Assembly (NCBI GenBank): GCA_963835045.1
Contig: CAWIDW010000005.1
Location: forward strand, 63,210 to 127,209
Direction of reading: 5' to 3'
Length of the DNA stretch: 64,000 bases
Origin: an uncultured bacterium
Lineage (GTDB): Bacteria; Patescibacteriota; Minisyncoccia; Minisyncoccales; Staskawiczbacteraceae
The notes below the pieces were generated by a model. The model saw nothing but the letters and a program-made list of their open reading frames with translations, was not told where the DNA came from and did not search any database. The translations under genes and the position numbers were made by a program. Numbering within the stretch: the first letter of the stretch is position 1; every line of letters begins with the position of its first letter. Positions 1 to 64,000 of the stretch are shown here, in pieces.

Positions 1-92
1 CTCGGTCGGTTGCTTTTTCTGGTGTTGGTTCATTTTCCATAAACCTATTATACATAAATTTGTAAAAATCCCAAAATCGGGTTAAAGTGAAG

Positions 93-130
93 CCAATATA
101 GCGGTTCTAACTGCTTCTAACGCCCACTGC
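93..130 (+). repeat. 38-nt repeat, copy 1 (left island boundary)
   Basis: ccaatatagcggttctaactgcttctaacgcccactgc; 36/38 identical to copy at 4480-4517. Confidence 0.9.
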
Positions 131-163
131 AATTTATTGTGCGACAAGTTATTTTAATTTTAT

Positions 164-209
164 AAAAAAAGAGCCGAGTTGCACCAGGGGTGTTTTCTCG
201 GCTTTTTGA
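164..209. terminator. Bidirectional rho-independent terminator
   Basis: Stem agccgag (172-178) / ctcggct (197-203), flanked by an A-run upstream and a T-run downstream. Lies just past the stop of the minus-strand gene ending at 245. Confidence 0.6.
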
Positions 210-244
210 GTTTATTTGAGACTTGCGAATCTTTCGCGAAGTCC

Positions 245-1300
245 TTATCTCGCCTTAGGACGTTCGGCAGTTAAGATCGCCTTGAAGGACGTGAGAGGTT
301 CGTCACGACGCCAAGCATTCCATGCTTGGATTGACCAGCGAAACATTTTCTCTGGTTCGACTGATTTGCTTTGTGAGCGCTTGCCCTTTGAGCTGTCAAT
401 ACTCAGCTTGCAGGTCATTAGTTGGTTGCGGAGTTTGAGGCGAGGATCGTTCTTGCTGGCCATTCCCGTACCCTCGCGAACTGAGTCCCAAAAATCTGCC
501 GAAGGTTTAACCACTTTTTCAAAGGTGGTAAACATGGCGCCGATTACCGGTGACCGCCGCATCCAATCTACCGAGCTGATGGAAAAAGTGCTAAGGTAGG
601 CGACTACGGTGTTGACCAAGTTGGCATCTTCGCCTTGCATTAAGAATGCGATCTCATCCCCATCGTGTCGTTTGCGTTCGCTGGAATTGTCCCATTTGTA
701 AAAACTGAAGCCGTCGCTCATTGTCTTGATGTCGGTTGGCTTGAGGCTTTTAAACTGGTTTGTCCCAGCCAAATGGGCGGTGATGACATTGGACTTGGTT
801 CGAGGGGTACCCCGGTCTATCGTGGCGTACAAGAGTCGCATATCTTCACTGGTCTTGGCTCTGTATTTTGCCAAGACCACTTTTCCTGGGCATTCGTACT
901 CGCTTGGCATGTAAATCCTGGCCCAGGAGGTATGCTGACCGTTCATACGAAACTCAGTGCCACCGGGATAGTCATCAACTTTTTCTTCGCAAACACAGGT
1001 CATGAGACGAACGAGCTCGGGTCGAAACGTTCCTTGTTTCATGCATCGGTTAAGGTAGGTAACGTGGCCGTCACGGAGAGGTCGCTCGCCGATGAATTTG
1101 GGATGTTCAAGCATTTCCCTTGACAGTTTTTCTGTCAGATCGACTTTGCGTTCCTGTTCAAGGACGACTCCTCTGCCCAGGGACGTAACGTCCAACACTT
1201 CAGCTTCTGTGGGAACTAATCCCGAGAAACGCTTCGAAGTTGTGAAAGTTTCGTCCATCTCGAAAGCGTGGTTGGCGTCGGGTGTTGTGTTCACGGTCAT
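245..1300 (-). CDS. ParB/sulfiredoxin-fold (DGQHR/DndB-like) domain protein
   Basis: ORF 245..1348; start set to ATG 1300 because AAGGAG lies 7 nt upstream. ERPLRDGHVTYLNRCMKQGTF ... FRMNGQHTSWA fits the ParB/Srx N-terminal pattern (..DGQHR..A). GC-richer than flanks. Confidence 0.5.
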   Translation of the reverse strand: MTVNTTPDANHAFEMDETFTTSKRFSGLVPTEAEVLDVTSLGRGVVLEQERKVDLTEKLSREMLEHPKFIGERPLRDGHVTYLNRCMKQGTFRPELVRLMTCVCEEKVDDYPGGTEFRMNGQHTSWARIYMPSEYECPGKVVLAKYRAKTSEDMRLLYATIDRGTPRTKSNVITAHLAGTNQFKSLKPTDIKTMSDGFSFYKWDNSSERKRHDGDEIAFLMQGEDANLVNTVVAYLSTFSISSVDWMRRSPVIGAMFTTFEKVVKPSADFWDSVREGTGMASKNDPRLKLRNQLMTCKLSIDSSKGKRSQSKSVEPEKMFRWSIQAWNAWRRDEPLTSFKAILTAERPKAR

Positions 1301-1425
1301 GATTTGACTCCTTGTTATCAAAGGGCTTGTGCGTCTTTTGAGAATCAATCCGCGAACATACGCGATTTGATATAGAGGAATAGACGCGCTTCCTAGTAGG
1401 TCGATATTATCATATATAATTACTT

Positions 1426-1442
1426 TGTCAATAGTATTGACA
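1426..1442. promoter_or_regulatory. Perfect 8-1-8 palindrome (candidate operator) overlapping the -35 box
   Basis: tgtcaata g tattgaca, exact inverted repeat in the divergent intergenic region. Confidence 0.6.
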
Positions 1443-1466
1443 TAAATATATAATATATGTTAGAAT
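1437..1466 (+). promoter_or_regulatory. Sigma70-like promoter of the island operon
   Basis: TTGACA (1437-1442), 18-nt spacer, TAGAAT (1461-1466). Confidence 0.55.
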
Positions 1467-1567
1467 CAAAAATCAGTTAACGAAAGCAATTTTGAATTGC
1501 TTCTTAATTGTCGATCGTCGCCCTTTAACAATCAGAGGTGAGTCTATTATCGAAAGGAGGTATTTTC

Positions 1568-1870
1568 ATGACCAAGCCACAAGAAACCGCTCACACTAGC
1601 AGTGGTGTCATTCGAGCAGTCGTGGGTAAGGTCAGAGGCGAAGGTCAACATCGGTTTGCCATCGCCTATCTTGAGAAAGGAGCCACACATCCCACTATCA
1701 GTCAAAGGGAGAGCATCACATTCTCTCTTACTGACTGGCAAGGTGAACGAGAGCCACGAAAAGAGCAGGTTGTTCTGCTTGAAGGAGTTCAATTGTTTGC
1801 CAGAGGTTGGCGAGCTATTGTCGCTCGTCCGATTACTCTGGAGTCACAAGCCACAAGAAAGGAACAGTAG
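1568..1870 (+). CDS. Hypothetical 100-aa protein, first gene of island operon
   Basis: ATG 1568 preceded by GAAAGGAGG; stop lies 2 nt before the next start. Confidence 0.5.
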   Translation: MTKPQETAHTSSGVIRAVVGKVRGEGQHRFAIAYLEKGATHPTISQRESITFSLTDWQGEREPRKEQVVLLEGVQLFARGWRAIVARPITLESQATRKEQ

Positions 1871-1872
1871 TC

Positions 1873-2646
1873 ATGGTGAAAGTTTTTACCGGTACTACTC
1901 AAGAGTGTCTTGAGCACTTTTCCCAGGGGAATCGCTTCAATACTCCTGAGAGAGAAGCATGCAAACTGCGAAATGCAGTTTCCGAGTTTTTTGGCATTAA
2001 CCATCAAACTGGATACGGATGGTTCAGTCAGTTTCGTCTCCCAACCGGAGAGAATCTTTTACGACTTCGATTTTTTCTGTCTCTGTTAGGCTACGAAGTC
2101 GTGGAAAGAAATGTCGTACCGAAAATTCTTCGTGAGTTTTCCGACATGGTTTGCCTTCGCACACTTTCGTTTGAGGAGGCAGCTTATCTTATTGGTGGCA
2201 CCGCTGTACCAGCCGTTTTATTGGATGTGTCATTTGGTCGCTACGGCGTCTCCGGCGAGAGGGAAGAAAAGATTACCGAACTGGTAGAACTCTACAAAAA
2301 GGAAGCTACCGTCAAGCTTGAAGAGTGGAAAACCAAGATTGAATCATTCGGTCTTGCCAATTTCTCCGCTATCAAAATAGTGCCCGCACAAACACCCGAG
2401 TCTTCTAAGGAAGATTCAAAACCGGTGCTTGCTCGGTTAAATGGCGAGGTTGTCAAGACCTTGGCCCACCTGATTCTGGCGATTAAACCCTGGGCAGAAT
2501 TGCTTCTTTCAGAGGAGTTTTCTCCTGAACAGCGACAGCAACTTCGTGAGTTGACTGCCACCAACGGACGTTCAAACGCGGTGTTCGAAGTGTCCAACGC
2601 TCTTAATCGCCTGTGTAGCGAAAGGGCACGTAAGGAAATTCAGTAG
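1873..2646 (+). CDS. Hypothetical protein with two XRE-like helix-turn-helix segments
   Basis: ATG 1873 directly after the upstream stop. AVSEFFGINHQTGYGWFSQFRLPTGENLLRL and LSFEEAAYLIGGTAVPAVLLDVSFG look like HTH motifs (by eye only). Confidence 0.45.
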   Translation: MVKVFTGTTQECLEHFSQGNRFNTPEREACKLRNAVSEFFGINHQTGYGWFSQFRLPTGENLLRLRFFLSLLGYEVVERNVVPKILREFSDMVCLRTLSFEEAAYLIGGTAVPAVLLDVSFGRYGVSGEREEKITELVELYKKEATVKLEEWKTKIESFGLANFSAIKIVPAQTPESSKEDSKPVLARLNGEVVKTLAHLILAIKPWAELLLSEEFSPEQRQQLRELTATNGRSNAVFEVSNALNRLCSERARKEIQ

Positions 2647-2675
2647 CCACAAGCCACAAGAAAGGAACGGTGTCT

Positions 2676-4385
2676 ATGAGTACTACAACTGCTCGGATCG
2701 ATTTTCACAAGGGTGAAACCCTGCTGAACTTGGCGAACACCTATCCCAAGCTCAGCGATGTTCTCTTGGAGCTGGTCCAGAATGCGTTGGACGAAAAAGC
2801 CAACAGAATCTGGATCGAGGTTGACTACAAAAACCGCAAGGCGCACGTACAAGACAACGGCCAGGGAGCTTCGATTGATAAGTTCAACGGCGCTCTGGGG
2901 TCGGTTGCCAAACCCGGTCGCAAGGAAAAGGGGAGTCTTGGCCAGTTTGGCATAGGACTCATCTCTCCTCTCGGCAAGTGCAAAAAGTTCTTCTTCGTTT
3001 CCTGTCCCCAACCCCATGATTCACTCTACCAAGAGTGGCTTCTGGAAACCGATCACATTAAAGCTCAGCAGCACGACATTTCCATTCCCACGAAAGTTCG
3101 CCAGGACATCATTTTTGAAAAGAAAGTGCCTGGCAAAAACAGCGTGGATTGGAGGTCGCGGGCCCAGCTGATTGATTTCACTGAAGATCAATTTGTCAGT
3201 CAACTTTCCATGGATGGATTGGTCGGCGGCATACAGGATCGGTATTCAGGAGTCATGCGCAAAAACAACGTGGTGATTTCTGTGGTGATCAAGGATGAAA
3301 AAGGCAAAAAACATCAACGGGACAATGTGACGGCACTCGAGTTTCTGGGTCGCAAACTCCTGGAACAAGAATTGCTTGATTCGGGCGGAGGCAAAGTTCT
3401 TTTCCGTTTGTTCATTGCCAAGAAAATTGGCAAGGGACGACAACGGCAGGGCAAAGTATCGATGGGGGTAATGGGAAACGATTTCCGATTTCCTTTCGAA
3501 TACTTTGCACGATCAGCAGCCTCGCTTCTGAAACCCGACGTGGTTGACGCGCTGTCAAAAGGTCTTTTCGAAGGAGAAATTCTTTCCGAAAAGGCCAGAC
3601 TTCACCGAGATCGCCAGACTTTTGAGAAGGATGATAACTGGATTGGCTTGTGCATTGCCATTGAAGAGTGGTTTGATAAGTTCGGCAGGGAGCACACCAA
3701 AGAAGCGCAACAGTCAAACGAGGACGAGCGCCACCAGGAACTGGGTCTTCGATCCATGAAAGTGGTGGAGGACATGCTCAGGGACCCATCAAGCGCCTCG
3801 TTACTGGCGGTTCTCAAATCGTTTGAACGGGGAACTGTTGGTAGTGGACACACTGATGTTCCTGCTAGCAAAGTCTACGGTCAGCAGGATGAAAAGGCTT
3901 TGTCGGTGGATGGTAATGTGGGTGAATCGAAATCGAAAAAGGATGATGGCGAACCCCCCCCAGACCCTACCAAACCTCCGGAGCACAAACCTGATCACAT
4001 GCCCCTTACAGTCGCTGGCCCCAAAGGCAAGCGCCGCAAGGAGGTTCGTGGTCATAGCACAGGCCTGGGGTTCGTGTACGATGCCATGGATGGCTCACCC
4101 GACCTTTGGAAACTAGATATCAAGAACGGACTCTTGCATTTTAATATCCGACATCCCTTGTGGATGGCTTGTGATAGTAAAAGTGACTTGGCGCTCATGA
4201 AGCTTCAGGAGCTCGTCACTATCCAGGCACTTACGCTTGAAATTATGCCAGAAGGATTGAGGCATTGTCAGCGTCAGGCGTTTGATGAACACAATGGGGC
4301 CATGGTTACATGGATCCTCAACAGTGACAAGGCGCGGGGAAGTATTCCCGCCGCCAAGAAGAAACCCGCAAAAACTAAGCCCTAA
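2676..4385 (+). CDS. GHKL-superfamily ATPase (HATPase_c_3 / MORC-Hsp90-MutL-like) with long C-terminal region
   Basis: N box LELVQNALDE, G1 box VQDNGQGAS and G2 box GQFGIGLIS within the first ~110 aa; 569 aa. Confidence 0.7.
   Translation: MSTTTARIDFHKGETLLNLANTYPKLSDVLLELVQNALDEKANRIWIEVDYKNRKAHVQDNGQGASIDKFNGALGSVAKPGRKEKGSLGQFGIGLISPLGKCKKFFFVSCPQPHDSLYQEWLLETDHIKAQQHDISIPTKVRQDIIFEKKVPGKNSVDWRSRAQLIDFTEDQFVSQLSMDGLVGGIQDRYSGVMRKNNVVISVVIKDEKGKKHQRDNVTALEFLGRKLLEQELLDSGGGKVLFRLFIAKKIGKGRQRQGKVSMGVMGNDFRFPFEYFARSAASLLKPDVVDALSKGLFEGEILSEKARLHRDRQTFEKDDNWIGLCIAIEEWFDKFGREHTKEAQQSNEDERHQELGLRSMKVVEDMLRDPSSASLLAVLKSFERGTVGSGHTDVPASKVYGQQDEKALSVDGNVGESKSKKDDGEPPPDPTKPPEHKPDHMPLTVAGPKGKRRKEVRGHSTGLGFVYDAMDGSPDLWKLDIKNGLLHFNIRHPLWMACDSKSDLALMKLQELVTIQALTLEIMPEGLRHCQRQAFDEHNGAMVTWILNSDKARGSIPAAKKKPAKTKP
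3954..3961 (+). repeat. Poly-C(8) homopolymer inside the GHKL ATPase CDS
   Basis: gaa cccccccc aga, encoding EPPPDP. Confidence 0.9.
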
Positions 4386-4404
4386 AAAAGCTCGGTCAAT
4401 CAAA

Positions 4405-4441
4405 CCCCGGTATCATAGTAATATGGCACCGGGGCTTTTTC
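4405..4441 (+). terminator. Rho-independent terminator after island operon
   Basis: Stem ccccggt (4405-4411) / accgggg (4428-4434) followed by cttttt. Confidence 0.6.
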
Positions 4442-4479
4442 TTTGCATTGAAAATTGCCGAAAAAATGCTACACTGATA

Positions 4480-4517
4480 CCAATAAAGTGGTTCTAACTG
4501 CTTCTAACGCCCACTGC
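4480..4517 (+). repeat. 38-nt repeat, copy 2 (right island boundary)
   Basis: ccaataaagtggttctaactgcttctaacgcccactgc. Confidence 0.9.
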
Positions 4518-4619
4518 CGGGTATCATTCGGCATCCGGCTTCGCCCACAGGCGGAGTCGGTGGCACGAATGGGAGCCGAGCCAGGCGCGGTCTTGTGCCT
4601 GGCCAGGTCGCAAATTACC

Positions 4620-4847
4620 ATGAAATTCTATGATGTGTACGTCTTGCGCAATAAATTAAAAAATTTTATCTATGTTGGTTATTCTGAAAATCTGAAAGAG
4701 AGAATTCAATATCACAATGGTGGTTATGTGAAATCAACAAAATTTTACATCCCGCTAGAACTTATTCATTACAAAGCGTATCGAAATATAACGGACGCAA
4801 AAAGAAGAGAAGTCTGCGCCTTGTTGCGTCCGCAGACTATCACATAA
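4620..4847 (+). CDS. Small GIY-YIG (URI-domain) nuclease family protein, atypical C-terminus
   Basis: MKFYDVYVLRNKLKNFIYVGYSENLKERIQYHNGG matches the GIY..YIG..R..N pattern. The usual ..KRREKYLKSG.. tail is replaced by AKRREVCALLRPQTIT. Confidence 0.6.
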   Translation: MKFYDVYVLRNKLKNFIYVGYSENLKERIQYHNGGYVKSTKFYIPLELIHYKAYRNITDAKRREVCALLRPQTIT

Positions 4848-4851
4848 AAAA

Positions 4852-4896
4852 ACAACCTCTTTGTGCATGGTGCATGGAGAGGTTGTCTGTTTTTTT
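4852..4896. terminator. Rho-independent terminator (usable from both sides)
   Basis: Stem acaacctct (4852-4860) / agaggttgt (4878-4886), followed by a T7 run and preceded by an A-run. Confidence 0.65.
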
Positions 4897-4911
4897 GGGG
4901 GGGTAAAAGAG

Positions 4912-5040
4912 CTACTTGTTAAAAAAGGAATACCAGATCCATGCCAGCAAAGCTCCAAGGCCAATTGATACGGGGAGGCCATATAATAGGCCACGGAAAA
5001 GAGCTAAATTTTTCTCTTCCAGTTCGTCCTCGGGTTTCAT
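4912..5040 (-). CDS. 42-aa small membrane protein (not in ORF track)
   Basis: ATG at 5040 preceded by GAGGAG. Translation MKPEDELEEKNLALFRGLLYGLPVSIGLGALLAWIWYSFFNK has one clear TM helix. Confidence 0.35.
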   Translation of the reverse strand: MKPEDELEEKNLALFRGLLYGLPVSIGLGALLAWIWYSFFNK

Positions 5041-5199
5041 GCTTTTCTCCTCTTGGTCATGGTTAAAAACAATACCTTGACTATATATTACATAAGTTTT
5101 TAAAAAATACCAGCCCCGTATGCAAGTTTATTCACAATTGCAACTTGTAATCTTGCCTGGGGTTTTGTATTATAAATAATAAGTTCTGTTTTGGCAACA

Positions 5200-7122
5200 A
5201 TGCTAAAGACCATGAAAAAATACTTTCAAAAATCATTCAATAAAAACCAGTTCGTTTTTCTAAAAATATTACTGGTGGCCTGTTGTGTTACCGTCGCCGG
5301 TTTGTATACTCATTCCATTGCCTATGCTGGGAGTATCACCCCGTCCGATTCTCCGTCCAACGACATGTATACCATGGAACAAGTCTACCAACAGCTCCAC
5401 AGCGGCACAACTACTTCTTCTCCATCCGGATCATTCATTGAGCCTAGTTCGTCTCCGGCTCCAACCATGCACACGCTCAGCGATGTATACAATGGCTTTG
5501 CTACTGACGTTGCAGCCACCAGCGGCACCGCCCCATCAAGCGTGCTTTCAGGAAATACCTTTTTTGACACCGCCGGAACTACTCGAGGCACCACCTTTGG
5601 TCCCGTCGCAGGTACTATGGCCAACAACGGCAGTTTCGCTTTGACCTGCAGCGCCACCAATCAATCGGTTACTGCTGGATACTACACTGGTGGCACGTTG
5701 ACCGGCGATGTGAATCTTGTTACTGGTAACATTAAAAATGGTGCGACTATATTCGGAGTTAGTGGTAGCTCTAAAGTTCTTGACACCACTGCCGGCACGG
5801 CAACAAATGGAGAAGTTTTATCCGGCGATATTTGCTACTCCAATGGTTCAACGATTACCGGCACCATAGCCACCGGATCCAACGTCACCGGTTCCAACGG
5901 CTCGCTTTCCTTCAGCATTCCCACTGGATACTATTCGGGCAACACCTGTACGGCCAGCGACACTAATTTAGCAACCGGCAATATAAAAAGCGGCACCACC
6001 ATCTTCGGTGTGGCCGGCAGCAGTAAGGTCTTAGACACCACCTCAGGCACCGCAGTAGCAGCCAATCTAATCTCCGGCAAGGTGGCCTATTCTAACGGAT
6101 CAACAATCACCGGCACCATGCCGGATCAGACAGGATTGAATGTCGCTTCCACCGCTCAGTCCCAGTCCAGCGGAGTCAACTACTTTACCGCTGCCCAGGG
6201 TTACTACGACGGCACCGCCAAGGTTTCCGCCACCGATGCCCAGGTAGCGGCGTTGAGCGCTTCCCTTACGGCAGGGCATGTGGCATCGGGAACCACCATC
6301 TTCGGAGTTGCCGGCACCGGCAACCTGGTTACCGGCACCGGCACGGGAAGCGCCGCGGCCGCCGGCCAGATCCTTACCAACTATTATGCCTGGGGTTCCA
6401 CAGGTTCAGTTATCCAGGGTTCGGTAGCCACCGGCTCCAACGTCACCGGTTCCAATAGCTCGCTCTCCTTTTCCATCCCCACCGGATATTATTCGGGCAA
6501 CACGTGCACGGCCAGCGACACTAACCTGGTGGCGGGAAACATCGATACAGGGGTAAGTATTTTTGGAGTAAGCGGCACACTGTTAGCCAATGAATTTAAC
6601 GGCACCAGCGGTTCTTTTACCGGCGGCAGCCAGGCCAACGGCGGAGCGGATGATTACAATAATGGCTCCGCCTCTCCAGGCAACACTTATTCCACTACCT
6701 GGACCACCTGCAATTCCGGGAACAGCTACTGCGGCACCAGTGACAGTGGGGCGGCAATGAAAGATAATGCCACCGGCAAGATCTGGAGTTATCCTTGCAA
6801 TGGCTCCGCCTGCGCCACTTTTTCCAACAGTTCTCCCGCCACCTATTCCTGGGACAATTCTGGCGCCAATAACAGCAGTAACACCGCCAGCCAGCTTTGC
6901 TCCGGCCACGCGGGCTGGTCTTTACCGCACCAAAAACAGCTAATGCAAGCCTATATCGACGGTTCCTACGGCAACCTAGAAGGCACTGGCGTCGCTCGCT
7001 ACTACTGGTCTGCGACGACTGTCTCCAACAGTACCTCCAACGCGTGGTACACCAACCTGTCTAACGGCAGCACCACCAACGCTGGCAAGACTAATGCTCT
7101 CTACGTTCGTTGCGTGCGCTAG
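5200..7122 (+). CDS. Secreted repeat protein with C-terminal DUF1566 / C-type-lectin-like domain; candidate DGR target
   Basis: N-terminal signal/TM segment and three internal ~60-aa repeats (..GSNVTGSNGSLSFSIPTGYYSGNTCTASDTNL..). C-terminus GWSLPHQKQLMQAY...YYWSATTVSNSTSNAWYTNLSNGSTTNAGKTNALYVRCVR matches the DUF1566 pattern. Start 5200 or 5212 is uncertain. Confidence 0.7.
   Translation: MLKTMKKYFQKSFNKNQFVFLKILLVACCVTVAGLYTHSIAYAGSITPSDSPSNDMYTMEQVYQQLHSGTTTSSPSGSFIEPSSSPAPTMHTLSDVYNGFATDVAATSGTAPSSVLSGNTFFDTAGTTRGTTFGPVAGTMANNGSFALTCSATNQSVTAGYYTGGTLTGDVNLVTGNIKNGATIFGVSGSSKVLDTTAGTATNGEVLSGDICYSNGSTITGTIATGSNVTGSNGSLSFSIPTGYYSGNTCTASDTNLATGNIKSGTTIFGVAGSSKVLDTTSGTAVAANLISGKVAYSNGSTITGTMPDQTGLNVASTAQSQSSGVNYFTAAQGYYDGTAKVSATDAQVAALSASLTAGHVASGTTIFGVAGTGNLVTGTGTGSAAAAGQILTNYYAWGSTGSVIQGSVATGSNVTGSNSSLSFSIPTGYYSGNTCTASDTNLVAGNIDTGVSIFGVSGTLLANEFNGTSGSFTGGSQANGGADDYNNGSASPGNTYSTTWTTCNSGNSYCGTSDSGAAMKDNATGKIWSYPCNGSACATFSNSSPATYSWDNSGANNSSNTASQLCSGHAGWSLPHQKQLMQAYIDGSYGNLEGTGVARYYWSATTVSNSTSNAWYTNLSNGSTTNAGKTNALYVRCVR
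6995..7119 (+). other. Candidate DGR variable region (VR) at the extreme 3' end of the target gene
   Basis: Position and ..YWS..AW..G..K..YVRCVR scaffold are typical of DUF1566-type VRs. No matching template repeat found in the window. Confidence 0.35.
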
Positions 7123-8423
7123 CCCTGGGAATGGAACATTAATTTTTTACCCGGCTCACTGGTTCGCCTCGGTTTCCGAAATTGCTTTTTTATCAAAAAG
7201 CACCTCATATTTATATCTTTGGGCTCCAGGTATTTTTTAAGACGCTGAAAGCGTTTTTCCCATAAATGGTTCCTTAATTTATAGGTATTGGCATGACCAA
7301 AATGGCCGTAATAGGAATTAACGGTAGCGAGCATTTTTTGGAGCAGTTCGGGCGGTGGCTGGTATTTTGTAAAAATAAATTCCAACTGTCCGTGGTCGGT
7401 TGCGGAATTTGAATATTTTTGCAAAGTGTTATTGAAATGAAAGAGTTTATTTTTAAAAGTTTTAACAATCCTTTGGCGGATTAAAACGTCGTCGGGTTTG
7501 ACGATATAGCCGAGCCAGTCAATGCCAAGGTCGGTTGTTTGAAGGATTTCCTTATTGGGATTTAGTTCCAGCTTTAGCCGTTCTTTGAGAAATATGTTTA
7601 TTTTGTTTCGCCATTCCAATAATTCGCTTTTGCTGCTGGCGAGGAGCAGGAAATCGTCAACATAACGCAGGTAATATTTGATTTTTAACGTGTGTTTTAC
7701 GAATTGATCAAGTTCACTAAGGTAAACATTGGCAAAAAATTGGCTGGTAAGATTTCCGATGGGCAAACCCTGACCTTTAGAAACGTGAAACAATGATTTA
7801 TGGGGCGGAATTTTGGCAAAAAGCGCCCGATTGCCTTTACTGGTAAAGTTTTCTGTCGGATTGTTGAAAATAATCAGCTTGGACAACCAGAGGATTTCCG
7901 GATTGGCCACATATTTATTTATGAGATCAAAAAGAATGTCCTTTTTCAAACTCATGAAAAATCCGCGGATATCAAGGTGGAGATAAAATGCTTGACGGCG
8001 ATGATTTGCGGTGATCTTGCCAAGATATTTTTGCAAATCATGCAAGGATCGGTGGATACCCTTGTCCTTGCGGCAGGCATAGGATTGTGCAATGAACATT
8101 GGTTCAAAAACCGGTTCCAATAAATTGTAAAGCACATGGTGAACGACCCGATCCCGAAAGGTGGCTGCAAAAACCTCGCGCAATGACGGTTCTTCCACGA
8201 CAAAACAAATCGAGCGGCCGATCGTATAGCTGTGTCTTTGCAACTCCCGTTCCAGTTTCAGAAGTTCCGATTCAAAATGTATTTCAAATTTTGCCGCGTG
8301 ATACGTTTTACGTTTGTACTCCCGACAGTCCAAATAGGCCCGGTAAAGGTTTTTAAAACTGTAAATATTACAACCACCCTTTTCTCGGTTTTGTGTGGTT
8401 ATATGTGTGTACAAGTTTTTCAA
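7119..8423 (-). CDS. DGR-type reverse transcriptase
   Basis: FRDRVVHHVLYNLLEPVFEP, LPIGNLTSQFFANVYL (the [ILV]GxxxSQ motif characteristic of DGR RTs) and YLRYVDDFLLL (YxDD). Its stop overlaps the target gene stop by 4 nt (ctag). Confidence 0.8.
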   Translation of the reverse strand: MKNLYTHITTQNREKGGCNIYSFKNLYRAYLDCREYKRKTYHAAKFEIHFESELLKLERELQRHSYTIGRSICFVVEEPSLREVFAATFRDRVVHHVLYNLLEPVFEPMFIAQSYACRKDKGIHRSLHDLQKYLGKITANHRRQAFYLHLDIRGFFMSLKKDILFDLINKYVANPEILWLSKLIIFNNPTENFTSKGNRALFAKIPPHKSLFHVSKGQGLPIGNLTSQFFANVYLSELDQFVKHTLKIKYYLRYVDDFLLLASSKSELLEWRNKINIFLKERLKLELNPNKEILQTTDLGIDWLGYIVKPDDVLIRQRIVKTFKNKLFHFNNTLQKYSNSATDHGQLEFIFTKYQPPPELLQKMLATVNSYYGHFGHANTYKLRNHLWEKRFQRLKKYLEPKDINMRCFLIKKQFRKPRRTSEPGKKLMFHSQG

Positions 8424-8453
8424 TTATTTGTGTTATAATCTGTAAATACCAGT

Positions 8454-10172
8454 ATGAAACAAAAGATAATATTTAAAAGTTTAATTTTTATTATTACAGC
8501 GTTTTTTATAAACAGCGTTTTTTTGTCTTTGGCTTTCGCCGCCAGCAACACTACCGGCTACGCCTGGTCGGAATCTTCCGGTTGGATAAACTTCAATCCT
8601 TCCGGCCAAAATACACAGGTGGCAAGCACTGAGCTTACTGGCTACGCCTATGGAGAAAACACCGGCTGGATATCATTGAATTGCCTAAACGATACTTCCT
8701 GTGCCACCGTTAACTATGGGGTGGTCAATGATGGACAAGGCAACCTTTCGGGCTACGCCTGGTCACAATCTGCGGGCTGGATAAATTTTAATCCAACCAA
8801 CGGCGGAGTAAAAATCAGCAGCCAGGGTGTTTTTTCCGGCTACGCCTACGGCGAAAACACTGGTTGGATTTCTTTTAATTGTACCAACGACAATTCCTGC
8901 GCCACCGTAAGTTACGGCATCACCACCACCTGGAGCCCGTCAAGTTCCGCCCCTGCTCCTACCCCCGCTCCCGTCACTTCCGGCAGCGGAGGCGTTTCAC
9001 TTTTAATAGGAATCCAAAGTCATCCCTCAACTCCGCCTACCCCGAGTGTTCCTCCTAATCCTCCTTATGTAGCCCCTCCTGTCATTGCCGCCCTTCCTCC
9101 CTTCGCCCAAGACGTAGCCTTCTTTGCCCAAAGGATTCCACAGTTTAACCAGGCGCTCAAGAATGTTGGCATTAATGTTACCAAATTGACCGATATCAAA
9201 AGGGTTGCCTCCGTCCACTGGTTTTTGCCCGGTCTGACACAACTGGCAGTTTCTTCCAAGGCAACTTCAAAAACTCCCGCGCCTCCCGTGACCAAGGGAG
9301 TTCCGGTGGCGCAATTGACCTCCAGTCAAAAGAAAAGTATCCCTGATGATATCGTCTTCGTTAAAACCAGTGCGGGAACGGTAGACTACGCCACCAATCT
9401 TTCTTTTGACCAGCAAGGCAAGGGGATTCAGCAAGTTTCTACTATTGCCAACAAGCCGCTAGAGCTGGTTATCAAACCTGATCACCCCGTCACCTCCATT
9501 CAAGGATTTTTAACTTTGACAAAATTAGATGTCTCCCAGGCTCCTTCTACAAATTCTGTGGCTTCAGCTCCCTCTAGCTCCCAATCCATCGCCGAGCTCA
9601 TCACTCACTATCTTACTGCTTCTATTTCAGACTACCGCAACACCCAAATTAATCAGCCGCTCTCTCAAGCCGATCCTTCGCTGCTGGTTCAGAAATTTAC
9701 CTACCAAAATATGGGCAACGGTATTTACCAAGCTAGTATTACTGCTCCTTCCGCTGAAGGTCAATACGAAGTGGTGACTTCCATTTATTACCAGGGCAAA
9801 ACCCTCCCACAGCAAGAGACCCGACTGACCATCGTGGTGGATCCGGAGGGATATGTGTATACCAATGTTCCCGAAGGCCAGGTGAGAATTAAATCAGCTG
9901 CTGTTTCTCTTTACTGGCTCAACCCTGCTTCGGGCAAGCAACAGATCTGGCCGGCTTCCCAATTCTTACAACAAAACCCCCAAACTACGGATGTCACCGG
10001 ACGATACGCGTTTTTGGTCCCTCCCGGCACCTACCAGCTTAGGGTTTTAGCAAATAACTACCAAAACTACACTTCAGCTCCACTGGTAATCCAGGAGGAC
10101 AACAATGTTGTAATGGATGTCCAACTGATCGCCAAGAAGAAAAACTTGCTGCAGCAATTGTTGGGGAAGTAG
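8454..10172 (+). CDS. Secreted protein with GYAWSxxxGWINFN repeats and C-terminal carboxypeptidase-regulatory-like domain
   Basis: Signal peptide; four copies of G-Y-A-[WY]-[SG]-E-x-x-G-W-I-[NS]-[FL]-N; Pro-rich linker; C-terminal TDVTGRYAFLVPPGTYQLRV. Confidence 0.6.
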   Translation: MKQKIIFKSLIFIITAFFINSVFLSLAFAASNTTGYAWSESSGWINFNPSGQNTQVASTELTGYAYGENTGWISLNCLNDTSCATVNYGVVNDGQGNLSGYAWSQSAGWINFNPTNGGVKISSQGVFSGYAYGENTGWISFNCTNDNSCATVSYGITTTWSPSSSAPAPTPAPVTSGSGGVSLLIGIQSHPSTPPTPSVPPNPPYVAPPVIAALPPFAQDVAFFAQRIPQFNQALKNVGINVTKLTDIKRVASVHWFLPGLTQLAVSSKATSKTPAPPVTKGVPVAQLTSSQKKSIPDDIVFVKTSAGTVDYATNLSFDQQGKGIQQVSTIANKPLELVIKPDHPVTSIQGFLTLTKLDVSQAPSTNSVASAPSSSQSIAELITHYLTASISDYRNTQINQPLSQADPSLLVQKFTYQNMGNGIYQASITAPSAEGQYEVVTSIYYQGKTLPQQETRLTIVVDPEGYVYTNVPEGQVRIKSAAVSLYWLNPASGKQQIWPASQFLQQNPQTTDVTGRYAFLVPPGTYQLRVLANNYQNYTSAPLVIQEDNNVVMDVQLIAKKKNLLQQLLGK

Positions 10173-10383
10173 GATGCATAATAGAACAGCGAAAGAAATT
10201 AAACAGTTTGCAGGGGGGGTAATTTCAGAGATTTCACCAAACTGGAAACTCATATCAGGTTTTTGTAGACATAAAAAGGACGGACATACGAAATATCCGT
10301 CCCAAGTTTAGTGTCTTCATTATAGCAGTTAACGAGGCCGTGTCAATAGGGCTGAAAATGGCCTTTGGAATACTAAACCTAGG

Positions 10384-10420
10384 CCAATAAAGTGGTTTTA
10401 ATAGCTTTCAAAGCCCGCAG
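10384..10420 (+). repeat. 38-nt repeat, diverged copy 3
   Basis: ccaataaagtggttttaatagctttcaaagcccgcag; the first 14 nt are identical to copy 2, then ~9 substitutions. Confidence 0.6.
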
Positions 10421-10426
10421 TCTCGT

Positions 10427-11620
10427 GTGTTAACAGGGGCAAAGCTCTTGTTTTTTTGTTTTATTATTTTTATCTGGTTCTTTTTAATCTTTGGGGTATT
10501 TGATACAATGAGCGAAGTTCGTTGGGTGATAGGTTTTTTAATAACAACATCGTTGGGTGTTATGGTATCTATAAAACGGCAGTATGTTTTTAGGTTTTTA
10601 ATCGGGGTGATTTTTTTGATGGCGGCGGTGTATTATTGGCCGGCGTATCAGCGCCAGATTCCAAAGACCCGCCAAGAGTCTCAATACCAAGCTTCAACTG
10701 AAATACTTCAGACGCCGTTGCAGGCTCCTTTGACATTGGTGACCGAACCGGATGATGGTATGGCGATGGTAAAAAACCAGATAGACGGGGCCTTTAAAAC
10801 CTTGGACTTGGTTGTGTATGAATTTGAAGATCCCGAGCTTGAGCAAGCCTTAGTTGATGCAAAAAACCGCGGCGTTTTGGTGCGGGTTATTTTACAAAAT
10901 TTGGATTTTGCGGGCCAGCAAGTTAATCAGCCGGCGTACGATTTTTTAAAAAGCCATGGCGTGGCGGTGATGTGGGCGCAAGATTATTTTCCCTTAACTC
11001 ATCAAAAAACCTTAACCATAGACGGGGCGCGCTCTTTAATTATGACCTGTAATCTGGATACCCAATTTTATGCTTCAAGCCGGGATTTTATTGTAGTTGA
11101 TAGTAATCCAGACGATGTGGCTGCCATATCGGCGGCTTTTTTGTCGGATTGGAGCGGAGCGCAAGAGACGCCAGGCAATGGCCAGGATTTGGTGTGGAGT
11201 CCAGCGTCGGCTGATACTTTGTTGGCGTTAATTAATGCCAGTCAAACGTCGCTGGATATTTACAACGAAGAAATGGCCGACCCCAGAATCATTGAGGCTC
11301 TCAAGGAAGCGGCAAAAAGGGGAGTGGCGGTGAGAGTTGCCATGACTTACAACACCAGTTGGAAAGATGCTTTCAATGAATTAACATCGGCCGGCGTGAG
11401 CGTTCATACCTATGCTTCAACGTCCCGCCATTATATCCATGCCAAAGTCATGGTGGCGGATTTTCAACGGGCGTTTGTGGGTTCGCAAAATTTTTCTTTG
11501 CAATCGCTGGATTTAAATCGGGAACTTGGCATTTTAATTTCCCGCAGCGATATTGTTTCTTCCTTGGAAACAACGTTTGCCAATGATTGGCTTTCGTCGC
11601 GGCCTTACGTTATCAAATAG
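10427..11620 (+). CDS. Phospholipase D family protein (two HKD motifs; cardiolipin-synthase/Nuc-like), membrane anchored
   Basis: HQKTLTID and HAKVMVAD HxKxxxxD motifs; N-terminal TM helices. Start is uncertain (GTG 10427 or ATG 10508). Confidence 0.75.
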   Translation: MLTGAKLLFFCFIIFIWFFLIFGVFDTMSEVRWVIGFLITTSLGVMVSIKRQYVFRFLIGVIFLMAAVYYWPAYQRQIPKTRQESQYQASTEILQTPLQAPLTLVTEPDDGMAMVKNQIDGAFKTLDLVVYEFEDPELEQALVDAKNRGVLVRVILQNLDFAGQQVNQPAYDFLKSHGVAVMWAQDYFPLTHQKTLTIDGARSLIMTCNLDTQFYASSRDFIVVDSNPDDVAAISAAFLSDWSGAQETPGNGQDLVWSPASADTLLALINASQTSLDIYNEEMADPRIIEALKEAAKRGVAVRVAMTYNTSWKDAFNELTSAGVSVHTYASTSRHYIHAKVMVADFQRAFVGSQNFSLQSLDLNRELGILISRSDIVSSLETTFANDWLSSRPYVIK

Positions 11621-11631
11621 ATGTTGAGTTT

Positions 11632-11699
11632 GTCCCGAGGCTAAGCCTCGAGGCTTAGCCTCGGGACAAAAAACACGGGAGATTGTCCGTGTTTTTTTT
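11632..11699. terminator. Double hairpin bidirectional terminator between convergent genes
   Basis: Perfect palindrome gtcccgaggctaagcc tcga ggcttagcctcgggac, then acacgg..ccgtgt followed by a T8 run. Confidence 0.7.
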
Positions 11700-11719
11700 A
11701 AATTCAAGATTAAAATAAT

Positions 11720-12736
11720 TTAGTACGTGTTAAGCGGATAAAATATAGTGGGAGGAGTTTTGCGCCTTCTTGGGTATGGCGGGTATCGGCGTTGCGGAGG
11801 TTGGTAGTATTGGGCGGTTGTTACAGGATACTGGCTGGCAATGCTCACATAGAGTACGGCGCATGAGCCGCTGTTTTGGCAGACGGTAATGTTACTAGTT
11901 CCGGGAGTTTGGCCATAAACAATCAAAGTATTTTCGCTCACGTATGCCGAAGCAATTGATGAATTGGAATTATTGGAAACGTAGTAACTTCCGTTGCCGT
12001 AGATGCTCACCGATTGGTTTTGGCCGGCATTCAAATATATTGTAGTTTGACTCAATGAAAGTGGATACTGTTGATACTGGTATTGATAGGTGCCGCTGAC
12101 CGTCACATATAAACTGCCGCAAGAGGCGCCGCTGTTGGAGCAAACGCTAATGGTGCTGCTACCACTTTGGTTGCCATAAAGCGTAAGGATGTTGCCGCTG
12201 ATACTGGTTGCCACCAAACCGGAATTGTTTCCCATGTAATATCCACCACTGGCATATCCGCCGTAGATGGTGACGCTGGTGTTTTGGCCCACGGAAAGGT
12301 TAATACTGCTTTGGCTAAAATAAACTGTGTTATTGTAAGTCGTATTGTAGGTGTTGTAATTATTGTAGTTGTTGTAATTTTGGCTTGGCCAAGAAACTTG
12401 CGAAGATGAAATACCATCCACCATGACATAGACCAAAGAATTGGTGGGAATATTATAGGCGGTGTTGCTGATGGTGGTGGAAAAATATCCGCCGCTGTTG
12501 GTATATCCCAAAGTCGCCAGCGGATTGGCGCCATATTGATAGCTATTATATTGGTTACTGGTGGAGTATAAAACAACCGGAGCATTGGCGTCGCCCGTGA
12601 CCGTGACTTGCAAGGCATTGCTGTTTTGAATATACGAAACATACAATGTCGGCGTAGTTGTCGCACTTGCCAAAGAAGCTCCGCCAAAGCAGGCGAGCAA
12701 CGTGAAAGATGCAATAATGATATTTTTGGTGTTCAT
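11720..12736 (-). CDS. Secreted Asn/Tyr/Ser-rich protein with two Ig-like (BIG2-like) repeats
   Basis: Signal peptide MNTKNIIIASFTLLACFGGASLASA. Repeated ..GQN.SV.IYG...S.S..L.VYG...G.S.I.VC.NSG.C..LYV.. Confidence 0.6.
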   Translation of the reverse strand: MNTKNIIIASFTLLACFGGASLASATTTPTLYVSYIQNSNALQVTVTGDANAPVVLYSTSNQYNSYQYGANPLATLGYTNSGGYFSTTISNTAYNIPTNSLVYVMVDGISSSQVSWPSQNYNNYNNYNTYNTTYNNTVYFSQSSINLSVGQNTSVTIYGGYASGGYYMGNNSGLVATSISGNILTLYGNQSGSSTISVCSNSGASCGSLYVTVSGTYQYQYQQYPLSLSQTTIYLNAGQNQSVSIYGNGSYYVSNNSNSSIASAYVSENTLIVYGQTPGTSNITVCQNSGSCAVLYVSIASQYPVTTAQYYQPPQRRYPPYPRRRKTPPTIFYPLNTY

Positions 12737-12797
12737 ATTTTATCTATATCACAGGTTGGTATTTTTTGCCACCTTTTAAGGAAGGTTCGTTATGACA

Positions 12798-12826
12798 TTG
12801 ACATTATTTCAATTAAAGTGTAAAAT
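12798..12826 (+). promoter_or_regulatory. Sigma70-like promoter of GC-rich membrane-protein operon
   Basis: TTGACA (12798-12803), 17-nt spacer, TAAAAT (12821-12826). Confidence 0.5.
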
Positions 12827-12914
12827 ATAAAATGATGAACCTTGAAAAATAAACAGCTCTTTATCGCCTTGGTGGTGGTAAATCTGTTTAAGACACTTTT
12901 TGAAGGAGGTTCCC

Positions 12915-13478
12915 GTGGAATACTCTGATTTGATGCAGGTGTTACTCGTGGTGTTGGGGATGAATGGGGCATATCTGTGCTTTATAATCAGTGCACAGGA
13001 ACTCAACAAGAGTCTGCCCTCGCGCAACTCTATCATTCCGGGTACAAATCAGAAGTTTCTGTACGTCCAGGACTTCTGGACGATGACCTACGGCGACTTT
13101 CTGGGTGTGCCGCTCGTCGTCAATGCGTTCGTGCATTTGGCGGCGGACGACATCACCAACCTTTGGTGGACCCTGGGCATTGGTATGCTCAGCACCATGA
13201 TGTTTCTTAAGATGTGCCTTGGCAAAAACCACAAGCCGGATTACGGTTTTCCCGGTATCGGCAAGATTAGTTTTGCCGGCATCTTGCACCTACCTTATTT
13301 TGGTTTCGGAATTGGTGCCAGCGCCATGTCGGCCTGGAATCTCATCATCGGTGAACTTCGCGGTCCGGTCATGTGGGTTGCATTGGCTGGCGGAGCAGTC
13401 TATGTGGGGTGCTTCGTGCTCGAGATAAGATCGGGCAACTTCGATCCACTTAAAAAAAAGGAGATACCATGTTCATGA
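12915..13478 (+). CDS. Hypothetical polytopic membrane protein (GC-rich islet)
   Basis: GTG 12915 lies 6 nt after GAAGGAGG; several TM helices. Confidence 0.5.
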   Translation: MEYSDLMQVLLVVLGMNGAYLCFIISAQELNKSLPSRNSIIPGTNQKFLYVQDFWTMTYGDFLGVPLVVNAFVHLAADDITNLWWTLGIGMLSTMMFLKMCLGKNHKPDYGFPGIGKISFAGILHLPYFGFGIGASAMSAWNLIIGELRGPVMWVALAGGAVYVGCFVLEIRSGNFDPLKKKEIPCS

Positions 13479-13843
13479 ATCCTGGCGCGTTCTTCAAAGA
13501 ATTCGGCCTCTGTCTGGTCCTTTCTGCTGTAGCTTTCGCTCTGGTGTTAGGGGTGGCAGCCCTCTTTGATTTACCTTTAGTGCCGCCGCCAAACCTGCCA
13601 AAGCCTGGTGACCATGTCTACCTTATTTCGGAAGGGAAAATTGCCCAACATCACCGCCTGCCAAAAGGTGACCGCGTGCAATTGCGTGGCGGCGCATTAT
13701 TGTCTGGCCCAAGCGGTAAGGTAATTTCTTTTACCACCGTTGAGGGCGAATACATTGAGTGGAACGGCTTCTATCAGGTGACGACAAAGCCACTTGATGC
13801 AAAAGTCGGCGATCCATTTTCGTCGGAAAGGAAAGGGCAATGA
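13469..13843 (+). CDS. Hypothetical membrane-anchored protein (GC-rich islet)
   Basis: ATG preceded by AAGGAG; overlaps the upstream gene by 10 nt; one N-terminal TM helix. Confidence 0.5.
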   Translation: MFMNPGAFFKEFGLCLVLSAVAFALVLGVAALFDLPLVPPPNLPKPGDHVYLISEGKIAQHHRLPKGDRVQLRGGALLSGPSGKVISFTTVEGEYIEWNGFYQVTTKPLDAKVGDPFSSERKGQ

Positions 13844-13971
13844 GTTGGCCTGTAATTCTGCTCGTCTGCCTGGCGGTCGTTGTTCTTTTGAATGCCGCGG
13901 TAATCGCGTGGAACAGCTACGTGATTGCCATGGCTATCGGTTTTCTGCTTAGCCATTTGGGGCGGCGGTAG
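13840..13971 (+). CDS. 43-aa small membrane protein (not in ORF track)
   Basis: ATGA start/stop overlap with the upstream gene. MSWPVILLVCLAVVVLLNAAVIAWNSYVIAMAIGFLLSHLGRR has two hydrophobic segments. Confidence 0.4.
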   Translation: MSWPVILLVCLAVVVLLNAAVIAWNSYVIAMAIGFLLSHLGRR

Positions 13972-13978
13972 CAGCTAA

Positions 13979-14046
13979 GGGAGGCTGGACATTTGTTTGT
14001 CCGCCTCCCATTTATTTTACCAAGATTCAATTCTTGGTTTTTTTAT
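13979..14046 (+). terminator. Tandem rho-independent terminators
   Basis: gggaggc..gcctccc followed by atttatttt, then accaaga..tcttggt followed by a T-run. Confidence 0.65.
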
Positions 14047-14102
14047 TTGTATTTTTCTTGCAAAATAGTAGAATGATAGAATAAAATTAAATTTATAAAG
14101 TT

Positions 14103-15218
14103 ATGCCAACAGAAATTCCACAGAGAGACCCAGATGCACCCAACCAAGAAGTTTTAGAAAATCAGCCTCCGGTGCCAGAAGTTCCAAATGAGCAGATTGT
14201 AACCCCTGAAGACATGAAAAATGCAGAGACTAGAGCAGATGTGGCAAGATTAGAGGAAGACATTAATCAGACTACTGCTATTGATGAACTTAAGAAATCT
14301 ATAGAAAATTCGGAAGGCCAGGTGCCTAATCAGGAAACGGTTTCAGTTGACCAGCAAGCAGAGGCAGATGAAAAGGTTTTACAAAAACGTGTTGAAGAAA
14401 TTAAGCAAAGGGCAGGCGAGATTGGCGTTGCAACACCTGGGGTAAAAGAAAGGGGAGATTGGTTAGAATCTATCCAGCGCGAGATCGATAGAATGGAAAA
14501 TACTGGAATTGGGCGCGCTCATTTGGAGGAGCTTTCGCGGCTTCTCCAGGAATTTTCAAGTATCGTGTATTCCACAAAAGCCGAACGTGGAAAGTTGGCA
14601 GAAAACATCAGACTTAAAAATGATAAGCAGGAGCAGACAAATAGATATTGGCAAGACAAAGGAATTACCGCCAAAGAGTTTCCTGATCCGGAGGTGAGGT
14701 TGCTAGAACAATTAAAAATAGAAGGAGCTTTGCCAGACGATGCATTGCTTGCTGAATTAAAAATTTCATTGCCCGATATCTTATATTCTAAAGGTGAAAC
14801 AATAAGAAATCTGGAGTATTCCATACAGCAGAAAGAGAAAGAGGCAAAAGAGGCAGAAGGTAAATATATAAAGGATGCGCCCCGCGCAAGAGATGAAATC
14901 TTAAAAGAGGCAAACCTTTTTGCGCCCAGTGAAGGAGTTGATTATCTGAGTACTTCCTATGGTAAGGCTGCGAGCGAATACTTATATGGTAAAGAGTTTC
15001 AATCAGCGCCAGACAAGAAAAAGGCTTTTGCAAATTGGCGAGATGCATATTTGACTTCTGAGAATCAGGAAAGAGACCACCAAGAACGTGTCGCAATTGA
15101 TGAGCGTGGTAAAGCGCGGGCAACACAAAAGAAAGAACAAGAAGAAGAATTGAAACAAGAAAGAGTAGCTGCGGAACAAAAAAGGAATAAGAAAAGCTGG
15201 TATCAGTTTTGGAAATAA
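14103..15218 (+). CDS. Hypothetical acidic coiled-coil protein
   Basis: Long ORF, Glu/Lys-rich, no recognisable motif. Confidence 0.5.
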   Translation: MPTEIPQRDPDAPNQEVLENQPPVPEVPNEQIVTPEDMKNAETRADVARLEEDINQTTAIDELKKSIENSEGQVPNQETVSVDQQAEADEKVLQKRVEEIKQRAGEIGVATPGVKERGDWLESIQREIDRMENTGIGRAHLEELSRLLQEFSSIVYSTKAERGKLAENIRLKNDKQEQTNRYWQDKGITAKEFPDPEVRLLEQLKIEGALPDDALLAELKISLPDILYSKGETIRNLEYSIQQKEKEAKEAEGKYIKDAPRARDEILKEANLFAPSEGVDYLSTSYGKAASEYLYGKEFQSAPDKKKAFANWRDAYLTSENQERDHQERVAIDERGKARATQKKEQEEELKQERVAAEQKRNKKSWYQFWK

Positions 15219-15299
15219 AACAAATTAAATGACTACAGGCTTAGTGAAAGAAAAAATACTTCAGGCCTGTAAAAGGTTTCTGGAAAAATCATAATCTGT

Positions 15300-16133
15300 A
15301 TGAAATTTGAAAAAAAGATAATCACTATTGGCGGGAGGGATTTTTTTTATTGGGAGAAAAATTCGGGAGCTAAAGAGGTGGTGGTTTTTTTGCATGGGTT
15401 TCCGGGGAATCATCAAAGCATCTTGGATTTGGCTCATCGCCTTGATTTAAAAGACTATCGCTTTGTCATTCCCGACTTGCCGGCTTGCGGGCAATCAGAC
15501 TCGTTGCCAAGCAAACATAATCTGGAAAATTATAGCCAGTGGCTGGACGCTTTTTTAACCCAGACATCGGTGCCAAAGGCAGTATTAATTGGCCACTCAT
15601 TTGGCGCCCGGTTGGCCCTGGTTTTTGCCAGCCAACATCCAAAAAAAGTATCAAAGTTAGTTTTAATTACTCCGGTAGTAAAAGTCACCGGGCTGATTGC
15701 CAGGATTGTTTCCCTGGAATATGGCATTGCAAAACGCTTGCCCGACCACCTAAAAAAAATGTGGTTGACCCACGATTTACATCGCGAAATTGGCAACGCC
15801 ATTATTTTTAAATCCGCCAGCCCCAAAAAACGCCAGCTTTGTATTGACCGCGACATTACAGAAATGGCTCATTTGCGCCCTGAAATTAACATTGAACTTT
15901 TTGATGAATTCTACAAGTTTAGCCTAATTCCGATTGGCAAAAAAGTGGCTACGCCTTCGCTGGTCATTGCTGGCGACATTGATGAAGTGGCTCCCTTAGC
16001 TTCGGTGAAAGAATTGGCCGAACAGTTAGAAAACGTCACATTCAAGGTCATGGAACACGCCGGACATTTGCTGCCCATTGAAGAGCCCGAAACTACGGCT
16101 GGCGTCATAAAAAACTGGCTTGAAAAATCTTAA
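15300..16133 (+). CDS. Alpha/beta hydrolase fold protein
   Basis: VVFLHGFPGN oxyanion region and nucleophile elbow GHSFGA. Confidence 0.8.
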   Translation: MKFEKKIITIGGRDFFYWEKNSGAKEVVVFLHGFPGNHQSILDLAHRLDLKDYRFVIPDLPACGQSDSLPSKHNLENYSQWLDAFLTQTSVPKAVLIGHSFGARLALVFASQHPKKVSKLVLITPVVKVTGLIARIVSLEYGIAKRLPDHLKKMWLTHDLHREIGNAIIFKSASPKKRQLCIDRDITEMAHLRPEINIELFDEFYKFSLIPIGKKVATPSLVIAGDIDEVAPLASVKELAEQLENVTFKVMEHAGHLLPIEEPETTAGVIKNWLEKS

Positions 16134-16148
16134 CTATCAGAGCTTGAC

Positions 16149-17129
16149 ATGAAAAAACCTTGGTTACTATTGTTGATTCTTTGCCTGGTTGCGGTTGCTT
16201 TTTTTTCTTGGTTTGAAATATATCTTCCGCCCTCGTTAACTCCCACACCGCCCATATCTTACATTGTAGCCAAGGGAGAAAATTACAAACAGATTTCGTT
16301 TGCTTTGGCTAACGCAGGCATTATTAAAAGCAGCGGTTTTTTTAATATCTACGTGTTGCTTTCCGGACAGGAAAGTAATATAAAAGCCGGCGGCTATCAA
16401 TTTTCTTCTTCCATGTCATCTGCTCAAATTCTAACAAAAATGGTGGATGGCGACGTGGTAAAAAATAATATTACCATTATTGAAGGTTGGGATTTGCGTG
16501 ACATTGCAAACTACGTAGCTTCTAAAAATTTGTATTCAAAAAAAACTTTTTTGGAAGCCGCCAACCAAAATTGGAGCCGACAATTTAATTTTTTGCAAGA
16601 CAAACCAAAAGCAGCCAGTTTGGAAGGCTATCTTTTCCCTGATACCTACCAAGTTGCGTTGGGTGACAGTCCCAATGTGTTAATCCAAGACAGCCTTGAA
16701 AATTTTGGCAACAAATTAACACCTTCATTGCGCGCCCAAATTACCGCGGAACATAAGTCCATTTTTCAAATTGTGATTATGGCCTCCATTTTGGAAAAAG
16801 AAGTCCAAACTCCCGCCGATAAAAAAATCGTGGCCGGAATTTTGTGGAAACGCCTGGCCGCCGGCATACCTTTGGATGTCGACTCCACGGTAAATTATGT
16901 TGACTCAAAAAACTTAACTGCCAAAATAAATTCACCCTACAATACCTATGCCTTCGCCGGCCTGCCACCCGGCCCCATTTGTAACCCAGGCCTTGATAGC
17001 ATCCAAGCCGCTATTTTCCCAACTAAAAGTCCCTATTGGTATTATTTGTCGGATCCGGCAACTCAAAAAACCATTTTCAGTAAAACATTAGAAGAGCAAA
17101 ACGCCGCTGTGGCGAAATATCTTCGATAG
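16149..17129 (+). CDS. mltG: Endolytic murein transglycosylase MltG (YceG family)
   Basis: N-terminal TM helix; EGYLFPDTY, ASILEKE and NTY..GLPPGPICNPG motifs. Confidence 0.85.
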   Translation: MKKPWLLLLILCLVAVAFFSWFEIYLPPSLTPTPPISYIVAKGENYKQISFALANAGIIKSSGFFNIYVLLSGQESNIKAGGYQFSSSMSSAQILTKMVDGDVVKNNITIIEGWDLRDIANYVASKNLYSKKTFLEAANQNWSRQFNFLQDKPKAASLEGYLFPDTYQVALGDSPNVLIQDSLENFGNKLTPSLRAQITAEHKSIFQIVIMASILEKEVQTPADKKIVAGILWKRLAAGIPLDVDSTVNYVDSKNLTAKINSPYNTYAFAGLPPGPICNPGLDSIQAAIFPTKSPYWYYLSDPATQKTIFSKTLEEQNAAVAKYLR

Positions 17130-17165
17130 TTTTGATTAAAAAAAAGATTCCTTGTGCTAGGTTAT

Positions 17166-17666
17166 TTATTTTTTAGTTAAAAAGCCGTACGCGTCTTTAG
17201 CCTCTTTAAATTTTATTTCAGCTTCTTTATCTCCAGGGTTTCTATCAGGGTGATACTGTCTGGCTTTTTTACGATATGCCTTTTTAATATCTTCCTGCGA
17301 AGCACTTTCTGACACATCCAAAATATCGTAGGGGCTATCTACTCTTCTCTCTGAATCTTCCACGGTTCTTTCCTTAGATTTTTGTTTTCTGCGGCTTCTT
17401 AAAAATTCTTGCCATTCCTCGTCTTCGGCAAATGATTTTGCAAATTCTTTTTCTGATTCTTTTTCCATCCATTCTGGAATATCTTTGCCTGTTGATTTTT
17501 CACTTTCTTGACGTACATGATTAGTATTCGTTTCCGATAATAATTCATCCATATATTCCGTGTCTATTCCGAGAGCGTTGTCTTGACAATAGGCGCGACA
17601 TCGATTATCATTAAGAAAATTTAAAAAAGAGCCGCAGACAGTGGGTAGCGAAGGCATAAATCCCAT
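17166..17666 (-). CDS. J-domain (DnaJ-like) protein
   Basis: C-terminal [36 protein letters not shown] with the HPD motif; start uncertain. Confidence 0.7.
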
Positions 17667-17735
17667 CGAGGTTCATTAACAGGTTTTTCTGTTTTTGTAT
17701 GTGTCTGCAGGTCGCAGGCTTTTTATTTTAAAAAA

Positions 17736-17822
17736 GAAAATAGAAAATAGAAATATAGAAAATAGAATCGCGACGTCACGTTACGTATTCTATATTTCTA
17801 TTTTCTATATTTCTACTTTCTC
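17736..17822. repeat. Intergenic low-complexity imperfect palindrome, family B copy 1 (AAATAGAAA arms, CGACGTCACGTT core)
   Basis: Arms gaaaatagaaaatagaaatatagaaaatagaat / attctatatttctattttctatatttctactttctc; core cgcgacgtcacgttacgt. Confidence 0.85.
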
Positions 17823-17827
17823 ACGTT

Positions 17828-18331
17828 ATGGCATTAACTAAAGAGAAAAAACAGCATGCTTTGGCCGATATTAAAGCCAATATTGCCAAGCAAAAGTCGG
17901 TGATTTTTTTGGATTTTTCCAAAGTAAATTCCAAAGATTTGTTTGCTTTTCGCAAGCAATTAAAAGAGCAGGGTTGCAACCTCAAGGTGGGGAAAAAAAC
18001 GTTGATTCGAGTGGCTTTTGGACAATCGGGGATTTCGTTTTGGAACAAAATCAAAAGCGCCATTCCCGGACAATTAGCCTTGGTATTTGGCATGGAAGAC
18101 GAAGTAGCTCCGGCCAGAATTGCCAATCAATTTGCCAAAACCAACGAAAATTTTAAAATCTTGGGAGGCATTTTTGAGAAAAGATTCATTGACCGCGAGC
18201 GAGCCTTGGTATTGGCAAACTTACCAAGCCGAAACGAATTGTTGAGCCGATTGGTTGGTTCGCTATCCAGCTCCACGGCCAATTTTGTGCGAGTACTGGA
18301 TAAGATTAGAGAAAGCAAAGAAAAAAATTAA
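17828..18331 (+). CDS. rplJ: 50S ribosomal protein L10
   Basis: Typical L10 N-terminus and position upstream of rplL. Confidence 0.9.
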
Positions 18332-18335
18332 AACT

Positions 18336-18407
18336 CGTAACCCGTAACCAGGAACCCGTAACCGGTACATTAAAGTACGCGTTACTGGTTACCCGTTACC
18401 GGTTACC
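18336..18407. repeat. Intergenic imperfect palindrome, family C copy 1 (GTAACCGGTAAC arms)
   Basis: cgtaacccgtaaccaggaacccgtaaccggtac..gtacgcgttactggttacccgttaccggttaccc, between rplJ and rplL. Confidence 0.85.
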
Positions 18408-18414
18408 CAAGGTC

Positions 18415-18828
18415 ATGGCAGACGAAATTAAAACAGATGCTCCAAAAGTGGAGGTTCCGGCCAAATTTGAAAAAATGGTTTCGGAAGTTGAGAAAATGTC
18501 AATTGTTGAATTGGCGGAACTCGTAAAAGTGTTAGAAGCTAAGTTTGGCGTGTCAGCTGCCGCTCCGGTGATGATGGCCGCTGCTGGCGCTGCTCCCGAG
18601 GAAGCAAAAACTTCTTTCAATATTGAATTAAAAGAAGTGGGAGCCCAAAAAATTGAGGTTATTAAAGTGGTGCGCGATATCACCGCCAAAGGATTGAAAG
18701 AATCCAAAGATTTGGTTGATGCCGCTGCTACCGCTCCTCAAATGGTAAAGGAAGGTGTCAAGAAAGAAGAAGCTGACGAAATCGTCAAGAAATTTACCGC
18801 CGCTGGAGCCAAAGCAGAAATTAAATAG
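18415..18828 (+). CDS. rplL: 50S ribosomal protein L7/L12
   Basis: Ala-rich hinge and C-terminal [29 protein letters not shown].. Confidence 0.95.
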
Positions 18829-18840
18829 TCGCATTTTTAA

Positions 18841-18866
18841 AAACCGCTCTCAAAAGGGCGGTTTTT
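18841..18866 (+). terminator. Rho-independent terminator after rplL
   Basis: aaaccgc..gcggttt followed by T's. Confidence 0.6.
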
Positions 18867-18974
18867 AAGTGTATCCTTGGTTTGACAATCTTTAAAATAA
18901 GCGATATGATTTTGATGCACGGTTTAGTTGTGTGTCGTGGTGTTTTGGTGAATGTACCAGGAAGGGCGATTATC

Positions 18975-19838
18975 ATGTTGAGAGTTTGCAAGATTATTTT
19001 GGGGGTGGTTGTGTTGGGTCTGATATTGGCAGCTTTGTGGGAGGCAAAGCTTTCTGGCCAGACTCAAAAGCCGCCGTTAGTTTTACCTGAAGCATCCGAG
19101 TATCGGGCAACGGGCATGATAAAAAGTGCTCGATCTTTCACCCAAGTGGTGCCCAGCTCGGGCGAAAGTGGCGCTGATGGGCAAGTGGTGTCCTTTAAAA
19201 ATTTGGGAGACAGGGTTGCCAAGGGCCAAGAGGTGATTGAGTGCGAATACCTGAAGGGAAAGCAAATGGAGCTGGCGGCCGGACTCCAAAAAGCTAAGCT
19301 GCAAAAGGAGGTTGCCTGCCAACTCTTCCAAAAATGCAAAGAAGATAAGGAGCGTTACCAAGTGCTTTGGAAGACGGGTGCCATTTCTCAAGCAACCTGG
19401 AATACTGCGGTTTTTTCTTTTTTGAAAGCGGAGCTCGATTTTAAAGCCGCAGATCAGGATGTTATCATTGCTGACCAGCGTTCCAGTCCCTATAACTTTG
19501 CCGCGCAATTTGACAGTGAAGTTATTAGCGTGAGCGATCAGTTGCAAAAAGGTTTTATTATCGCCAAGTACGCCAAACCCATCGAATTGATGCGGCTGGC
19601 AAACTTGGATCAATTGGAGGTGACCGTTGAATTTCCTTATTTGTTGCAACACAGAATTGGTGGCTTTAGCGTTGTCTGTCATCGGGACAAAGCAAAAACA
19701 AGGCTCCCGGGTTGGCAAACCAGTCTCCAGGAAAGCAACGGCACTTTGTATCTGACGATTTGTTTTGACAACTCAAGGAGGACATGGAAGCCATTTGAGG
19801 CGGCGGAGGTTTTGGTAAGTCTGAAAAAAGACAAATGA
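18975..19838 (+). CDS. HlyD/membrane-fusion-protein-like periplasmic adaptor (orphan)
   Basis: N-terminal TM helix, lipoyl-like ..NLGDRVAKGQEVIE.., coiled-coil segment, beta-barrel-like C-terminus. GC-richer. Start chosen at ATG 18975. Confidence 0.5.
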   Translation: MLRVCKIILGVVVLGLILAALWEAKLSGQTQKPPLVLPEASEYRATGMIKSARSFTQVVPSSGESGADGQVVSFKNLGDRVAKGQEVIECEYLKGKQMELAAGLQKAKLQKEVACQLFQKCKEDKERYQVLWKTGAISQATWNTAVFSFLKAELDFKAADQDVIIADQRSSPYNFAAQFDSEVISVSDQLQKGFIIAKYAKPIELMRLANLDQLEVTVEFPYLLQHRIGGFSVVCHRDKAKTRLPGWQTSLQESNGTLYLTICFDNSRRTWKPFEAAEVLVSLKKDK

Positions 19839-19861
19839 TTTTTTGTGCAAAAGGAGCTTGT

Positions 19862-19957
19862 ATGTCGCGCGCAACATGGTGGTTTGGCATGGGTGTAATT
19901 GGACTGTCGGTATTTCCGCTCTTGATGGGTACGTTGTATCGCTTGTTTCGACCGTAG
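19862..19957 (+). CDS. 31-aa small membrane protein (not in ORF track)
   Basis: AAGGAG lies 5 nt upstream of the ATG; MSRATWWFGMGVIGLSVFPLLMGTLYRLFRP. Confidence 0.35.
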   Translation: MSRATWWFGMGVIGLSVFPLLMGTLYRLFRP

Positions 19958-19981
19958 GATTTGCCTTTTTTGGCAAGTTAG

Positions 19982-20007
19982 GGGCTGTCATTGGACAGCC
20001 CTTTTTT
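19982..20007 (+). terminator. Rho-independent terminator
   Basis: gggctgtc attg gacagccc followed by a T6 run. Confidence 0.7.
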
Positions 20008-20061
20008 GTTGTTTTTTCTTTAAAAAATGCTAGAATACAAAGGTGTGGAGAGCTCAATACT

Positions 20062-20460
20062 ATGCCTACCAATTACTACAAAATCTCCTGGACACAGCAC
20101 TCCCAAGCGAAGATGCGCCAGTACGGATTTTCAACTACCAAGCTCCTCAATGTCCTGCGCAAACCCGAGCGAACCGAACAGGGAATTGCACAAGGAACGC
20201 TGGCCGTGATGCAAACCAAAAAAGTATTTGGCAACAAAAAATTGGTCACCGATTCTGTAAAACCCTTCTATTCTGCCAGCATCAAAAAAGCTCCGGGCGA
20301 AATTTGGCTGATGTATAAAGACGATGCCAAAAAAGGCACTCGAACCATTATTAGCGCCTGGAGATATCCTGGAGTTTCAAAGCCCGGAGAACCGGTACCG
20401 ATTCCGGAAGAAATTCGCAAAGAGCTGCTGGGAGAATCTAATTTGAAATTTACAATTTGA
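20062..20460 (+). CDS. Hypothetical 132-aa protein
   Basis: ATG 20062 downstream of an extended -10 (tgctagaat). The upstream part of track ORF 19843.. spans a terminator and is rejected. The last 7 codons lie in a family-A repeat. Confidence 0.5.
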   Translation: MPTNYYKISWTQHSQAKMRQYGFSTTKLLNVLRKPERTEQGIAQGTLAVMQTKKVFGNKKLVTDSVKPFYSASIKKAPGEIWLMYKDDAKKGTRTIISAWRYPGVSKPGEPVPIPEEIRKELLGESNLKFTI

Positions 20461-20551
20461 AATTTGAAATGATTAAAATCGTCACATTTTCAAATTAACC
20501 TATTTACGTATTTCAAATTGATTTCAAATTGTAAATTTAAAATTTCAAATT
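20440..20551. repeat. Intergenic imperfect palindrome, family A copy 1 (AATTTGAAATTT arms)
   Basis: aatttgaaatttacaatttgaaatttgaaatgattaaaatcgtcacattttcaaatt...atttcaaattgtaaatttaaaatttcaaatt. Confidence 0.85.
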
Positions 20552-20557
20552 AAAATC

Positions 20558-20890
20558 ATGGATACAACTAATTTAAATCGAATAATCGGTTATATATTAT
20601 TGGCAGTGGGATTACTTTTAATAGCTACTCCACTGTATCAAACCTACAATATTTTTGTGGGCAAATCTTTGCCGGCGCAGGTGTTTCATGCGGCGCCAGT
20701 GGCCTCATCTGCTGCCCAAGCCAACAATCCGTTTGATATCCAGCAGCAAATGCAAAAAGCCCTAGTAGCCATTTTACCCATTGATTTAATTAATAACACG
20801 TTGAATTTGGGAAGCTGGGTTATTTTGCTTGGCATTTTAATGTACGGCGGGGGACAAATTGCCAACCTGGGAGTAAAATTGGTAAAATAA
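20558..20890 (+). CDS. Hypothetical membrane protein
   Basis: Two TM helices flanking a short hydrophilic loop. Confidence 0.5.
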   Translation: MDTTNLNRIIGYILLAVGLLLIATPLYQTYNIFVGKSLPAQVFHAAPVASSAAQANNPFDIQQQMQKALVAILPIDLINNTLNLGSWVILLGILMYGGGQIANLGVKLVK

Positions 20891-20914
20891 AATTGATGTA
20901 AATAGAGATGCGAT

Positions 20915-20990
20915 GGAATATCGCAAGCTCCGCAGAGCGAGCTTATATCCATGTTATATCATTCGCCAAAAGCGAATATATATCAACGTG
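20915..20990. repeat. Intergenic repeat, family H copy 1 (aatatcgc.agc..gcgag..atatc ... atatatatcaa)
   Basis: Shares its block structure with 51505-51572. Confidence 0.5.
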
Positions 20991-20993
20991 ATT

Positions 20994-21230
20994 ATGGAGG
21001 ATAAAAAACCAAAACTTATTGATCCGATTGTCAACAATCCCTTGGTTAAAAAGGGCAAATCTTTTTATAATCAAGTGATTCCGTTTGTATTGGGATTTGT
21101 GGGATTACTGGTAGTGATTTTAATTATTGGGCTTGGTGCTTTGCTTGCCGGCCGCCGATGGGATCCTTACTGGAATCCGTTTAAACCCCACCTGCACCAC
21201 TCCATCCAGTATCATAATTTTAAAAACTAA
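20994..21230 (+). CDS. Hypothetical 78-aa membrane protein
   Basis: ATG 20994; one TM helix (VIPFVLGFVGLLVVILIIGLGALLAG). Confidence 0.45.
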   Translation: MEDKKPKLIDPIVNNPLVKKGKSFYNQVIPFVLGFVGLLVVILIIGLGALLAGRRWDPYWNPFKPHLHHSIQYHNFKN

Positions 21231-21415
21231 TCGTTTACTTTAAAAAAACTGTCGCGCTAAAAAAGCGGGGCAGTTTTTTTGTTGGGCGTAAACGCATTGG
21301 AAAGTGGGAAATGGGGGATTTTTGGGATTTTCATTGAAGATGTTGTATTTAGCGTGGTAGTAACTGTGGATAACTGGCACTTTTTGAGCCTAAAATGAAC
21401 TCTTTGGTATCAGTG

Positions 21416-21445
21416 TTGACGCGCCATGAGAAATTAAGATATAAA
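21416..21445 (+). promoter_or_regulatory. Candidate dcw/mraZ promoter
   Basis: TTGACG (21416-21421), 17-18-nt spacer, ATATAA/TATAAA (21439-21445). Confidence 0.5.
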
Positions 21446-21454
21446 TATACATGG

Positions 21455-21479
21455 GTGGATAAAAGTGGATAAGAGTGGG
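21455..21479 (+). promoter_or_regulatory. Candidate MraZ operator: three GTGG[AG] boxes at exact 10-bp spacing
   Basis: gtgga taaaa gtgga taaga gtggg, starting at 21455, 21465 and 21475, just downstream of the -10. Confidence 0.55.
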
Positions 21480-21515
21480 AGAAAGCACGTTTTCTGTTGA
21501 TAACTTTAACTTAGA

Positions 21516-21622
21516 ATCTTGAATTTAGGAGCTAGGAGCTTGAATGGAATAGATGAATAGAGAATTTTGAATTCAATATTCTCAATTCTATTCTAACTTC
21601 CAGCTACTAGCTTCCAGATTCA
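21516..21622. repeat. Intergenic imperfect palindrome, family D copy 1
   Basis: ~107 bp. About 88% identical by eye to the reverse complement of 52035-52141. Confidence 0.85.
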
Positions 21623-21627
21623 TCGTT

Positions 21628-22059
21628 ATGTTAATTGGCCAATACAACCATACCATTGATATTAAAAAGCGCTTGGCGTTGCCGATTAAGTTTCGGGGAG
21701 AGCTGGGCGGCAAGGTAATTGTAACCAAGGGCGTGGAAAATTGTTTGGTGGTGTACACGGAAAAAGAATGGGAGGCGGTGTCTGGCAAGTTGGCTAACTT
21801 GCCGGTGTCGCAAACCGAAGCTCGCAGTTTTACCCGCCACTTATTGGCCAGCGCCACCGAAATTGAATTAGATAAACTGGGCAGAATATTAGTGCCTGAT
21901 TACTTGAAAGAATATGCTGACTTGAAAAAAAATGTGGTGGTTTGCGGATTATCCAATAGATTGGAAATTTGGGATCAAGAAAAATGGGCCAACTATTCCA
22001 AGGGAGCTGAAAAGGGAGTTGAAGAAATAGTTTCAAAATTGGGAAATTTAGGAATCTAG
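21628..22059 (+). CDS. mraZ: Transcriptional regulator MraZ
   Basis: MLIGQYNHTIDIKKRLALPIKFR.. and a second SpoVT-AbrB half; precedes rsmH. Confidence 0.9.
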   Translation: MLIGQYNHTIDIKKRLALPIKFRGELGGKVIVTKGVENCLVVYTEKEWEAVSGKLANLPVSQTEARSFTRHLLASATEIELDKLGRILVPDYLKEYADLKKNVVVCGLSNRLEIWDQEKWANYSKGAEKGVEEIVSKLGNLGI

Positions 22060-22077
22060 CTTTAAAAATTAGCAGCC

Positions 22078-22974
22078 ATGACCCATAAACCCGTATTGCC
22101 TCGTGAAGTGTTAGAATATTTGGATCCCAAGCCCGGAGAAAATTTTATTGACGGAACGCTGGGACAGGGTGGACACACCTTATTGATACTAGAAAAAACA
22201 AAACCTGATGGCAAGGTACTGGGAATTGATGCCGACAGTGAGCAGATAGCAAGCAGTAAAACCATATTAAAAAATGTTACAGATCGGGTGACGTTGGTGC
22301 ATGATTCGTATCGCAATATCAAACAGATTGTTGAGCAAAGCGGAATGGTGGCACATGGAATCTTGATAGATTTGGGATATTCTTCCTGGCATATTGATGA
22401 AGCCAACAAAGGATTTTCTTTTGCAAAGGATCAGGCATTGGATATGCGCTATGATGTCCGGGGTGAATTAACGGCAAAAAAAATCGTCAATGAATATTTG
22501 CAGCAAGAATTGGAAAAAATAATCAGCGAATACGGAGAAGAAAAATTTGCCCGGCAAATTGCTAAGAAAATCACTGAAGCCAGGAAAATAAAAAGCATTG
22601 AAAGCACCTTCCAGTTAAAAGAAATTATTCAGGAAGCGGTTGAGAGAAAATATAGGCAAAGTAATATTCATTGTGCGACACGAACCTTTCAAGCATTGCG
22701 TATCGCGGTAAATCACGAACTGGAGAATCTGACGGATTTTTTACCCGATGCTTTGGATGTCTTGCCAATTGGCGGCAGATTGGTGGTGATTTCTTTTCAT
22801 TCGCTGGAAGACCGAATTGTCAAACAATTTTTTAAACAAAAAGCCGATGAAGGCGTAATAAAACTGCTTACCAAAAAACCCGTCATGGCCAGTGATGAAG
22901 AAATAAAAGAAAATCCAAGAGCCAGGTCAGCAAAATTAAGAGCCATCGTAAAAAACGAGAAAATAGAAATATAG
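22078..22974 (+). CDS. rsmH: 16S rRNA (cytosine1402-N4)-methyltransferase RsmH
   Basis: HKPVL..E.L......DGT.G.GGH, DLG.SS.. and FHSLEDRIVK motifs. Confidence 0.9.
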   Translation: MTHKPVLPREVLEYLDPKPGENFIDGTLGQGGHTLLILEKTKPDGKVLGIDADSEQIASSKTILKNVTDRVTLVHDSYRNIKQIVEQSGMVAHGILIDLGYSSWHIDEANKGFSFAKDQALDMRYDVRGELTAKKIVNEYLQQELEKIISEYGEEKFARQIAKKITEARKIKSIESTFQLKEIIQEAVERKYRQSNIHCATRTFQALRIAVNHELENLTDFLPDALDVLPIGGRLVVISFHSLEDRIVKQFFKQKADEGVIKLLTKKPVMASDEEIKENPRARSAKLRAIVKNEKIEI

Positions 22975-23046
22975 AAAATAGAAATATAGAATACGCAACG
23001 TCGCTGTTCACATTCTATTTTCTATATTTCTACTTTCTACTTTCTC
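22957..23046. repeat. Intergenic imperfect palindrome, family B copy 2 (inverted relative to copy 1)
   Basis: Its left arm is the reverse complement of the copy 1 right arm, and vice versa. Overlaps the last 6 codons of rsmH. Confidence 0.85.
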
Positions 23047-23054
23047 AAGCTAAA

Positions 23055-23408
23055 ATGTCAACTGCAACACTTAGTCATCATTCGGTGCATCGGGGAAAGG
23101 GGATTGCCATGCCTTCGTTGGCAATACCCTGGAAGTTTATTTATTTTCTGGCAGCCATTTGTTCTGTTTTAATGCTAATTTTTTATATTTTTCAAGTCAA
23201 TCAATTGACCATGGAGTCTTACTTGATTAAAAATGATAACAGGCAGATGAGCATGTTAACCCAAGAAAATACCGACTTGCAGGCAAATTTTGCCCAAACC
23301 AGTTTCTTGGGCCAAGTCCAAAGCGAAGCGGCGTCGTTGGATTTTCAAAAAACCACCAACGTAGCCTATGTCCAATTATTGCAGCCTTCACTGGCAGAAG
23401 CAAAGTAG
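23055..23408 (+). CDS. FtsL-like cell-division membrane protein
   Basis: Single TM helix then a coiled-coil; lies between rsmH and ftsI. Confidence 0.5.
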   Translation: MSTATLSHHSVHRGKGIAMPSLAIPWKFIYFLAAICSVLMLIFYIFQVNQLTMESYLIKNDNRQMSMLTQENTDLQANFAQTSFLGQVQSEAASLDFQKTTNVAYVQLLQPSLAEAK

Positions 23409-23409
23409 A

Positions 23410-23481
23410 CGTTAGATTTTGGATGTTAGATATTGCAAAAAGGAAAGCTGTGCTAACATTTAAAATCTAATATCTAACATC
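23410..23481. repeat. Intergenic imperfect palindrome, family F (TTAGATATT-type arms)
   Basis: ttagatttt / aaaatctaa and gatgttagatatt / aatatctaacatc complementary blocks. Confidence 0.8.
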
Positions 23482-23486
23482 AAAAG

Positions 23487-25202
23487 ATGAAGGGTTGGAG
23501 ATTAACGGCATTTTTAACTTTTATGTTTTTATTGGCGGCAATTATTATCGGCCGCTTGTTTTATGTCCAAATAATTGACCACGGCATGTATCAGGCCGAG
23601 GCGCTTGGCCAGCAGACGGGATTTCAAGAAGTCCAGGGAGCCCGAGGCGAAATTTTTTCCCAAAATAGCGAAGAAAGCCACGGAGCTTACGGAACGGGTG
23701 ACATCAAGAGTTTGGCGATTAACAAAGATAAGTGGCTGGTTGCGGCTATTCCCAAATTAATAAAAGACAAAAATAGTTTCGCCAATAGCCTTGGAGCTAT
23801 TCTTGCCCAGCCAGCTAACTCCATTCTTTCTGATTTAGCCACATCGGATTCATACGTTATTATCGAAAAAAATTTGTCAGATGACCAGGTCTCTGCCATT
23901 AAAAAAGCCAATTTACCGGGAGCTTCCCTGGAAAATGCGCCCGGCAGATATTATCCCCAGCAATCAATGGCGGCCCAAATGATTGGATTTTTGGGTGGCG
24001 ATGGCAACGGCCAGTATGGCATTGAAGGGTATTACAATACGATTTTAAAAGGTAAAGACGGCATTGCCGAGCAAAAGTCCGGTTTAAATTCCATTGATTC
24101 AAGTGACGCTTCAGATTTAAACGGTTCGGATTTATATTTAACGTTGGATTATAATATCCAGTATCAGGCAGAACAATTGCTCCAGCAAGAAAAAGTCAAA
24201 GATGATATTGATTCGGGCCAAATCGTAGTCATGGATCCTACCACCGGCGCCATTTTGGCCTTGGCCAATTATCCTTCGTTTGATTTGAACAATTATTCCC
24301 AAGAAACCAATTTAGGCATTTTCCAGGACGCGGTGGTCGAAAAATTATTTGAACCCGGATCGGTTTTTAAAGCTTTTACCATGGCTATGGCCTTGCAAGA
24401 AGGCAAAGTTACTCCCGATACCACTTTTGTGGATACCGGCTCCGCGGTTTTTGGAAACAATACTGTTTACAATTTTGATCACGAAAAATATGGCAAAGTT
24501 TCCATGTCAAAAATTTTGGAAAAATCCATTAACACCGGCGCCGTATTTTTAGCCAGCCTCTTGCCCCATCAAACTTTTTTAAATTATCTGGATAAATTCG
24601 GCTTTAACGACAAAACCGGCATTGATTTGCAAGGCGAAGTGGTTTCTCAAAATACATTGCTCAAGCACGGATCTGACTTTCAATTTGCCACCGCCGCTTT
24701 TGGCCAGGGAATTGATATGACCTCTATACAGCTAGTCAAAGCCTTTTCGGTTTTTGCCCATGGAGGCAAAATGGTCAGCCCTTATGTGGTGGCCAAAATT
24801 GTCCATGGCAACGACCAGCAGGTCACCGAGCCCCAAGTTTCGCCGCAAATTATTTCACCAAAGACGGTTTCACAGGTAAATGAAATGTTAATTAACGTGG
24901 TTGAAAAAGGCTACGGCGATGGGGCAAAAATTCCCGGATACTATTTGGCCGGAAAAACCGGAACCGCCCAGGTGCCAATTCCCGGACAAAAAGGTTACTA
25001 CGCCGACAACACCATCCAAAGCTTTATCGGTTACGGCCCGGCCTACAATCCGCAATTTTTAATTTTGGTTAAGTTGGATAATCCCAAAGTGCCATTGTCG
25101 GCTCTTTCAGCCGTTCCGCTTTTTAAACAGCTAGCCCAATACATCATCAACTACTGGCAAATTCCCCCAGACTACACGGGGCCAACTCCGCCGCCACACT
25201 AA
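23487..25202 (+). CDS. ftsI: Penicillin-binding protein 2 / FtsI-type transpeptidase
   Basis: SVFK (SxxK), SINT (SxN) and KTGTA motifs; N-terminal TM helix; dcw context. Confidence 0.9.
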   Translation: MKGWRLTAFLTFMFLLAAIIIGRLFYVQIIDHGMYQAEALGQQTGFQEVQGARGEIFSQNSEESHGAYGTGDIKSLAINKDKWLVAAIPKLIKDKNSFANSLGAILAQPANSILSDLATSDSYVIIEKNLSDDQVSAIKKANLPGASLENAPGRYYPQQSMAAQMIGFLGGDGNGQYGIEGYYNTILKGKDGIAEQKSGLNSIDSSDASDLNGSDLYLTLDYNIQYQAEQLLQQEKVKDDIDSGQIVVMDPTTGAILALANYPSFDLNNYSQETNLGIFQDAVVEKLFEPGSVFKAFTMAMALQEGKVTPDTTFVDTGSAVFGNNTVYNFDHEKYGKVSMSKILEKSINTGAVFLASLLPHQTFLNYLDKFGFNDKTGIDLQGEVVSQNTLLKHGSDFQFATAAFGQGIDMTSIQLVKAFSVFAHGGKMVSPYVVAKIVHGNDQQVTEPQVSPQIISPKTVSQVNEMLINVVEKGYGDGAKIPGYYLAGKTGTAQVPIPGQKGYYADNTIQSFIGYGPAYNPQFLILVKLDNPKVPLSALSAVPLFKQLAQYIINYWQIPPDYTGPTPPPH

Positions 25203-25214
25203 AAATAGTATCCA

Positions 25215-25245
25215 TAAAAAAAGCCTGACGTTTTTGGTCAGGCTC
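25215..25245. terminator. Bidirectional terminator between convergent genes
   Basis: agcctgac..gtcaggct flanked by an A-run and T-rich loop. Confidence 0.6.
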
Positions 25246-25252
25246 AAACTGG

Positions 25253-25819
25253 TCAATGCGGGTTCAATAGAACCGGCTTTTTTTCTTCAAAGATGTTGAG
25301 TAAACTCCCAATTCCAACAAAAACAACTGCCATCAGCGCAATGGTTACCACAACCATGCCTATAATTGAAAGAACGTTGAGGGTTGGGAATACCTTGAGA
25401 ATGTTTCCTTCTTTTTTGATGCGGCCAACGTAATACGTTTCTCCCCAAATCTCGTTGAGGTCAATGACTTTTTGGGCATAGCGGGGAACATCGGGATTGG
25501 CGGGATTTGGGTAAAAAACCCTTAGTGCAATTTTGTAGGCGTTGTCGTCATGGGGATTTTGGGTCGATCCGTAGATAAGTACAGCTTCCGGCCCCCAGTT
25601 TGAAACAGTTTCAAAGTCGTCGGTGATTTCCAGTGCCACTGGGTGCATTATGTGGGAAGCGATGATCATGCCCTTAAATTTTGGAAGCTCTACCACATAA
25701 GGCGACGGGGCGGTTGAGAAAAAATAAATGGGTCGGATGAGGAATGCGTACATGAGACAAGAGCCGACGCTTCCCAAGAGCAACAAACCTAATAATCGCT
25801 TACCTAATTTTGAGGTCAC
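25253..25819 (-). CDS. Hypothetical membrane protein (SD-bearing islet)
   Basis: GTG 25819 lies 6 nt after AAGGAG; N- and C-terminal TM helices. Confidence 0.5.
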   Translation of the reverse strand: MTSKLGKRLLGLLLLGSVGSCLMYAFLIRPIYFFSTAPSPYVVELPKFKGMIIASHIMHPVALEITDDFETVSNWGPEAVLIYGSTQNPHDDNAYKIALRVFYPNPANPDVPRYAQKVIDLNEIWGETYYVGRIKKEGNILKVFPTLNVLSIIGMVVVTIALMAVVFVGIGSLLNIFEEKKPVLLNPH

Positions 25820-25956
25820 GGCAATCTCCTTGTCAAAGGGCGAAATTGGTAGTGCAACGCTAGCTTCATGCTATCTTAATTTTCTAAATTAGCAACCCGT
25901 TTTTATTGCAAAATAAAAAAGCCCCGGGCACGTCGGCGCGGGGTTTTTGTTTTTGC

Positions 25957-26268
25957 TCAAAAGTGGATTTGGGTGACGGGGTGGTTGGCTAAACGGTAAA
26001 CGATGTAGCCAAATGCTACCGCCAGCGCCGGATTGTAAATGGAATAAAAGAAAGCGTCGTTGATTTCTTTGTCTTCCCGCGGAATTTGCTGGCTGGTCAG
26101 ATATCTGACCACGATGCCAATGCCGGTAGACGACCAAAGCTCCAAAACCGGTATTCCAAAAACCGGAACCACAAACCATCCCCACAAAAGCTTGAGCGCG
26201 ATGCCGTTGAGCACCCACGCAAGGATTTTAATGGGAATGTTAAACGAATGGGATTTTGCGCTGGACAT
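25957..26268 (-). CDS. Hypothetical 103-aa membrane protein (SD-bearing islet)
   Basis: Start moved to ATG 26268 (AAGGAG upstream) because the track ORF start would run into the tRNA gene. Confidence 0.5.
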   Translation of the reverse strand: MSSAKSHSFNIPIKILAWVLNGIALKLLWGWFVVPVFGIPVLELWSSTGIGIVVRYLTSQQIPREDKEINDAFFYSIYNPALAVAFGYIVYRLANHPVTQIHF

Positions 26269-26307
26269 CCAAGACTCCTTTTCAAGGTTCAAAAAACACA
26301 TTGCCGG

Positions 26308-26382
26308 CGCTCTCATGGGGATTTGAACCCCAGTTACGTGGATGAGAACCACGCGTCCTGGACCGGGCTAGACGATGAGAGC
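26308..26382 (-). tRNA. tRNA-Glu (anticodon CUC)
   Basis: Hand-folded cloverleaf: acceptor GCTCTCA/TGAGAGC, D stem GTCT/GGAC, anticodon stem CGTGG/CCACG with loop TTCTCAT, variable loop TAAC, T arm TGGGG-TTCAAAT-CCCCA, discriminator G. CCA is not encoded. Confidence 0.85.
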
Positions 26383-26386
26383 AGTG

Positions 26387-26413
26387 CAAATTTCAAATTG
26401 TAAATTTCAAATT
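26387..26413. repeat. Family A half-element (single arm) upstream of tRNA-Glu
   Basis: caaatttcaaattgtaaatttcaaatt equals the right arm of family A. Confidence 0.7.
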
Positions 26414-26476
26414 AGCCCCACTTTATCACAAAATCGCCCTTTTGTCTAAATATAAAATAGAGTAGAATGAATAAAT

Positions 26477-27601
26477 ATGAACATATTGAGAAACTATCTG
26501 TATCCGATTGTCACCTTGATGGGAAGCATTATCGGAGTGGGTTTTTTATCTCTGCCCTACATCACGTTGGAGGTTGGCATTTGGCCCATGCTTTTTTATT
26601 TTGTGTTCTTGACCGGAGTAGTTTTGTGCATTCACGTTATTTTCGGCAAAATTGCTTTAAAAACTCCCGATTACAAACGTTTCCCCGGATTTGTCGGATT
26701 TTATTTGGGAGACGTCGCCAAGGCCATTACTTTGGTGACGATTATCCTGGCATCCTTTGGAGGTTTACTGGTGTATCTGATTGTTGGCAGCCAATTTTTG
26801 AGCACCTTGCTCCAACCCATCTTTGGCGGTAGCGTATTTATTTACGCGATTGGCTATTTTGTTTTGGCCAGCGCCGTGGTCTACTTGAGTGTTAGGGCTG
26901 TCAGCCGAGTGGAATTTTTTTCTTTTGTCTTTTTGTTTTGCGCGTTTACGCTGATAGCCGTGTCCGAATTTTCAAAAATATCCCTGGGCAATATAGCTCT
27001 TGTCGGTCCCGCATTTTTTACTGACTGGAGAATTTTGTTTTTACCCTACGGGGCCATTATTTTTTCTTTGTGGGGGATTGGACTTATTCCCGAAGTGGAA
27101 GAAATGCTGATGGGCAGAAAAAAATTGCTCAACAGCGTGATTATTATTTCTATTTTAATTTCAGCAGCTATCTATTTGCTGTTTATTTTTTTGGTGCTGG
27201 GAATTTCGGGTACGGCTACCAGTCAGTCGGCACTGGTGGGACTGAAAGGTTTTTTGGGCGAAGGACTGTTTGTGGTGGCGATGTGCATCGGAGTGGTGAC
27301 GACATTTACTTCATTTGTTACCCAGGGACTTTTTTTAAAAAAAGTATTTGTCTATGACATGAAGTTTCCGGAAGGCGTTGCCTGGATCATAACCTGCGTC
27401 GTTCCACTGATCCTCCTGCTGGCGGGATTTAATTCTTTCATTGACCTGATATCACTGGTGGGCGGATTTATCCTTGGCATCGAAGGCATTTTAATTTTGC
27501 TGATGTATCGAAAAATTGGAGGCAAACTGATAGTCATTTACCCCTTGGCAATCGTATTTTTATTGGGGGCAGTCTACTCGGTGGTGTACTTTGTAAGATA
27601 A
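26477..27601 (+). CDS. Amino-acid permease-like transporter (about 11 TM)
   Basis: Polytopic; N-terminal GSIIGVGFLSLPY resembles the aromatic amino-acid/APC-type permease motif. Confidence 0.5.
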   Translation: MNILRNYLYPIVTLMGSIIGVGFLSLPYITLEVGIWPMLFYFVFLTGVVLCIHVIFGKIALKTPDYKRFPGFVGFYLGDVAKAITLVTIILASFGGLLVYLIVGSQFLSTLLQPIFGGSVFIYAIGYFVLASAVVYLSVRAVSRVEFFSFVFLFCAFTLIAVSEFSKISLGNIALVGPAFFTDWRILFLPYGAIIFSLWGIGLIPEVEEMLMGRKKLLNSVIIISILISAAIYLLFIFLVLGISGTATSQSALVGLKGFLGEGLFVVAMCIGVVTTFTSFVTQGLFLKKVFVYDMKFPEGVAWIITCVVPLILLLAGFNSFIDLISLVGGFILGIEGILILLMYRKIGGKLIVIYPLAIVFLLGAVYSVVYFVR

Positions 27602-27742
27602 TTTGAAATTTACAATTTGAAATTTGAAATCAATTTGAAAATCTTGAATTTGAAATGATTAAAACCCGACGTCACGTTTTCAAATTCAATTATTTAAACA
27701 TTTACGTATTGATTTCAAATTGTAAATTTTAAATTTCAAATT
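27600..27742. repeat. Intergenic imperfect palindrome, family A copy 2 (core CGACGTCACGTT)
   Basis: Outer arms aatttgaaatttacaatttgaaatttgaaatcaat / attgatttcaaattgtaaattttaaatttcaaatt; inner stem gaatttgaaa/tttcaaattc. Confidence 0.85.
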
Positions 27743-27748
27743 AACATT

Positions 27749-28720
27749 ATGTTCTGGCTTTTCTTCGTCATCATCTTTATTGTTTCTTGCCTGGTGTTGT
27801 CCTGGTTGAGTTCGCGTTTAATTAAGTCGCTGGTGGAAGTGGCCCGGTATTTGCAGTGGCGGGAATTTATCATTGCTTTTTTTGTCATGGGTTTTGCCGC
27901 GTCACTGCCCAATTTATTTGTTGACCTGCCGGCGGCGCTTTTGCACCTGCCTCAAATTTCGCTGGGAGATATTATCGGCGGCAACTTGGTGGACTTAACT
28001 TTGGCCATGGCCGTGATTATCTTTTTTACCAAAAAACCTATTTCCACCAAAAGTGAAATGATCCAAGGAAGCGCGTTTTTTACTTTTCTGATTGCCTTGT
28101 TACCGATTTTACTCATTGCCACCGGCAACGTCACCCGGGCCGACGGCGTTATTTTACTCCTGGCATTTTGTGCCTACACCTACTGGCTTTTTTCCAAAGA
28201 CGCCAGATACAAAAAAGTGTACCGATTATCGCATCAAGAAGCCGTGGCTCCCGGCAAACGTTTTGTGGGTTTTTTAAAAAATTTGGCGCAGATTGTGGTT
28301 TTGATAGTGTTGCTCTTGATCGCCTCGCAAGGAGTCATTACCAGCGCCCAGTATTTTTCCCAAAACTTAGGCATTTCACTGTCGCTGGTGGGAGTGTTGA
28401 TTGTGGCCCTGGGAAACTGTTTTCCGGAAACGTATTTTGGCCTTATTTCCGCCAGAAACGGCGAAGGCTGGATGATTATTGGCGACATGATGGGGTCGGT
28501 GATTGTCTGCGCCACCTTGGTGCTTGGAATTATTGCCATCATTTCGCCGTTTCAGATAAGCGACATGTCGCCTTTTTTGATCGCCAGAATCTTCACCATC
28601 GTCGCCGCCCTCTTTTTTATGCTCTTCATTAAAACTGACAAAAAACTCACCAAAAAAGAAGCCCTCCTTTTGCTATCCATTTACATTATCTTTTTACTTA
28701 CCGAAATTTTTATTAAATAA
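27749..28720 (+). CDS. Ca2+/cation antiporter (CaCA, YrbG-like) family protein
   Basis: Two alpha-repeat-like motifs (GFAASLPNLFVD and ALGNCFPETYFG); ~10 TM helices. Confidence 0.7.
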   Translation: MFWLFFVIIFIVSCLVLSWLSSRLIKSLVEVARYLQWREFIIAFFVMGFAASLPNLFVDLPAALLHLPQISLGDIIGGNLVDLTLAMAVIIFFTKKPISTKSEMIQGSAFFTFLIALLPILLIATGNVTRADGVILLLAFCAYTYWLFSKDARYKKVYRLSHQEAVAPGKRFVGFLKNLAQIVVLIVLLLIASQGVITSAQYFSQNLGISLSLVGVLIVALGNCFPETYFGLISARNGEGWMIIGDMMGSVIVCATLVLGIIAIISPFQISDMSPFLIARIFTIVAALFFMLFIKTDKKLTKKEALLLLSIYIIFLLTEIFIK

Positions 28721-28834
28721 GTGTAAGGTTAAAGTTAAAAGATAGTAAAGATTTGTCAATTTTACGCCACGTCGCCAACGAAGTGGTGAAGCTTGTATAT
28801 TTCCACTACGTCAAGCCGCCACGATTCGGAGCTA

Positions 28835-28864
28835 TTGACAATAATACTTAATATGTTCTATAAT
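28835..28864 (+). promoter_or_regulatory. Near-consensus sigma70 promoter upstream of rmuC
   Basis: TTGACA (28835-28840), 18-nt spacer, TATAAT (28859-28864). Confidence 0.55.
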
Positions 28865-28982
28865 TTAGGTATAATAAGAATAGCTCTTTTACATCTAAAT
28901 TAGGGCTTTTACGCCATGGCAATACAAGTAAAGTCAAAGAAGAGATTTTTACAAAACTTTATTTTTAAGTTAAAATAACTTT

Positions 28983-30020
28983 ATGGACATTTCAATTATC
29001 TTTTATATTCTTATTATTGCTGGCATTGGGGCGGTGATTTTTTTATTGCTTCGCAAAAAAGTGGAGCCTCCTAAAAAGGAGGATAATTCTTTGGTGATGT
29101 TGCAAAACCAGATGAATCATATTTCGCAGGTACTCGACAGCAAGCTTTCCGAGTCTAATAAAAACCAACAGTTTCAGTTTAACCAGTCGGCTAAAATTAT
29201 TGGGGACGTGCGTGAGCGGTTGGCTAAATTGGATGAGACTAATCGCCAGGTGGTGAGTTTTGCGGATCAACTTCAAGGATTGCAAGATATTTTAAAAAAC
29301 CCAAAACAGCGGGGAATTTTGGGCGAATATTATTTGGAAACGGTGCTCAAAAATGTCTTGCCGCCATCAAGCTACCAAATGCAGTACGGTTTTAAAGATG
29401 GCACGATTGTGGATGCCATTGTCATGGTGGACAAGCGAATTATTCCCATTGATTCAAAGTTTTCTTTGGAAAATTACAATCGCATGGTGGAAGCCCGCGA
29501 TCCCAATGAAAAAAAGAAATTTGAAACGGCCTTTGTTAATGACTTAAAATTGCGAATTGATGAGACTTCAAAATACGTAAAGCCCGAAGAAAAAACCATG
29601 GACTTTGCCTTTATGTTTATTCCCTCGGAAGCGGTGTACTATGATTTACTCATCAACAAAGTCGGCGCCATGGCCGAAGACACTGACAACTTGGTCTACT
29701 ACGCCGGCAAGAAAAAAGTGGTGGTGGTTTCGCCAACTTCCTTTTTGGCCTATCTGCAAACCGTATTGCAAGGACTTCGCAACCAAAAAATTTCCGAGCA
29801 AGCCCAAAGCATTATTAAAGAGGTTGAGCGCCTGGGCAAACATTTGTTTACCTATTCAGAATACATGTCGCGCCTGGGGGATCATTTGGGCAACACCGTC
29901 AGCTCATTTAACAAAGCCAAGGGAGAACTTTTGAAAATTGATAAAGACGTGGTAAAAATCACCGATGGGGAACTGAAGATTAAAATAGACGAGGTAGATA
30001 GGCCGAGTATTGACGAATGA
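28983..30020 (+). CDS. rmuC: DNA recombination protein RmuC
   Basis: N-terminal TM helix, coiled-coil, ..QRGILGEYYLETVL.. and ..IPIDSKFSLENY.. nuclease-core region. Confidence 0.8.
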   Translation: MDISIIFYILIIAGIGAVIFLLLRKKVEPPKKEDNSLVMLQNQMNHISQVLDSKLSESNKNQQFQFNQSAKIIGDVRERLAKLDETNRQVVSFADQLQGLQDILKNPKQRGILGEYYLETVLKNVLPPSSYQMQYGFKDGTIVDAIVMVDKRIIPIDSKFSLENYNRMVEARDPNEKKKFETAFVNDLKLRIDETSKYVKPEEKTMDFAFMFIPSEAVYYDLLINKVGAMAEDTDNLVYYAGKKKVVVVSPTSFLAYLQTVLQGLRNQKISEQAQSIIKEVERLGKHLFTYSEYMSRLGDHLGNTVSSFNKAKGELLKIDKDVVKITDGELKIKIDEVDRPSIDE

Positions 30021-30050
30021 CATCTTTTTTGGTAAACTCAAAAAAGATAA

Positions 30051-30151
30051 AAACCAAACACCAAGAAACAATAACCAAACAAATTCCAATCTCCAAATTC
30101 AAAATTCCAAACGTGACGAGTTTGTATCTTGTTTCTTGTATCTTGGTTATT
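30051..30151. repeat. Intergenic imperfect palindrome, family E copy 1 (AACCAAGAAACA arms; core AACGTGACG = reverse complement of CGTCACGTT)
   Basis: aaaccaaacaccaagaaacaataaccaaacaaa ... tttgtatcttgtttcttgtatcttggttatt. Confidence 0.8.
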
Positions 30152-30157
30152 TAGAAA

Positions 30158-30493
30158 ATGTTAGCTGTTATAAAAACCGGTGGCAAGCAGTATCTTGTTG
30201 CTCCTGGAGATAAAATTAAAGTGGAAAAATTGGAAGCAGAGGCTGGAAAAGAAGTAACCTTCAGCGAAGTTTTGTTGTGCGACACTTCGTCTGCTGACTC
30301 AGTGCAAGCAAATAGTGTACAGATTGGAGATCCTCTGGTTAAGGGAGCAACAGTGACCGGAAAAGTATTGGAACAAGGCAAGGGAGTAAAATTAATTATT
30401 TTCAAATACAAACCAAAGAAACGTTACAAACGAAAAATAGGACATCGACAGACATTCACCGAAGTTGAAATTTTATCAATTACCAGTAAGTAG
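30158..30493 (+). CDS. rplU: 50S ribosomal protein L21
   Basis: [25 protein letters not shown].. and C-terminal ..[11 protein letters not shown]. Confidence 0.9.
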
Positions 30494-30554
30494 AGAAACC
30501 GCCGTGTTGGCGGTTTTTGTTAGCAAAGCGACTAGTTCTTTTACAAAAGGGGAA

Positions 30555-31502
30555 ATGGACATGGATAGTAATCTCAAGGTAAAAGTGCCACATATTATTG
30601 CGGCCCAAGCATTTGATTTGCCGTGGCTTCACAGGTTTTTTCATCATGCCGAATGCATGTTAAAGCTTGGCAAATGTGATTATCTCTTGGGCAAAACCAT
30701 GATTAGCTTTTTCTATGAACCCAGCACCAGAACTCGGGCTTCATTTGAAATAGCAATGAAAAGCTGCGGCGGCGACGTGATTTTCTCTACGGAGAACGCC
30801 GAACAATTTTCTTCCGCGGCTAAAGGTGAAACGTTGCAAGATACTATCAGGGTGTTGTGCCAATACAGACCCGACGTGATTGTGTTGCGCCATAAAAAAG
30901 AAGGGGCAGCTCTTGAAGCGTCGCAAGTTTCGTCGGTGCCAATTATCAATGCCGGCGACGGACCGGGTCAGCATCCGACCCAGGCGTTGTTGGATTTGTT
31001 TACCATTAAAAAGGAGCTTGGGAGTATTGACGGCGTTTCGATTGCCATGGTCGGTGATTTGCAAAAAGGCAGGACGGTTAGGTCGCTATGCTATCTTTTG
31101 GGAAAGTACAGCTCTGTAAAAATTTATTTTGTCTCACCTGACTGTGCCAGAATAAAGCCCGATATCAAGGATTATTTGCAACGCCATGATGTGCAATTTA
31201 CCGAATCAAATGACCTGCGGATTGTCGCGCCCAAAGTTAATGTTATTTACCAAACACGGATACAAACCGAACGGGGAACCGACTTTGATCTCAATGATGG
31301 GCGCCTAGGTTACTTTGTGGTTAACGCTGATATCTTGCGGTTGATGTGTATTAATGCCATTGTTATGCATCCATTGCCAAGGAACAGTGAAATTCTCACG
31401 GAAGTCGACGATGATCCACGAGCGGTTTATTTCAAGCAAGCCGGCTACGGATTGTATTGCCGGATGGCGCTATTAAAAATGATTCTTACTCCAAGTATTT
31501 AA
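30555..31502 (+). CDS. pyrB: Aspartate carbamoyltransferase catalytic-chain-like protein
   Basis: FYEPSTRTRASFE, GQHPTQALLD and MHPLPRNSEI motifs. Start chosen after the rplU terminator (30486-30512). Confidence 0.7.
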   Translation: MDMDSNLKVKVPHIIAAQAFDLPWLHRFFHHAECMLKLGKCDYLLGKTMISFFYEPSTRTRASFEIAMKSCGGDVIFSTENAEQFSSAAKGETLQDTIRVLCQYRPDVIVLRHKKEGAALEASQVSSVPIINAGDGPGQHPTQALLDLFTIKKELGSIDGVSIAMVGDLQKGRTVRSLCYLLGKYSSVKIYFVSPDCARIKPDIKDYLQRHDVQFTESNDLRIVAPKVNVIYQTRIQTERGTDFDLNDGRLGYFVVNADILRLMCINAIVMHPLPRNSEILTEVDDDPRAVYFKQAGYGLYCRMALLKMILTPSI

Positions 31503-31559
31503 CCTTGGAAGGACCCAAAGAAATTTGGGTCTTTTTTATTTTTAGTGTAGCTTTAAGAC

Positions 31560-32300
31560 ATGGTTTCAGAAAAAGAAATTGGGTGGTTACTCAAGGAAAA
31601 GTATTTGGGTAAACCTAACGCGCAATTTAAAAAAGATGTCGCGCGCCTGCAAAAAGGCGAGCCCTTGGCGTATGTGATTGGGTTTGTGGAATTTTTGGGT
31701 TGCAAAATTGATCTGTCGAAAAGGCCGTTGATCCCACGGCCGGAAACAGAATTTTGGTTAGAAAAAACTGTTAAGGCGTTACCGATTACTGGTTACCCGT
31801 TACGGGTTCTTGATATATTTGCGGGCTCTGGCTGCATCGGCGTGGCGCTTTTAAAACACTACGAAAATATATGGTGCGACTTTGTGGATGTGCAAAAAAA
31901 TTGCTTGGAGCAGATAAAAATAAATTGCAATCTTAATGGGATTGATAAAACAAGATACAATATTATTCAATCTGATATGTTTGAAAATATAAAAAATAAG
32001 TACGATTTTATTTTTGCCAATCCGCCGTACATTCCATCGGACATGAAAAAAACCTTGAACAAATCGGTGGTTGATTTTGAGCCGCATGGGGCGCTGTTTG
32101 GCGGGAAAGATGGATTGAAATTTGTTGACGCGTTTTTGGCCGCGGCCAAAAACGCGTTCGTCCCGGGTGGCAGCATCTATATGGAATTTGATTCGCCTCA
32201 AAAAAAGCACATTGAGAAACTGGTTAAAAAATTTGGTTATAAAACATGCCAATTTCACCAAGACCAATATAGAAAATGGCGATGGGTAGTGATACAATAG
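31560..32300 (+). CDS. prmC: Release-factor glutamine methyltransferase PrmC/HemK
   Basis: DIFAGSGCIG SAM motif and FANPPYIP catalytic motif. Confidence 0.85.
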   Translation: MVSEKEIGWLLKEKYLGKPNAQFKKDVARLQKGEPLAYVIGFVEFLGCKIDLSKRPLIPRPETEFWLEKTVKALPITGYPLRVLDIFAGSGCIGVALLKHYENIWCDFVDVQKNCLEQIKINCNLNGIDKTRYNIIQSDMFENIKNKYDFIFANPPYIPSDMKKTLNKSVVDFEPHGALFGGKDGLKFVDAFLAAAKNAFVPGGSIYMEFDSPQKKHIEKLVKKFGYKTCQFHQDQYRKWRWVVIQ

Positions 32301-32304
32301 CGCT

Positions 32305-32982
32305 ATGAAATCCATTCAGCTTTCGCCCAATTCTTTGAATTTATATCTTGAGTGCGCCTGTTGCTTTTGGCTGGATAAAAATAGGGGAATCAAAAGGCCG
32401 CCGCCGTATCCTTACGCTTTAAATTCAGCCGTGGACGCGTTGCTCAAAGAAGAATTTGACACGTATCGCAAAAGCGGCGAAGCGCATCCGTTATTGGCTA
32501 AAAACCATATCAAAGCCAAGCTTTTTTCAAACCAAGCGCTTTTAAATCAATGGCGCAATAATTTGTCGGGCATTCGCTACTACGATAAAGAATTAAAAGC
32601 CACGCTTTTTGGCGCCGTGGACGATGTTTTGGAATTTGATGGTGGCAAATTGGCCCCTTTGGATTATAAATCCACCGGCAGCAGTGTGGCAAAAGTGTAC
32701 GATCGCTTCCAATTACAAATGGATGTGTATGCCTTTTTGTTGGAAAAAAATGGATTTGCCACCACCGGCAAAGCATATTTGGCGTTTTATGTGGTAGATA
32801 AAAGCAGGGGATTTGTTGACCGCCTGCCGTTTCGCAAAGAAGTCCATCAAATAGAAACCGATACCAAAGAAGTTTACGAAATTTTCAAAGATGCCCTGGA
32901 ACTCTTAAAAAAGGAGGTCATGCCAAAGCACAGTAAAGATTGCTTGTTTGGATTATGGTTAGCGCAGGTAAATAAAGTGTGA
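32305..32982 (+). CDS. PD-(D/E)XK nuclease family protein (Cas4/RecB-like, Cys-containing)
   Basis: N-terminal C..CC cluster, ..GAVDDVLEF..LAPLDYKSTG.. (D..D/E-x-K) and a C-terminal Cys. No CRISPR or cas genes nearby. Confidence 0.55.
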   Translation: MKSIQLSPNSLNLYLECACCFWLDKNRGIKRPPPYPYALNSAVDALLKEEFDTYRKSGEAHPLLAKNHIKAKLFSNQALLNQWRNNLSGIRYYDKELKATLFGAVDDVLEFDGGKLAPLDYKSTGSSVAKVYDRFQLQMDVYAFLLEKNGFATTGKAYLAFYVVDKSRGFVDRLPFRKEVHQIETDTKEVYEIFKDALELLKKEVMPKHSKDCLFGLWLAQVNKV

Positions 32983-33000
32983 TACAATAACGATGTAGTG

Positions 33001-33139
33001 AATTTGAAATTTACAATTTGAAATTTGAAATCAATTTAAAATAGCTAAATTTGAAATGTGTAAAACTGTCACGTTTTCAAATTTAAACATTCAATCATTC
33101 GCTATTGATTCCAAATTGTAAATTTCAAATTTCAAATTT
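33001..33139. repeat. Intergenic imperfect palindrome, family A copy 3
   Basis: The first 35 nt are identical to copy 2; core ctgtcacgttttcaaatt. Confidence 0.85.
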
Positions 33140-33145
33140 ACAGAT

Positions 33146-33745
33146 ATGTTGAAAAATTTGAAAAATTCTTCCGGTAAACTTTCCATGATATTGCTGGTGG
33201 CGGCAGCAGGTTTGGCCGTTTTAATTGTGGGTGTTTATTTTGTTTTGAAGGCAAATGTTTTAAAAACAACTCCTGTTTCCAAACCTCAAACTACCACGAC
33301 AACTACCCAGCCGGTTGTCCCTAAACCGGTTTATACTACAACCATCGGTCAAATACAGTTTAATTTTGAATCTGCCCAAGATCTTGGGAATACTGTAAAA
33401 AGTAATGTCAGTTACGAACCCGATTTGACGACCACTGAAAAATTTATTGAGGTGACGGTCGGGGCCCAAAATACCGGCAAGGTTGACACTGCCCAAGATG
33501 CTTGGAGTTTGGGAAATATCGTAGATTCTGATGGCAGAAATTTTATTCCCGACCAAGATGCCTACGCTTTTTTGCCAAATCCCAATTTGTGCGGGTCAAT
33601 TTTAGAACCTGACTTCCAGCCCACTCCTTGTGTTGAGTTTTATAATGTCTCAAAATCTTCAACCGGTTTGAAAGTCCAGGTTGTATACACCGATCCCAGT
33701 ACTTCAAAAACAAAACAAGCAACCTTGGATTTGTTGGTAAAATAA
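33146..33745 (+). CDS. Membrane-anchored extracellular protein (DUF4352-like beta-sandwich, tentative)
   Basis: TM anchor, Thr/Pro linker, beta-rich domain. Confidence 0.4.
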   Translation: MLKNLKNSSGKLSMILLVAAAGLAVLIVGVYFVLKANVLKTTPVSKPQTTTTTTQPVVPKPVYTTTIGQIQFNFESAQDLGNTVKSNVSYEPDLTTTEKFIEVTVGAQNTGKVDTAQDAWSLGNIVDSDGRNFIPDQDAYAFLPNPNLCGSILEPDFQPTPCVEFYNVSKSSTGLKVQVVYTDPSTSKTKQATLDLLVK

Positions 33746-33764
33746 ACGTAACTAAAATTTTTCT

Positions 33765-34157
33765 ATGATAAAAAACCAAGATCTCAGCCAAGAAGTTTCT
33801 CCCAAGAAACCGGAAGAAGCGTTGGATGCGCCGGAAATATCGCAGGCAGCTCCTGTGGAAAAACCCAAGGCATTAGAAAAAGAAAAAAACCCTGATCAAG
33901 CCGGGCAGGATAAGTTGCGCCAAGAAATAGAAAACATGGATGTTGATGATAGCTCAAAAGCTCAAGTTGCCGCCAGCGCCCAAGACGTGGTAACACTGGA
34001 AGAAAAGGAAAAAATAAAAAAACTGCTCCAAATGGCCAAGACTAAAGGGGTGGTGTATGCCGTGGCTGTGGCCAAAACAATGAATGATCCGTTCGTGCTG
34101 GACACTCTTCACGACGCTCTGGCCAAAGAAGGATACTACAAACAATTTGTAAGATAA
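33765..34157 (+). CDS. Hypothetical acidic protein
   Basis: Intact ORF directly upstream of the TraD-like ATPase. Confidence 0.45.
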   Translation: MIKNQDLSQEVSPKKPEEALDAPEISQAAPVEKPKALEKEKNPDQAGQDKLRQEIENMDVDDSSKAQVAASAQDVVTLEEKEKIKKLLQMAKTKGVVYAVAVAKTMNDPFVLDTLHDALAKEGYYKQFVR

Positions 34158-34184
34158 TTGTTTATTGAGTTTAAATTCAAAATC

Positions 34185-36650
34185 ATGTCGTTACTTATTT
34201 ATATTTTGGGCGGGCTTGGGGCGTTTTTCCTTTTGATGGTGGTTGGTTTCATGGTGGCCTTATCTTCCGAGCAGTCGGAAAAAAATTCGGTTTTTGGGGC
34301 TTTGGATTCAGCCTTGTTTTTGGTATTGATGCCTCAAAATGAAGCTTTAAACGAAGATGTGGCCAAGAAAGAAGAAAAAGTCTTGATTTCAGAAATGGAA
34401 CAAGTGTTGGCAAATTTTTTGTACCTTAAAAAGCCAACCATGTTTCACGATGCTCCGGTGGTGACCCTTGAAATTGCTTCCAGGCTTGGCAGCAGTGACA
34501 TCTCTTTTTATATTTGCGTTCCAAAATATCTTGAAACTTCTTTTGAAAAATATGTCCAGGGAGTTTATCCCCGGGCCATCATAGAAAAAGTGACGGAAGA
34601 TTATACTGTTTTTTTGCCCCAGGGAGAAACGGCCGGAGCGTATTTGAAACTCAAAGAAAATACCTTATTTCCCATCAGCACTTACCAAACCTTGGAAAAA
34701 GATCCCTTGGCCAGCATTACCAATAATTTGGGCCGGATCAACACCCATGAAGGCGCGGCGGTGCAAATTGTCATACGGCCATTGGTGAGTTTTAATTTAA
34801 GAAAAAAAGGGGAAAAAGTATTGTCTAGCATGAGAGAAGGAAAAAAAGTGAGCCAGGCGGTTTCCGAAGCCATGGAAGGTTCTTTTTCCCATATTTTGCG
34901 GGAAATTTTCAAGGCGCCTCCTAAAAAAGAAGACCTGATGCTAAAAAGGGAGCAGGGAATTGACCAGGCCAGCTACGATGCTATCCAAAAAAAAATCCAA
35001 AAGCAGCCCTTTGAAACCAACATCAGAATCGTTGCCTCCGCGCAAACGTTAATTCGGGCAGAAGACGTGGTCAATAATTTGATTAGTTCGTTTAATCAAT
35101 TTTCCGTATCATCCATTAATAGTTTTGACACCAGGATTTTAAAGGGCGCTGGCTTGAAAAGACTGGTCTATGAATTTAGTTTTCGCCTGTTTGACTCCAT
35201 GCAAAGCAACATTTTGAATTTGGAGGAATTGGCCAGTATTTACCATTTTCCAACCCAGTTTACCCAAACGCCCTACATCCAAAATGCCAAGTCAGCCGTG
35301 GCTCCGCCGCCATCCGATTTGCCAGACAAGGGAGTTAACCTTATTGGAAAAGTCTTGTTTCGGGGCGAAGAAAAAGATATTTATTTTGCTTCCAAAGCTG
35401 ACAGGCGCCGCCACTTCTATGTGGTCGGCCAAACCGGTACCGGAAAGTCGGCATTTTTGGAAGGATTGGTTCGCCAAGATATTGAAAATGGGGAGGGCGT
35501 GGCAGTCATTGACCCGCACGGTGATTTCATTGAACACACCTTGGCTTCAATTCCTAAAAACCGAATTGACGACGTAGTGCTTTTTGAGCCATTTAATTTG
35601 GACAGGCCCATGGGTTTAAATATGCTTGAATACGACAGTCCCGAGCAAAAAGATTTTGCGGTCCAAGAAATGATTTCCATTTTTTACAAATTGTTTCCAC
35701 CGGAAATTATCGGCCCCATGTTTGAGCACTACATGCGAAACGCCATGCTGGCTTTGATGGCCGACCAGGAAAATCCCGGCACCTTGGTGGAAATTCCTAA
35801 AATGTTTACCGACCCGGAATTTTTAAAGCAAAAACTGGTGCATGTCACCGACCCAATTGTTAAAAGCTTTTGGCTCAAAGAGTGGGCTCAAACCACGGGA
35901 AATACAAGATCCGACATGCTGGGCTACGTGGTAAGTAAAGTTGGCCGTTTCATTGAAAACGAAATGATGCGAAATATCATTGGCCAGTCCCATTCGGGTT
36001 TTGATTTGGCTCGGATCATGGATGAAGGAAAAATATTTTTAGCCAATTTATCGAAGGGTCAAACCGGCGAGGTTAACAGTTCCTTGTTGGGATTAATTTT
36101 GGTTTCCAAAATGCAAATGGCCGCCATGAAGCGCGCGGGAAAATCCGAAGCCAGCCGCAAAGATTTTTATTTGTACATTGACGAGTTTCAAAATTTCACC
36201 ACTGACAGCATTTCCACCATTTTATCCGAAGCCCGAAAATACAAGTTGAACTTGACCTTGGCTCATCAATACATTCCCCAATTAACCGAGCAAATTCGTG
36301 ATTCAGTTTTTGGCAACGTGGGCACCATGGGAGCGTTTCGGGTGGGAGCCACCGATGCTGAATTTTTGGAAAAGCAGTTTGAACCCGGTTTTTCCCGTTT
36401 TGATTTGGTGAATTTGGATAACTACAACTTAATCATCAAAATGATGCTTAACAACAAAACTTCCACTCCGTTTAAAATGCAAACTTTGCCGCCCAAACCC
36501 GGCAAGCCACAAATCGTAGAAGCCATCAAACAAATCTCGCGCCTAAAATACGGCAGACCCAAAGCCATCGTAGAAGAAGACATCCTAAAACGCTCCTTCA
36601 CTGCCACGCCCGTAGCACCACAAACCCCGCCACCCATAAATTTAAAATAA
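34185..36650 (+). CDS. TraD/VirD4/TraG-like (type IV coupling-protein-like) P-loop ATPase, membrane anchored
   Basis: N-terminal TM helix; Walker A GQTGTGKS, Walker B FYLYIDEFQNF; ..LTLAHQY.. sensor region. Confidence 0.7.
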   Translation: MSLLIYILGGLGAFFLLMVVGFMVALSSEQSEKNSVFGALDSALFLVLMPQNEALNEDVAKKEEKVLISEMEQVLANFLYLKKPTMFHDAPVVTLEIASRLGSSDISFYICVPKYLETSFEKYVQGVYPRAIIEKVTEDYTVFLPQGETAGAYLKLKENTLFPISTYQTLEKDPLASITNNLGRINTHEGAAVQIVIRPLVSFNLRKKGEKVLSSMREGKKVSQAVSEAMEGSFSHILREIFKAPPKKEDLMLKREQGIDQASYDAIQKKIQKQPFETNIRIVASAQTLIRAEDVVNNLISSFNQFSVSSINSFDTRILKGAGLKRLVYEFSFRLFDSMQSNILNLEELASIYHFPTQFTQTPYIQNAKSAVAPPPSDLPDKGVNLIGKVLFRGEEKDIYFASKADRRRHFYVVGQTGTGKSAFLEGLVRQDIENGEGVAVIDPHGDFIEHTLASIPKNRIDDVVLFEPFNLDRPMGLNMLEYDSPEQKDFAVQEMISIFYKLFPPEIIGPMFEHYMRNAMLALMADQENPGTLVEIPKMFTDPEFLKQKLVHVTDPIVKSFWLKEWAQTTGNTRSDMLGYVVSKVGRFIENEMMRNIIGQSHSGFDLARIMDEGKIFLANLSKGQTGEVNSSLLGLILVSKMQMAAMKRAGKSEASRKDFYLYIDEFQNFTTDSISTILSEARKYKLNLTLAHQYIPQLTEQIRDSVFGNVGTMGAFRVGATDAEFLEKQFEPGFSRFDLVNLDNYNLIIKMMLNNKTSTPFKMQTLPPKPGKPQIVEAIKQISRLKYGRPKAIVEEDILKRSFTATPVAPQTPPPINLK

Positions 36651-36655
36651 AAAAC

Positions 36656-36686
36656 AGCCCGAAGATATCATCTTCGGGCTTTGTTT
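36656..36686 (+). terminator. Rho-independent terminator
   Basis: agcccgaaga tatca tcttcgggct followed by ttgttt. Confidence 0.65.
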
Positions 36687-36852
36687 GAGCGTCACCTTGT
36701 TCTCTTAGTGCGGTTTGTGGTTTGAGTTATCTTCAACCACAACTACTTCCAATAGTAATGCCCAGCAGATCGGGTCTGAAAGTTCTTGCGGGTGTTGCTT
36801 TTTCCACTCTCCGATTTCGCCGCGCTGCACCAGAAAGCTGAAGCCACCAAGA

Positions 36853-37074
36853 ATGGAAATGATTCCCAGCAAGAACAGCCAAAACGCAGAGGCTATGGAA
36901 GAAACTATAGAGTATGCCGAAGTTATAGAGGATGAGCCACAAGATGCAATGGATGCGGTTAGTCAACAAAAAGAAGGAATGTTGAAAAAAGTGGGGGATT
37001 TTCTTCTTCGTAATCCTGAGATAGGAATAGTTATTAGCGGAGCTGCGGGAGCTTTATTAAGGAGTTTGTTTTAA
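36853..37074 (+). CDS. Hypothetical small acidic protein with C-terminal hydrophobic tail
   Basis: ATG 36853 within track ORF 36715..; weak support. Confidence 0.3.
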   Translation: MEMIPSKNSQNAEAMEETIEYAEVIEDEPQDAMDAVSQQKEGMLKKVGDFLLRNPEIGIVISGAAGALLRSLF

Positions 37075-37101
37075 AAATTTATAAATTAAAAATTATTTTT
37101 T

Positions 37102-37527
37102 ATGCAAGATATTAAAAATTTTAAAGAACAGATTGCAGATATAGCGCTGAATATATCAAGGTTTTCCAAAATAGAAAAAAGTAGGATTGTTTCTGGTTTG
37201 ATGAATAATGTTTCGATTGCAGTAAATATTGCAGTTTTGGATAAATTATCCAAAGAAGATGCAAAAAAATTAGTGGAATTATCTAAGTCCAAAAATAAAG
37301 CGAAGGCACTGAAATACGCTAATTCAAAAATAAAAAACTTGTCATTGGTAGTTACGGAGGCGACAAGACAGACGATTGAGGACTTTAATCGTAGGAGAAT
37401 GAAAAATTATAAAAATAAAAACATCTCCTATGTTGAAAAGCCAAGTGGTCAAAAGGCTTCAAAAAATCAACCTGGAGAAGAATTAAAAGGACTGTACGAT
37501 CAAATTAATAAGGCTTATGATCAGTAG
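37102..37527 (+). CDS. Hypothetical Lys-rich protein
   Basis: Intact ORF followed by a terminator. Confidence 0.45.
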   Translation: MQDIKNFKEQIADIALNISRFSKIEKSRIVSGLMNNVSIAVNIAVLDKLSKEDAKKLVELSKSKNKAKALKYANSKIKNLSLVVTEATRQTIEDFNRRRMKNYKNKNISYVEKPSGQKASKNQPGEELKGLYDQINKAYDQ

Positions 37528-37535
37528 GTTTTAGT

Positions 37536-37563
37536 TAAAAAACCGCCATTGGCGGTTTTTTTA
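37536..37563. terminator. Bidirectional terminator between convergent genes
   Basis: aaaaaaccgcc att ggcggttttttt. Confidence 0.7.
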
Positions 37564-37605
37564 ATTTTTGTTTTTTATATTTCGTATCGCATATTCCATA
37601 AAAAA

Positions 37606-38172
37606 TTATTCGCTCGCGCGTTTGACGTATTCTCCCAGTTCCGTGTTGACCTCAATCATGTCGCCTTCTTCAATGAACAATGGGACTTGGACGGCGGCGC
37701 CGGATTCTAGGATGGCTTCTTTGGTGCCGCCTTGGGCTCGGTCGCCTTTAACTCCGGGAGCAGCTTCCTTTACTTTGAGAGTTACTTTGATGGGGGACTT
37801 AACGTTGATGATTTTTTCGCCAAAGACAACACCTTCCATAATAGAATTTGGTTTAAAAAACTTGGCTTGTTTGCCCAGTTGATCTTCGGTAAAGAAAAAC
37901 CGTTTTGAAGGGTCTTTTTCTTCAGAGAACCAATACTGGCCTTTGCTTTGGTATAAAAATTTAATGGAAAGCTTTTCCAAATTAGCTTCATCAAAAACAT
38001 CTCCTTGCTGGAAGTTTTTTTCTTGGAATCGGCCATCAATAAGGTTTTTAATTTTGGTTTGCACCACCGGGCGACGCTGGGCCATTTTAACCAAAAGCGC
38101 GTCCATTACTTCCCATGGCTGATTTTCAAAAATAAATTGAGTACCCTTTTTTAAGTCGGTATGTGTGAGCAT
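37606..38172 (-). CDS. efp: Elongation factor P (non-canonical beta3-beta4 loop)
   Basis: Gapless alignment by eye to E. coli EF-P over the N-terminus; C-terminal ..PGVKGDRAQGGTKEAILESGAAVQVPLFIEEGD.I.V.T..GEY..R. Confidence 0.9.
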   Translation of the reverse strand: MLTHTDLKKGTQFIFENQPWEVMDALLVKMAQRRPVVQTKIKNLIDGRFQEKNFQQGDVFDEANLEKLSIKFLYQSKGQYWFSEEKDPSKRFFFTEDQLGKQAKFFKPNSIMEGVVFGEKIINVKSPIKVTLKVKEAAPGVKGDRAQGGTKEAILESGAAVQVPLFIEEGDMIEVNTELGEYVKRASE

Positions 38173-38177
38173 GCTAT

Positions 38178-38242
38178 GTAACGGGTAGCCAGTAACCGGT
38201 AACGCGTAATTTCCTGGTTACGGGTTCCTGGTTACGGGTTAC
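38178..38242. repeat. Intergenic imperfect palindrome, family C copy 2 (inverted relative to copy 1)
   Basis: Its reverse complement begins gtaacccgtaaccaggaacccgtaacc, identical over 27 nt to 18338-18364. Confidence 0.85.
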
Positions 38243-38243
38243 T

Positions 38244-38918
38244 TTAGTTTATTGTTCTCCACTCAATCTCCGTTTCTTTCCCCACAAACAGAAGCCACTC
38301 TCCGTTTACAATCACATACCACTTTTTTTTGGCTTCATTGAAAACCATCGGATCTCCCAAGTAGAACGGCTTTTTTGTGGCTTCTTTGGGTTTGAGTTGA
38401 TCTAGTTCTAACCACTTTTTAAAAACGGTCTCAATGGTGTAGTCCAGTTTTCGGGACTTTGCCCAAGCTGCTACCGTATCAATGGCGGCTTTGGAAGCTT
38501 CAATGGAGCCGGCTAGCTGCAGTAATTGCTTGGCGGGTTTGGTGAATCTGGAGTAAACGATTTTCCTTTTTTTAGCATTTTCTTTGAGTTCTTGCAAGCC
38601 CAATCCCTTGGAAGCAAAAAAATGGGTGACGAGCTGGCGAATGGCCGTTTCTTCTTTTAACTTTTCAAAATCCTTGATGCCTCCTTTTTTAATGTATTCT
38701 TCAATACGTTTGGCCGAGCGTTCACCAATTCCTGGAATTTCCTCTAGCCCCTTTAACTTTTTTGCCTGATACGTTTCCCAAACATCGGTTTTGAGGCTCT
38801 CCAAAACTCGCGCCGCATTTTTGTAGCCACGAATGCGAAAATCCTGGCGTTCGCCCTTAATTTCTAGGAGCTCGGCCATTTGGTTGAAAATGTCAGCAAT
38901 TTTTTTATTAGTCTCCAT
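38244..38918 (-). CDS. Helix-hairpin-helix protein resembling only the N-terminal (8-kDa/HhH) part of family-X DNA polymerases
   Basis: NKKIADIFNQMAELLEIKGE..FRIRGYKNAARVLESL ... LEEIPGIGERSAKRIEEYI; no palm-domain motifs. Confidence 0.5.
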   Translation of the reverse strand: METNKKIADIFNQMAELLEIKGERQDFRIRGYKNAARVLESLKTDVWETYQAKKLKGLEEIPGIGERSAKRIEEYIKKGGIKDFEKLKEETAIRQLVTHFFASKGLGLQELKENAKKRKIVYSRFTKPAKQLLQLAGSIEASKAAIDTVAAWAKSRKLDYTIETVFKKWLELDQLKPKEATKKPFYLGDPMVFNEAKKKWYVIVNGEWLLFVGKETEIEWRTIN

Positions 38919-38955
38919 GTAAATATAGTAACACAAGCCAAAAACCCAGACACTA

Positions 38956-38984
38956 TTGACAAATACATTTTTAAGGTTTATAAT
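38956..38984 (+). promoter_or_regulatory. Consensus sigma70 promoter
   Basis: TTGACA (38956-38961), 17-nt spacer, TATAAT (38979-38984). Confidence 0.55.
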
Positions 38985-39033
38985 TCGGTAGTATCAATAT
39001 CCGATTCTTTTTGCTTAACAAAGGAGATTGAAT

Positions 39034-39426
39034 ATGTCGGTATTTTGGGGTTTGAGTATTTGGCTTGTTCTTTTTGCTGTTTTCGTCTGGGTTCTTTGGT
39101 GTCCAGCTCGTCCCAAGAGCTTGCTGGGAGGGCCGAGTCACGAAGAATTAATTGGTCGGGAAGTCTTGGCCAAACAAGCCGACGAGAGGCTTGAGCTTCA
39201 GACAAAAGCAAAAGAAAAAGAATTTCAGGAATTCTTAGCAAGCCTAGAAGCAGAGGGATGGGTGCCGCGAACGGAGCAAGAATCCTATCTCATTGATGAG
39301 TTGGATATTGCGCCTCCAGTTTTGGCCCTGCCTCAAGGAAGAGGTCTTTTCAAGATCTACTCCCATCCCGACCCCGAATTTCTTGTCAGAGACCATCTGC
39401 AGCAGTACCTAATTTACAGCAGATGA
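39034..39426 (+). CDS. Hypothetical membrane-anchored protein (GC-richer, SD-bearing)
   Basis: AAAGGAG upstream of ATG 39034; N-terminal TM helix. Confidence 0.5.
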   Translation: MSVFWGLSIWLVLFAVFVWVLWCPARPKSLLGGPSHEELIGREVLAKQADERLELQTKAKEKEFQEFLASLEAEGWVPRTEQESYLIDELDIAPPVLALPQGRGLFKIYSHPDPEFLVRDHLQQYLIYSR

Positions 39427-39509
39427 TCTTAAGGAGTTGCTCGCCCGGCAACTCTTCTTTTTTTACATAAAAAATCCCGAACCTTGGAGGGGTTCGGGTT
39501 TTTGATTAG

Positions 39510-39806
39510 CTAAAAGCAAATTCCAATTTCTCTTTTCTCTTTAAGAACTTGGATCTCCTTTTTTAGCTCATCATTTTCCTGGGCCAGCGCCAGCATAATT
39601 TTTGGCAAAACAGAGCTGGTTATGTCATAGCCGAAGTCTAATTGGCAAAGAGCCGTGAGGCGACTTTTTGCCAACCAATGTTCCTGGTTGCCGTAGGGAT
39701 ACAGGAGTTTTACCCTGCATCGGCCAACTCCAACCGCTTCAACTATCCCAAGATACACATCCTTTTTTACTTTCCAGGCGACCAAGGTGTTTTGTCTCAT
39801 TTCCAT
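39510..39806 (-). CDS. Hypothetical 98-aa protein (GC-richer, SD-bearing)
   Basis: AAGGGGG upstream of the ATG; C-terminal coiled-coil. Confidence 0.45.
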   Translation of the reverse strand: MEMRQNTLVAWKVKKDVYLGIVEAVGVGRCRVKLLYPYGNQEHWLAKSRLTALCQLDFGYDITSSVLPKIMLALAQENDELKKEIQVLKEKREIGICF

Positions 39807-39912
39807 GCGGCCCCCTTAACTTTGGAGAATGATTTGTGCTAAAAACATAATATAACCATTTTTTTCCTATGTCAAGAGTGAAATCGGAGCACTTTTTTGA
39901 TAAGCTTAAACC

Positions 39913-40479
39913 ATGAACAAAAGGCATCGAATTTTTATCGCCATTAATTTGCCGGTTGATATTAAAAAGCGTCTGGCCGGTTTTGAAAAAAAGTGGTCGG
40001 ATCTTCCTGCCAAATGGACGCCGCAGGATAATTTGCATATCACCTTGCTTTTTTTGGGAGACGTTACTGATGAGGAATTGGGGAATGTCTGTCTTACGGT
40101 AAAGCGGGTTGCCAAGGATCAACAATCATTTAATGTGGTTTTACAAAAAGTGGCTTACGGGCCAGAAGGAAAAATTCCACCTCGATATATTTGGGTGGGT
40201 GGCCAAACGATTAAAGAAGCCGTGGCGCTCAAACACGATTTGGAAAATGCTCTTAATGATGTGGTAAAATTTGCCCTTGATAAAAATGTATTTACCCCGC
40301 ACATCACCCTGGCCCGAGTAAAAGAATGGGAATGGCGAGCCCTGGAACCAGAAGAGCGGCCGGAAGTTAACGAAACCATGGAGCTGACATTTACGGTTGA
40401 GTCAATTGAAGTGATGGAGTCGGAATTGACCAGGCAAGGGCCAAGGTACACGGTGGTGGAGTCCCACCAGTTACAATAA
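39913..40479 (+). CDS. thpR: RNA 2',3'-cyclic phosphodiesterase (2H phosphoesterase, ThpR/LigT)
   Basis: Two HxT motifs: LHITLLFLG and PHITLARV. Confidence 0.85.
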   Translation: MNKRHRIFIAINLPVDIKKRLAGFEKKWSDLPAKWTPQDNLHITLLFLGDVTDEELGNVCLTVKRVAKDQQSFNVVLQKVAYGPEGKIPPRYIWVGGQTIKEAVALKHDLENALNDVVKFALDKNVFTPHITLARVKEWEWRALEPEERPEVNETMELTFTVESIEVMESELTRQGPRYTVVESHQLQ

Positions 40480-40598
40480 TTTCGAATTCTGAATTTTGAA
40501 TAAAATCAGAATACGTTAATGACACAAACACGTTTCACGTTTCGAAATTAACTCATTTAAATATTTAATCAAAATTCAAAATTAGAAATTCAAAATTC
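40478..40598. repeat. Intergenic imperfect palindrome, family-A-like variant (AATTCGAAAT / AAATTCAAAATT arms)
   Basis: aatttcgaattctgaattttgaat ... cacgtttcacgtttcgaaatt ... atcaaaattcaaaattagaaattcaaaattc. Confidence 0.75.
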
Positions 40599-40600
40599 AC

Positions 40601-41935
40601 GTGAAAGTTCATTTCATCGGCATTGGCGGCATCGGCGTATCTGCCATTGCCCAGTATTATTTGCAAAAAGGGGACCAAGTTTCTGGTTCTGATTTGGCGG
40701 CTTCGGAAATTACCGATGCCCTGGCAAAAAAAGGCGTTCAGATTTTCATTGGCAACAAACCCGAGAATATCCAGCAAAATATTGATCGGGTAATTTATAG
40801 CCCAGCAGTGAAAAAAGATAATCCGGAAATGTTGCAAGCTCTAAGTTTCAAGTTACAAGTTTTAAGTTACCCCGAAGCCCTTGGAGAATTGACCCGCCAA
40901 TACGACACCATTGCGATTTCCGGAAGCCATGGCAAAAGCACCACCACCGCTATGACAGCTTTGGTTTTGATAAAAGCGGGAATTGATCCAACCGTGATTG
41001 TTGGTACAAAACTACGCGAATTTGCTTCGTCCGCCAGTAGCCTTGGCGAAGGTGGAGCGACTAATTTTAGAATGGGCAAAAGCAAGTGGCTGGTGATTGA
41101 AGCCTGTGAATACGACGGGTCATTCATTAATTATTTTCCAAAAATTGCAGTCATCACTAATGTGGACAAAGAACACTTAGATTATTTTAAAACTTTTGCC
41201 AATGTGGTGAAGACTTTTAAAGAGTTTATCAAAAAATTACCGATAGACGGATTTTTGGTGGCTAATAAAGATGATCAGGGAATGGCAAAGGTCAAATATC
41301 AAACCTCAAAACCACAATTCAAAATTCAAACGTATTCGCTTAAACAACCCGAAGCAAAAAAAATAGCCAAGATTATGCAAATTCCGGGTAAGCACAATGT
41401 GTCCAATGCCTTGGCGGCCTTGGCGGTGGCGCGAATTTTGAAAATTAAAGATGCAGTTACATTTGAGGCTCTATCAGAATTTAAAGGTTCTTGGCGCCGG
41501 TTTGATGTAAAAGAGGGGATTGCCAATGGTAAAAAAATTACCGTGGTCAGTGATTATGCTCATCACCCCAACGAGATTAAAGCCACGCTGCAAGCTGCCC
41601 GGGAAAAATATCCCCAAAAAAAAATCTGGTGCATTTTCCAGCCCCATCAATACCAGCGCACCTACTATTTATTCAACGATTTTGTAAAAGTCTTGCGGGC
41701 AGCAAAAATAGACCAAATTATTATTACCGACATTTATGACGTCGCCGGCCGTGAAGAAAAAAACATCAGCCAGGAAGTCAGCTCCCAAAGCCTAGTAAAA
41801 AAAATCAATCGCAAGCACATTCAATACATGTCGATGAGTGAGGCAGAAAATTTTGTAAAAGAGAATATTAAAAATGGGGAAGTCCTCATCATTATGGGCG
41901 CGGGAGACATTTATCAATTGGTAAATAAATTTTAA
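40601..41935 (+). CDS. murC: UDP-N-acetylmuramate--L-alanine ligase
   Basis: GTG start; HFIGIGGIGVSAIA and GSHGKSTTT motifs. Confidence 0.9.
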   Translation: MKVHFIGIGGIGVSAIAQYYLQKGDQVSGSDLAASEITDALAKKGVQIFIGNKPENIQQNIDRVIYSPAVKKDNPEMLQALSFKLQVLSYPEALGELTRQYDTIAISGSHGKSTTTAMTALVLIKAGIDPTVIVGTKLREFASSASSLGEGGATNFRMGKSKWLVIEACEYDGSFINYFPKIAVITNVDKEHLDYFKTFANVVKTFKEFIKKLPIDGFLVANKDDQGMAKVKYQTSKPQFKIQTYSLKQPEAKKIAKIMQIPGKHNVSNALAALAVARILKIKDAVTFEALSEFKGSWRRFDVKEGIANGKKITVVSDYAHHPNEIKATLQAAREKYPQKKIWCIFQPHQYQRTYYLFNDFVKVLRAAKIDQIIITDIYDVAGREEKNISQEVSSQSLVKKINRKHIQYMSMSEAENFVKENIKNGEVLIIMGAGDIYQLVNKF

Positions 41936-41970
41936 AGAAAAAAGGCAAATCCAACAGGATTTGCCTTTGC
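41936..41970. terminator. Bidirectional terminator
   Basis: aaaggcaaatcc aaca ggatttgccttt. Confidence 0.7.
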
Positions 41971-41985
41971 CCAGATTAGGCCTTT

Positions 41986-42201
41986 TTATGTTCTACGATA
42001 TCGGTAGATGACGGGTTCTGAAACATCACCCCTGTTCTTTTTTAGAGACACCCTTGGTCTCTCTATTTCTTGTCGGCAACCAACACAGAATGCGTCGCGC
42101 GGCGCTGGATCGTTTGGGCAACCCGGTGTCCCGCAAGAACGCTGGATCGTTTCTTGTTTGCACGAAACTTCTCCGATTTTTCTTTTTGATTTTTTCACCA
42201 A
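41986..42201 (-). CDS. Hypothetical small Cys-rich (possible zinc-ribbon) basic protein (GC-rich, SD-bearing)
   Basis: GGAGGG upstream of the TTG/GTG start; C..C..C....CxxC pattern. Confidence 0.4.
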   Translation of the reverse strand: MVKKSKRKIGEVSCKQETIQRSCGTPGCPNDPAPRDAFCVGCRQEIERPRVSLKKNRGDVSEPVIYRYRRT

Positions 42202-42334
42202 AGACTCCCTCCTTTAAAAAAGGTTCCAGAACGATAAAGCAATCATCTTACGAGAATTGTAAATAAAATTTTCCTCTTTGTCAATATAACTTATGCACTT
42301 TTATATTTCTCTAAATTACGTATAATAAACAAAT

Positions 42335-43501
42335 ATGAAATCTAGCGACCAACAAAGAATTGAAGAAATTCTTAGCAGGGGAGTGAGCGAGATTATTGTT
42401 AAGGAAGATCTGCAAAAAAAGCTGCAATCTGGCAAAAAGTTGCGCCTCTATTTTGGAGTTGATCCAACGGGGTCGCTTTTACATTTGGGGCATGCCGTGG
42501 TGCTTTGGAAATTGCGAGAATTTCAAGAATTGGGACATGAAGTGATTTTACTCATCGGAGACTTCACCGCAAAAATTGGGGATCCATCCGGGCGCGACAC
42601 CACGCGTGTGCCGTTAACCGACAAACAAATTAAAGAAAATTTTAAAGACTACAAAAAGCAGGCTTCAAAGATTTTAGATTTTTCCAAAGTAAAAATAAAA
42701 TACAATTCAGCATGGCTTTCAAAATTAAAGGCAGCAGATATTTTAGAATTAACGACCCATGTCACGGTTCAGCAGATGTTGCATCGGGATATGTTTTCTA
42801 AAAGAATGAAAGAGGATGCGGCAATTAGCTTACAGGAATTTATTTATCCTTTATTACAAGGTTATGATTCAGTTGCCATGGACGTTGATTTGGAAATTGG
42901 CGGCAATGACCAAATGTTTAACATGCTCGCCGGCCGGACGCTTCAAAAAATATATAACCACAAAGACAAAGATATTTTAACCACTAAGCTTTTGCTGGGA
43001 ACCGATGGCCGTAAGATGAGCAAAACTTACGATAACGCGATTTATTTAACTGATTCGCCAGAAAATATGTTTGGTAAAATTATGTCGGTGAAAGACGAAC
43101 TAATGCCCGACTATTTTGAACTTTGCACAACCAAGTCCATGCCTGCTGGAATGCAGCCTCGCGAACAAAAAGCCATGCTGGCAAAGGAGATTGTAAAAAT
43201 GTATCATGGCCAAGACGCGGCGCAAAAGGCGGAAGAAAAATTTAATAGTATGTTCCGCGATAAGCAATTGCCAAGCGATATCGAAATTTTTGAAGCCGAT
43301 AAAAAGATGTATCCAGTTTTAGATTTGCTGTTTGACGCAAAATTGGCCGAATCTAAAAATGATGCCAAGCGGGTAGTTGAAGGAAATGGAGTAGAAATTG
43401 ACAATCAAAAAGTCACCGACTGGAAAAAAGAAATAGAAATCAAGGATGGCATGGTGATTAAATTCGGCAAGCGAAAGTTTATAAAGATTAAATTTAAATA
43501 A
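42335..43501 (+). CDS. tyrS: Tyrosine--tRNA ligase
   Basis: HLGH and KMSKT motifs; C-terminal S4-like domain. Confidence 0.95.
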   Translation: MKSSDQQRIEEILSRGVSEIIVKEDLQKKLQSGKKLRLYFGVDPTGSLLHLGHAVVLWKLREFQELGHEVILLIGDFTAKIGDPSGRDTTRVPLTDKQIKENFKDYKKQASKILDFSKVKIKYNSAWLSKLKAADILELTTHVTVQQMLHRDMFSKRMKEDAAISLQEFIYPLLQGYDSVAMDVDLEIGGNDQMFNMLAGRTLQKIYNHKDKDILTTKLLLGTDGRKMSKTYDNAIYLTDSPENMFGKIMSVKDELMPDYFELCTTKSMPAGMQPREQKAMLAKEIVKMYHGQDAAQKAEEKFNSMFRDKQLPSDIEIFEADKKMYPVLDLLFDAKLAESKNDAKRVVEGNGVEIDNQKVTDWKKEIEIKDGMVIKFGKRKFIKIKFK

Positions 43502-43502
43502 C

Positions 43503-44939
43503 ATGGAAAGAATTTTAATTTCACAGACTTCAACGTTTGCGGGGCAAAAGGTGAAGGTGTCCGGATGGGTGAATGTGCGGCGGGCGCATGGGAAGATTTT
43601 GTTTATTGATTTGCGCGATCGGAGCGGAATTTTGCAGTGTGTATTTTTGCCAAATAATAAAGAAGCCTATGATGCCGCCCAAGACTTGCGAACCGAATGG
43701 GTAGTGGAATTAGTAGGTGAAGTAGTCAAGCGACCCGAGAAAATGGTCAACGATAAAATTGCCAGTGGAACGGTTGAGCTTTCGGTTGAGCAGCTAGTGA
43801 TTTTATCAAAAGCACAAACACTGCCATTTGCGGTTGATACCGATGGCAAGGAAGTCAGCGAGGAGCTTCGCATGAAGTATCGCTACCTTGATTTACGCCG
43901 AGAACGAATGAAGCAAAATCTTATTATGCGACACAGGATGATTTCTTTCATGCGTGAATTTTTGTCCAAGAAAGAGTTCATTGAAATTGAAACTCCGATT
44001 TTAACCAAGTCCACTCCGGAAGGCGCGCGCGACTTTGTGGTGCCATCAAGATTGCAAGAAGGGAAATTTTTTGCTTTGCCCCAAAGTCCCCAGCAATACA
44101 AACAGCTTTTTATGGTGGCGGGTTTGGAAAAATATTTTCAAATTGCCAGGTGCTTTCGCGATGAAGACCAGCGCGGCGACCGACAGATGGAATTTACCCA
44201 GCTGGATTTGGAAATGAGTTTTGTGGATCAACAAGAGGTGATGAATTTAATGGAGGGCATGTTTATTGCGTTGGTTGAAACTCTGTATCCCAATAAAAAA
44301 ATCCAGCAAATTCCTTTCCCAAGAATTAGCTACAAAGATGCCATGGAAAAATATGGTATTGACCGGCCCGACATGCGCGAAGATAAAAACGACCCCGATT
44401 TGCTGGCATTTTGCTGGGTGGTGGACTTTCCATTTTTTGAAAAAACTGACGAAGGTAAGTGGACTTTCACCCACAATCCTTTTTCGGCGCCAAAAACCGA
44501 GCATGCGCAAAATTTGATGGACAAAAAAGACATTGGTGATATTTTAACCACCCAATACGACATTGTCTTAAACGGTTTTGAAATCGGTGGTGGCAGTATT
44601 AGAAACCATACCCCGGAGGCTTTGGAAAAGGTGTTTGAAATTATGGGTTATGAGCCACAAGAAATAAAAGAAAAGTTTGGCCACATGCTCGAGGCCTTTA
44701 GTTTTGGCGCTCCGCCGCATGGAGGCATTGCTTCAGGATTGGACAGAGTGTTAAACATTTTGCAAAACGAACCCAATATCCGTGAAGTTATTGCTTTTCC
44801 AAAAACCGGTGATGGTCGCGACTTGATGATGCAGGCACCATCGGAAATTTCTGACAAGCAGCTTACAGAATTACACATTGAAATTGCCAAAAAGCCGGCG
44901 GTAAAAGCAGTAAAAAAAGAAACCAAAAAGAAAAAGTAG
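43503..44939 (+). CDS. aspS: Aspartate--tRNA ligase (bacterial-type motifs, short form without GAD insertion)
   Basis: OB-fold N-terminus, FRDEDQRGDRQMEFTQLDLEMSF (motif 2), GGGSIR.., GAPPHGGIASGLDR (motif 3); 478 aa. Confidence 0.9.
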   Translation: MERILISQTSTFAGQKVKVSGWVNVRRAHGKILFIDLRDRSGILQCVFLPNNKEAYDAAQDLRTEWVVELVGEVVKRPEKMVNDKIASGTVELSVEQLVILSKAQTLPFAVDTDGKEVSEELRMKYRYLDLRRERMKQNLIMRHRMISFMREFLSKKEFIEIETPILTKSTPEGARDFVVPSRLQEGKFFALPQSPQQYKQLFMVAGLEKYFQIARCFRDEDQRGDRQMEFTQLDLEMSFVDQQEVMNLMEGMFIALVETLYPNKKIQQIPFPRISYKDAMEKYGIDRPDMREDKNDPDLLAFCWVVDFPFFEKTDEGKWTFTHNPFSAPKTEHAQNLMDKKDIGDILTTQYDIVLNGFEIGGGSIRNHTPEALEKVFEIMGYEPQEIKEKFGHMLEAFSFGAPPHGGIASGLDRVLNILQNEPNIREVIAFPKTGDGRDLMMQAPSEISDKQLTELHIEIAKKPAVKAVKKETKKKK

Positions 44940-44950
44940 GAGAAAAAATA

Positions 44951-45901
44951 ATGGTTCAAAAGATTGTAAAATTGGTATTATTGTCAGTGGTGGTGGTGAT
45001 TTTGGTTGGAGTTATTTTTGGCGGAGTGTCGTGGTTTTCGCAAAGCGTGCTGGGAATTTTTATTAATAAGTCCGGCGCCAAGAGCGTGTCAGTGGCCAGC
45101 CTTGAGTCATCGGTTGATGATAATGTTCAGGCTCAAGTTGCCCCGCCTCAAACTGCCGCCGCGCCATCCAGTCCGGCTTCGTTTGCGTCGCAATTATCCG
45201 CCCAGTCTGCTTTGTCGCTTGAGTTTGGAGGATCTTTACATACCGTCTTATTCCAAAAAAATCCAAACCAAGAATTGCCCGTTGCCAGTTTAACAAAATT
45301 AATGACGGCTCTGGTGGTTTTGCAGCACTACAATTTAGCGCAGGAAGTCACCGTGGATTCTGGAGCCATGGCCCAAGAGGGCGAGCAAGGGGATTTGCAG
45401 TTAGGCCAGGTTCTTTCAGTCAAAGATTTACTGTATATTACCTTGATAGAATCCAGCAACCGCTCCGCCTACCAGCTTTCCGAAGTGGTTGGCGCGGACA
45501 ATTTTGTTGATCTGATGAATACCGACGCCAGCGCCTTGGGTCTTAACAATACTCACTTTGTTGATAGTTCAGGCCTTGATTCGGGTTCTTATTCCACCGT
45601 TTCTGATTTAGCGAAGCTGACTGAATATGTATTTGAAAATTATCCGTTATTTAGGGAAATTATCGGTTTGAAAACCTACAACTTGTATCTGGACGATGGC
45701 ACGTTTCACCATACGCTTATTAATACCAACGAATTGCTGGGAACCGATAATATTATCGGAGGCAAAACGGGATTTACCGACGATGCCAAAGGATGCTTAA
45801 TGGTAATCCAGCAAAATCCGCAAAATGGAAATGATATTATCAGCATTCTTTTGGGATCCAATGATCGCTTTGGAGAAATGCAGCGATTAATTTCACACTA
45901 A
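44951..45901 (+). CDS. D-alanyl-D-alanine carboxypeptidase (peptidase S11)
   Basis: ASLTKLMT (SxxK), ESSNRS (SxN) and GKTGFT (KTG) motifs; N-terminal TM helix. Confidence 0.85.
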   Translation: MVQKIVKLVLLSVVVVILVGVIFGGVSWFSQSVLGIFINKSGAKSVSVASLESSVDDNVQAQVAPPQTAAAPSSPASFASQLSAQSALSLEFGGSLHTVLFQKNPNQELPVASLTKLMTALVVLQHYNLAQEVTVDSGAMAQEGEQGDLQLGQVLSVKDLLYITLIESSNRSAYQLSEVVGADNFVDLMNTDASALGLNNTHFVDSSGLDSGSYSTVSDLAKLTEYVFENYPLFREIIGLKTYNLYLDDGTFHHTLINTNELLGTDNIIGGKTGFTDDAKGCLMVIQQNPQNGNDIISILLGSNDRFGEMQRLISH

Positions 45902-45903
45902 CT

Positions 45904-46965
45904 ATGACTCTTCTTATATTTAACGTTATTAAGGTGCTTGGGATTTCGGCGGTCGCTTCTTTTATCGCGATGGTTTGGAGTCCTTTTTTAATTAATTTTT
46001 TATACCAGCACAAACTCTGGAAAAAACAGGCCAGAACCAAAGCCATTAGCGGCGAAGACGCGGTGGTTTTTAATGCCCTTCACAAAGAACGGGAAACCAA
46101 GGTTCCTCGCATGGGTGGATTATTAATTTGGCTGACCACGGTGGGAGTTATCTTTTTTGTCTATCTTTTGGCTGTTATTTTTCCCCAGAGCATTTTTGTC
46201 AGGCTCAACTTTTTATCGCGCAGCCAAACCTGGCTTCCCTTATTTACTTTAATCGTGGCTTCACTGGTTGGTTTGCTTGACGATATTTTAGTGGTTTCGT
46301 CACTGGGCCAATATATTGGCGGGGGATTGTCATTTAGCAAGCGTTTCATTATTGTGGCTTTAATCGGTTTGGTGGGAGGCTGGTGGTTTTACGCAAAGCT
46401 GGGTTGGGACGTTATCAGCGTTCCTTTGCTGGGCCATTTTAATATTGGTATTTTTTATATCCCTTTGTTTGTGGTGGTTATGATTGCTTGTTGGTCAGGA
46501 GGAATTATTGACGGTTTGGATGGTTTGGCCGGCGGAGTTTTCGCTTCCATTTTTGGGGCCTTTACCATTATTGCTTTTTCTCAAGGCAAAGTGGACCTGG
46601 CCACTTTTTGCGCCGTCATTACCGGAACATTATTTGCCTTTTTGTGGTTTAACATTCCGCCGGCACGCTTTTACATGTCCGAAGTCGGGTCGCTTGGCTT
46701 GGTTACTACCATGGCGGTAGTGGCGTTTTTAACCGACTCGGTGTTAGTTTTGCCCATTATCGCGGGATTGTTGGTATTGGAAGTTGGCTCGGTGGTGGTG
46801 CAACTGTTATCTAAAAAATTCCGTAAAAAGAAAATTTTCCAGTCCACTCCCATTCATCATCACTTTGAAGCCGAAGGCTGGCCAGCCTCCAAAGTCACCA
46901 TGAGATTTTGGATTATCGGAATTGTCCTGGCAATTATCGGAGTAGTCATAAAACTGATTGGGTAG
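45904..46965 (+). CDS. mraY: Phospho-N-acetylmuramoyl-pentapeptide transferase
   Basis: Polytopic; ..DD..K.......GG.., NA.N..DGLDGLA-like region and HHHFE motif. Confidence 0.9.
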   Translation: MTLLIFNVIKVLGISAVASFIAMVWSPFLINFLYQHKLWKKQARTKAISGEDAVVFNALHKERETKVPRMGGLLIWLTTVGVIFFVYLLAVIFPQSIFVRLNFLSRSQTWLPLFTLIVASLVGLLDDILVVSSLGQYIGGGLSFSKRFIIVALIGLVGGWWFYAKLGWDVISVPLLGHFNIGIFYIPLFVVVMIACWSGGIIDGLDGLAGGVFASIFGAFTIIAFSQGKVDLATFCAVITGTLFAFLWFNIPPARFYMSEVGSLGLVTTMAVVAFLTDSVLVLPIIAGLLVLEVGSVVVQLLSKKFRKKKIFQSTPIHHHFEAEGWPASKVTMRFWIIGIVLAIIGVVIKLIG

Positions 46966-46966
46966 G
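46904..46966 (+). repeat. 63-bp direct repeat, copy 1 (last 20 codons + stop of mraY)
   Basis: Identical at 63/63 to 47151-47213. Confidence 0.95.
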
Positions 46967-47150
46967 TTTAAAAAAATAAGAAGAGAATAATCCAAAATCG
47001 CACAAAGGGGGTCGGGGAAATTGGTAAGGGAAGCCGCAGCGGACACTTAGTTCTCGTAGATAGAACCCCCGTGGAGGAAAACAGTCCCATGAGCGCACGA
47101 ATGGAGACGTTAGAAACCTTGGGTTTCTAAGGAGCGAGTTAGGGAGCGAC
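46967..47150 (+). other. 184-bp GC-richer insert of unknown nature between the two mraY-3' copies
   Basis: Contains ataatccaaaatcg (46987-47000), complementary to cgattttggattat (47150-47163), and a perfect 9-bp hairpin ttagaaacc ttg ggtttctaa (47110-47130). No convincing ORF. Confidence 0.5.
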
Positions 47151-47213
47151 GATTTTGGATTATCGGAATTGTCCTGGCAATTATCGGAGTAGTCATAAAA
47201 CTGATTGGGTAGG
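47151..47213 (+). repeat. 63-bp direct repeat, copy 2 (non-coding copy of mraY 3' end)
   Basis: Identical to 46904-46966. The in-frame upstream sequence has a stop at 47111-47113 and no ATG. Confidence 0.95.
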
Positions 47214-47240
47214 CGTTTACTTTAAAAGAGGGCAAGATAC

Positions 47241-47269
47241 TTGACAAAATATTGCCAATAGAGTAATAT
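47241..47269 (+). promoter_or_regulatory. Sigma70-like promoter of the large surface-protein gene
   Basis: TTGACA (47241-47246), 17-nt spacer, TAATAT (47264-47269). Confidence 0.5.
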
Positions 47270-47344
47270 ATATCATAGTCGTGTTTACAACCTATTTGTA
47301 ATAGGTTAGGGTATAATATTATTCACTTAACAGTAGATACATTT

Positions 47345-49516
47345 ATGGTAAAAGGAAATACTTTATGTTTGAAGATTGCGCTGGTGTTTGCGGTTTTTTT
47401 CGTGGTCGGAGTTGCTCTGCCAAGTTTGGCAAACGCTGATACCACCTGCGGCACCACCGGCGGAGGGCTTTCACAGGGAACTAATTCATTTCCCGGTCTT
47501 ACCATTACTAAAATTTCAGACGTAGTGTCTAGCGGAGCTGAAACATCGGTCATGAGCATTACCAATACCAGTAGCGCCACTAAGACGTTGGTGGTTAAGG
47601 ACTATCAGTCTCGATGTCTTGAACATTTGGGCTTTCCATTTAGAAGCGGTCTTGGACAGTGTCAATATTATTGGCAGCCAAATCAAACACAGCCCCAGCA
47701 AACCACCGTCCAGTCTTTACAGACCATTACCTTGGCTCCCGGCCAATCACAAAACGTAACTAATATTGTCAACCAATACCAAAACCAAGATTGCGGTTCT
47801 TTGCAGCTTGATACTTTTTTGGTGAGTATTGATGGAGTAGCGGTAAATAATGGACAGGTATACGGTTCTTTCTCTGACCTTTGTAGCGATTGTATTGCTC
47901 CTACTCAAAGTAATTTAATGGTTAACTGTAGCGCCAACCCAAACCCTGCCCAAGCTAATGCCTCCGTCACTTTCGGAGCCACCGCAACCGGCGGAACCGG
48001 AAGCTATACTTACTCTTGGTCCGGCGGCTGCACAGGGTCTTCTTCAACTTGTACTAACTCATTTTCCCAGCCCAACAGTTATATCTCTTATGTAACCGTT
48101 ACTTCCGGCGTCCAAACTGCCAGCGCTTCTTGTAGTACCGTTATTAATCAAGCGACCACTCAAAACAATTTGTCGGCTTCTTGCTCGGCTTCTCCCTCAT
48201 CGGCTCAAGTTAACAATTCCGTCACTTTCGGAGCCACCGCAACCGGCGGAACCGGAAGCTATACTTACTCTTGGTCTGGCGCCTGTACCGGTTCTGGCCA
48301 AAGTTGCTCCAACACATTTGCCACGGCTAATACTTACACTTCTTCGGTTAACGTAACCTCTGGTACTCAAACAACCACTGCTTCTTGCAGCGTGGGAGTA
48401 ACCCAAAGCAATACAACGGTCAACGCCGCTTGCAGTAGCAATTTGCAATGCGGAAGCAGCGGTCCTAGCGGAAGCCCGGTATGCAGCGGAAATGCCATTT
48501 ATCAAAATTACCAAACTTGGACATGTAATAATCCCGGAACTTCCAGTTCTTATTGTTCAAGTTCCACGACCCAGCAAGAACAAAGCGTGTGTCTGTATAA
48601 TCAAACCTGCCAAAACGGATATTGCAGCACTCCTTATGTGCCGCCATACACTCCGCCATATATTCCTCCATACACTCCGCCATACACTCCGACTTGCAGC
48701 TACGATGCTTCAGAGCGATGCGTGGGAAATTCGGTTTATTGGTTTGACTCTTGCGGCAACCAGGGAAGCGTAGCCCAAGTTTGTGGCTATAATCAAACCT
48801 GTGAAGGTAGTAGCTGCGTTGGCCAAACTCAACAAAACAATACTTCGCTTAATGTAACCAAGCAAGTACGAGATCTTTCTTCGGGAAATTTGGGTTGGTC
48901 TTCATCGGTGTACGCAACCCCAGGCGACATTGTACAGTTTGAAGTTATCATTACTACTCCAAATAATAATCAGTATCAGTACGGTTATAATGGTTACAAC
49001 AGCAACCAGTACCTCGATAATGTAGAGGTCAGAGATATTTTTCCGGCAAACCTTATTTATGATAACAGTTTAACCTTAAACGGTATTCCAAATTCGGGAA
49101 ATATTATTTCCGGATTGAATATTGGCAGCATCAGTTCCGGACAAACCACCACCATCACTTATCAGGCCCAGGTTGGCCCGGCTTCTGACTTTTCTTTTGG
49201 GTCAAGCACTTTGACGAACTCGGTAAACGTAACCAGCAATACCGGAGGATCGGGAAATGCCAGTGCCTCGGTTTTGGTTAATCGTTCAGGGCTTTCAGTT
49301 GCCACCACGGTATCTACCGGTTTGACGAACAATCCTCTCTTAGACTCGTTCTTTATACCATTGATGATTGCCTTGGTTGGTATCTGGGCTTACAACGCGG
49401 GACTCTTTGGGGTTTCCGAATGGATTGAATCAAAAAAATCAAAACGCAAAGATCACTTGGCTAAAAAAGAATTGCACCAAAAGATTGCGAAAATTAAACA
49501 AAAAGAAACAGCTTAA
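47345..49516 (+). CDS. Large Cys-rich repetitive surface protein with DUF11-like repeat domain and C-terminal TM anchor
   Basis: Signal peptide; duplicated ..VTFGATATGGTGSYTYSWSG.CTGS.. modules; PPYTPPY repeats; ..VEVRDIFPANL..TITYQAQV.. ; C-terminal TM helix plus a basic tail. Confidence 0.65.
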   Translation: MVKGNTLCLKIALVFAVFFVVGVALPSLANADTTCGTTGGGLSQGTNSFPGLTITKISDVVSSGAETSVMSITNTSSATKTLVVKDYQSRCLEHLGFPFRSGLGQCQYYWQPNQTQPQQTTVQSLQTITLAPGQSQNVTNIVNQYQNQDCGSLQLDTFLVSIDGVAVNNGQVYGSFSDLCSDCIAPTQSNLMVNCSANPNPAQANASVTFGATATGGTGSYTYSWSGGCTGSSSTCTNSFSQPNSYISYVTVTSGVQTASASCSTVINQATTQNNLSASCSASPSSAQVNNSVTFGATATGGTGSYTYSWSGACTGSGQSCSNTFATANTYTSSVNVTSGTQTTTASCSVGVTQSNTTVNAACSSNLQCGSSGPSGSPVCSGNAIYQNYQTWTCNNPGTSSSYCSSSTTQQEQSVCLYNQTCQNGYCSTPYVPPYTPPYIPPYTPPYTPTCSYDASERCVGNSVYWFDSCGNQGSVAQVCGYNQTCEGSSCVGQTQQNNTSLNVTKQVRDLSSGNLGWSSSVYATPGDIVQFEVIITTPNNNQYQYGYNGYNSNQYLDNVEVRDIFPANLIYDNSLTLNGIPNSGNIISGLNIGSISSGQTTTITYQAQVGPASDFSFGSSTLTNSVNVTSNTGGSGNASASVLVNRSGLSVATTVSTGLTNNPLLDSFFIPLMIALVGIWAYNAGLFGVSEWIESKKSKRKDHLAKKELHQKIAKIKQKETA

Positions 49517-49532
49517 TAATTCAGTTAAGCAA

Positions 49533-49562
49533 ACGGCGCGCTCCGCGGAGCGCGCCGTTTTA
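49533..49562 (+). terminator. GC-rich rho-independent terminator
   Basis: acggcgcgctc cgcg gagcgcgccgt followed by tttt. Confidence 0.75.
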
Positions 49563-49604
49563 GTTGCGCAGAAATTATTTTTGTGAGAGAATACACTCAA
49601 TACC

Positions 49605-50249
49605 ATGAAGCGAAATTTAGAAAACAGCGACTATGGAATTAACATGACTAATCCCAATGAGGATGAATTGCGCGTCCTCGATGAGCAGGAGTTAGCGGAT
49701 GCAGAAGCTAAGGCGGGTACTGCCAGAGAAGAAGAATTGCAAAATCCTTTGAAAATAGAAAATTTCCAAGAAGCAATTCAAGAGGCTCTTGCAAAAGATA
49801 AAGAAGAATCCTATGCCAATGCGTTGCCAGAAGAAAAGTTTGAACTAGATGTAAATGCCCCGAAAGTCGTTAGCGAAGAAGAACTTGAGAATATTTTAGA
49901 AGGCATTAAAAAGGAAAGACGCGAGGCTATTGTGAAGGCATTCAAAGAAGCGGGCAACGTTTCGGTGAGGGGGGTAAAGTATGTTTGGGATCGGGGCGCC
50001 AAATTGTATTCTAAGATAGAACCGGCTGATACTTTTTTAGGCAACAAACTTACTGGAACTGCCAAGGGAGCAGTGGGAATTCTAGCAGACACTGCGCGTA
50101 AAAGTATTTGGGCAGGATTGGGGTTTGCCAAAGATATGGTTAAGGCCACTTTTAACGCCCTGGCATATCAGGAGGCGCCAAATACTAAAGAAATTAAGGG
50201 GAATATAAAAAACGCATTTAAAGATGAGTCAGAAGCCAAAAAGAAATAG
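49605..50249 (+). CDS. Hypothetical acidic protein
   Basis: Intact ORF with no recognisable motif. Confidence 0.45.
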   Translation: MKRNLENSDYGINMTNPNEDELRVLDEQELADAEAKAGTAREEELQNPLKIENFQEAIQEALAKDKEESYANALPEEKFELDVNAPKVVSEEELENILEGIKKERREAIVKAFKEAGNVSVRGVKYVWDRGAKLYSKIEPADTFLGNKLTGTAKGAVGILADTARKSIWAGLGFAKDMVKATFNALAYQEAPNTKEIKGNIKNAFKDESEAKKK

Positions 50250-50286
50250 TCTTGTTTTGCAATATATATTTTGATATAACTAACAC

Positions 50287-51480
50287 ATGTTTAATGTTGA
50301 TCAAACAAAAAGCTGGCGGGCGCTTGTTTTAACTGTAGTGGTTTTTGTGGTATTTTGCGGAGGCTTTCTTATCGGTAAAAGCCAGGCGTATCGGGCCACG
50401 GCTCCGGCTAACGTGGACTTTTCTTTATTTTGGGATGCCTATGACAAGCTCCACCAAAATTATCTGGAAAAAAGTACCATCAATGACCAAAATCTAACTT
50501 ACGGCGCCATTAATGGCATGACTGAAAGTTTGGGCGACCCTTACACTGAATTTTTTGATCCTACCGACGCCAAATTATTTAATTCTGATTTGGCCGGATC
50601 GTTTGATGGCATCGGAGTAGAAGTGGGAGTTGATAAAAATGGAAACTTAACCGTCATCGCGCCGCTCAAGGGAACTCCGGGAGACAAGGCGGGACTTGAA
50701 GCGGGAGACACGATTGTAAAAATAAATGGTACCACTACCGCCGGCATGAATTCCGATGACGCGGTTAACGCGATCCGTGGGCCAAAGGGAACCAAAGTTA
50801 CCCTAACCATTTTACGCGCCGGCTGGCAAGCTACCAAAGATTTTACCATTACCCGGGACACCATTAATATTCCTTCGGTAACCTGGAAGCTGGAAGACGG
50901 CGACGTGGCTTACATTAACATCACCCAATTTGACCAAACCTTGTCCGACCAATTTGATACCGTTGCCGCCCAAATTTTAAAAAGCCCTGCCAAAAAAATT
51001 ATCTTAGACGTTCGCGGCGATCCGGGAGGTTACCTTGAAGAATGCCAGGACGTGGCCGGATGGTTTTTACAACCAGGCCAGTTGATTACCAGTGAAGATT
51101 TCGGCCCGGGCAAACCGCAAGAGCAATATAAAGCACAAGGAAATGGCGATCTTGCCAATTATCCGATGGTGATATTAATTGATGGCGGTTCGGCTTCGGC
51201 TTCGGAAATTTTATCGGGATCCTTGCGCGATGACCGGGGAATTCAACTCATCGGCGCCCAATCGTATGGCAAAGGTTCGGTGCAGGAAGTGTTTCCATTG
51301 GAAGACGGCCAGTCATTTTTGAAAATTACCATCGCCAAATGGCTGACCCCAAAAGGCTATTCCATTTCAAAAGTGGGCTTAACTCCTGATGTTAAAGTGG
51401 CCATGACCGACACCGACGTTGCCGCCGGCAAGGACCCGCAGCTTGATAAAGCCCTTGAAATAGTTGGCACTTTAAAGTAA
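50287..51480 (+). CDS. ctpA: Carboxyl-terminal processing protease (peptidase S41) with PDZ domain
   Basis: PDZ ..GDKAGLEAGDTIVKING.., DVRGDPGGYL and IDGGSASASEI motifs. Confidence 0.85.
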   Translation: MFNVDQTKSWRALVLTVVVFVVFCGGFLIGKSQAYRATAPANVDFSLFWDAYDKLHQNYLEKSTINDQNLTYGAINGMTESLGDPYTEFFDPTDAKLFNSDLAGSFDGIGVEVGVDKNGNLTVIAPLKGTPGDKAGLEAGDTIVKINGTTTAGMNSDDAVNAIRGPKGTKVTLTILRAGWQATKDFTITRDTINIPSVTWKLEDGDVAYINITQFDQTLSDQFDTVAAQILKSPAKKIILDVRGDPGGYLEECQDVAGWFLQPGQLITSEDFGPGKPQEQYKAQGNGDLANYPMVILIDGGSASASEILSGSLRDDRGIQLIGAQSYGKGSVQEVFPLEDGQSFLKITIAKWLTPKGYSISKVGLTPDVKVAMTDTDVAAGKDPQLDKALEIVGTLK

Positions 51481-51504
51481 GATATTAGTTGATCTGACGG
51501 ATAT

Positions 51505-51572
51505 GCATAGATATTGCGGATATTAATATCGCGAGCCAAAGCGAGTGAATATCTTAATATCAATATATATCA
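51505..51572. repeat. Intergenic repeat, family H copy 2
   Basis: aatatcgcgagccaaagcgagtgaatatc ... atatatatcaa; compare 20915-20990. Confidence 0.5.
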
Positions 51573-51581
51573 AAACTAGGT

Positions 51582-52031
51582 ATGAAAGTAATTTTACTTA
51601 AAGATGTTGAGAATGTAGGCAAAAAATATGAAGTCAAGGAAGTCAAGGACGGTTACGCCCGGAATTTTTTACTTAAACAGGATTTGGCAAAAACCGTGAC
51701 TAAAAAATCGCTGGAGTGGTTGGAGGCTCAACGGGCAGTGATGGAAAAAGAAGTTGAAGAAGATCTGAAAAAAGCCCAGGAATTGGCTTCGCGTTTGGAT
51801 GATGTAGAAATAGCTATTGCGGTAAAAGTGGGAGAAGCGGGTCAATTATTTGAATCTATTAATGCTGCAAAAATTTCTGAGAAACTCAAAGAAATGGGAT
51901 TTGAAGTAAAAAAATCGCAGATTAATTTAAAAGAGGCGATTAAAGAAACCGGAGAATTTCCCATTAAAATTAACTTAGATCATAATTTGGAAGTAGAAAT
52001 AAAAGTGCTTGTTACAGAGGAAAAGGTGTAG
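51582..52031 (+). CDS. rplI: 50S ribosomal protein L9
   Basis: [31 protein letters not shown].. Confidence 0.9.
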
Positions 52032-52034
52032 TCG

Positions 52035-52141
52035 TGAATCTGGAAGCTAGTAGCTGGAAGCTGGAATAGAATACGGAATCAAGAATTCAAGATTCCATAT
52101 TCATTTATTCCATTCAAGCTTCTAGCTCCTAAATTCAAGAT
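52035..52141. repeat. Intergenic imperfect palindrome, family D copy 2 (inverted relative to copy 1)
   Basis: Its reverse complement aligns with 21516-21622 without gaps, with ~13 mismatches. Confidence 0.85.
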
Positions 52142-52152
52142 ACTGTTTTTTT

Positions 52153-53772
52153 ATGGCAAAATATATTTTTGTGGCCGGTGGTGTCATGTCAGGAATCGGC
52201 AAAGGCGTGGCTACTGCTTCAATTGGAAGGATACTAAAAAGCAAGGGTTTTAAAGTCACCGCCATAAAAATTGACCCATACATTAATGTGGACGCCGGTA
52301 CGATGAATCCCATTGAACATGGGGAAGTGTTTGTCACCGAAGACGGTTTGGAATCAGACCAGGACCTGGGAAACTACGAGCGGTTTTTAGACGAAAATAT
52401 TTACACCGATAACTACATGACCACGGGCAGAATCTACCTGTCGGTCATTAATAAAGAGCGTAACTTAGAATACAATGGCGAATGCGTGGCGGTGGTTCCC
52501 GGAATTCCCAACGAAGTTATTGCCACCATTAAGCGCGCCACCAAAAAAGCCGAGGCAGATTTTACCCTCATTGAAATTGGCGGCACGGTAGGCGAGTACG
52601 AAAATTTATTGTTTTTGGAGGCCGCGCGTATGATGAAATTCCAACATCCCAAGGATGTTCTTTTTGTTTTAGTCAGTTTTCTGCCTGTGCCTTCCATTTT
52701 GGGAGAAATGAAAACCAAGCCAACCCAGCAAGCGGTGCGCCATTTAAACGAAGCAGGGCTTCAAGCAGATATTATTTTAGCCCGGGCCGAAACCGCTCCT
52801 GATGAGCGCCGCAAACAAAAATTGGCCGTGTATTGCAATATCCATCCTGATGATGTTATTGCCGCGCCCGATGTAAAGTCGGTCTATGAAGTTCCCGTTA
52901 ACTTTGAAAAAGAAAATTTGGGGAATAAAATTTTAAAAAAGTTTGGCATGAAAGCCCGCCCAAGCGACTTAAAAGAATGGGAAGGTTTGGTCAATGTCAT
53001 TCATAATTCTCCAAAGCCCGTCAACATCGGCATCGTGGGAAAATATTTTGAGAGCGGAAAATTTACCTTAACGGATTCGTATATTTCTGTTTTGGAAGCG
53101 GTAAAACACGCCTGTTACGCAAAACATCGAAAGCCGGTCATCACCTGGGTATCGGCGGAAGACTTTGAAAAAAATCCCGCTTCGTTAGCGGATCTTAAAA
53201 AATTTGACGGGGTTATTGTGCCGGGCGGATTTGGCAATCGGGGGATTGAGGGAAAAATAAAAGTCATTGAGTATTGCCGCGTCAACAACATTCCTCTGTT
53301 TGGATTGTGTTTGGGAATGCAGTTGGCCACCATTGAATTTGCCAGGAATGTTTGTGGTTTAAAAGATGCCACGTCGGCCGAATTTAAACAAAAGTCCAAA
53401 CATATTGTCATTGATGTCATGCCCGAGCAAAAAGTGCTTTTGCAGGAAAAAAAGTACGGAGCTACCATGCGCCTTGGCGCCTATGATTGCGATTTGAAAG
53501 AAAATACCATCAGCAAAAAAGCCTATGGCCAAGAAAAGATTTCTGAAAGGCATCGCCATCGCTATGAATTAAATAATGAGTATCGCGATGTACTCCAAAA
53601 ACATGGCATGGTCTTTGCCGGAATAAATACCAAAAAAGATTTGGTAGAAATTATTGAGTTGCCCGGCCATCCGTTTTTTGTAGCCACCCAGTTTCATCCC
53701 GAGTTTAAGTCCCGCCCTTTAAAACCCCATCCACTGTTTGCGGCTTTTATAGAATCTGCCGCAAAAAAATAA
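52153..53772 (+). CDS. pyrG: CTP synthase
   Basis: KYIFV.GGV.SG.GKG N-terminus; GATase domain with the GLCLGMQ catalytic Cys. Confidence 0.95.
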   Translation: MAKYIFVAGGVMSGIGKGVATASIGRILKSKGFKVTAIKIDPYINVDAGTMNPIEHGEVFVTEDGLESDQDLGNYERFLDENIYTDNYMTTGRIYLSVINKERNLEYNGECVAVVPGIPNEVIATIKRATKKAEADFTLIEIGGTVGEYENLLFLEAARMMKFQHPKDVLFVLVSFLPVPSILGEMKTKPTQQAVRHLNEAGLQADIILARAETAPDERRKQKLAVYCNIHPDDVIAAPDVKSVYEVPVNFEKENLGNKILKKFGMKARPSDLKEWEGLVNVIHNSPKPVNIGIVGKYFESGKFTLTDSYISVLEAVKHACYAKHRKPVITWVSAEDFEKNPASLADLKKFDGVIVPGGFGNRGIEGKIKVIEYCRVNNIPLFGLCLGMQLATIEFARNVCGLKDATSAEFKQKSKHIVIDVMPEQKVLLQEKKYGATMRLGAYDCDLKENTISKKAYGQEKISERHRHRYELNNEYRDVLQKHGMVFAGINTKKDLVEIIELPGHPFFVATQFHPEFKSRPLKPHPLFAAFIESAAKK

Positions 53773-53808
53773 GCCTCCGGAGGGTAGACTTATTTTTTTC
53801 GTCGAAAA

Positions 53809-54087
53809 TTATTTTGAATCAATGTGCACTACCTTTGTTTGCCGCTGGGTGCCGTTGAATAATTTTTTGAGGCGGGTACTAAATCGAACTACTCCATCTT
53901 TAGCAGCGTAGAGAGTATCGTCCGATCCCTTTTTGACATTTTTTCCAGGGATGTATCGGGTGCCTCGCTGGCGGACAATAATCATACCAATTTTTGCCAC
54001 TTCTCCCGCGTACAGTTTAATGCCAAGACGCTGAGCGGCCGAATCTCGTCCTAATCTGGACGAACCTGATGATTTACTTGTTGACAT
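53809..54087 (-). CDS. rpmA: 50S ribosomal protein L27
   Basis: ..[27 protein letters not shown]...PG.NV..G.D.TLYA...G.V.F. Confidence 0.9.
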
Positions 54088-54172
54088 AGTTCATGAAACA
54101 TGGAACATGAAACATGGAACAAACGAAAAGTAACGTTTTGATCTATGATCTATGCTCTATGATGTATGAAGA
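54088..54172. repeat. Low-complexity divergent intergenic region with two non-complementary tandem-repeat arms
   Basis: catgaaacatggaacatgaaacatggaac ... aaacgaaaagtaacgtttt ... gatctatgatctatgctctatgatgtatg. Confidence 0.7.
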
Positions 54173-54208
54173 AATTGTAGCAAAATTACCTTATTTTGTC
54201 AAAATCAA

Positions 54209-54895
54209 ATGAAAAAAGTGCCTCAACATATTGTGTTATTTCCCGATGGTAACCGTCGCTGGGCCCAAGATCAGGGCATGAATATTGCCGATGGATATTT
54301 GAAGGGCAAAGACAAATTCAACGATTTTTTGCATTGGTGCAAAGAGAGCGGCGTCAAGGTGGTGACGGTGTTTGGTTTTTCCAGTGAAAATTGGAAACGG
54401 CCACAAGATCAGGTTGATTTTTTAATGCACGTCTTTGAAACTTATCTGGAAAAGGGGATTGAGAGCTTTAATAAAGAAGATGTGCGCGTGAAAGTGATTG
54501 GCCAAAAATACAAACTCTCGGAGTCGCTAAAAAAAGTCATCGAAAAAGTGGAAGAGGCCACGAAAAGTAATGCCGCCATGCATTTAAATTTGGCGGTCAG
54601 TTACGGCGGCCGATGGGACATTGTCAACGCCGTCAAGGAAATAATTAAAAAGGGGATTGACCCGGAAAGCCTTACCGAAGAACTGTTTGCCGAGCATCTT
54701 TCCACCGCCGGCCTGCCAGAGCCAGACTTGATTATTCGTGCTGGCGGCGAAATGCGCTTGTCTAATTTTGTGTTGTGGCAAGGAGCCTATTCTGAATTAT
54801 ATTTTTCTGAAAAACTTTGGCCGGATTTTACAGAGCAAGATTTTCACGCCGCTCTTGAAGAATTTGATCGTCGCTCGCGAAGGTTTGGAAAATAA
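54209..54895 (+). CDS. uppS: Isoprenyl transferase (undecaprenyl-diphosphate synthase)
   Basis: HIVLFPDGNRRWA, ..FS.ENW.RP..EV and ..DL.IR.GGE.R.SNF.LWQ motifs. Confidence 0.9.
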   Translation: MKKVPQHIVLFPDGNRRWAQDQGMNIADGYLKGKDKFNDFLHWCKESGVKVVTVFGFSSENWKRPQDQVDFLMHVFETYLEKGIESFNKEDVRVKVIGQKYKLSESLKKVIEKVEEATKSNAAMHLNLAVSYGGRWDIVNAVKEIIKKGIDPESLTEELFAEHLSTAGLPEPDLIIRAGGEMRLSNFVLWQGAYSELYFSEKLWPDFTEQDFHAALEEFDRRSRRFGK

Positions 54896-54904
54896 AAAAA
54901 GAGG

Positions 54905-55402
54905 TTAGACCTCTTTTTTTATTAACGTTTCCGCCATGTCGCGCCACTTGGAGGTTCTGGGTTTTTGTTTGTACTTGGCGGTTTGTTTGTGGATTTCCAT
55001 TAAAGAAAGCAGGTCGTTTTTTTTCCATTTAGATAAGTAGATGCCTTTATTTTGATAAATAATCGCTACGGCTTTCTGCCATAAATTAAATTGCTTTTTC
55101 TTGTTGTCCGCCAAAGTATTTTTTTGAAAGTAGGGGACAACGATTTGGTAGAGTTCGGAAATATTTTGCACCGAAAGCCGAGCCTGGTTTTTGGCCACGG
55201 AAACTGTCCCGCATCCTAACATCTTTATTGCTTTTTTCAATACCAACATTTCTTCTTTGGGCAGGGTAATAACAAACTGGATTTTCCAGCGATAATAGGT
55301 AGGGCTTCCGGTTCGCTCGCGGCGGGTATCTTTTCTAAACTGTAAATCAAAACAGCCATCGGTGTTTACCAAATGAGTAAGGTTGAAAGTTTCTTTTTGC
55401 AT
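54905..55402 (-). CDS. Free-standing LAGLIDADG-family homing endonuclease (single-motif type)
   Basis: LTHLVNTDGCFDLQF occupies the LAGLIDADG position. Downstream ..LVLKKAIKMLGCGTVS..RLSVQNISELYQIVVPYFQKN.L...KKKQFNLW.. matches the I-CreI-like fold pattern. The last codons lie in the uppS terminator hairpin. Confidence 0.65.
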   Translation of the reverse strand: MQKETFNLTHLVNTDGCFDLQFRKDTRRERTGSPTYYRWKIQFVITLPKEEMLVLKKAIKMLGCGTVSVAKNQARLSVQNISELYQIVVPYFQKNTLADNKKKQFNLWQKAVAIIYQNKGIYLSKWKKNDLLSLMEIHKQTAKYKQKPRTSKWRDMAETLIKKEV

Positions 55403-55489
55403 GTTTTCATTGTAACAAATATTTAATTATGCGACAATACGCCACGGCTTCTGGAAAAATAATAAAAAAAATATTATAATGGACACACT

Positions 55490-56275
55490 ATGATAAAAGT
55501 CCGAAATCTGGTTAAAAAATATGGGGATTTTATAGCGGTCAACGGCGTCTCTTTTGATGTGGAAGACGGAGAAGTGTTTGCTTTTTTGGGGCCCAATGGT
55601 GCCGGAAAAAGTACCACCATTAAAATGCTCACCACCATTTTGCATCCCACGTCCGGGTCGGTGATGCTCAACGGCATTGATCCGGTCAAGGATCCCGAGC
55701 AAGCCCGCCGGTCATTTGGAATTGTGTTCCAAGATCCGAGCGTGGATGAGGATTTGACCGCCTGGGAAAATCTTGATTTGCATGGCGTGCTCTACGATGT
55801 GCCCGAGAAAGAGCGCCGCCAGAGATCCGAGGAACTCTTGAAGTTCGTTGATTTGTGGGGACGTAAAGATAGTTTGGTGAAGGAATTTTCCGGCGGGATG
55901 AAGCGGCGTCTTGAAATAGCCCGGGCATTTTTACACGAGCCCAAGATTATTTTTTTGGATGAGCCGACAATCGGCCTTGACCCGCAAACCCGAAACTTAA
56001 TGTGGGAACGCATCCATGAGCTGAATAAAACCAAGGGGACTACGATTTTTTTTAGTACGCACTTAATGGAAGAAGCTGATAAGTGGGCGAATAGGATATC
56101 AATTATGGACCATGGAAAAATTCTTACCACCGGAAGTGCCGCAGACTTAAAGCAACAAACCAACACCCAGTACCTTGAAGATGCCTTCTTGGCGCTGACG
56201 GGCAAAGACATCCGGGAACAAGGTGCTGAGGCGAGCAATGCCATGAAGGCGTTCCGCGGCGGCGGCCGGCGATAG
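55490..56275 (+). CDS. ABC transporter ATP-binding protein (ABC-2/DrrA-like)
   Basis: Walker A GPNGAGKST, signature SGGMKRRL, Walker B IIFLDEPT. Confidence 0.9.
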   Translation: MIKVRNLVKKYGDFIAVNGVSFDVEDGEVFAFLGPNGAGKSTTIKMLTTILHPTSGSVMLNGIDPVKDPEQARRSFGIVFQDPSVDEDLTAWENLDLHGVLYDVPEKERRQRSEELLKFVDLWGRKDSLVKEFSGGMKRRLEIARAFLHEPKIIFLDEPTIGLDPQTRNLMWERIHELNKTKGTTIFFSTHLMEEADKWANRISIMDHGKILTTGSAADLKQQTNTQYLEDAFLALTGKDIREQGAEASNAMKAFRGGGRR

Positions 56276-56321
56276 TATTTATTGCCGAGGTATTGAGCCA
56301 TAAATAAAGTCTGGTAAAACT

Positions 56322-56795
56322 ATGCATATATATGAAACCCCAAGTTTTGAAGTCGACTCCCAGGAAAAACCTTTTGTTTCAAGAACAGAAGGCGGCCACG
56401 TTCGAATAAAAATAAAAGATCGCGAAATAACAGACAGAACCAAACTTGATCCAAAAACAGCGATTGAACTAATGCGTTTAACTATGATTGTGGGCGAGGC
56501 TTTCGAAACAGCTATGAATAATCGTGGGATTCCTGTTATAAAGATTAACTATCAAGATATGGGTAATTGGGCGTGGAAAGAAAACAAAAAGCCGTATCTT
56601 CATGTGCATATTTTTGGAAGAGCATCTGATGCGATGAAACAAAAATGGCCAGAAAGTGTTTATTTGCCAGATAGATCAACGGGTTTTTACGATGGGTTCG
56701 AGCCAGTAAATGAAGAGGATATTAAAGAAATACAGAAACAAATTGACTTGGTGTCACAAAGAGAAAAATATAAATTAGAAAATTGGGGATTATAG
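56322..56795 (+). CDS. HIT-like (histidine-triad-fold) protein, degenerate triad
   Basis: ..PYLHVHIFGR.. resembles HxHxH with the third His replaced. Inserted between the ABC ATPase and permease genes. Confidence 0.35.
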   Translation: MHIYETPSFEVDSQEKPFVSRTEGGHVRIKIKDREITDRTKLDPKTAIELMRLTMIVGEAFETAMNNRGIPVIKINYQDMGNWAWKENKKPYLHVHIFGRASDAMKQKWPESVYLPDRSTGFYDGFEPVNEEDIKEIQKQIDLVSQREKYKLENWGL

Positions 56796-56829
56796 CTCGA
56801 CCGAGAAGTTTAACTCTTTATTAAAATAC

Positions 56830-57585
56830 ATGGTTATTGAAAAAATTTATTACCTTTGGCTGCGGCAGATTAAAAAGTATTTAAGGTCTACGCCCCGATT
56901 AATCGGGACGCTGGCCCAGCCGGTGGTGTTTTTGGTCATGTTTGGGTATGGCCTTGGCAGTACGTTTGCCCAGGCGGGAGGAAATTACATCGATTATCTG
57001 GTGCCTGGAATTATTGCTATGAGCATTATTTTTACCGCTATTTTTACGGGGATAGAAATGATTTGGGACCGGCAATTCGGATTTTTGAAAGAAACGTTGG
57101 TGGCTCCCATGTCTCGGTTTAATGTGATGCTGGGCAGAACACTGGGCGGGGCAACCGTTTCCACCATCCAGGGCATCATCGTCTTTTTTATCGCCCTTCT
57201 TTTTGGTTTTCGGCCTATCAGTTGGCTGGCAGTCATTCCCGCCGTCGGTATTATGTTTTTAATATCACTGGTGTTTGCGGCATTCGGGACATGTATCGGC
57301 TCGGTTCTGGAAGATATTCAGGCATTCTCTATCATCATTAATTTTATCATTCAGCCGTTGTTATATCTTTCGGGAGCATTATTCCCCGCGACTGGATTTC
57401 CCAGCTGGCTTTCTTTTATTTCCCATGTAGATCCGCTCACATATGGTAATGATGCTCTGCGGTATTTGCTTTCTGGCATCGGGTATCATGATTTGGGATT
57501 AGGATTAGATACGCTGGCACTGATTATTTTTTCAGTAATTTTCTTGGCCGCCGGAGGATACTTTTTTGAAAAAATCCAGATTTAG
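56830..57585 (+). CDS. ABC-2 type transporter permease
   Basis: Six TM helices; follows the ABC ATPase. Confidence 0.8.
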   Translation: MVIEKIYYLWLRQIKKYLRSTPRLIGTLAQPVVFLVMFGYGLGSTFAQAGGNYIDYLVPGIIAMSIIFTAIFTGIEMIWDRQFGFLKETLVAPMSRFNVMLGRTLGGATVSTIQGIIVFFIALLFGFRPISWLAVIPAVGIMFLISLVFAAFGTCIGSVLEDIQAFSIIINFIIQPLLYLSGALFPATGFPSWLSFISHVDPLTYGNDALRYLLSGIGYHDLGLGLDTLALIIFSVIFLAAGGYFFEKIQI

Positions 57586-57639
57586 TATTATAATAGATTT
57601 GTCATTCAATAAAACTCACAGATAACCTTCTATACTTTT

Positions 57640-59157
57640 ATGAATCCATTTCAATCAATAAAACAATTTCTTTTTATCCATATCCGGTTGGCTTTCGGGT
57701 TGGTTGTGATTATTGCCGCGATCGGAACGGTTTGGTACATTGTTTCCAATAGTCCGCCTAATTTGCCTTCTTACGCCGTTGGAAAAGGAAACGTGGTCGC
57801 GTCGGTTGATATTCCCGGAACCGTTTCTTCAAGCGACAGCGTTGCCCTTTCATTTCAAGAGTCGGGTAAAATAGCAAGCGTAAATGTCCAAGAAGGACAA
57901 ATGGTGACCCAAGGCCAAGTTCTTGCCAGTTTGAGCGCTTCAAGCCAGCAAACACAGCTTGAGCAAGAGCAGGCGGCGCTGGCGGCAGCACAGGCAAATT
58001 ATCAAAAATTGTTGGCGGGAGCCACAACTCAAAGCGTTCAAACATCACAAGACGCCGTAAATTCAGCCAATCAAAACTTAACCAATGCTTATAGCGGGGC
58101 CATGAATACCTTAAACACTGCCTCCACCACTATTTACAATACTTATAACTTGGCGGTTTCAATTCAAAATAAATATTTTAACGAACAAGATTCTGAAGGC
58201 ATCGCGGTTTCCGGAGCCAGGAGTGATTTAAATGCCAGTATGTCAAGCGCCCAGAGTTCTTTGGCGGTCGCCCAAAAAAGCATGGCGCCCACAGATATTA
58301 ATGCCGCCGTTACCCAAATGAGTTCCTCCCTTAATAATGCTTACAGCGATATCAGCATCATCCGCGCCCAGTGCGACCAAGGAACCTACTATTACGCTGT
58401 CACATCCACTGACAAGGCGTCTTTGGACAGTCAAAAAGCGTCAGTTAGTGCTGTCTTGACCAGTGTCACAGCTTTGCAGCAAAGTATTTCTTCGTTAGCT
58501 TTGGCGCTGCAAACCGCCCAAGACCAATTAAATGTAACCACCGAGCCTCCTACAACCGCAGATATTAGTTCAGCAAAAGCCCAAATCGCCGCCGCCCAAG
58601 CCCAAATAGAAAGCGCCAATGTCCAAATAAATAATACCACCATCGTAGCTCCGTTTTCTGGCATGGTTATTAACGTGGTCGGTCAAGTGGGCATGGTGGT
58701 TTCTCCCAACGCCCCGGTTCTTTCTTTAATTAATAATCAAATCATGAAGTTTGACGCCTTCGCGCCTGAAAGCGAGGTTTCCCAAATACAAGCCAATGCC
58801 AGCGCGAATGTGGTCCTGGATGCTTACAATGGTCCAACATTTCCGGCAAAAGTGACGGCCATTGATACGGGAACCACCATGTTTAATGGATCTCCCGCTT
58901 ACCAAGTTACGCTGTATTTTACAGAGCCCGATGCCAGAATTTTTTCAGGCATGACTGGCAACGTTCTTGTTACAACCGGTGAACATGATAATGTGGTTAC
59001 CATCCCTTCGCGCCTCGTGCTGGCAAGTGGCAATAATACTGTTGTCCGCATGCAAGATGGCTCGATGCGCCAAATTACCATTGGATTAACGGGAAGCAAT
59101 AATATGGTGGAAGTTGTATCGGGTTTGCAAGCCGGTGAAAAGCTAAGCGATTATTAA
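57640..59157 (+). CDS. HlyD/MacA-like membrane-fusion (periplasmic adaptor) protein
   Basis: TM anchor, lipoyl-like ..VQEGQMVTQGQVLA.., very long Ala/Gln-rich coiled-coil, ..IVAPFSGMVINV.., beta-barrel C-terminus. Confidence 0.75.
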   Translation: MNPFQSIKQFLFIHIRLAFGLVVIIAAIGTVWYIVSNSPPNLPSYAVGKGNVVASVDIPGTVSSSDSVALSFQESGKIASVNVQEGQMVTQGQVLASLSASSQQTQLEQEQAALAAAQANYQKLLAGATTQSVQTSQDAVNSANQNLTNAYSGAMNTLNTASTTIYNTYNLAVSIQNKYFNEQDSEGIAVSGARSDLNASMSSAQSSLAVAQKSMAPTDINAAVTQMSSSLNNAYSDISIIRAQCDQGTYYYAVTSTDKASLDSQKASVSAVLTSVTALQQSISSLALALQTAQDQLNVTTEPPTTADISSAKAQIAAAQAQIESANVQINNTTIVAPFSGMVINVVGQVGMVVSPNAPVLSLINNQIMKFDAFAPESEVSQIQANASANVVLDAYNGPTFPAKVTAIDTGTTMFNGSPAYQVTLYFTEPDARIFSGMTGNVLVTTGEHDNVVTIPSRLVLASGNNTVVRMQDGSMRQITIGLTGSNNMVEVVSGLQAGEKLSDY

Positions 59158-59158
59158 A

Positions 59159-59290
59159 ATAACCAAGATACAAGAAACAATAACCAAGCAATGCCCAATA
59201 TAAAAAATTAAAAATTCCAAATGCCAGTTAATGTTTGGATATTGAGATTTGAATATTGTTTGTATCTTGTTTCTTGGTGATTGTTTCTTA
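59159..59290. repeat. Intergenic imperfect palindrome, family E copy 2
   Basis: aataaccaagatacaagaaacaataaccaagcaa ... aaaaattccaaa..tttggatatt ... attgtttgtatcttgtttcttggtgattgtttct. Confidence 0.8.
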
Positions 59291-59298
59291 TATATTTT

Positions 59299-59913
59299 AT
59301 GCCTCAAACAAAGACTACGCTCTGGATCATGGTAATTCTCATCGCCGTAGGATGCGGCCTTTTGATATATTGGTATGTGTCTTCGCAATTTGTCTACATT
59401 GATAAATCGGTGGTGGAAGCCCCAATCATCACCCTTTCATCCACTAACTCCGATATTTTAGAGCAAGTATTTGTAAGCGTGGGGGACACCGTGGCGGCAA
59501 ACCAACCGATTGCCCGGGTGGGGGATCAAATTGTGGAAGCAAAAGTGGCTGGTATTATTGTTTCTGTAAATCAAAACATCGGCCAGCTTGAAAATCCTCT
59601 GGCGGGACAGGCCACTGTTGCCACCATGATTGACCCAACCCAGTTGCGGGTGGTAGGAAATATTGACGAAGATAAAGGCTTGTCAGAAATAAAAGTGGGG
59701 GACGAGGCAAAGTTTACCGTGGACGCTTTTGGTTCCAAGGTCTATGACGGCGTGGTCAGCCAAATCGGACAAACTTCCGAGGCCAGTGTTGTCAATAACA
59801 TTTTCAACCAGCGCCCAACCAACGAATTTGATATTTATGTAACCTTCAACCCCGCCAAATATCCCGAATTAAAAAGCGGCATGTCGGCTCGCATGTGGGT
59901 CTACAAACAATAA
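59299..59913 (+). CDS. Short HlyD-family adaptor-like protein
   Basis: TM anchor; ..VSVGDTVAANQPIARV.. lipoyl-like motif; ..VKVGDEAKFTVDAF.. barrel region. Confidence 0.6.
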   Translation: MPQTKTTLWIMVILIAVGCGLLIYWYVSSQFVYIDKSVVEAPIITLSSTNSDILEQVFVSVGDTVAANQPIARVGDQIVEAKVAGIIVSVNQNIGQLENPLAGQATVATMIDPTQLRVVGNIDEDKGLSEIKVGDEAKFTVDAFGSKVYDGVVSQIGQTSEASVVNNIFNQRPTNEFDIYVTFNPAKYPELKSGMSARMWVYKQ

Positions 59914-59944
59914 TTTTCATATTTTATTGTGCGACATTTTAGTC

Positions 59945-59969
59945 AAAGCCACCTTGAAAGGTGGTTTTT
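59945..59969 (+). terminator. Rho-independent terminator
   Basis: aaagccacc ttgaaa ggtggttttt. Confidence 0.65.
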
Positions 59970-60102
59970 GGTTGAAGGAAGTCTGACTTATTGACTTTAT
60001 ATATTAATGGTGTTATAAAAAAGCTAGCACATTTTGACAATCAGGCTCGCTTCTTATTATGGCAAAAGAAGCGGACACATGTTAAAACGAAAGGAAAGAG
60101 CC

Positions 60103-60633
60103 ATGAGTAACTGGGACCATCTTTGCAAAGCCTTGTCTGAAAAAAGTTTTTGCTTTTTTGTGGGAGTCGCTTTCATTTTGTATGCCTTAATTTTCAAACA
60201 AGAAGGTTGGGAAAAGGGAGTTTGCCAGGCGTTTTACAAGGACTTAGTTGTCACTGCCATCCGCTTTGCTCCCGTTTGTGCCATGATTATTGTGATTATG
60301 GCGGCCATCACTCACTTGGACAAGGCCGAAATTAATGCCGGCGTATCCGAAAAAATCATTGCCGGAAAATACGGCGAATTTACTGCCGTAATTGTTTCTG
60401 CCATGATGCCGGGCGGCGCCGGAGGCGGCCAACTTAAAACGGCTTGGGAATCGGGTGAAAATCGCGCCAACGTTTTGGTGTGCCTGCATGCCATGATGGC
60501 GCTTAGCCTCAATGGCTTCATGTTTCGCTCGGCGGCCTTGGAATGGAAGCTGTCATTAATTTGGGCGGGGATGGCCAGCGCCATGTTGGTGCAAGTTTAT
60601 TTAATTGGAAAAATCCTCAAGCCATGGCTGTAG
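60103..60633 (+). CDS. Hypothetical polytopic membrane protein
   Basis: ATG 60103 after an AAAGGAAAGAG SD-like sequence; 4-5 TM helices; GC-richer. Confidence 0.45.
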   Translation: MSNWDHLCKALSEKSFCFFVGVAFILYALIFKQEGWEKGVCQAFYKDLVVTAIRFAPVCAMIIVIMAAITHLDKAEINAGVSEKIIAGKYGEFTAVIVSAMMPGGAGGGQLKTAWESGENRANVLVCLHAMMALSLNGFMFRSAALEWKLSLIWAGMASAMLVQVYLIGKILKPWL

Positions 60634-60968
60634 TAAAGGGCCGGAAGTGCTGTGCAAATATAATGCGTCCACTTTCGGCCCTCTTTATTTACCCAGAAAG
60701 TTATCCACAGTTTGGTATTGACATGGTTTTATTTTCTGATAAACTCAAAGTAGATAAGCTTTTAGTGATTCCCTCTGGACTCACAAAAAGGCGAATCAAA
60801 ACAGCTCTTTCATTTTTAACCCCCTCAACACCAAACCCAACCCAAACAATAAAAGGCTTCCCTAAAAAGAAGCCTTTACTCATGTATAAAATCTGAATTT
60901 TTCATTTGCTTTTTCATGCAAAAAAGAGCACAATGAGCTTGCATAATATTAATAACCAAAAAAATTGT

Positions 60969-61610
60969 ATGACAAATGACCAGGATTTTCTTAGCCAGCT
61001 TAGTTGGAGGTATGCCACAAAAAAGTTTGACCCTTCAAAAAAACTTTTGCCCGAGCAGTTGCATCTTATTGAAGAATCGTTGCGTTTGGCTCCGTCATCG
61101 TTTGGTTTTCAACCGTGGAGATTTTACCGAATTGAAAATAAAGAGGTGCGCCAAGAAATAAAAAAAGCGGGTAATAACCAATCGCAGATGACTGACGCTT
61201 CGCACTTGTTTGTGTTAGCTTCCAAACTAGATTTGTCCGCCGGTGACGTGGAAGAATATGTCAGCGACATGGCCAAGACCAGGGGGATTGATGAGTCAAT
61301 TGTTGCCGAAACAAAAAAATGGATGGTGGGTTTTGTTGCTGGCAAATCAAAAGAGTGGCTTAACGAATGGTCAGCCAGGCAAATGTATATTGCCCTTGGC
61401 TTTGGATTAATGGCCGCCGCTCAAAATAATATTGACGCCTGTCCCATGGAAGGCTTTGACCCCGAAGCCGTAGGCAATATTATTGGAGCAAAAAAAGATG
61501 GCTACCAAGCGCGAGCCATGCTTGCCCTGGGTTTTAGGTCTCAAGATGACCCGGCTGCCTTAGTTAAAAAAGTTCGCTTCCCAAAAGAAAAAGTCATAAA
61601 AATAATTTAA
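60969..61610 (+). CDS. Nitroreductase family protein (NfsB-like)
   Basis: ..LSWRYATKKFDP.. N-terminal signature, ..APSSFGFQPW.. and C-terminal ..KVRFPKEKV. Confidence 0.8.
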   Translation: MTNDQDFLSQLSWRYATKKFDPSKKLLPEQLHLIEESLRLAPSSFGFQPWRFYRIENKEVRQEIKKAGNNQSQMTDASHLFVLASKLDLSAGDVEEYVSDMAKTRGIDESIVAETKKWMVGFVAGKSKEWLNEWSARQMYIALGFGLMAAAQNNIDACPMEGFDPEAVGNIIGAKKDGYQARAMLALGFRSQDDPAALVKKVRFPKEKVIKII

Positions 61611-61628
61611 TAAAATAAATTGTCTGTC

Positions 61629-62267
61629 ATGAAGATTACAAAAATTGGCCACTGCGCCCTGGCGCTTGAACATGAAGGAGTAACAATATTAACTGACCCG
61701 GGAAGTTTTACCATTGAAGCTCAACAAAAACTGGTTGGCTTGGATGGCATCGTCATAACCCACGAGCATCAGGATCACTTTCATGTTGATTCCATTAAAG
61801 TATTACTCCAAAAAAATCCGGAAGTTAAGATTGTCACTAACAGCGCCGTTGGAAAATTACTGACCGCTGAAGGCATTGCGCACACGGTAGTGGGGGATGG
61901 GCAGTCAGGCGATATTAAAGGAATAAAAATCGAAGGCTTTGGCACAAAACACGCGCCAATTTACGCCGATATGGGAAATGTTGAAAATACCGGTTATATG
62001 ATTGGCGAAAAATTTTATTTTCCCGGTGACAACTTTGAAAAACCCGGCAAACCAGTTGATGTTTTGGCGCTTCCGGTTGCCGCTCCTTGGCTGAAAATTT
62101 CAGAGTCAATTGAATTTGCTAAAGCTGTTGGCGCCCGAGTCGCATTTGGTGTTCACGATGGCATGATTGCTCCATCTTTTCGAGGTTTTGTGGGCATGAT
62201 TTTAAAACGCTTCGTTCCAGAAATTGAATACGTAACTTTGCAAGATGGTGAGACTAAAGAATTTTAA
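61629..62267 (+). CDS. MBL-fold metallo-hydrolase
   Basis: ITHEHQDH (HxHxDH) motif. Confidence 0.8.
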   Translation: MKITKIGHCALALEHEGVTILTDPGSFTIEAQQKLVGLDGIVITHEHQDHFHVDSIKVLLQKNPEVKIVTNSAVGKLLTAEGIAHTVVGDGQSGDIKGIKIEGFGTKHAPIYADMGNVENTGYMIGEKFYFPGDNFEKPGKPVDVLALPVAAPWLKISESIEFAKAVGARVAFGVHDGMIAPSFRGFVGMILKRFVPEIEYVTLQDGETKEF

Positions 62268-62306
62268 AAACATACGTGTATAACTCAACAAGATTATCAT
62301 GCAAGC

Positions 62307-62717
62307 ATGATTGTTTCCAACACTCCACAGGAAGCTTTTGAAAAAATTTCCCGTGTTCGTGATTGGTGGGCCGTAAACTTTGAAGGAAAATCCCAGAATA
62401 TTGATGACGTTTTTACGGTAAGTTTTAAAAGCGGGGACAAGTATAAACTCAAGGTAAGCCAATTGATTCCCGATAAAAAAATAACCTGGCAAGTCATAGA
62501 TAGCCATCAAGGTTGGGTTAAACATGAAACTGAATGGACCGGTAGTCAAATAGTTTGGGAAATTTTGGGGAAAAAAGATGGCACGCAAATTAACATGACG
62601 CATGTTGGCTTGACTCCAAAAATCGAATGCCACGACAAGTGCATCCAAGCATGGGATTACCTGCTTTATAGCAGTTTGCTAAAACTCCTTACCGAAAACC
62701 AAGGTCTGCCGGTATAA
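62307..62717 (+). CDS. SRPBCC / AHSA1-like domain protein
   Basis: ..PQEAFEKISRVRDWW.. and overall pattern; by eye only. Confidence 0.5.
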   Translation: MIVSNTPQEAFEKISRVRDWWAVNFEGKSQNIDDVFTVSFKSGDKYKLKVSQLIPDKKITWQVIDSHQGWVKHETEWTGSQIVWEILGKKDGTQINMTHVGLTPKIECHDKCIQAWDYLLYSSLLKLLTENQGLPV

Positions 62718-62731
62718 TATGTAATCTTGTT

Positions 62732-63337
62732 ATGAATAGCCGCGACGAAAATTCAAATCACGTCAAAATTTCCACCGAACGCCTGGAGGGTTTTAGCGAC
62801 GCCGTCATGGCCATCATTATTACCATTTCCGTTTTAACCGTTAAAATTCCCGCGGGTTCCGGTTTTGATTCCCTCAATTTTTTACTGCCCACATTTTTAG
62901 TCTACGCTGTCAGTTTCCAAACTATCGGAACGTATTGGAATAATCACCACCACCTGTTGCTGGCCGTAAAACACGTCAGCGCCGGGATTATGTGGGCTAA
63001 TTTGTATTTGCTTTTTTGGATGTCGCTCATTCCGGTTGCCACCGCGTGGCTGGGACAACATTACGCCAGCCATTGGCCTACGGCTTTGTATGTTTTTGTG
63101 TTGCTCATGTCCGCGATGGCCTACACGTTACTCCAGCTTTTAGTGATAAAACACTCGGAAAAACCGGAAGAACTTTTCAAAGAATTTTTCAAAAAACCCA
63201 AAGCTTCAATCTCCCTTGCCATGTATTTGGTGGCGCTGGCCTTCGCTTTTTATGTTCCGCTGGTGTCCGATGTTTTGATAATCCTGGTTGCCATGGTGTG
63301 GTTCATTCCCGACAGGCGCATCGAAAAATATATTTAA
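62732..63337 (+). CDS. TMEM175-family (DUF1211) potassium channel
   Basis: RLEGFSDAVMAIIITISVL matches the RxxxFSD pore-helix signature; six TM helices. Confidence 0.75.
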   Translation: MNSRDENSNHVKISTERLEGFSDAVMAIIITISVLTVKIPAGSGFDSLNFLLPTFLVYAVSFQTIGTYWNNHHHLLLAVKHVSAGIMWANLYLLFWMSLIPVATAWLGQHYASHWPTALYVFVLLMSAMAYTLLQLLVIKHSEKPEELFKEFFKKPKASISLAMYLVALAFAFYVPLVSDVLIILVAMVWFIPDRRIEKYI

Positions 63338-63350
63338 TAATTTGCGTTCC

Positions 63351-63902
63351 ATGACTGATCTTCAGCGTTGCCCCTGGGCAGAAGATGCCGATGACTTGAT
63401 GAAAAAATACCATGATGAAGAATGGGGCGTTGTGGTGCGTGATGACAAAACTATCTTTGAATTTTTAATTTTAGAAAGCTTCCAAGCTGGCCTAAGCTGG
63501 AAAACGATTTTAAACAAGCGCCAGCATTTTAAAAAAGTATTTGCCGATTTTGACCCGGTTACAGTTTCTAAATTCTCAAAAAAAGAAGCGAGTCTTCTTT
63601 TGCAAGACAAGGGGATTATAAGAAATCGCGCCAAAATCGAAGCGGCCATCAACAACGCCAAAGTATTTTTGGATACCCAAAAAGAATTTGGCACCTTTTC
63701 CACCTATATGTGGAACTTCGCCCCAGCAAGTAATTTACAAGCCATCGCCTGGGCCAAGGACCTGAAAGTCCGAGGTTTCAAATTTCTAGGTCCCACAACC
63801 ATTTACGCCCACATGCAAGCCACCGGCATGGTCAACGACCACACGAACAACTGTTTTAGAAAAAAGGAAGTATCATTAAACAGGAGAGATAACCCTTTAT
63901 AA
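63351..63902 (+). CDS. tag: DNA-3-methyladenine glycosylase I
   Basis: RCPW....D.L...YHDEEWGV...D....FE.L.LE.FQAGLSW.TIL.KR..F...F..FD. Confidence 0.9.
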   Translation: MTDLQRCPWAEDADDLMKKYHDEEWGVVVRDDKTIFEFLILESFQAGLSWKTILNKRQHFKKVFADFDPVTVSKFSKKEASLLLQDKGIIRNRAKIEAAINNAKVFLDTQKEFGTFSTYMWNFAPASNLQAIAWAKDLKVRGFKFLGPTTIYAHMQATGMVNDHTNNCFRKKEVSLNRRDNPL

Positions 63903-63906
63903 AAGA

Positions 63907-64000
63907 ATGCAAAAAGAATCAAAAAATAATAAACCATGGTCTGCTGCCGATATTGTATACCATATTTATCCTCGCAGTTTTTATGATTCCAGTGGCGATG
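63907..64000 (+). CDS. Glycoside hydrolase family 13 (alpha-amylase family) protein, N-terminal fragment (runs off window)
   Basis: ..VYHIYPRSFYDSSGD.. is the canonical GH13 N-terminal motif. Confidence 0.6.
   Translation, partial: MQKESKNNKPWSAADIVYHIYPRSFYDSSGD

What the first reader, a model, noticed from the sequence alone, without database searches (positions are those of the whole stretch)
93..4517. GC-rich 4.4-kb block flanked by 38-nt direct repeats: ParB/Srx-fold protein divergent from a small-protein / double-HTH / GHKL-ATPase operon
Two 38-nt repeats (93-130 and 4480-4517, 36/38 identical) bracket a block that is visibly GC-richer than the flanks (very roughly 50% vs 40%, by eye). 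Every gene in it has a strong AAGGAG-type SD, which native genes in this window lack. The minus strand carries a 351-aa protein with a ParB/sulfiredoxin-fold signature (FRMNGQHTSWA). It is divergently transcribed from a tightly coupled operon. That operon encodes a 100-aa protein, a 257-aa protein with two XRE-like HTH segments, and a 569-aa GHKL ATPase (N box ELVQNALDE, G1 DNGQGAS, G2 GQFGIGLIS) with a long uncharacterised C-terminal half. There is no integrase, replication gene or phage structural gene. ParB/Srx-fold NTPase/nuclease modules (DndB, DpdB, the DUF262 domain of GmrSD/SspE) and MORC-like GHKL ATPases each recur in bacterial conflict systems. I do not recognise this four-gene arrangement as any named system. 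It could be an uncharacterised defence/conflict module or the cargo of a minimal integrative element.
Basis: partly seen in the sequence, partly recalled or inferred. Interest (0 to 1): 0.75.

Follow-up and report, generated by a model that had tools for sequence, protein, structure and literature searches.

The report
Foreign gene island in a Patescibacteria genome
A 4.4-kb block bracketed by a 38-base repeat is a real foreign insertion that joins a phage-type ParB-like gene to an uncharacterised, widespread three-gene operon built around an Hsp90/MutL-like ATPase; its function is still unknown.

Summary
The 38-nt repeat is real: a 28-nt exact core, extending to 67 nt at 79%. It has two copies in the window and none in two public collections. 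All four block genes carry AAGGAG-type ribosome-binding sites, while 44 of 48 native genes have none. GC is 48.1% against 42.9%.

D is a true GHKL ATPase, with structural matches to Hsp90 N+middle domains and the MutL N-terminal domain. A has a ParB/Srx-type fold. This shows only at the structure level, against phage ParB-like, DndB-like and DUF262 proteins. C is weakly XRE-HTH-like.

The four genes are not one conserved system. C-D, usually with B, is a Patescibacteria operon. D has at least 462 clusters at 50% identity. The operon sits at different housekeeping loci and is always SD-led in hosts that lack SD sites. It is usually paired with an unrelated ~200-aa divergent gene. A belongs to a phage-associated family (PHROG 5931) and joins BCD in only 2 of 7 loci.

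Three lone A genes elsewhere are also bracketed by 36-44-nt repeats. In two of these the repeat demonstrably rebuilds the interrupted gene's end.

No integrase, known defence family or empty site was found. Function is inferred, not shown.

The parts
60..130 (+). Left repeat copy. A promoter-like TTGTAA-17-TAAAGT (60-88) is followed by the 38-nt repeat (93-130; exact core 103-130). Similarity to the right copy ends sharply after 130.
164..207 (.). Bidirectional terminator-like hairpin (GAGCCGAG...CTCGGC, flanked by an A-run and a T-run) between the left repeat and the 3' end of A.
   Evidence: read from the sequence
245..1300 (-). Gene A, 351 aa, AAGGAG SD. ParB/Srx-type N-terminal domain plus a helical domain. 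Invariant RxNGQH, DR and AWNAWR motifs. Phage-associated family PHROG 5931.
1301..1567 (.). Divergent control region. Near-consensus sigma-70 promoters on both strands (+ 1425-1454 and 1437-1466; - 1431-1404). Their -35 boxes form the palindrome TGTCAATAgTATTGACA at 1426-1442.
1568..1870 (+). Gene B, 100 aa, AAGGAGG SD. Conserved small protein (ITFSL..W...P...V.L......GWRA) with no known family.
1873..2646 (+). Gene C, 257 aa. Weak XRE/Cro-type HTH near residues 30-70, a possible second HTH, and a conserved C-terminal helical region.
2676..4385 (+). Gene D, 569 aa. GHKL (Bergerat) ATPase with an Hsp90/MutL-like middle domain, a long helix, a disordered linker and a conserved C-terminal domain of unknown type (FNIRHPLW motif).
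1847..1868 (+). Conserved nucleotide motif CAAGCCACAAGAAAGGAAC just upstream of C. It is repeated at 2650-2671 upstream of D and partly at 1573-1586. The same motif occurs in L002 and L012.
4405..4445 (+). Terminator-like hairpin after D (CCCCGGT...ACCGGGG followed by a T-run).
   Evidence: read from the sequence
4448..4517 (+). Right repeat copy. A promoter-like TTGAAA-16-TACACT (4448-4475) is followed by the 38-nt repeat (4480-4517). The repeat starts about where transcription would start.
4476..4847 (+). Interrupted target, not part of the island. A strongly structured leader (4476-4619, -67.5 kcal/mol, z -4.0) precedes a 75-aa SD-less GIY-YIG ORF (4620-4847).

Best explanation
The block is a horizontally acquired island. 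It entered the promoter/5' leader of a small GIY-YIG gene by a single-crossover (Campbell-type or site-specific) insertion.

The incoming DNA carried its own imperfect copy of the promoter and of the first ~38 nt of the leader. As a result the target gene stays expressed and the 38-mer ends up duplicated, like attL and attR.

The island is a composite of two separable units.

(1) B-C-D is an uncharacterised operon that circulates among Patescibacteria.
- C is a DNA-binding HTH protein.
- D is an ATP-driven dimeric clamp of the gyrase/Hsp90/MutL class, with an intact ATP site and a middle-domain arginine.
- B is a small accessory protein.
- I infer that C directs D to DNA, and that the module serves genetic conflict: defence, or maintenance of the element itself.

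(2) A is a phage-type ParB/Srx-fold protein, that is, an NTP-binding DNA-binding switch or nuclease. Here it takes the place of the usual ~200-aa divergent partner. Elsewhere it is found as a one-gene cassette with the same kind of flanking repeat.

Shown: the insertion signature, the foreign translation signals, the folds, the distribution and the modularity.

Inferred: the mode of recombination, the DNA-clamp mechanism and the conflict role.
For: Insertion:
- The repeat is exact, unique and non-random.
- It brackets exactly the SD-led, GC-richer genes.
- Similarity ends sharply on the right of both copies and decays on the left.
- The same geometry is seen at three lone A cassettes (L008, L035, L082). 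In L008 the repeat rebuilds the 3' end of an ABC-transporter gene, and the cassette is 53.9% GC against 43.5% in the flanks. In L082 it rebuilds the 5' end of a small ORF.
- Tight repeats flank 3 of 53 A genes but only 1 of 228 control intervals, hypergeometric p about 0.02.

Modularity:
- C-D is adjacent in 7 of 7 loci. B is present in 6 of 7.
- The loci lie between different housekeeping genes.
- E-type partners are unrelated to A.
- BCD modules without A have no flanking repeats.
- D is absent from IMG/VR, GenBank phages and plasmids.
- A has 13 viral loci.

Foreignness in every host: module genes carry SD motifs, while neighbouring host genes do not, in L002-L005.

Folds:
- D model pLDDT 91.5. 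Foldseek matches Hsp90 at E 1e-14 over ~400-440 columns, and MutL/PMS1 N-terminal domains.
- Invariant in D: E32, N36, D39, G62, G64, R313.
- A model pLDDT 86.6, with 36 BFVD hits at E<=1e-3 annotated ParB-like, DndB-like or DUF262.

D family size: 462 clusters at E<=1e-30, all ~550-600 aa. Named members are all Patescibacteria.
Against: - No empty site or circular junction could be found. No close relative exists in the searchable collections.
- No recombinase lies in or near the block.
- Both repeat copies look like promoter+leader elements, so a duplicated regulatory element is not excluded.
- A is inverted relative to the repeat polarity compared with the one-gene cassettes.
- The enrichment of repeats around A is only modestly significant.
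- For function: no nuclease or other effector domain is recognised in B, C or D. PADLOC gives nothing beyond the generic GHKL core. Neighbourhoods are housekeeping genes, not defence islands.
Confidence: 0.55

Rival explanations
1. One reading: A, B, C and D together form one four-gene defence system. The ParB/Srx protein would be the sensor or nuclease and the GHKL ATPase the motor.
For: A and BCD are linked in two different gene orders, which suggests selection for linkage: window (divergent) and L012 (A downstream, same strand). A and D both belong to fold classes that recur in defence systems. The closest A and D homologues show similar identity levels, 58-63%.
Against: Five of seven BCD loci lack A and have an unrelated partner or none. 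The roughly 84 further A loci retrieved from viral contigs and metagenomes lack BCD. A also occurs alone as a one-gene cassette and inside phage genomes.
Confidence: 0.15
2. BCD is not an immune system. It would be a regulatory, maintenance or stress module, for example an Hsp90-like chaperone with its own HTH regulator, or a module serving the island's own persistence. A would be an unrelated selfish or regulatory passenger.
For: The best structural matches for D are Hsp90 chaperones. No effector domain is recognised and there is no defence-island context. There are strong divergent promoters and an HTH protein typical of self-regulated modules.
Against: D fails the HtpG and MutL family models by a wide margin: 14-26 bits against cutoffs of 180-391. 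The module is sporadic, sits at variable loci and keeps foreign translation signals. That fits an accessory mobile function better than a chaperone role.
Confidence: 0.25
3. The 38-mer pair is not an insertion scar. It would be two paralogous promoter+leader elements, the left one making a short RNA, and the block an old resident region.
For: Each copy has a plausible -35/-10 just upstream, and the repeat starts at the expected transcription start. Repeats of 30 nt or more from other causes occur about ten times in 0.9 Mb of comparison loci.
Against: The repeat coincides exactly with the switch in SD usage and GC. The left copy is followed at once by a terminator and an antisense gene. The same geometry rebuilds interrupted coding ends at two other A cassettes.
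Confidence: 0.1

Closest known systems
MORC/paraMORC-type and other GHKL ATPases of bacterial conflict systems (e.g. the GHKL-Shedu VcSduA, MzaB, TmtA, GHKL-type restriction enzymes of the BbrUII/HgiDII family)
   Same: N-terminal Bergerat ATPase with a clamp-like middle domain, in a protein of ~570 aa on a small accessory island. There are weak GHKL-core matches to TmtA, MzaB, REase_II and BbrUII models. PMC12137116 describes the VcSduA architecture.
   Different: There is no DUF4263/PD-(D/E)xK or other nuclease domain. No partner genes of those systems are present. All hits cover only ~70 residues of the ATP-binding core. The C-terminal 130 residues match nothing known.
Hsp90/HtpG and the MutL N-terminal domain
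   Same: These are the best structural matches over the N and middle domains (E 1e-14). The profile matches the MutL N-terminal domain at 2e-08. An invariant arginine (R313) sits in the middle domain, where Hsp90 has its catalytic arginine (inference).
   Different: D fails the family models: HtpG 14.5 bits against a cutoff of 371, MutL 22-26 bits against 180-391. The C-terminal domain is different. D is encoded in an operon with an HTH protein, on a mobile island.
DndB / DUF262 (GmrSD, SspE) / phage ParB-like (DUF6551-type) proteins of the ParB/Srx-CTPase fold
   Same: A's model matches phage 'ParB-like nuclease domain', 'DNA-sulfur modification-associated' and 'GmrSD N-terminal' proteins. 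Weakly, it also matches pNOB8 ParB-N, sulfiredoxin, PadC and SspE. Its NGQH motif stands where those families have DGQHR/DGQQR. Phage ParB-fold-DUF6551 fusions bind CTP or ATP (preprint 10.1101/2025.10.10.680097).
   Different: There is no Pfam ParBc, DndB or DUF262 hit. Only 3 of 32 family members touch DUF6551, at about 3e-4. No dnd/ssp genes or HNH/DUF1524 nuclease are present. A sits in one-gene cassettes flanked by 36-44-nt repeats.
Small integrative elements that insert into a gene end and carry a replacement end (attL/attR direct repeats)
   Same: Direct repeats of 36-44 nt bracket the foreign DNA. The element-side copy restores the promoter/leader, the 5' end or the 3' end of the interrupted gene.
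   Different: No tyrosine or serine recombinase or transposase lies in the element or nearby. The smallest cassettes (1.28-1.46 kb) encode only A.

Membership tests
GHKL (Bergerat-fold) ATPase superfamily (protein D) | N box (ExxxNxxD), G1 box (DxGxG) and G2 box (GxxGxG) | tested here: met
   Pfam HATPase_c_3 scores 43.2 bits against a cutoff of 25. E32, N36, D39, G62 and G64 are invariant, and D60, G89 and G94 nearly invariant, in 61 sequences.
GHL subclass (gyrase/Hsp90/MutL) (protein D) | A transducer/middle domain following the ATPase domain | tested here: met
   Foldseek aligns ~400-440 columns to the Hsp90 N+middle domains (E 1e-14) and to the PMS1/MutL N-terminal domain (E 8e-12). The model has pLDDT 91.5.
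Hsp90/HtpG family | Reaches the family model score over full length, including the C-terminal dimerisation domain | tested here: not met
   NCBIfam HtpG scores 14.5 bits against a cutoff of 371. 'HSP90 family protein' scores 14.1 against 455.
MutL | Reaches the MutL model score; C-terminal endonuclease/dimerisation domain | tested here: not met
   NCBIfam MutL models score 12-26 bits against cutoffs of 180-756, and the matches cover ~45 residues only.
Shedu type I-D / paraMORC3 (GHKL + DUF4263 nuclease) | C-terminal DUF4263 PD-(D/E)xK nuclease domain | tested here: not met
   No Pfam or PADLOC hit outside residues ~16-129 of D, in the window or in three orthologues.
ParB/Srx (ParB-CTPase) fold (protein A) | The fold of the N-terminal alpha/beta domain | tested here: met
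   BFVD gives 36 hits at E<=1e-3, many annotated ParB-like, ParB/Sulfiredoxin, DndB-like or DUF262. PDB top hits are of the same fold but not significant; the best is E 0.16.
Pfam ParBc / DndB (DGQHR) / DUF262 families (protein A) | A sequence-model match | tested here: not met
   A has no Pfam, NCBIfam or PADLOC hit at E<=1. Only DUF6551 is touched, in 3 of 32 relatives, best 3e-4.
XRE/Cro-C1-type HTH (protein C) | A match to HTH_3-type models or to solved repressors | tested here: inconclusive
   The profile matches the P22 C2 repressor at E 0.035 over 41 residues. Pfam HTH_3/17/23/31 are hit in 1-4 of 15 members at about 1e-3. The window protein itself has no hit.
Known anti-phage defence systems (PADLOC-DB 2.0) | Component proteins match the system's models | tested here: not met
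   A, B, C and the E-type partners give nothing. D gives only weak GHKL-core hits to TmtA, REase_II and MzaB.
Site-specific integrative element | Direct repeats (attL/attR) bracketing foreign DNA | tested here: met
Site-specific integrative element | An element-encoded integrase/recombinase | tested here: not met
   The block has four genes and none is recombinase-like. There is none in the 5.3 kb upstream.
Site-specific integrative element | An empty site or excised circle in related genomes or reads | not testable with these tools
   No relative carries the site: all came back empty or gave the same sample only.
PRTRC (ParB-related, ThiF-related cassette) | A ParB-family protein next to ThiF-family and JAB-like genes | tested here: not met
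   Not met in the window. Only distant A relatives (~30% identity) sit next to ThiF-like genes. PRTRC_ThiF scores 31.5 bits against a cutoff of 144.75, and the A relatives do not hit the PRTRC ParB model.

The most novel reading that the evidence does not exclude
A-family ParB/Srx proteins are the mobility factor of a new kind of integrase-free insertion cassette. Such cassettes (1.3 kb alone, 4.4 kb here with cargo) enter gene ends, duplicate 36-44 bp and carry a replacement end. The BCD cargo is a Patescibacteria-specific immune or exclusion system built on an Hsp90-class clamp ATPase.
Probability: 0.15. Interest if true: 0.85.

Novelty: new variant of a known kind. Interest (0 to 1): 0.6.

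Why it matters
Patescibacteria (CPR) make up a large share of bacterial diversity, yet they carry few recognised defence or mobile-element systems.

This analysis defines a sizeable, previously undescribed operon family. D has at least 462 clusters at 50% identity. The operon moves between CPR genomes and keeps its own Shine-Dalgarno signals in hosts that otherwise do not use them. That contrast is a simple marker for foreign genes in these genomes.

The analysis also shows that a phage ParB-like gene family repeatedly sits in tiny repeat-flanked cassettes that rebuild the gene they interrupt. This hints at an insertion route that needs no known recombinase.

Both leads can be tested with standard assays.

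Tried and rejected
- Empty-site search. I scanned for the exact 28-mer in genome contigs and metagenome contigs. I scanned for a flanking-gene protein. I made exact-protein look-ups of the GIY-YIG ORF and of a downstream 572-aa protein. Nothing came back beyond the same sample, ERR11630394.
- Rfam. There is no family for the repeat or the structured leader.
- tRNA as integration target: none lies near the block.
- D and A against GenBank phages and plasmids: no match.
- D in IMG/VR: none.
- CapK/CapS (a GHKL kinase plus repressor regulating immune operons, PMC13373217) was considered and rejected. CapK is an anti-sigma-kinase type and CapS a STAS protein, not this architecture.
- Shedu/paraMORC3 was rejected because no DUF4263 domain is present.
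- Tyrosine recombinase for A was rejected. The model is ParB/Srx plus a helical bundle, with no integrase among the Foldseek hits.
- B has no sequence relative in Pfam or PDB.
- E-type partners have no family.
- The palindrome at 1426-1442 is explained by two overlapping divergent -35 boxes. It is not shown to be an operator.
- DGR template repeat for the neighbouring RT: not found in the window.
- Literature searches found no description of this operon.


Full report
**1. Observation**

The repeat is real. Positions 93-130 and 4480-4517 match at 36/38, with a 28-nt exact core. Ungapped similarity continues leftwards to 64-130 / 4451-4517 (67 nt, 79%). The core occurs twice in the window and never in 100 shuffles. 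It has no exact match in 596 Gb of genome contigs or in the JGI metagenome contigs. It is therefore not a dispersed repeat.

Similarity ends abruptly at the right edge of both copies and decays on the left. Each copy lies just downstream of a promoter-like pair of hexamers: TTGTAA-17-TAAAGT at 60-88, and TTGAAA-16-TACACT at 4448-4475. The 38-mer therefore corresponds to the first bases of a transcript.

Downstream of the right copy lies a strongly structured leader (4476-4619, -67.5 kcal/mol, z -4.0). It has no Rfam match. After it comes a 75-aa GIY-YIG ORF.

The block is 48.1% GC against 42.9% for the rest of the window. The next 7 kb are similarly GC-rich, so GC alone is weak evidence.

The translation signals are the stronger evidence. 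A and B have AAGGAG(G), and C and D have AAGGA. Of 48 other long ORFs in the window, 44 have no SD-like motif at all.

**2. The proteins**

*D (569 aa).* D passes Pfam HATPase_c_3. Its N, G1 and G2 boxes are invariant in 61 homologues. A confident model (pLDDT 91.5) aligns over ~400-440 columns with the Hsp90 N+middle domains (E 1e-14), and with the MutL/PMS1 N-terminal domain. The sequence profile reaches the MutL N-terminal domain at 2e-08.

D fails the HtpG and MutL family models by a wide margin. It has no DUF4263 or other nuclease domain. After the middle domain come a 50-residue helix, a disordered linker and a conserved C-terminal domain (FNIRHPLW; N490 invariant) that matches nothing known.

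An invariant R313 sits in the middle domain. I infer, but have not shown, that it is the counterpart of the catalytic arginine or lysine of Hsp90 or MutL.

*A (351 aa).* A has no Pfam, NCBIfam or PADLOC hit. All 32 family members match PHROG 5931, of unknown function. Three of them touch DUF6551.

Its model (pLDDT 86.6) gives 36 BFVD hits at E<=1e-3. Many are annotated ParB-like nuclease, ParB/Sulfiredoxin, DNA-sulfur-modification-associated (DndB-like) or GmrSD N-terminal. The PDB top hits are not significant but have the same fold: pNOB8 ParB-N, sulfiredoxin, PadC, SspE, SbnI. A preprint reports that phage ParB-fold-DUF6551 fusions bind CTP or ATP (10.1101/2025.10.10.680097).

*C and B.* C shows sub-threshold XRE/Cro similarity: the P22 C2 repressor at E 0.035, and scattered Pfam HTH hits near 1e-3. 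B has no detectable relative outside its own family.

**3. Distribution and modularity**

The word-indexed search found 63 full-length D homologues at 23-63% identity. The named ones are all Patescibacteria: Paceibacterota, Parcubacteria, Portnoybacteria. An exhaustive profile search finds 462 clusters (at 50% identity) with E<=1e-30, all ~550-600 aa. One further named member is again Patescibacteria.

In seven loci examined, C and D are always adjacent (window/L001, L002-L005, L012 and the P0005 contig). B is present in six of the seven. In L004 it lies on the opposite strand.

The module sits between different housekeeping genes each time:
- peptidase M50 and a class-II aminoacyl-tRNA synthetase (tRNA-synt_2b) gene;
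- UDG and AlaRS;
- L31 and S2;
- a secreted-repeat protein and tRNA genes.

In four of these loci the divergent partner is a ~200-234-aa protein. In the three whose sequence could be read it is unrelated to A and has no known family. L005 has no such partner. A accompanies BCD only in the window (divergent) and in L012 (downstream, same strand).

D is absent from IMG/VR and from GenBank phages and plasmids.

A is different. It has 13 IMG/VR loci and 71 metagenome loci, none with BCD. Its contexts range from clear phage genomes (prohead protease, baseplate) to cellular contigs.

In every BCD locus the module genes carry SD motifs while the flanking host genes do not. This operon keeps foreign translation signals across hosts that differ by more than 60% in D sequence.

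**4. The repeat as an insertion signature**

BCD modules without A have no flanking repeats above shuffle level. Three lone A genes do have them.

- *L008-L011.* A 36-nt repeat (26 nt exact) is spaced 1458 bp apart. The right copy forms the last codons of an ABC-transporter gene. The left copy keeps an alternative C-terminus plus stop next to the neighbour's terminator. The cassette is 53.9% GC against 43.5% in the flanks.
- *L082/L083.* A 44-nt repeat is spaced 1280 bp apart. The right copy starts a 57-aa ORF immediately after the stop of A. The left copy is the stranded native start of the same ORF.
- *L035.* A 37-nt repeat is spaced 1276 bp apart.

All show the same geometry as the window: a sharp right edge and a decaying left edge. 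The element-side copy rebuilds the interrupted gene in L008 and L082; for L035 the flanking genes were not examined.

Tight repeats of this strength flank 3 of 53 testable A genes against 1 of 228 control intervals in the same loci (hypergeometric p about 0.02). Repeats of 30 nt or more from other causes (paralogues, repeated regulatory regions, CRISPR-like arrays) occur about ten times in 0.9 Mb. The statistics are therefore suggestive only. The qualitative gene-end restoration is the stronger argument.

This geometry is what a single crossover produces when a circular donor carries an imperfect copy of the target. It does not say whether a site-specific enzyme, A itself or host recombination did the work. 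In the window A is inverted relative to the repeat polarity seen in the one-gene cassettes. The architecture is therefore not rigid.

**5. Mechanism**

Most likely (0.55): the block is a composite foreign island inserted into the promoter/leader of the GIY-YIG gene.

BCD is a self-contained Patescibacteria module. In it an HTH protein (C) directs a dimerising GHL-class ATPase clamp (D) to DNA, with B as accessory. It is transcribed from strong divergent sigma-70 promoters.

A is a separately mobile, phage-derived ParB/Srx NTP-binding protein. Here it replaces the usual divergent partner.

A conflict role (defence or element maintenance) is inferred from four things: sporadic distribution, variable loci, foreign expression signals, and the fold classes. 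It is not demonstrated, and no effector is visible.

Rivals:
- one four-gene defence system (0.15);
- a non-immune regulatory, chaperone or maintenance module (0.25);
- a duplicated promoter-leader rather than an insertion scar (0.10).

**6. Comparison, novelty and verdict**

D works like MORC, MutL or Hsp90 clamps and resembles GHKL components of defence systems such as VcSduA-type Shedu, MzaB, TmtA and BbrUII-type enzymes. It meets none of their defining additional features.

A has the fold of DndB, DUF262 and phage ParB-like proteins but fails their sequence models.

The island behaves like an integrative element but lacks a recombinase, and its empty site could not be tested.

No paper in the searchable library describes the operon.

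I rate it a new variant of a known kind. It is a real, foreign, uncharacterised module, of moderate to good interest (0.6). The main open questions are what BCD does and what inserts the A-type cassettes.

Noticed in passing
window 5191-8423: A reverse transcriptase (7119-8423, minus strand, RVT_1) lies next to a 643-aa repeat-rich protein. That protein's C-terminus reads, by eye (not tested against a domain model), like a DUF1566/C-type-lectin variable region, a DGR-like pair. No template repeat matching the 3' end of the target gene was found anywhere in the window.
   Followed up: partly
window 4476-4847: A GC-rich, strongly structured leader (z -4.0, no Rfam family) precedes a 75-aa GIY-YIG ORF. 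The ORF looks C-terminally shortened and was not called as a gene in the sister assembly L001.
   Followed up: partly
window, whole; also L002-L005, L008: Host genes almost never have a Shine-Dalgarno motif (44 of 48 in the window). Many have a TATAAT-like box within ~10-20 nt of the start codon, suggesting very short leaders or leaderless mRNAs. Mobile-module genes carry AAGGAG-type sites.
   Followed up: partly
window 1573-1586, 1847-1868, 2650-2671; L002 7140-7179 and 7964-8003; L012 244-266 and 1005-1027: A conserved nucleotide motif (CACAAGCCACAAGAAAGG) precedes the C and D start codons in three diverged loci, regardless of reading frame. It could be a translational coupling or regulatory element.
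   Followed up: no
window 27600-27750 and 33001-33140: About 150 nt of A/T-rich intergenic sequence is repeated (segments of 41, 40 and 32 nt), bracketing a 5.4-kb stretch of six or so genes.
   Followed up: no
L014 9220-9500, 12850-13030, 14170-14340: In a 364-kb IMG/VR contig, CRISPR-like arrays lie directly downstream of the A homologue. They have ~36-nt repeats spaced 65-66 nt apart, plus repeated 87-91-nt units at 9028, 9625, 11093 and 12730.
   Followed up: no
L017, L019, L066, L084, L091 (upstream of the A homologue): Distant A relatives (~30% identity) are preceded by a conserved set of genes. These include a ThiF-family adenylyltransferase (model-tested) and a protein with a JAB-like motif (judged by eye; it has no NCBIfam hit). 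The set is reminiscent of the PRTRC cassette but below its model cutoffs.
   Followed up: partly
L003 9971-10384 and 10613-10869: An SD-led 137-aa gene of unknown family lies between the BCD module and two tRNA genes. It probably belongs to the same foreign island.
   Followed up: no
L004 6667-6951 (minus strand): The B homologue is encoded on the opposite strand, upstream of the divergent partner gene. It was not called as a gene in the source annotation.
   Followed up: partly
L001 3011-4044: The host region just upstream of the island encodes an InPase-domain protein and a cyclodipeptide synthase (CDPS). That pairing is unusual in a small genome.
   Followed up: no

What the first reader, a model, noticed from the sequence alone, without database searches (positions are those of the whole stretch)
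5200..8423. Diversity-generating retroelement: DGR-type RT tail-to-tail with a DUF1566/CLec-type surface protein, but no template repeat found
The minus-strand ORF 7119-8423 carries RT motifs. These include DRVVHH, LPIGNLTSQ (the [ILV]GxxxSQ motif that distinguishes DGR RTs from group II intron and retron RTs) and YVDD. It converges on, and overlaps by 4 nt, a secreted protein. That protein's last ~40 residues (YYWSATTVSNSTSNAWYTNLSNGSTTNAGKTNALYVRCVR) match the C-terminal DUF1566 / C-type-lectin-fold scaffold, a typical DGR variable region. A DGR also needs a template repeat (TR) of ~100-130 nt, near-identical to the VR except at adenines. Scanning every intergenic region and both strands around the RT by eye, I found no such sequence. 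There is also no Avd-like accessory gene. Either the TR lies outside this window (an unusual split architecture), the element is a relic with an intact RT, or my scan missed it.
Basis: partly seen in the sequence, partly recalled or inferred. Interest (0 to 1): 0.7.

Follow-up and report, generated by a model that had tools for sequence, protein, structure and literature searches.

The report
Collapsed DGR: template and Avd deleted
This is the remnant of a protein-diversifying retroelement (DGR) in a probable CPR bacterium: the template repeat and its helper gene have been cut out, most likely by recombination between the element's two repeats, which leaves an intact reverse transcriptase beside a surface-protein gene whose variable tip is probably frozen.

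Summary
ORF 7119-8423(-) is a DGR-clade reverse transcriptase (RT). It overlaps by 4 nt the stop of a 643-aa surface protein (5191-7122, +) with a DUF1566/Lcl_C C-terminus. The 64-kb window holds no template repeat (TR) and no Avd gene.

Comparison with 20 related loci (RT 48-71% identical) explains why. All 20 carry a bAvd gene. Eighteen have the layout target-VR, avd, TR, then a converging RT, with the TR close to or overlapping the RT stop. Their TR/VR mismatches fall almost only at TR adenines.

In the window a single repeat fills both slots. Its 5' side is the target gene. Its 3' side is the TR-type flank (GGGAATGG...CCCGGCTC) and the RT 3' end. The repeat itself is VR-like: A is kept at 15 of 29 mutable TR-adenine columns (TRs keep 26-29, VRs 11-19).

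This is the expected product of an in-register VR x TR deletion that removed avd and one repeat copy, with the crossover near 7102-7128. The RT shows no decay (0 of 99 near-invariant positions changed), so the loss is recent or the RT is still used.

A second assembly confirms the junction. A TR/Avd elsewhere in the genome could not be tested. This is an ordinary DGR relic whose route of decay can be read from the sequence.

The parts
5191..7122 (+). DGR target gene: surface protein of 643 aa (a gene caller started it at 5212, giving 636 aa). It has an N-terminal hydrophobic signal or anchor, internal ~180-nt repeats, and a C-terminal Lcl_C/DUF1566 (CLec2-type) domain.
   Evidence: PF07603, 50.3 bits, residues 523-643. 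Its last 195 aa are 65% identical to the verified DGR target in L002, and it is 49% identical over 400 aa to the target in L006. No close homologue exists in the protein database; the next best is at most 52% identical.
6988..7128 (+). The single surviving repeat. It is VR-like in sequence but sits in the TR position relative to the RT. It carries the A-mutagenesis signature and includes the target's stop codon (TAG, 7120-7122).
   Evidence: It aligns colinearly with 13 TR/VR pairs of relatives. At the 29 mutable TR-adenine columns the window keeps A at 15, against 26-29 for TRs and 11-19 for VRs. It matches 58 of 59 conserved non-A columns.
7102..7128 (+). Inferred crossover interval of the VR x TR deletion. 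It runs from just after the last VR-type substitution (CTC at 7099-7101, where TRs have AAC) to just before the first TR-flank-specific base (about 7129, inside GGGAATGG).
   Evidence: This is an inference by analogy with relatives, because the window's own ancestral TR is not available.
7123..7190 (+). TR-type 3' flank (CCCTGGGAATGGAACATTA...CCCGGCTCACTGGTTCGCC). By analogy it is the start of the spacer RNA that follows a TR. It lies antisense to the last ~23 codons of the RT.
   Evidence: GGGAATG follows the TR in the 11 aligned relatives of this target type (GGAAATG in L212). VR flanks instead read GGCAATGG plus GATTTGAT repeats, or are unrelated..
7119..8423 (-). DGR-clade reverse transcriptase of 434 aa (a gene caller started it at 8414, giving 431 aa). 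It is full length, with all motifs intact.
   Evidence: It is 37-46% identical to phage DGR RTs and 48-71% identical to RTs of 20 loci, all of which carry avd and 18 of which have verified TR/VR pairs. It deviates at 0 of 99 near-invariant columns in an alignment of 70 homologues.
8454..10172 (+). Syntenic neighbour: a 572-aa surface protein with GYAWSE..GWINF repeats and a CarboxypepD_reg-like C-terminus, divergent from the RT. It is not shown to be part of the DGR mechanism.
   Evidence: A homologue (34-45% identical) sits in the same divergent position next to the RT in L212. Another homologue lies beside the target in L006-L009.

Best explanation
The locus is a collapsed DGR. Its ancestor had the layout shared by this RT clade: target gene with a VR at its 3' end, then avd, then the TR (all on one strand), with the RT converging from the other strand so that the TR's 3' flank overlaps the RT's 3' end. 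VR and TR are about 140-nt direct repeats. A homology-dependent deletion between them (recombination or replication slippage) removed avd, the avd promoter region and one repeat copy, about 0.75-1.9 kb in all. The crossover fell in the invariant GC-rich 3' block, around 7102-7128.

The product is a target gene whose already diversified VR is fused in register to the TR's downstream flank and to the RT's stop. With no TR and no Avd in cis, the VR is most likely frozen at its last variant and the RT is an orphan.

Shown: the anatomy, the TR-type flank, the VR-type repeat, the absence of TR and Avd in 64 kb, and the intact RT. Inferred: the deletion mechanism, the crossover interval and the present inactivity.
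For: (1) All 20 distinct relatives with enough flanking sequence have bAvd. Eighteen have a TR/VR pair with 75-100% of mismatches at TR adenines, and the TR lies from 22 nt inside the RT's 3' end to about 380 nt beyond its stop (within about 110 nt in most)..

(2) In the window the only repeat lies at that same distance from the RT. It is followed by GGGAATGGAACATTA...CCCGGCTC, which matches relatives' TR flanks and not their VR flanks.

(3) The repeat is VR-like: A at 15 of 29 mutable columns, and 58 of 59 non-A framework columns conserved. A-mutagenesis therefore acted on it before the loss.

(4) The junction is in register. In L138 the TAG stop lies inside the TR/VR homology, as it does in the window, so the deletion leaves the target ORF intact.

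(5) There is no TR or Avd anywhere in the window.

(6) An independent Logan assembly of run ERR11630394 (L001, 5105 bp) is identical to window 6426-11530 and runs straight through the junction.

(7) In the BPP-1 DGR, bRT has no activity without Avd, and the upstream avd RNA segment is essential (bioRxiv 10.1101/2023.10.23.563531). Defective DGRs are common: more than half of candidates in one survey (PMC5758913).
Against: The RT shows no sign of relaxed selection (0 of 99 near-invariant positions changed). That fits a very recent deletion, but it fits continued use equally well.

The window's own ancestral TR and VR flank are unknown, so the crossover interval rests on relatives that are only 48-71% identical.

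Only 64 kb of a 271-kb contig, and none of the rest of the genome, could be searched. Both collection scans for a remote TR were uninformative.

No read data were available, so an intact variant co-existing in the population cannot be excluded.
Confidence: 0.75

Rival explanations
1. The DGR is still active but split. A TR with its flanking RNA elements, and an avd gene, lie elsewhere in the genome (for example in a second, duplicated DGR), and this RT and/or this VR work with them in trans.
For: The RT is fully intact and conserved. About 10% of DGR-containing complete genomes carry more than one DGR (PMC5758913). One relative (L211) diversifies two VRs from one TR. The rest of the genome could not be searched.
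Against: All 20 relatives keep avd, and 18 keep a TR, close to the RT's 3' end. The window's VR has lost its own 3' flank and carries the TR-type flank instead, which explains the missing parts as a deletion rather than a relocation. No other Lcl_C target, TR or Avd exists in 64 kb.
Confidence: 0.1
2. The junction is an assembly artefact or represents only a subpopulation. The real genome, or part of the population, has the intact VR-avd-TR arrangement, and the assembler jumped from VR to TR through their shared 3' block.
For: VR and TR share roughly 25-35 identical bases at their 3' ends in relatives. Repeats of this kind can confuse de Bruijn graph assemblers.
Against: Two assemblies give the identical junction, with 0 mismatches over 5105 bp. 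The Logan contig continues unbroken through the junction, although it does break at a genuine internal repeat of the target gene (6426, inside repeat 6397-6577). A chimeric path would need k-mers that join VR-specific bases (7099-7101) to TR-flank-specific bases (about 7129 onward), and these exist only if real reads carry them. That argument is my inference from how such assemblers work. The two assemblies may rest on the same reads.
Confidence: 0.08
3. The single hybrid repeat acts as both template and target. The target mRNA reads through into the retained TR-type spacer, the RT copies it with adenine mutagenesis, and the cDNA homes back to the same repeat.
For: The downstream TR-type flank, including the invariant GGGAATG motif, and an intact RT are retained.
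Against: There is no Avd in the window, and every relative has one. In BPP-1 the RT is inactive without Avd, and the upstream avd RNA segment is essential. Self-templating would progressively erase the adenines, yet the repeat keeps a typical VR share of them. No conserved RNA structure could be shown for the flank.
Confidence: 0.03

Closest known systems
CPR-type DGRs with converging RT (layout target-VR, avd, TR, then RT on the opposite strand), as in Candidatus Nomurabacteria RIFCSPHIGHO2_01_FULL_39 (P0017, loci L006-L009) and the other relatives fetched here; Architecture B of Wu et al. 2018 (PMC5758913)
   Same: Same RT clade (48-71% identity). Same target family (Lcl_C/DUF1566 C-terminus, 49-65% identity in the C-terminal domain). 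Same position of the repeat relative to the RT stop, and the same TR-type 3' flank motif. Same CarboxypepD_reg-like neighbour (L212, L006).
   Different: The window lacks avd and has one repeat where relatives have two. The VR is fused directly to the TR flank and the RT's 3' end.
Bordetella phage BPP-1 DGR (mtd-avd-TR-brt), the prototype
   Same: The RT is homologous (E=1.7e-37 to Brt, PDB 8ub7) and carries the DGR motif [ILV]GxxxSQ. The target has a C-terminal variable region. The closest relatives depend on Avd and show adenine-specific TR/VR differences.
   Different: In BPP-1 all parts lie on one strand and the target has the Mtd-type CLec fold. The window's RT is about 100 aa longer than Brt (328 aa), with an insertion between RT residues ~172 and 215 and a longer C-terminus. 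The window has no TR and no avd.
Legionella pneumophila DGR (LdtA target; category 'd', CLec2 VR class with DUF1566, PMC5758913)
   Same: Target class: surface-exposed protein with the VR in a DUF1566-type C-terminal domain.
   Different: Different host lineage and cassette layout. The Legionella element is complete.
Inactivated or incomplete DGRs as reported in surveys (more than half of candidate DGRs discarded for stops, truncations or poor TR-VR matches; PMC5758913)
   Same: A DGR that has lost essential parts.
   Different: Here the route of loss can be read from the sequence: an in-register VR x TR deletion with the RT untouched. My three literature searches found no description of this route, but they were limited.

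Membership tests
Diversity-generating retroelement (DGR) | Reverse transcriptase of the DGR clade, with the [ILV]GxxxSQ motif and YxDD | tested here: met
   LPIGNLTSQ and YVDD are present. The best solved-structure match is BPP-1 Brt, E=1.7e-37, against 2.6e-13 for group II RTs. Of its 20 closest relatives with enough flank, all carry avd and 18 sit next to a verified TR/VR pair.
Diversity-generating retroelement (DGR) | A TR/VR repeat pair whose differences fall at TR adenines | tested here: not met
   The 64-kb window has no second copy. The rest of the genome cannot be tested with these tools.
Diversity-generating retroelement (DGR) | VR at the 3' end of a target gene, in a C-type-lectin-type (here DUF1566/Lcl_C) domain, carrying adenine-mutagenesis substitutions | tested here: met
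   PF07603 above its cut-off. Against the family's TR consensus, the changes are confined to A sites: A at 15 of 29 mutable columns, and 58 of 59 non-A columns conserved. The fold itself was not modelled.
Diversity-generating retroelement (DGR) | Accessory gene avd (present in every relative of this clade examined) | tested here: not met
   tblastn best E 0.097. Avd HMM best E 0.44 over 780 ORFs, with controls at 2e-13 to 3e-50.
Diversity-generating retroelement (DGR) | Ongoing diversification (VR polymorphism in the population) | not testable with these tools
   No reads are available, and no near-identical target exists in the protein database (next best at most 52% identity).
Group II intron | Intron ribozyme RNA (domains I-VI) around the RT ORF, and an RT/maturase scoring above the family cut-off | tested here: not met
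   Rfam at gathering thresholds finds only a tRNA and an L10 leader in the window. TIGR04416 scores 106 bits against a 300-bit cut-off.
Retron / defence-associated RTs (DRT, Abi) | Family-specific RT model above its cut-off; msr/msd RNA or effector partner | tested here: not met
   Retron St85 scores 58 bits against 235; Drt2, Drt3 and Drt4 and AbiA are all far below their cut-offs. The PADLOC DRT models score below the generic RT model.

The most novel reading that the evidence does not exclude
A one-repeat DGR. After the collapse, the hybrid repeat, which keeps the TR's downstream spacer and an uncorrupted RT, may still be reverse-transcribed and re-inserted into itself or supplied in trans. 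That would be Avd-independent, self-templated adenine mutagenesis of a surface protein.
Probability: 0.04. Interest if true: 0.75.

Novelty: new member of a known kind. Interest (0 to 1): 0.3.

Why it matters
The locus is a clear natural example of how a DGR can be switched off. The element's own two repeats are a built-in deletion substrate. One recombination event removes the template and Avd, fixes the current variant of the surface protein, and leaves an intact orphan RT.

This has a practical consequence for genome surveys. An 'RT plus CLec target, no TR' call in this clade should be checked for a VR fused to a TR-type flank before a split or new architecture is proposed. It also gives a simple sequence signature for counting such collapses across genomes: a VR-like repeat followed by the TR flank motif.

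It does not change what is known about the DGR mechanism.

Tried and rejected
(1) The 110-nt inverted repeat 21513-21622 / 52035-52144 (87%) looked like a possible remote TR/VR pair. It is intergenic and its mismatches are not A-specific, so I rejected it.

(2) I scanned genome contigs with the VR written as 'this base or A' in IUPAC code. This was my design error, and the result says nothing about a TR.

(3) I scanned metagenome contigs with a better pattern (AAGAMWAAWNNWNNMTACGTTCGTTGCGTNCGC). It gave 0 hits and did not even find the VR itself, so the source genome is not in that collection and the scan is uninformative.

(4) An exact-protein look-up of the RT returned only a 5.1-kb Logan contig. 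The 271-kb source contig could not be read, so I could not walk beyond the window.

(5) I considered that the TAG stop (in place of CAG in L002) was a compensating nonsense mutation after the deletion. I dropped this because L138 has TAG at the same place in both its TR and its VR.

(6) RNAalifold on the TR-downstream flank of 8 relatives plus the window gave no consensus structure and no covariation (-1.6 kcal/mol). Whether the spacer RNA fold is retained therefore stays open.

(7) The target has no close homologue from which population variants could be read.

(8) PADLOC gave no hit for the three genes at 245-4385.

(9) The literature searches found no prior description of VR x TR deletion. 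The searches were narrow, so this absence is weak evidence.
Full report
**What is in the sequence.** ORF 7119-8423 on the minus strand (434 aa) and ORF 5191-7122 on the plus strand (643 aa) converge. They share the palindrome CTAG at 7119-7122, which carries both stop codons. The minus-strand protein contains FRDRVVHH, GLPIGNLTSQ and RYVDDF and matches Pfam RVT_1 at E=3e-19. Its best match among solved structures is 8ub7_A (E=1.7e-37), against 2.6e-13 for the best group II intron RT. A tblastn of the aligned 8ub7 segment shows that this chain is Brt of Bordetella phage BPP-1, the prototype DGR reverse transcriptase. Against phage genomes the protein is 37-46% identical to phage RTs, among them those of DGR-carrying Bordetella, Bacteroides and crAss-like phages. 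Group II intron, retron, DRT and Abi models all score far below their curated cut-offs, and Rfam finds no intron or other RNA family near it. The plus-strand protein has an N-terminal hydrophobic segment and a C-terminal Lcl_C/DUF1566 domain (PF07603, 50.3 bits, cut-off 34.9). This is the 'category d / CLec2' target class of DGRs, exemplified by Legionella LdtA (PMC5758913).

**No template repeat and no Avd in the window.** blastn with word size 7, using 6700-7140 as query, found nothing below E=0.07. An ungapped scan of both strands, in which every adenine of the candidate was a wildcard, gave background values (at most 87 of 123). A self-BLAST of the whole window found no repeat pair with A-biased mismatches. 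The one long remote pair, 21513-21622 / 52035-52144, is intergenic and its mismatches are not A-specific. tblastn with two relatives' Avd proteins (best E 0.097) and an Avd profile HMM run against all 780 stop-to-stop ORFs (best E 0.44; independent positive controls at 2e-13 to 3e-50) found no Avd.

**What relatives look like.** The RT has thousands of homologues. The named ones among the closest come from CPR bacteria (Nomurabacteria, Kaiserbacteria, Peregrinibacteria, Moranbacteria, Doudnabacteria). That the window is from a CPR bacterium is my inference from these names. I fetched 20 distinct loci with RTs 48-71% identical and enough flanking DNA.
- All 20 encode a bAvd homologue (PF22296).
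- Eighteen have a direct repeat pair of 100-166 nt. One copy (the TR) lies from 22 nt inside the RT's 3' end (L212) to about 380 nt beyond the RT stop (L210), and within about 110 nt in most loci. The other copy (the VR) is at the 3' end of an Lcl_C target gene.
- 75-100% of the mismatches in each pair fall at adenines of the RT-proximal copy.
- The other two (L140, L145) have avd, but the target is not within the available flank.

The clade's standard layout is therefore target-VR, avd, TR on one strand, with the RT converging from the other. A converging RT and target is normal for this clade. L212 also shares the window's divergent CarboxypepD_reg-like neighbour upstream of the RT.

**What happened in the window.** The window has one repeat, not two, and it fills both slots at once. 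Its 5' side is the target gene body. Its 3' side is the RT 3' end, at the distance where relatives keep their TR. Three pieces of sequence evidence bear on this.
- Flank type. The sequence after the repeat, TAGCCCTGGGAATGGAACATTAATTTTTTACCCGGCTCACTGGTTCGCC, matches relatives' TR flanks (for example TCGGGAATGGGAACATTATCATCTGGCTCTCCCGGCCC). GGGAATG follows the TR in the 11 aligned relatives of this target type (GGAAATG in L212). It does not match their VR flanks, which read TGAGGCAATGGTCTGATTTGATGATTGGATGATTTGAT or are unrelated.
- Repeat type. At the 29 alignment columns where relatives' TRs have A and their VRs vary, TRs keep A at 26-29, VRs at 11-19, and the window at 15. At 59 conserved non-A columns the window matches 58. 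Adenine-specific mutagenesis therefore acted on this copy in the past.
- Crossover position. The last VR-type change is CTC at 7099-7101, where TRs have AAC. The first TR-flank-specific base is near 7129. The exchange must lie in the invariant GC-rich block at about 7102-7128.

In L138 the TAG stop lies inside the TR/VR homology, as it does in the window, so such a deletion leaves the target ORF unchanged. Because of this I dropped an earlier idea that the stop was a later compensating mutation. A VR-type body fused in register to a TR-type flank, with avd and one repeat missing, is the expected product of a homology-dependent deletion (recombination or slippage) between the two direct repeats. 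Judged from VR-TR spacing in relatives, it removed about 0.75-1.9 kb.

**Is the junction real?** A Logan assembly of run ERR11630394 (L001, 5105 bp) is identical to window 6426-11530 and runs straight through the junction. It breaks only at a genuine internal repeat of the target gene. A chimeric assembly would need k-mers that link VR-specific bases to TR-flank-specific bases. I rate an artefact as unlikely, but only read mapping can settle it, and the two assemblies may rest on the same reads.

**How it most likely works now.** In the BPP-1 system the RT has no activity without Avd. The RNA must also carry an upstream avd segment as well as the downstream spacer (bioRxiv 10.1101/2023.10.23.563531). 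Avd is present in every relative examined. The window lacks the Avd protein, the upstream avd RNA segment and a separate TR. The best-supported reading is that diversification has stopped, that the target's ligand-binding tip is fixed at its last variant, and that the RT is an orphan.

One observation resists a simple 'old relic' picture. The RT is untouched: 0 deviations at 99 near-invariant positions in an alignment of 70 homologues, where other family members show 0-9, and its full length aligns with relatives. Either the deletion is recent, or the RT is still used.

**What could not be tested.** I could not look for a TR and avd elsewhere in the genome. The 271-kb source contig is not readable through the look-up tools. 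My first collection scan was badly designed and matched poly-A runs. The second showed that the source genome is not in the JGI collection. The target has no close homologue from which population variation could be read. An attempt to show a conserved spacer RNA fold in the TR flank gave nothing.

**Comparison and novelty.** This is a degenerate member of a known, abundant family of CPR DGRs. Defective DGRs are common; more than half of the candidates in one survey were discarded as defective or incomplete (PMC5758913). Less usual here is that the route of decay can be read directly from the sequence. It also shows that a DGR's own repeats are a built-in deletion substrate that can lock in a variant. 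I found no description of this route in three limited literature searches. I make no strong novelty claim.

**Verdict.** Confidences: collapse by VR x TR deletion, with no diversification in cis, 0.75. Trans-acting TR/Avd elsewhere, 0.10. Assembly artefact or subpopulation, 0.08. Self-templating, 0.03. Interest is 0.3.

Noticed in passing
window 62-130, 4449-4517, 10353-10416: Three direct copies of a ~64-67-nt repeat (core CCAATAnAGyGGTTyTAAywGCTTyyAAmGCCC; 72-79% identical overall; 0 matches expected by chance). They are absent from all other fetched loci. They bracket two gene blocks: 126-4448 (two unknown proteins plus a 571-aa HATPase_c_3 / MutL-like ATPase) and 4518-10352 (GIY-YIG, DGR target, RT, CarboxypepD_reg protein). 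The left 13 kb of the window also has higher GC (0.43-0.58, against about 0.42) and mixed gene orientation. These may be island or cassette boundaries.
   Followed up: partly
window 46904-46966 and 47151-47213: A perfect 63-nt direct repeat. The last 20 codons and stop of the MraY-like membrane protein ORF 45904-46965 are duplicated 247 nt downstream, in the spacer before ORF 47345-49516.
   Followed up: partly
window 20437-20560, 27597-27751, 32998-33147; also 26379-26422, 40563-40606: A family of AT-rich intergenic repeats (AATTTGAAATTTACAATTTGAAATTTGAAAT), mostly arranged as inverted pairs in gene spacers. It looks like a shared promoter/operator or a small mobile repeat.
   Followed up: no
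window 21513-21622 / 52035-52144; 17778-17822 / 22957-23001; 18320-18372 / 38207-38259: Long-range inverted repeat pairs in intergenic DNA: 110 nt at 87%, 45 nt at 96%, and 53 nt at 79%. They are not TR/VR-like, since their mismatches are not A-specific.
   Followed up: partly
window 10277-10346, minus strand: A perfect sigma-70 consensus (TTGACA, 16 nt, TG-TATAAT) at 10346-10319, followed at once by a terminator-like hairpin at 10303-10277. It lies between the CarboxypepD_reg gene and the third copy of the 64-nt repeat.
   Followed up: no
window 4455-4847 and L210 6847-7137: A small GIY-YIG gene lies just upstream of the target in the window; its real start is probably the ATG near 4617, and a strong terminator follows at 4852-4886. 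In relative L210 a 96-aa GIY-YIG gene, flanked by inverted repeats, is inserted between the target and avd. The two are only 29% identical (E=1e-5). GIY-YIG elements may be recurrent passengers at these loci.
   Followed up: partly
window 10427-11620: A two-domain PLD-like protein with an N-terminal membrane segment. It matches DrmC-type PLD nuclease models of PADLOC (E=3.5e-25), but no other DISARM genes are nearby.
   Followed up: no
L141, L142, L212 (avd); L211 3164-3329 and 5960-6125; L140, L145: Layout variants among relatives. In L141, L142 and L212 avd is inverted, on the RT strand. L211 has two VRs served by one TR, plus a second Avd-like gene. L140 and L145 have hairpin or MITE-like repeats after avd and no target within reach, so they may be other forms of DGR decay.
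   Followed up: partly
relatives, 5-15 nt downstream of each TR; window 7127-7133: The motif GGGAATG follows the TR in the aligned relatives of this target type (GGAAATG in L212) and is mostly absent after VRs. It is a candidate part of the template/primer or IMH* element of this DGR clade. No supporting RNA structure was found.
   Followed up: partly

Follow-up and report, generated by a model that had tools for sequence, protein, structure and literature searches.

In the cip-cel operon, six intergenic regions contain stem-loops that serve as cleavage signals and stabilise both flanking transcripts, and the stems that direct this cleavage are required to be GC-rich (PMC10311766). In this study, a window of 64,000 nucleotides (the whole stretch of DNA analysed) was investigated from an ultra-small (Patescibacteria/CPR) bacterium of Parcubacteria type, with Staskawiczbacteria as its closest named relatives, in which about half of the longer gene-to-gene spacers hold hairpin repeats. 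The initial annotation had likened these repeats to REP/BIME or MITE-like elements. The likeness stands in the broad REP/MITE/ERIC sense of dispersed, multi-family hairpin repeats, but membership in REP/BIME or MITEs finds no support: neither a GTAG-type REP head nor a RAYT was found, and the elements show no recognisable target-site duplication and no parent IS. They also differ from the GC-rich cip-cel stems in that the GC content of their arms is 21%. No published description of such elements was found.

Occurrence and folding of the elements

All sequences listed in the initial annotation were found in place, and all 14 listed elements fold as long hairpins. With reference to 200 dinucleotide shuffles of each, the RNA-folded elements reached z-scores of -3.25 to -8.53, and only 0-1 of the 200 shuffles folded equally well. 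An ungapped inverted-repeat scan likewise returned 14 elements from the window and 0-1 from block shuffles. The elements are 65-145 bases long. The statement that they occupy most intergenic spacers was too strong, as 16 of the 33 spacers that measure 40 nt or more from 17.1 to 59.4 kb contain one; these 16 comprise 13 of 22 co-directional, 3 of 7 divergent (one of the three being a solo arm only) and 0 of 4 convergent spacers. The first 17 kb of the window contain no element. A weak extra candidate absent from the earlier listing was noticed at 51481-51581, 5' of rplI (L9, Pfam); its GATATT-type arms span 51485-51579 on the plus strand, with z -2.4 and 5 of 200 shuffles folding equally well.

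The arms had been described as short tandem motifs. Tandem they are, and the units are specifically heptamers, since the best autocorrelation lag is 7 in 14 of 14 elements, with lag-7 values of 0.57-0.79 against about 0.25-0.28 in coding or other intergenic DNA. Each element consists of two arrays that face each other, each of 3-7 tandem 7-nt units, with a loop of 10-25 nt of ordinary composition between them, and arms lengthen or shorten in steps of whole units; loci L093 and L199, for instance, differ by one GAAAATA unit. Because every arm is a tandem 7-nt array of equal polarity, the families earlier called unrelated have one common architecture. Of the two arms, the purine-rich one lies 5' in 100 elements and 3' in 11; by unit family, the counts are 30 and 6. 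This polarity survives inversion, and the 3' arms are U-rich. All three reading frames are closed within 28 nt in 65% of the 5' arms, compared with 16% of shuffles and 10% of the 3' arms.

The second copies in families B, C and D score higher against the reverse complement, so the claim that they are inverted holds: B1 scores 66 against the reverse complement of B2 and 55 against B2 itself, C1 against C2 gives 43 and 28 (direct), and D1 against D2 gives 81 and 45 (direct). Relative to transcription, B and D occur in both orientations, and C1 and C2 have equal orientation. A1, A2 and A3 align directly with scores of 60-96 and have a 31-nt identical 5' end in common. The proposed family E is upheld only loosely, E1 and E2 scoring 39 in either orientation.

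Sense RNA folds no better than antisense RNA (33 elements, p = 0.28), thus there is no G-U signature of RNA-level selection, and variant units are ordered alike in the 3' and 5' arms to no greater degree than in permutations (34 elements, not significant). Judged from the sequence, arm pairing is a matter of complementary unit cores and not of compensatory evolution. Equal folding of both strands, with complementarity that is Watson-Crick and not G-U tolerant, and arms built of tandem short motifs like iterons, would agree with a role at the DNA level, as iteron-like protein-binding sites or as cruciforms in chromosome organisation or replication. We regard this as very unlikely, for the 43 unit types counted in ~2 Mb would require many proteins or a sequence-blind one, a polar process is suggested by the strict confinement to transcribed, start-proximal positions and by the directional make-up of the arms from 5' to 3', and units of 7 bp do not keep phase with the DNA helix, which makes a turn every ~10.5 bp.

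Gene context and stop/start geometry

Every element was found in a spacer predicted to be transcribed, whether between cistrons or within a 5' UTR, and the neighbours named earlier (rplJ/rplL, rsmH/ftsL/ftsI, mraZ, murC, pyrG and rplU) were confirmed. B1, a (GAAAATA)n/(TATTTTC)n hairpin in the rplJ 5' UTR (17735-17821, plus strand; arms of 26 nt, 96% complementary; -30.1 kcal/mol, z -7.6, lag-7 0.62), lies between the L10 leader (17614-17735, Rfam) and the rplJ ATG at 17828, with a promoter at 17583-17611 upstream of both leader and element. C1, a (GTAACCN)n hairpin (18337-18406, plus; z -4.7, lag-7 0.79), fills the rplJ/rplL spacer from 5 nt past the stop codon to 8 nt before the ATG. A1, built of (AATTTGA)n (20439-20552, plus; arms of 37 nt, 84% complementary; z -4.2), carries in its 5' arm the TGA stop of the upstream ORF (19843-20460), and the next ATG is at 20558. 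In the mraZ 5' UTR, D1 (21520-21622, plus; -41.3 kcal/mol, z -5.4) ends 5 nt before the ATG at 21628 and is preceded by a terminator, a promoter and GTGGA/GTGGG repeats (boxes read by eye). Between rsmH and ftsL, B2 (22958-23046, plus; arms of 31 nt, 90% complementary; z -8.5) supplies the rsmH stop codon, the TAG at 22972-22974 being one of its TAGAAAT units. The first three nucleotides of the stem of S1, a (GTTAGAT)n hairpin in ftsL/ftsI (23406-23476, plus; z -7.6, lag-7 0.65), are likewise a TAG stop codon.

A solo family-A arm (26387-26413, minus), identical to family-A arm units, adjoins tRNA-Glu (26306-26382, minus). The largest family-A copy, A2 (27599-27743, plus; arms of 50 nt, 84% complementary; -39 kcal/mol, z -6.9), separates an aromatic amino-acid permease-like gene from a Ca/Na antiporter gene; its stem opens with the TAA stop codon, and the ATG follows 5 nt past the stem. 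E1 (30052-30148, plus; z -4.4, lag-7 0.62), with an A/C-rich 5' arm and a G/T-rich 3' arm, precedes rplU (ATG 30158), and A3 (32998-33141, plus; arms of 24 nt, 96% complementary; -37.5 kcal/mol, z -6.0; score against A2 96) precedes a hypothetical gene (ATG 33146). C2 (38178-38242, minus; z -4.0), between two minus-strand genes, ends 5 nt before the start codon of efp (38172; Pfam). An A-variant with (AATTYGA/AATTTTG)n arms (40478-40590, plus; arms of 27 nt, 89% complementary; z -3.3) stands 5' of murC (start 40601; Pfam), and D2 (52038-52141, plus; -41 kcal/mol, z -6.6) 5' of pyrG (ATG 52153; Pfam). The (CATGRAA)n hairpin S2 (54090-54170, minus; z -3.8, lag-7 0.75) makes up the entire 5' UTR of the minus-strand gene rpmA (start codon 54087; L27 by Pfam), with a TTGACA-17-TACAAT promoter directly 5' of it (54202-54174; score 11/12, TG extension). 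The last, E2 (59158-59282, plus; arms of 38 nt, 71% complementary; z -4.4), lies between two HlyD-like ORFs (Pfam).

The suggestion that the elements take the place of promoters or terminators was not borne out, as ordinary TTGACA/TATAAT promoters and GC-stem/T-run terminators occur in other spacers, the terminators being present where operons end and in each of the four convergent spacers that reach 40 nt. The elements are neither promoters nor terminators. Though their T-rich 3' arms and A-rich 5' arms recall A-tract/hairpin/U-tract terminators, it is scarcely credible that they act as unconventional attenuators or terminators, in which the U-rich 3' arm of an AU-rich hairpin would weaken the RNA-DNA hybrid. 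They sit inside operons that need co-expression (rplJ-rplL, the dcw cluster, and rpsM-rpsK-rpsD-rpoA in locus L150) and also directly after promoters, and none has the GC-stem/T-run pattern of the genome's own terminators.

The geometry at the two codons is regular. In the window, the upstream stop codon marks where an element starts, and ~5-8 nt separate its end from the following start codon. Across 42 family-B spacers, the median distance from stop codon to stem is 3 nt and that from stem to start codon 7 nt. In 21 of 33 cases, a gap of 5-6 nt is left between the last unit and the start codon, and the upstream stop codon is the TAG of the first unit in 22 of 42, against a background of 21% (p = 5e-6). 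Shine-Dalgarno motifs are rare: none of the 15 genes with an element has one, and of the 55 genes lacking an element 6 do.

An element is present at each of the window's six translation genes (five ribosomal-protein genes and efp), compared with 9 of the remaining 49 (p = 1.7e-4, from this one window). In a wider control, where singleton families stayed hidden, ribosomal-protein genes could be counted only as lower bounds, at least 14 of the 52 downstream genes and at least 13 of the 150 neighbours, and in L150 a hairpin stands 5' of each of rpsM, rpsK, rpsD, rpoA, rplM and rpsI. This association, the intercistronic 20-55-bp stems, the predicted place of S2 at the extreme 5' end of the rpmA message and the cip-cel precedent (PMC10311766) are consistent with mRNA processing or stability, whereby the stems would either be cleaved (by RNase III or another endoribonuclease) or hold up exonucleases, splitting polycistronic transcripts into segments of differing stability, with 5'-terminal stems protecting highly expressed messages. 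We consider this rather unlikely, because the arms lack the GC-richness that the cip-cel stems need, and processing alone leaves the 7-nt units, the all-frame stops of the 5' arm and the tight 5-6-nt start distance unexplained.

Distribution in relatives and mobility

In the window together with 39 CPR loci, lag-7 hairpins contributed 36 of 83 intergenic inverted repeats, and only two were detected in 642 kb of non-CPR loci. The families extend beyond the window, A, B, D and S2 being common to other contigs: L140 has two copies of family A that share an identical 35-nt arm, L114 a D-like copy, and L150 and L179 S2-like copies. In metagenomes, the family-B arm pattern lies 5' of at least 50 unrelated gene clusters. 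The gain and loss of elements that had been proposed as a sign of mobility was observed between relatives. Lengths of orthologous junctions are bimodal, with spacers of either -4 to ~30 nt or 70-150 nt with a hairpin, which may be of the same family or another. The A2 junction measures 8-16 nt in L002, L003, L034 and L014; that of E1 holds a different hairpin in L034 and is 5-45 nt in L002, L003 and L014; and ftsL/ftsI spacers are -4 to 26 nt. At rsmH/ftsL, L019 has a TAGAAC-type hairpin, and the gene calls of rsmH/ftsL and ftsL/ftsI overlap by 4 nt in several relatives. Spacers filled by an element are near zero length in relatives.

The idea of ancient hairpins fixed in place applies in part. 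In L034, a Staskawiczbacteria locus of a sister genus, family B occupies the same two sites, upstream of rplJ (91% identical to B1) and in rsmH/ftsL (80%), and therefore some copies are old and positionally stable; other junctions vary in presence and absence. The coding DNA flanking the two sites is 66-72% identical.

That variation, near-identical copies at unrelated junctions within and between genomes, B and D copies in both orientations relative to transcription, and the lack of any compensatory or G-U signal would all be expected of non-autonomous selfish DNA (MITE- or REPIN-like) without host function, spread by an unseen transposase or by recombination. In metagenome contigs, moreover, element sequences have 5-20x the depth of the genes beside them, and assemblies are interrupted there. 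On this view, a purifying-selection filter on where insertions survive in a very compact genome would by itself account for the hairpin, the stop-rich 5' arm and the start proximity. We hold this reading possible, though somewhat unlikely. As reported earlier, no transposase or RAYT was found among the 64 window ORFs scanned with Pfam and NCBIfam (nearly all of those of at least 70 aa, six short ORFs being left out), nor in the top families of 202 neighbouring genes, and no consistent target-site duplication was recognised by eye in the family-A copies. Families and even positions persist across genera, as family B does at its two L034 sites, with higher identity than the coding flanks, and in the window the elements are enriched 5' of the essential genes with the highest expression, where tolerance of selfish insertions should be lowest.

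Proposed role in Patescibacteria

Our data show a class of dispersed, non-coding stem-loop repeats in Parcubacteria-type Patescibacteria, with many unit families (A, B, C, D, S2 and others) that are common to several genomes. Since they occur only in transcribed spacers, we infer that they are co-transcribed and fold into a 20-55-bp AU-rich hairpin. The best reading, to which we give about even credence and in which function is inferred, is that of dispersed, co-transcribed stem-loop repeats shaped by translation. The host may benefit from them, or may tolerate a selfish repeat shaped to be harmless. Selfish elements that survive only on landing in tiny or overlapping junctions would be expected to show the stop/start geometry and the stop-rich 5' arm just as well, and the 5' UTR elements S2, D1 and B1 have no upstream ORF to couple to.

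Under the preferred translational reading, the hairpin would loop out the inserted sequence, its foot at or a few nucleotides from the upstream stop codon and its far end ~5-8 nt short of the start codon that follows. Whichever way an element is inserted, its purine-rich 5' arm would offer stops in all three frames, and because it closes all of them, the upstream ORF would end at the stem foot; the U-rich 3' arm with a short A/U linker would present the start codon. Stems at the 5' terminus or between cistrons may, in addition, buffer the ends of the mRNA. The arrangement would hold stop and start codons physically side by side in a genome that makes almost no use of Shine-Dalgarno motifs, and this juxtaposition would keep termination-reinitiation coupling at junctions where the stop and start codons of relatives overlap or nearly so.

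Architecture of the elements

Sixteen repeat elements of at least seven sequence groups were found within 42 kb of the window, all of them extragenic except where they overlap stop codons. The palindromes reported in the initial annotation lie where it had placed them, and their arm pairs were recovered by a repeat search; an ungapped inverted-repeat scan of the window detected 14 elements, where block shuffles gave 0-1. Each of the 14 listed elements adopts a single long hairpin fold, with z scores of -3.25 to -8.53 relative to dinucleotide shuffles, and their arms, 17-55 nt long, form inverted repeats that make up most of each element. What the earlier reading had overlooked is a constant unit length, which is always 7 nt. 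Each arm consists of 3-7 tandem heptamers, and the autocorrelation of the arms reaches its maximum at lag 7 in 14/14 elements (0.57-0.79), compared with 0.25-0.29 for every lag above 2 in coding sequence and the remaining spacers. The unit is (AATTTGA)n in family A, (GAAAATA)n in family B, (GTAACCN)n in family C, (GTTAGAT)n in the single element S1 and (CATGRAA)n in the single element S2; families D and E display mixed heptamers. The families are therefore unlike in sequence and alike in architecture, and to call their arm sequences unrelated, as was done at first, misses the design common to them.

The three family-A copies A1-A3 have 5' ends identical over 31 nt, and B1, C1 and D1, one copy each of families B, C and D, score higher against the reverse-complemented partner than against the partner itself, in agreement with the inverted relation first noticed in these families. 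Arm composition is 21% GC with CpG nearly absent, and loop composition is ordinary, with 35% GC (n=120 elements) and ACGT in 28/120. A conserved loop motif was considered and dropped, since a 12-nt core, CGACGTCACGTT, is common to B1 and A2 but is not general across the 120 elements. This core occurs at 17745-17756 in B1 (17735..17821) and at 27668-27679 in A2 (27599..27743), although the arm families of the two differ. Concerning selection on the sense strand at the RNA level, G-U versus A-C asymmetry showed no difference and sense RNA folded no better than antisense; the order of variant units was mirrored between arms no better than in permutations. Together with the ordinary loops, these findings speak against finely tuned compensatory selection on an RNA helix, and the pairing of the arms follows from their complementary unit cores.

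Position and polarity

The elements are confined to transcribed, start-proximal spacers. Between 17.1 and 59.4 kb, 16/33 spacers of at least 40 nt carry one; the statement that they occupy most intergenic spacers was too strong. By type, these are 13/22 co-directional, 3/7 divergent and 0/4 convergent spacers. Distances from element to start codon in the window are mostly 2-11 nt, and A1, B2 (the rsmH|ftsL copy, 22958..23046), S1, A2 and the variant of family A supply or contain the stop codon of the upstream ORF. The family-E copy E2 (59158-59282) separates two HlyD-like ORFs, 57640-59157 and 59281-59913, which may be distinct genes or the halves of a single gene split by E2.

The polarity of the elements is translation-like. 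The purine-rich arm is the 5' arm in 100 elements versus 11 with the opposite arrangement, and when counted per unit family the numbers are 30 versus 6 (p = 7e-5). Because inversion leaves the 5'/3' arm composition of a hairpin unchanged, this skew informs on a process that runs from 5' to 3'. All three frames are closed within 28 nt in 65% of the 5' arms versus 16% of composition-matched shuffles; the corresponding figures are 40% versus 13% for the 5' arms of families other than B, and 10% versus 5% for 3' arms. A 7-nt unit that contains a stop triplet places a stop in each frame every 21 nt.

Host genome and expression signals

The window, part of a 271-kb contig, has about 42% GC and harbors rplJ-rplL, the dcw cluster (mraZ-rsmH-ftsL-ftsI), rplU, efp, murC, rplI, pyrG and rpmA. 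The best relatives of RsmH, at 55-63% identity, and the best homologue of the permease, at 63%, belong to Parcubacteria-type Patescibacteria, and the nearest among the named relatives are Candidatus Staskawiczbacteria. A search for closer relatives that would show presence or absence at strain level yielded nothing nearer than this 63% permease homologue. From 17 to 64 kb, an element stands directly upstream of 6/6 translation genes (rplJ, rplL, rplU, rplI, rpmA and efp) and of 9/49 other genes, an enrichment with p = 1.7e-4 by Fisher's test, or p = 0.003 leaving out the weak rplI case, which holds for one window. In a wider comparison, ribosomal-protein genes made up at least 14/52 downstream genes and at least 13/150 neighbouring genes, both lower bounds because the family summary hides singletons. 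Elsewhere in the window, a reverse-transcriptase ORF (7119-8423, minus strand, PF00078) adjoins a 643-aa ORF (5191-7122) ending in an Lcl_C domain, an arrangement (5191-8423) that in its layout resembles a diversity-generating retroelement, and a free-standing LAGLIDADG endonuclease ORF (54905-55402, minus strand) lies between uppS and an ABC-transporter gene.

The elements were first described as filling the space where promoters, terminators or processing sites would be. They fit neither the promoter nor the terminator pattern, and canonical signals of both kinds are found elsewhere in the same genome. Strong TTGACA/TATAAT promoters occur in the window, for instance at 28835, 38956 and 17583, and the strong matches (11-12/12) fall outside the elements. 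Promoter identity was rejected because the elements give only weak 9-10/12 matches that arise from the repeat units and lie at inconsistent distances from the start codon. Terminator identity was rejected as well: the terminator scan contained no element, the arms have the low GC content of 21%, and canonical terminators stand in other spacers, the ordinary GC-stem/T-run type being present at operon ends and in 4/4 convergent spacers of at least 40 nt. We also observed, in a convergent spacer, a perfect 21+21-nt palindrome at 11629-11670 (TTTGTCCCGAGGCTAAGCCTC / GAGGCTTAGCCTCGGGACAAA); a second terminator-like hairpin comes immediately after it.

In spacers that have a promoter, the element is placed downstream of the promoter and within the 5' UTR. 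B1 stands between the L10 leader recognized by Rfam and the ATG of rplJ, D1 (21520..21622) is downstream of the mraZ promoter, and the start of S2 (54090..54170) coincides with the expected transcription start of the rpmA promoter (54202-54174). Shine-Dalgarno-like motifs were detected at 0/15 genes with an element and 6/55 genes without one. At the gene starts 8454, 42335, 55490 and 62732, -10-like TATAAT boxes end 7-16 nt before the ATG; as sequence signals, these boxes and the rarity of Shine-Dalgarno motifs suggest that mRNAs may be leaderless or near-leaderless. The Rfam search proposed in the initial annotation assigned the elements to no family at the gathering score, which only a tRNA and the L10 leader passed, and a cut-off of E<=1 brought up nothing for the elements except eukaryotic miRNA-precursor hairpins that score below threshold. 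A 379-nt spacer (46966-47344) before a 723-aa ORF harbors a 14-nt inverted repeat (46987-47000 / 47150-47163) around a GC-rich stretch of about 150 nt; it has no Rfam match and may be a structured RNA candidate.

Distribution and turnover in relatives and metagenomes

Gene order is conserved between the window and the Staskawiczbacteria locus L034, as well as the loci L003, L014, L002, L004, L005 and L008, and the gain and loss of elements has affected junctions that without them are tiny or overlap. The lengths of orthologous junctions are bimodal, either -4 to about 30 nt without an element or 70-150 nt with a hairpin; the A2 junction, for example, is 8-16 nt in four relatives, and the gene calls of rsmH and ftsL overlap by 4 nt in six. 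L034 displays family-B hairpins at both window sites, with 91% identity upstream of rplJ and 80% at rsmH|ftsL, against 66-72% in the flanking coding DNA. Identical placement in relatives, which was taken beforehand as the mark of ancient fixed hairpins rather than dispersed elements, was thus found in part, for family B at these two sites. Upstream of mraZ, L034 has a hairpin from another family than that of the window, and it carries an extra hairpin at mraZ|rsmH, a junction of 18 nt in the window. Patescibacteria that are more distantly related (L019, L011, L024, L040, L027 and L042) carry heptamer hairpins of their own at these junctions. An AATTTCA heptamer run in L040, at about 6300-6338, apparently lies within the rsmH frame, the encoded RsmH being 331 aa versus 298 aa in the window.

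These hairpin repeats with heptamer-array arms are dispersed and constitute a lineage-wide class. Across the window and 39 CPR loci, lag 7 is the best lag for 36/83 intergenic inverted repeats and for 4/52 inside genes, and in a non-CPR comparison (41 loci, 642 kb) only 2 inverted repeats qualify. The pattern GAAAATAGAAAATAGAA-N(8-38)-ATTCTA matched at least 120 metagenome stretches, many of them in groundwater contigs. Among the matches listed, the 42 clean co-directional family-B spacers have a median length of 92 nt, their stem beginning a median of 3 nt past the stop codon and ending a median of 7 nt before the start codon; the final TTCTA unit lies 5-6 nt from the start codon in 21/33 cases. 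TAG is the upstream stop in 22/42 of these spacers versus a background of 21% (p = 5e-6), since the first TAGAANN unit supplies the stop codon. The 60 proteins downstream of family B in these matches fall into 50 mutually unrelated clusters and include L16 three times, L11, S16, L15 and RpoA twice each, as well as S7, L14, S11, L20, S19, RpoB, TopA, SSB and NusB. Family B is therefore a dispersed element and not a gene-specific operator. A cis-element of rplJ and ftsL, which had been considered because of the conservation in L034, was rejected on the same ground, as family B precedes at least 50 unrelated gene clusters.

The other families also extend beyond the window. The contig L140 (41.7% GC, window-like) harbors two family-A copies, one with a 35-nt arm identical to A2/A3, together with a B copy and a TACGAAT-type copy, and its copies lie in successive spacers; L114 has one D-like copy, and L150 and L179 have CATGAAR (S2-like) copies. 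In all, the loci with family-B matches display 43 heptamer unit types, always as opposed arrays that form hairpins. The elements evolve through whole-unit changes: L093 and L199, two versions of one locus, are set apart by a single GAAAATA unit, a change confined to the 5' arm. A heptamer hairpin precedes each of rpsM, rpsK, rpsD, rpoA, rplM and rpsI in L150 (3144-8593). We observed that families alternate in this cluster with no two neighbours alike, and likewise in the window (B, C; D, B, S1). The sequencing runs found for the window or L150 are DNA runs. Metagenome contigs aligned to L150 show an element depth 5-20x that of genes and end at elements, and the one further assembly that covers mraZ-rsmH of the window, Logan contig L001, stops within D1 and B2. 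Heptamer hairpins in tandem or overlapping, reminiscent of BIME or REPIN clusters, were seen in L128 (2454-2811) and L133 (1118-1275). Seven contigs with a GC content of about 0.6 (L084, L097, L099, L168, L171, L175 and L181) carry 3-4 direct GAAAATA repeats just before the ATG and without a hairpin partner; here the family-B heptamer serves as a simple direct repeat ahead of the start codon.

Comparison with known repeat systems

The elements belong to a known kind, the intergenic hairpin repeats, and in the way they work they are like REP/REPIN, ERIC or Correia-type repeats, although only part of the features that define those families was seen. ERIC/IRU and Correia (NEMIS) repeats are MITE-like imperfect palindromes of about 100-150 bp, co-transcribed and intergenic or intra-operon, whose RNA hairpins have been reported to affect processing and stability. 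Each such family has one consensus of non-periodic sequence, and Correia repeats come with TA duplications and IHF or promoter features; we know of none with heptamer-array arms or start-codon adjacency. The attC sites of integrons are also imperfect palindromes (57-141 bp) of diverse sequence between co-oriented genes, and the S1 units GTTAGAT/ATCTAAC even fit the core-site pattern GTTRRRY/RYYYAAC. Unlike attC, however, the elements repeat their units several times per arm, and most families are without core sites. Integron attC was rejected, as the flanking genes are core genes, syntenic with relatives lacking elements, and not cassettes; no integrase was detected among the window ORFs scanned.

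In a REPIN, a 20-40-nt REP occurs as a doublet, and REPINs are associated with a RAYT transposase gene (Bertels & Rainey 2011, PMC3116915). The likeness to REP/BIME or MITE drawn at first stands insofar as the elements are extragenic, multi-copy, of several sequence groups and built of inverted repeats, but it fails for a single REP unit. As in REP, REPIN and BIME (PMC3116915), they are repeated, non-coding and non-autonomous, with several sequence groups per genome; like REPINs, they have inverted halves and a spacer, hairpins predicted in single-stranded DNA or mRNA, and occasional clusters (L128, L133). Unlike REPINs, their arms are tandem 7-nt arrays, window elements abut start codons and are missing from convergent spacers, and families are common to several genera. 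The absence of a transposase or RAYT from the window, as first noted, holds for the 64 ORFs scanned (six short ORFs left out), and RAYT is not among the top Pfam families of 202 genes adjoining family-B elements. Terminal inverted repeats, as in MITEs, are present, and no insertion sequence was found within the window. Next to the family-A copies of the window and of L140, the sequence shows no consistent target-site duplication, with TA...TA at two copies only, which the low complexity makes ambiguous.

For the 7-nt units, the nearest published parallel is a class of heptamer direct repeats with the motif TAACTGA, described from marine Beggiatoaceae, some Cyanobacteria and Bacteroidetes, which comprise this one motif in 169 direct sets and one indirect set, have no hairpins, and for which a translational role with S1, Csp or CsrA as binders was proposed (MacGregor 2015, PMC4679880). 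Both consist of tandem 7-nt units that include stop triplets and stand close ahead of start codons, within a few nt, also at ribosomal-protein genes, and in both cases Shine-Dalgarno sites are scarce in the spacers (PMC4679880). The elements differ in having dozens of motifs, always in two opposed arrays that form a long hairpin, and in occurring in a different phylum. Among LSSRs with units of 5-11 nt, as far as they are summarized in that paper (Mrazek et al. 2007, via PMC4679880), heptanucleotides are the commonest class and slippage is assumed. The elements are similar in their heptamer units and in the change of unit number, by one between L093 and L199; by the same summary, an LSSR is one direct array free of any positional requirement, whereas each element pairs two inverted arrays, and its position is bound to stop and start codons. 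Lastly, the intergenic stem-loops of the cip-cel operon, which set processing and stability (PMC10311766), offer a mechanistic precedent for the main functional alternative, namely that the elements act in mRNA processing or stability. Both lie in intercistronic spacers of one operon and could set the fate of flanking cistrons, but the cip-cel stems are unique, locus-specific and GC-rich (PMC10311766), whereas the elements are dispersed repeats with periodic arms. No description of such elements in Patescibacteria was found in the literature searched, which covered subscription journals in part.

Interpretation and significance

The description of the element class as a whole can be held with high confidence, and for the overall interpretation the chances are even. 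A role at the RNA level, in translation or stability, is somewhat less probable than that and is put forward tentatively. The elements would be co-transcribed, and the stem would loop out the insertion, leaving the upstream stop and the next start a few nt apart at its foot, while the 5' arm, whatever the frame and whichever its orientation, would bring the upstream ORF to an end. With the insertion looped out, reinitiation coupling would be kept in a genome that makes little use of Shine-Dalgarno sites, and the elements may also protect mRNA ends. They may either benefit the host or be selfish repeats filtered to be harmless. We consider it unlikely, though worth stating, that they are a host device of Shine-Dalgarno-poor Patescibacteria, an intercistronic RNA module that would halt the upstream ribosome, whatever its frame, at the stem foot and pass it, or a newly recruited one, to the start codon 5-8 nt past the other foot, replacing the overlapping or nearly overlapping stop and start of relatives; unlike families in successive spacers would then avoid cross-pairing.

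Patescibacteria account for much of the diversity of bacteria, and to our knowledge almost nothing is known about their gene expression. This study provides them with a recognisable and abundant class of non-coding elements, whose simple signature combines two opposed 7-nt-unit arrays with a 5' arm rich in purines and a 3' foot that stops 5-8 nt short of a start codon. Such elements break short-read assemblies, as the contig ends in D1 and B2 illustrate; gene callers can be misled because the repeat supplies stop codons, and variation in unit number offers markers for strain typing. Why the unit has 7 nt is a question that links the elements to the heptamer repeats of cyanobacteria and Beggiatoaceae. 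Should the elements act in translation, they would reveal how a lineage with hardly any use of Shine-Dalgarno sites initiates its internal cistrons; should they be selfish, they would be a repeat that colonises even the ribosomal-protein operons of a minimal genome by bringing its own frame-independent stop and folding itself away.
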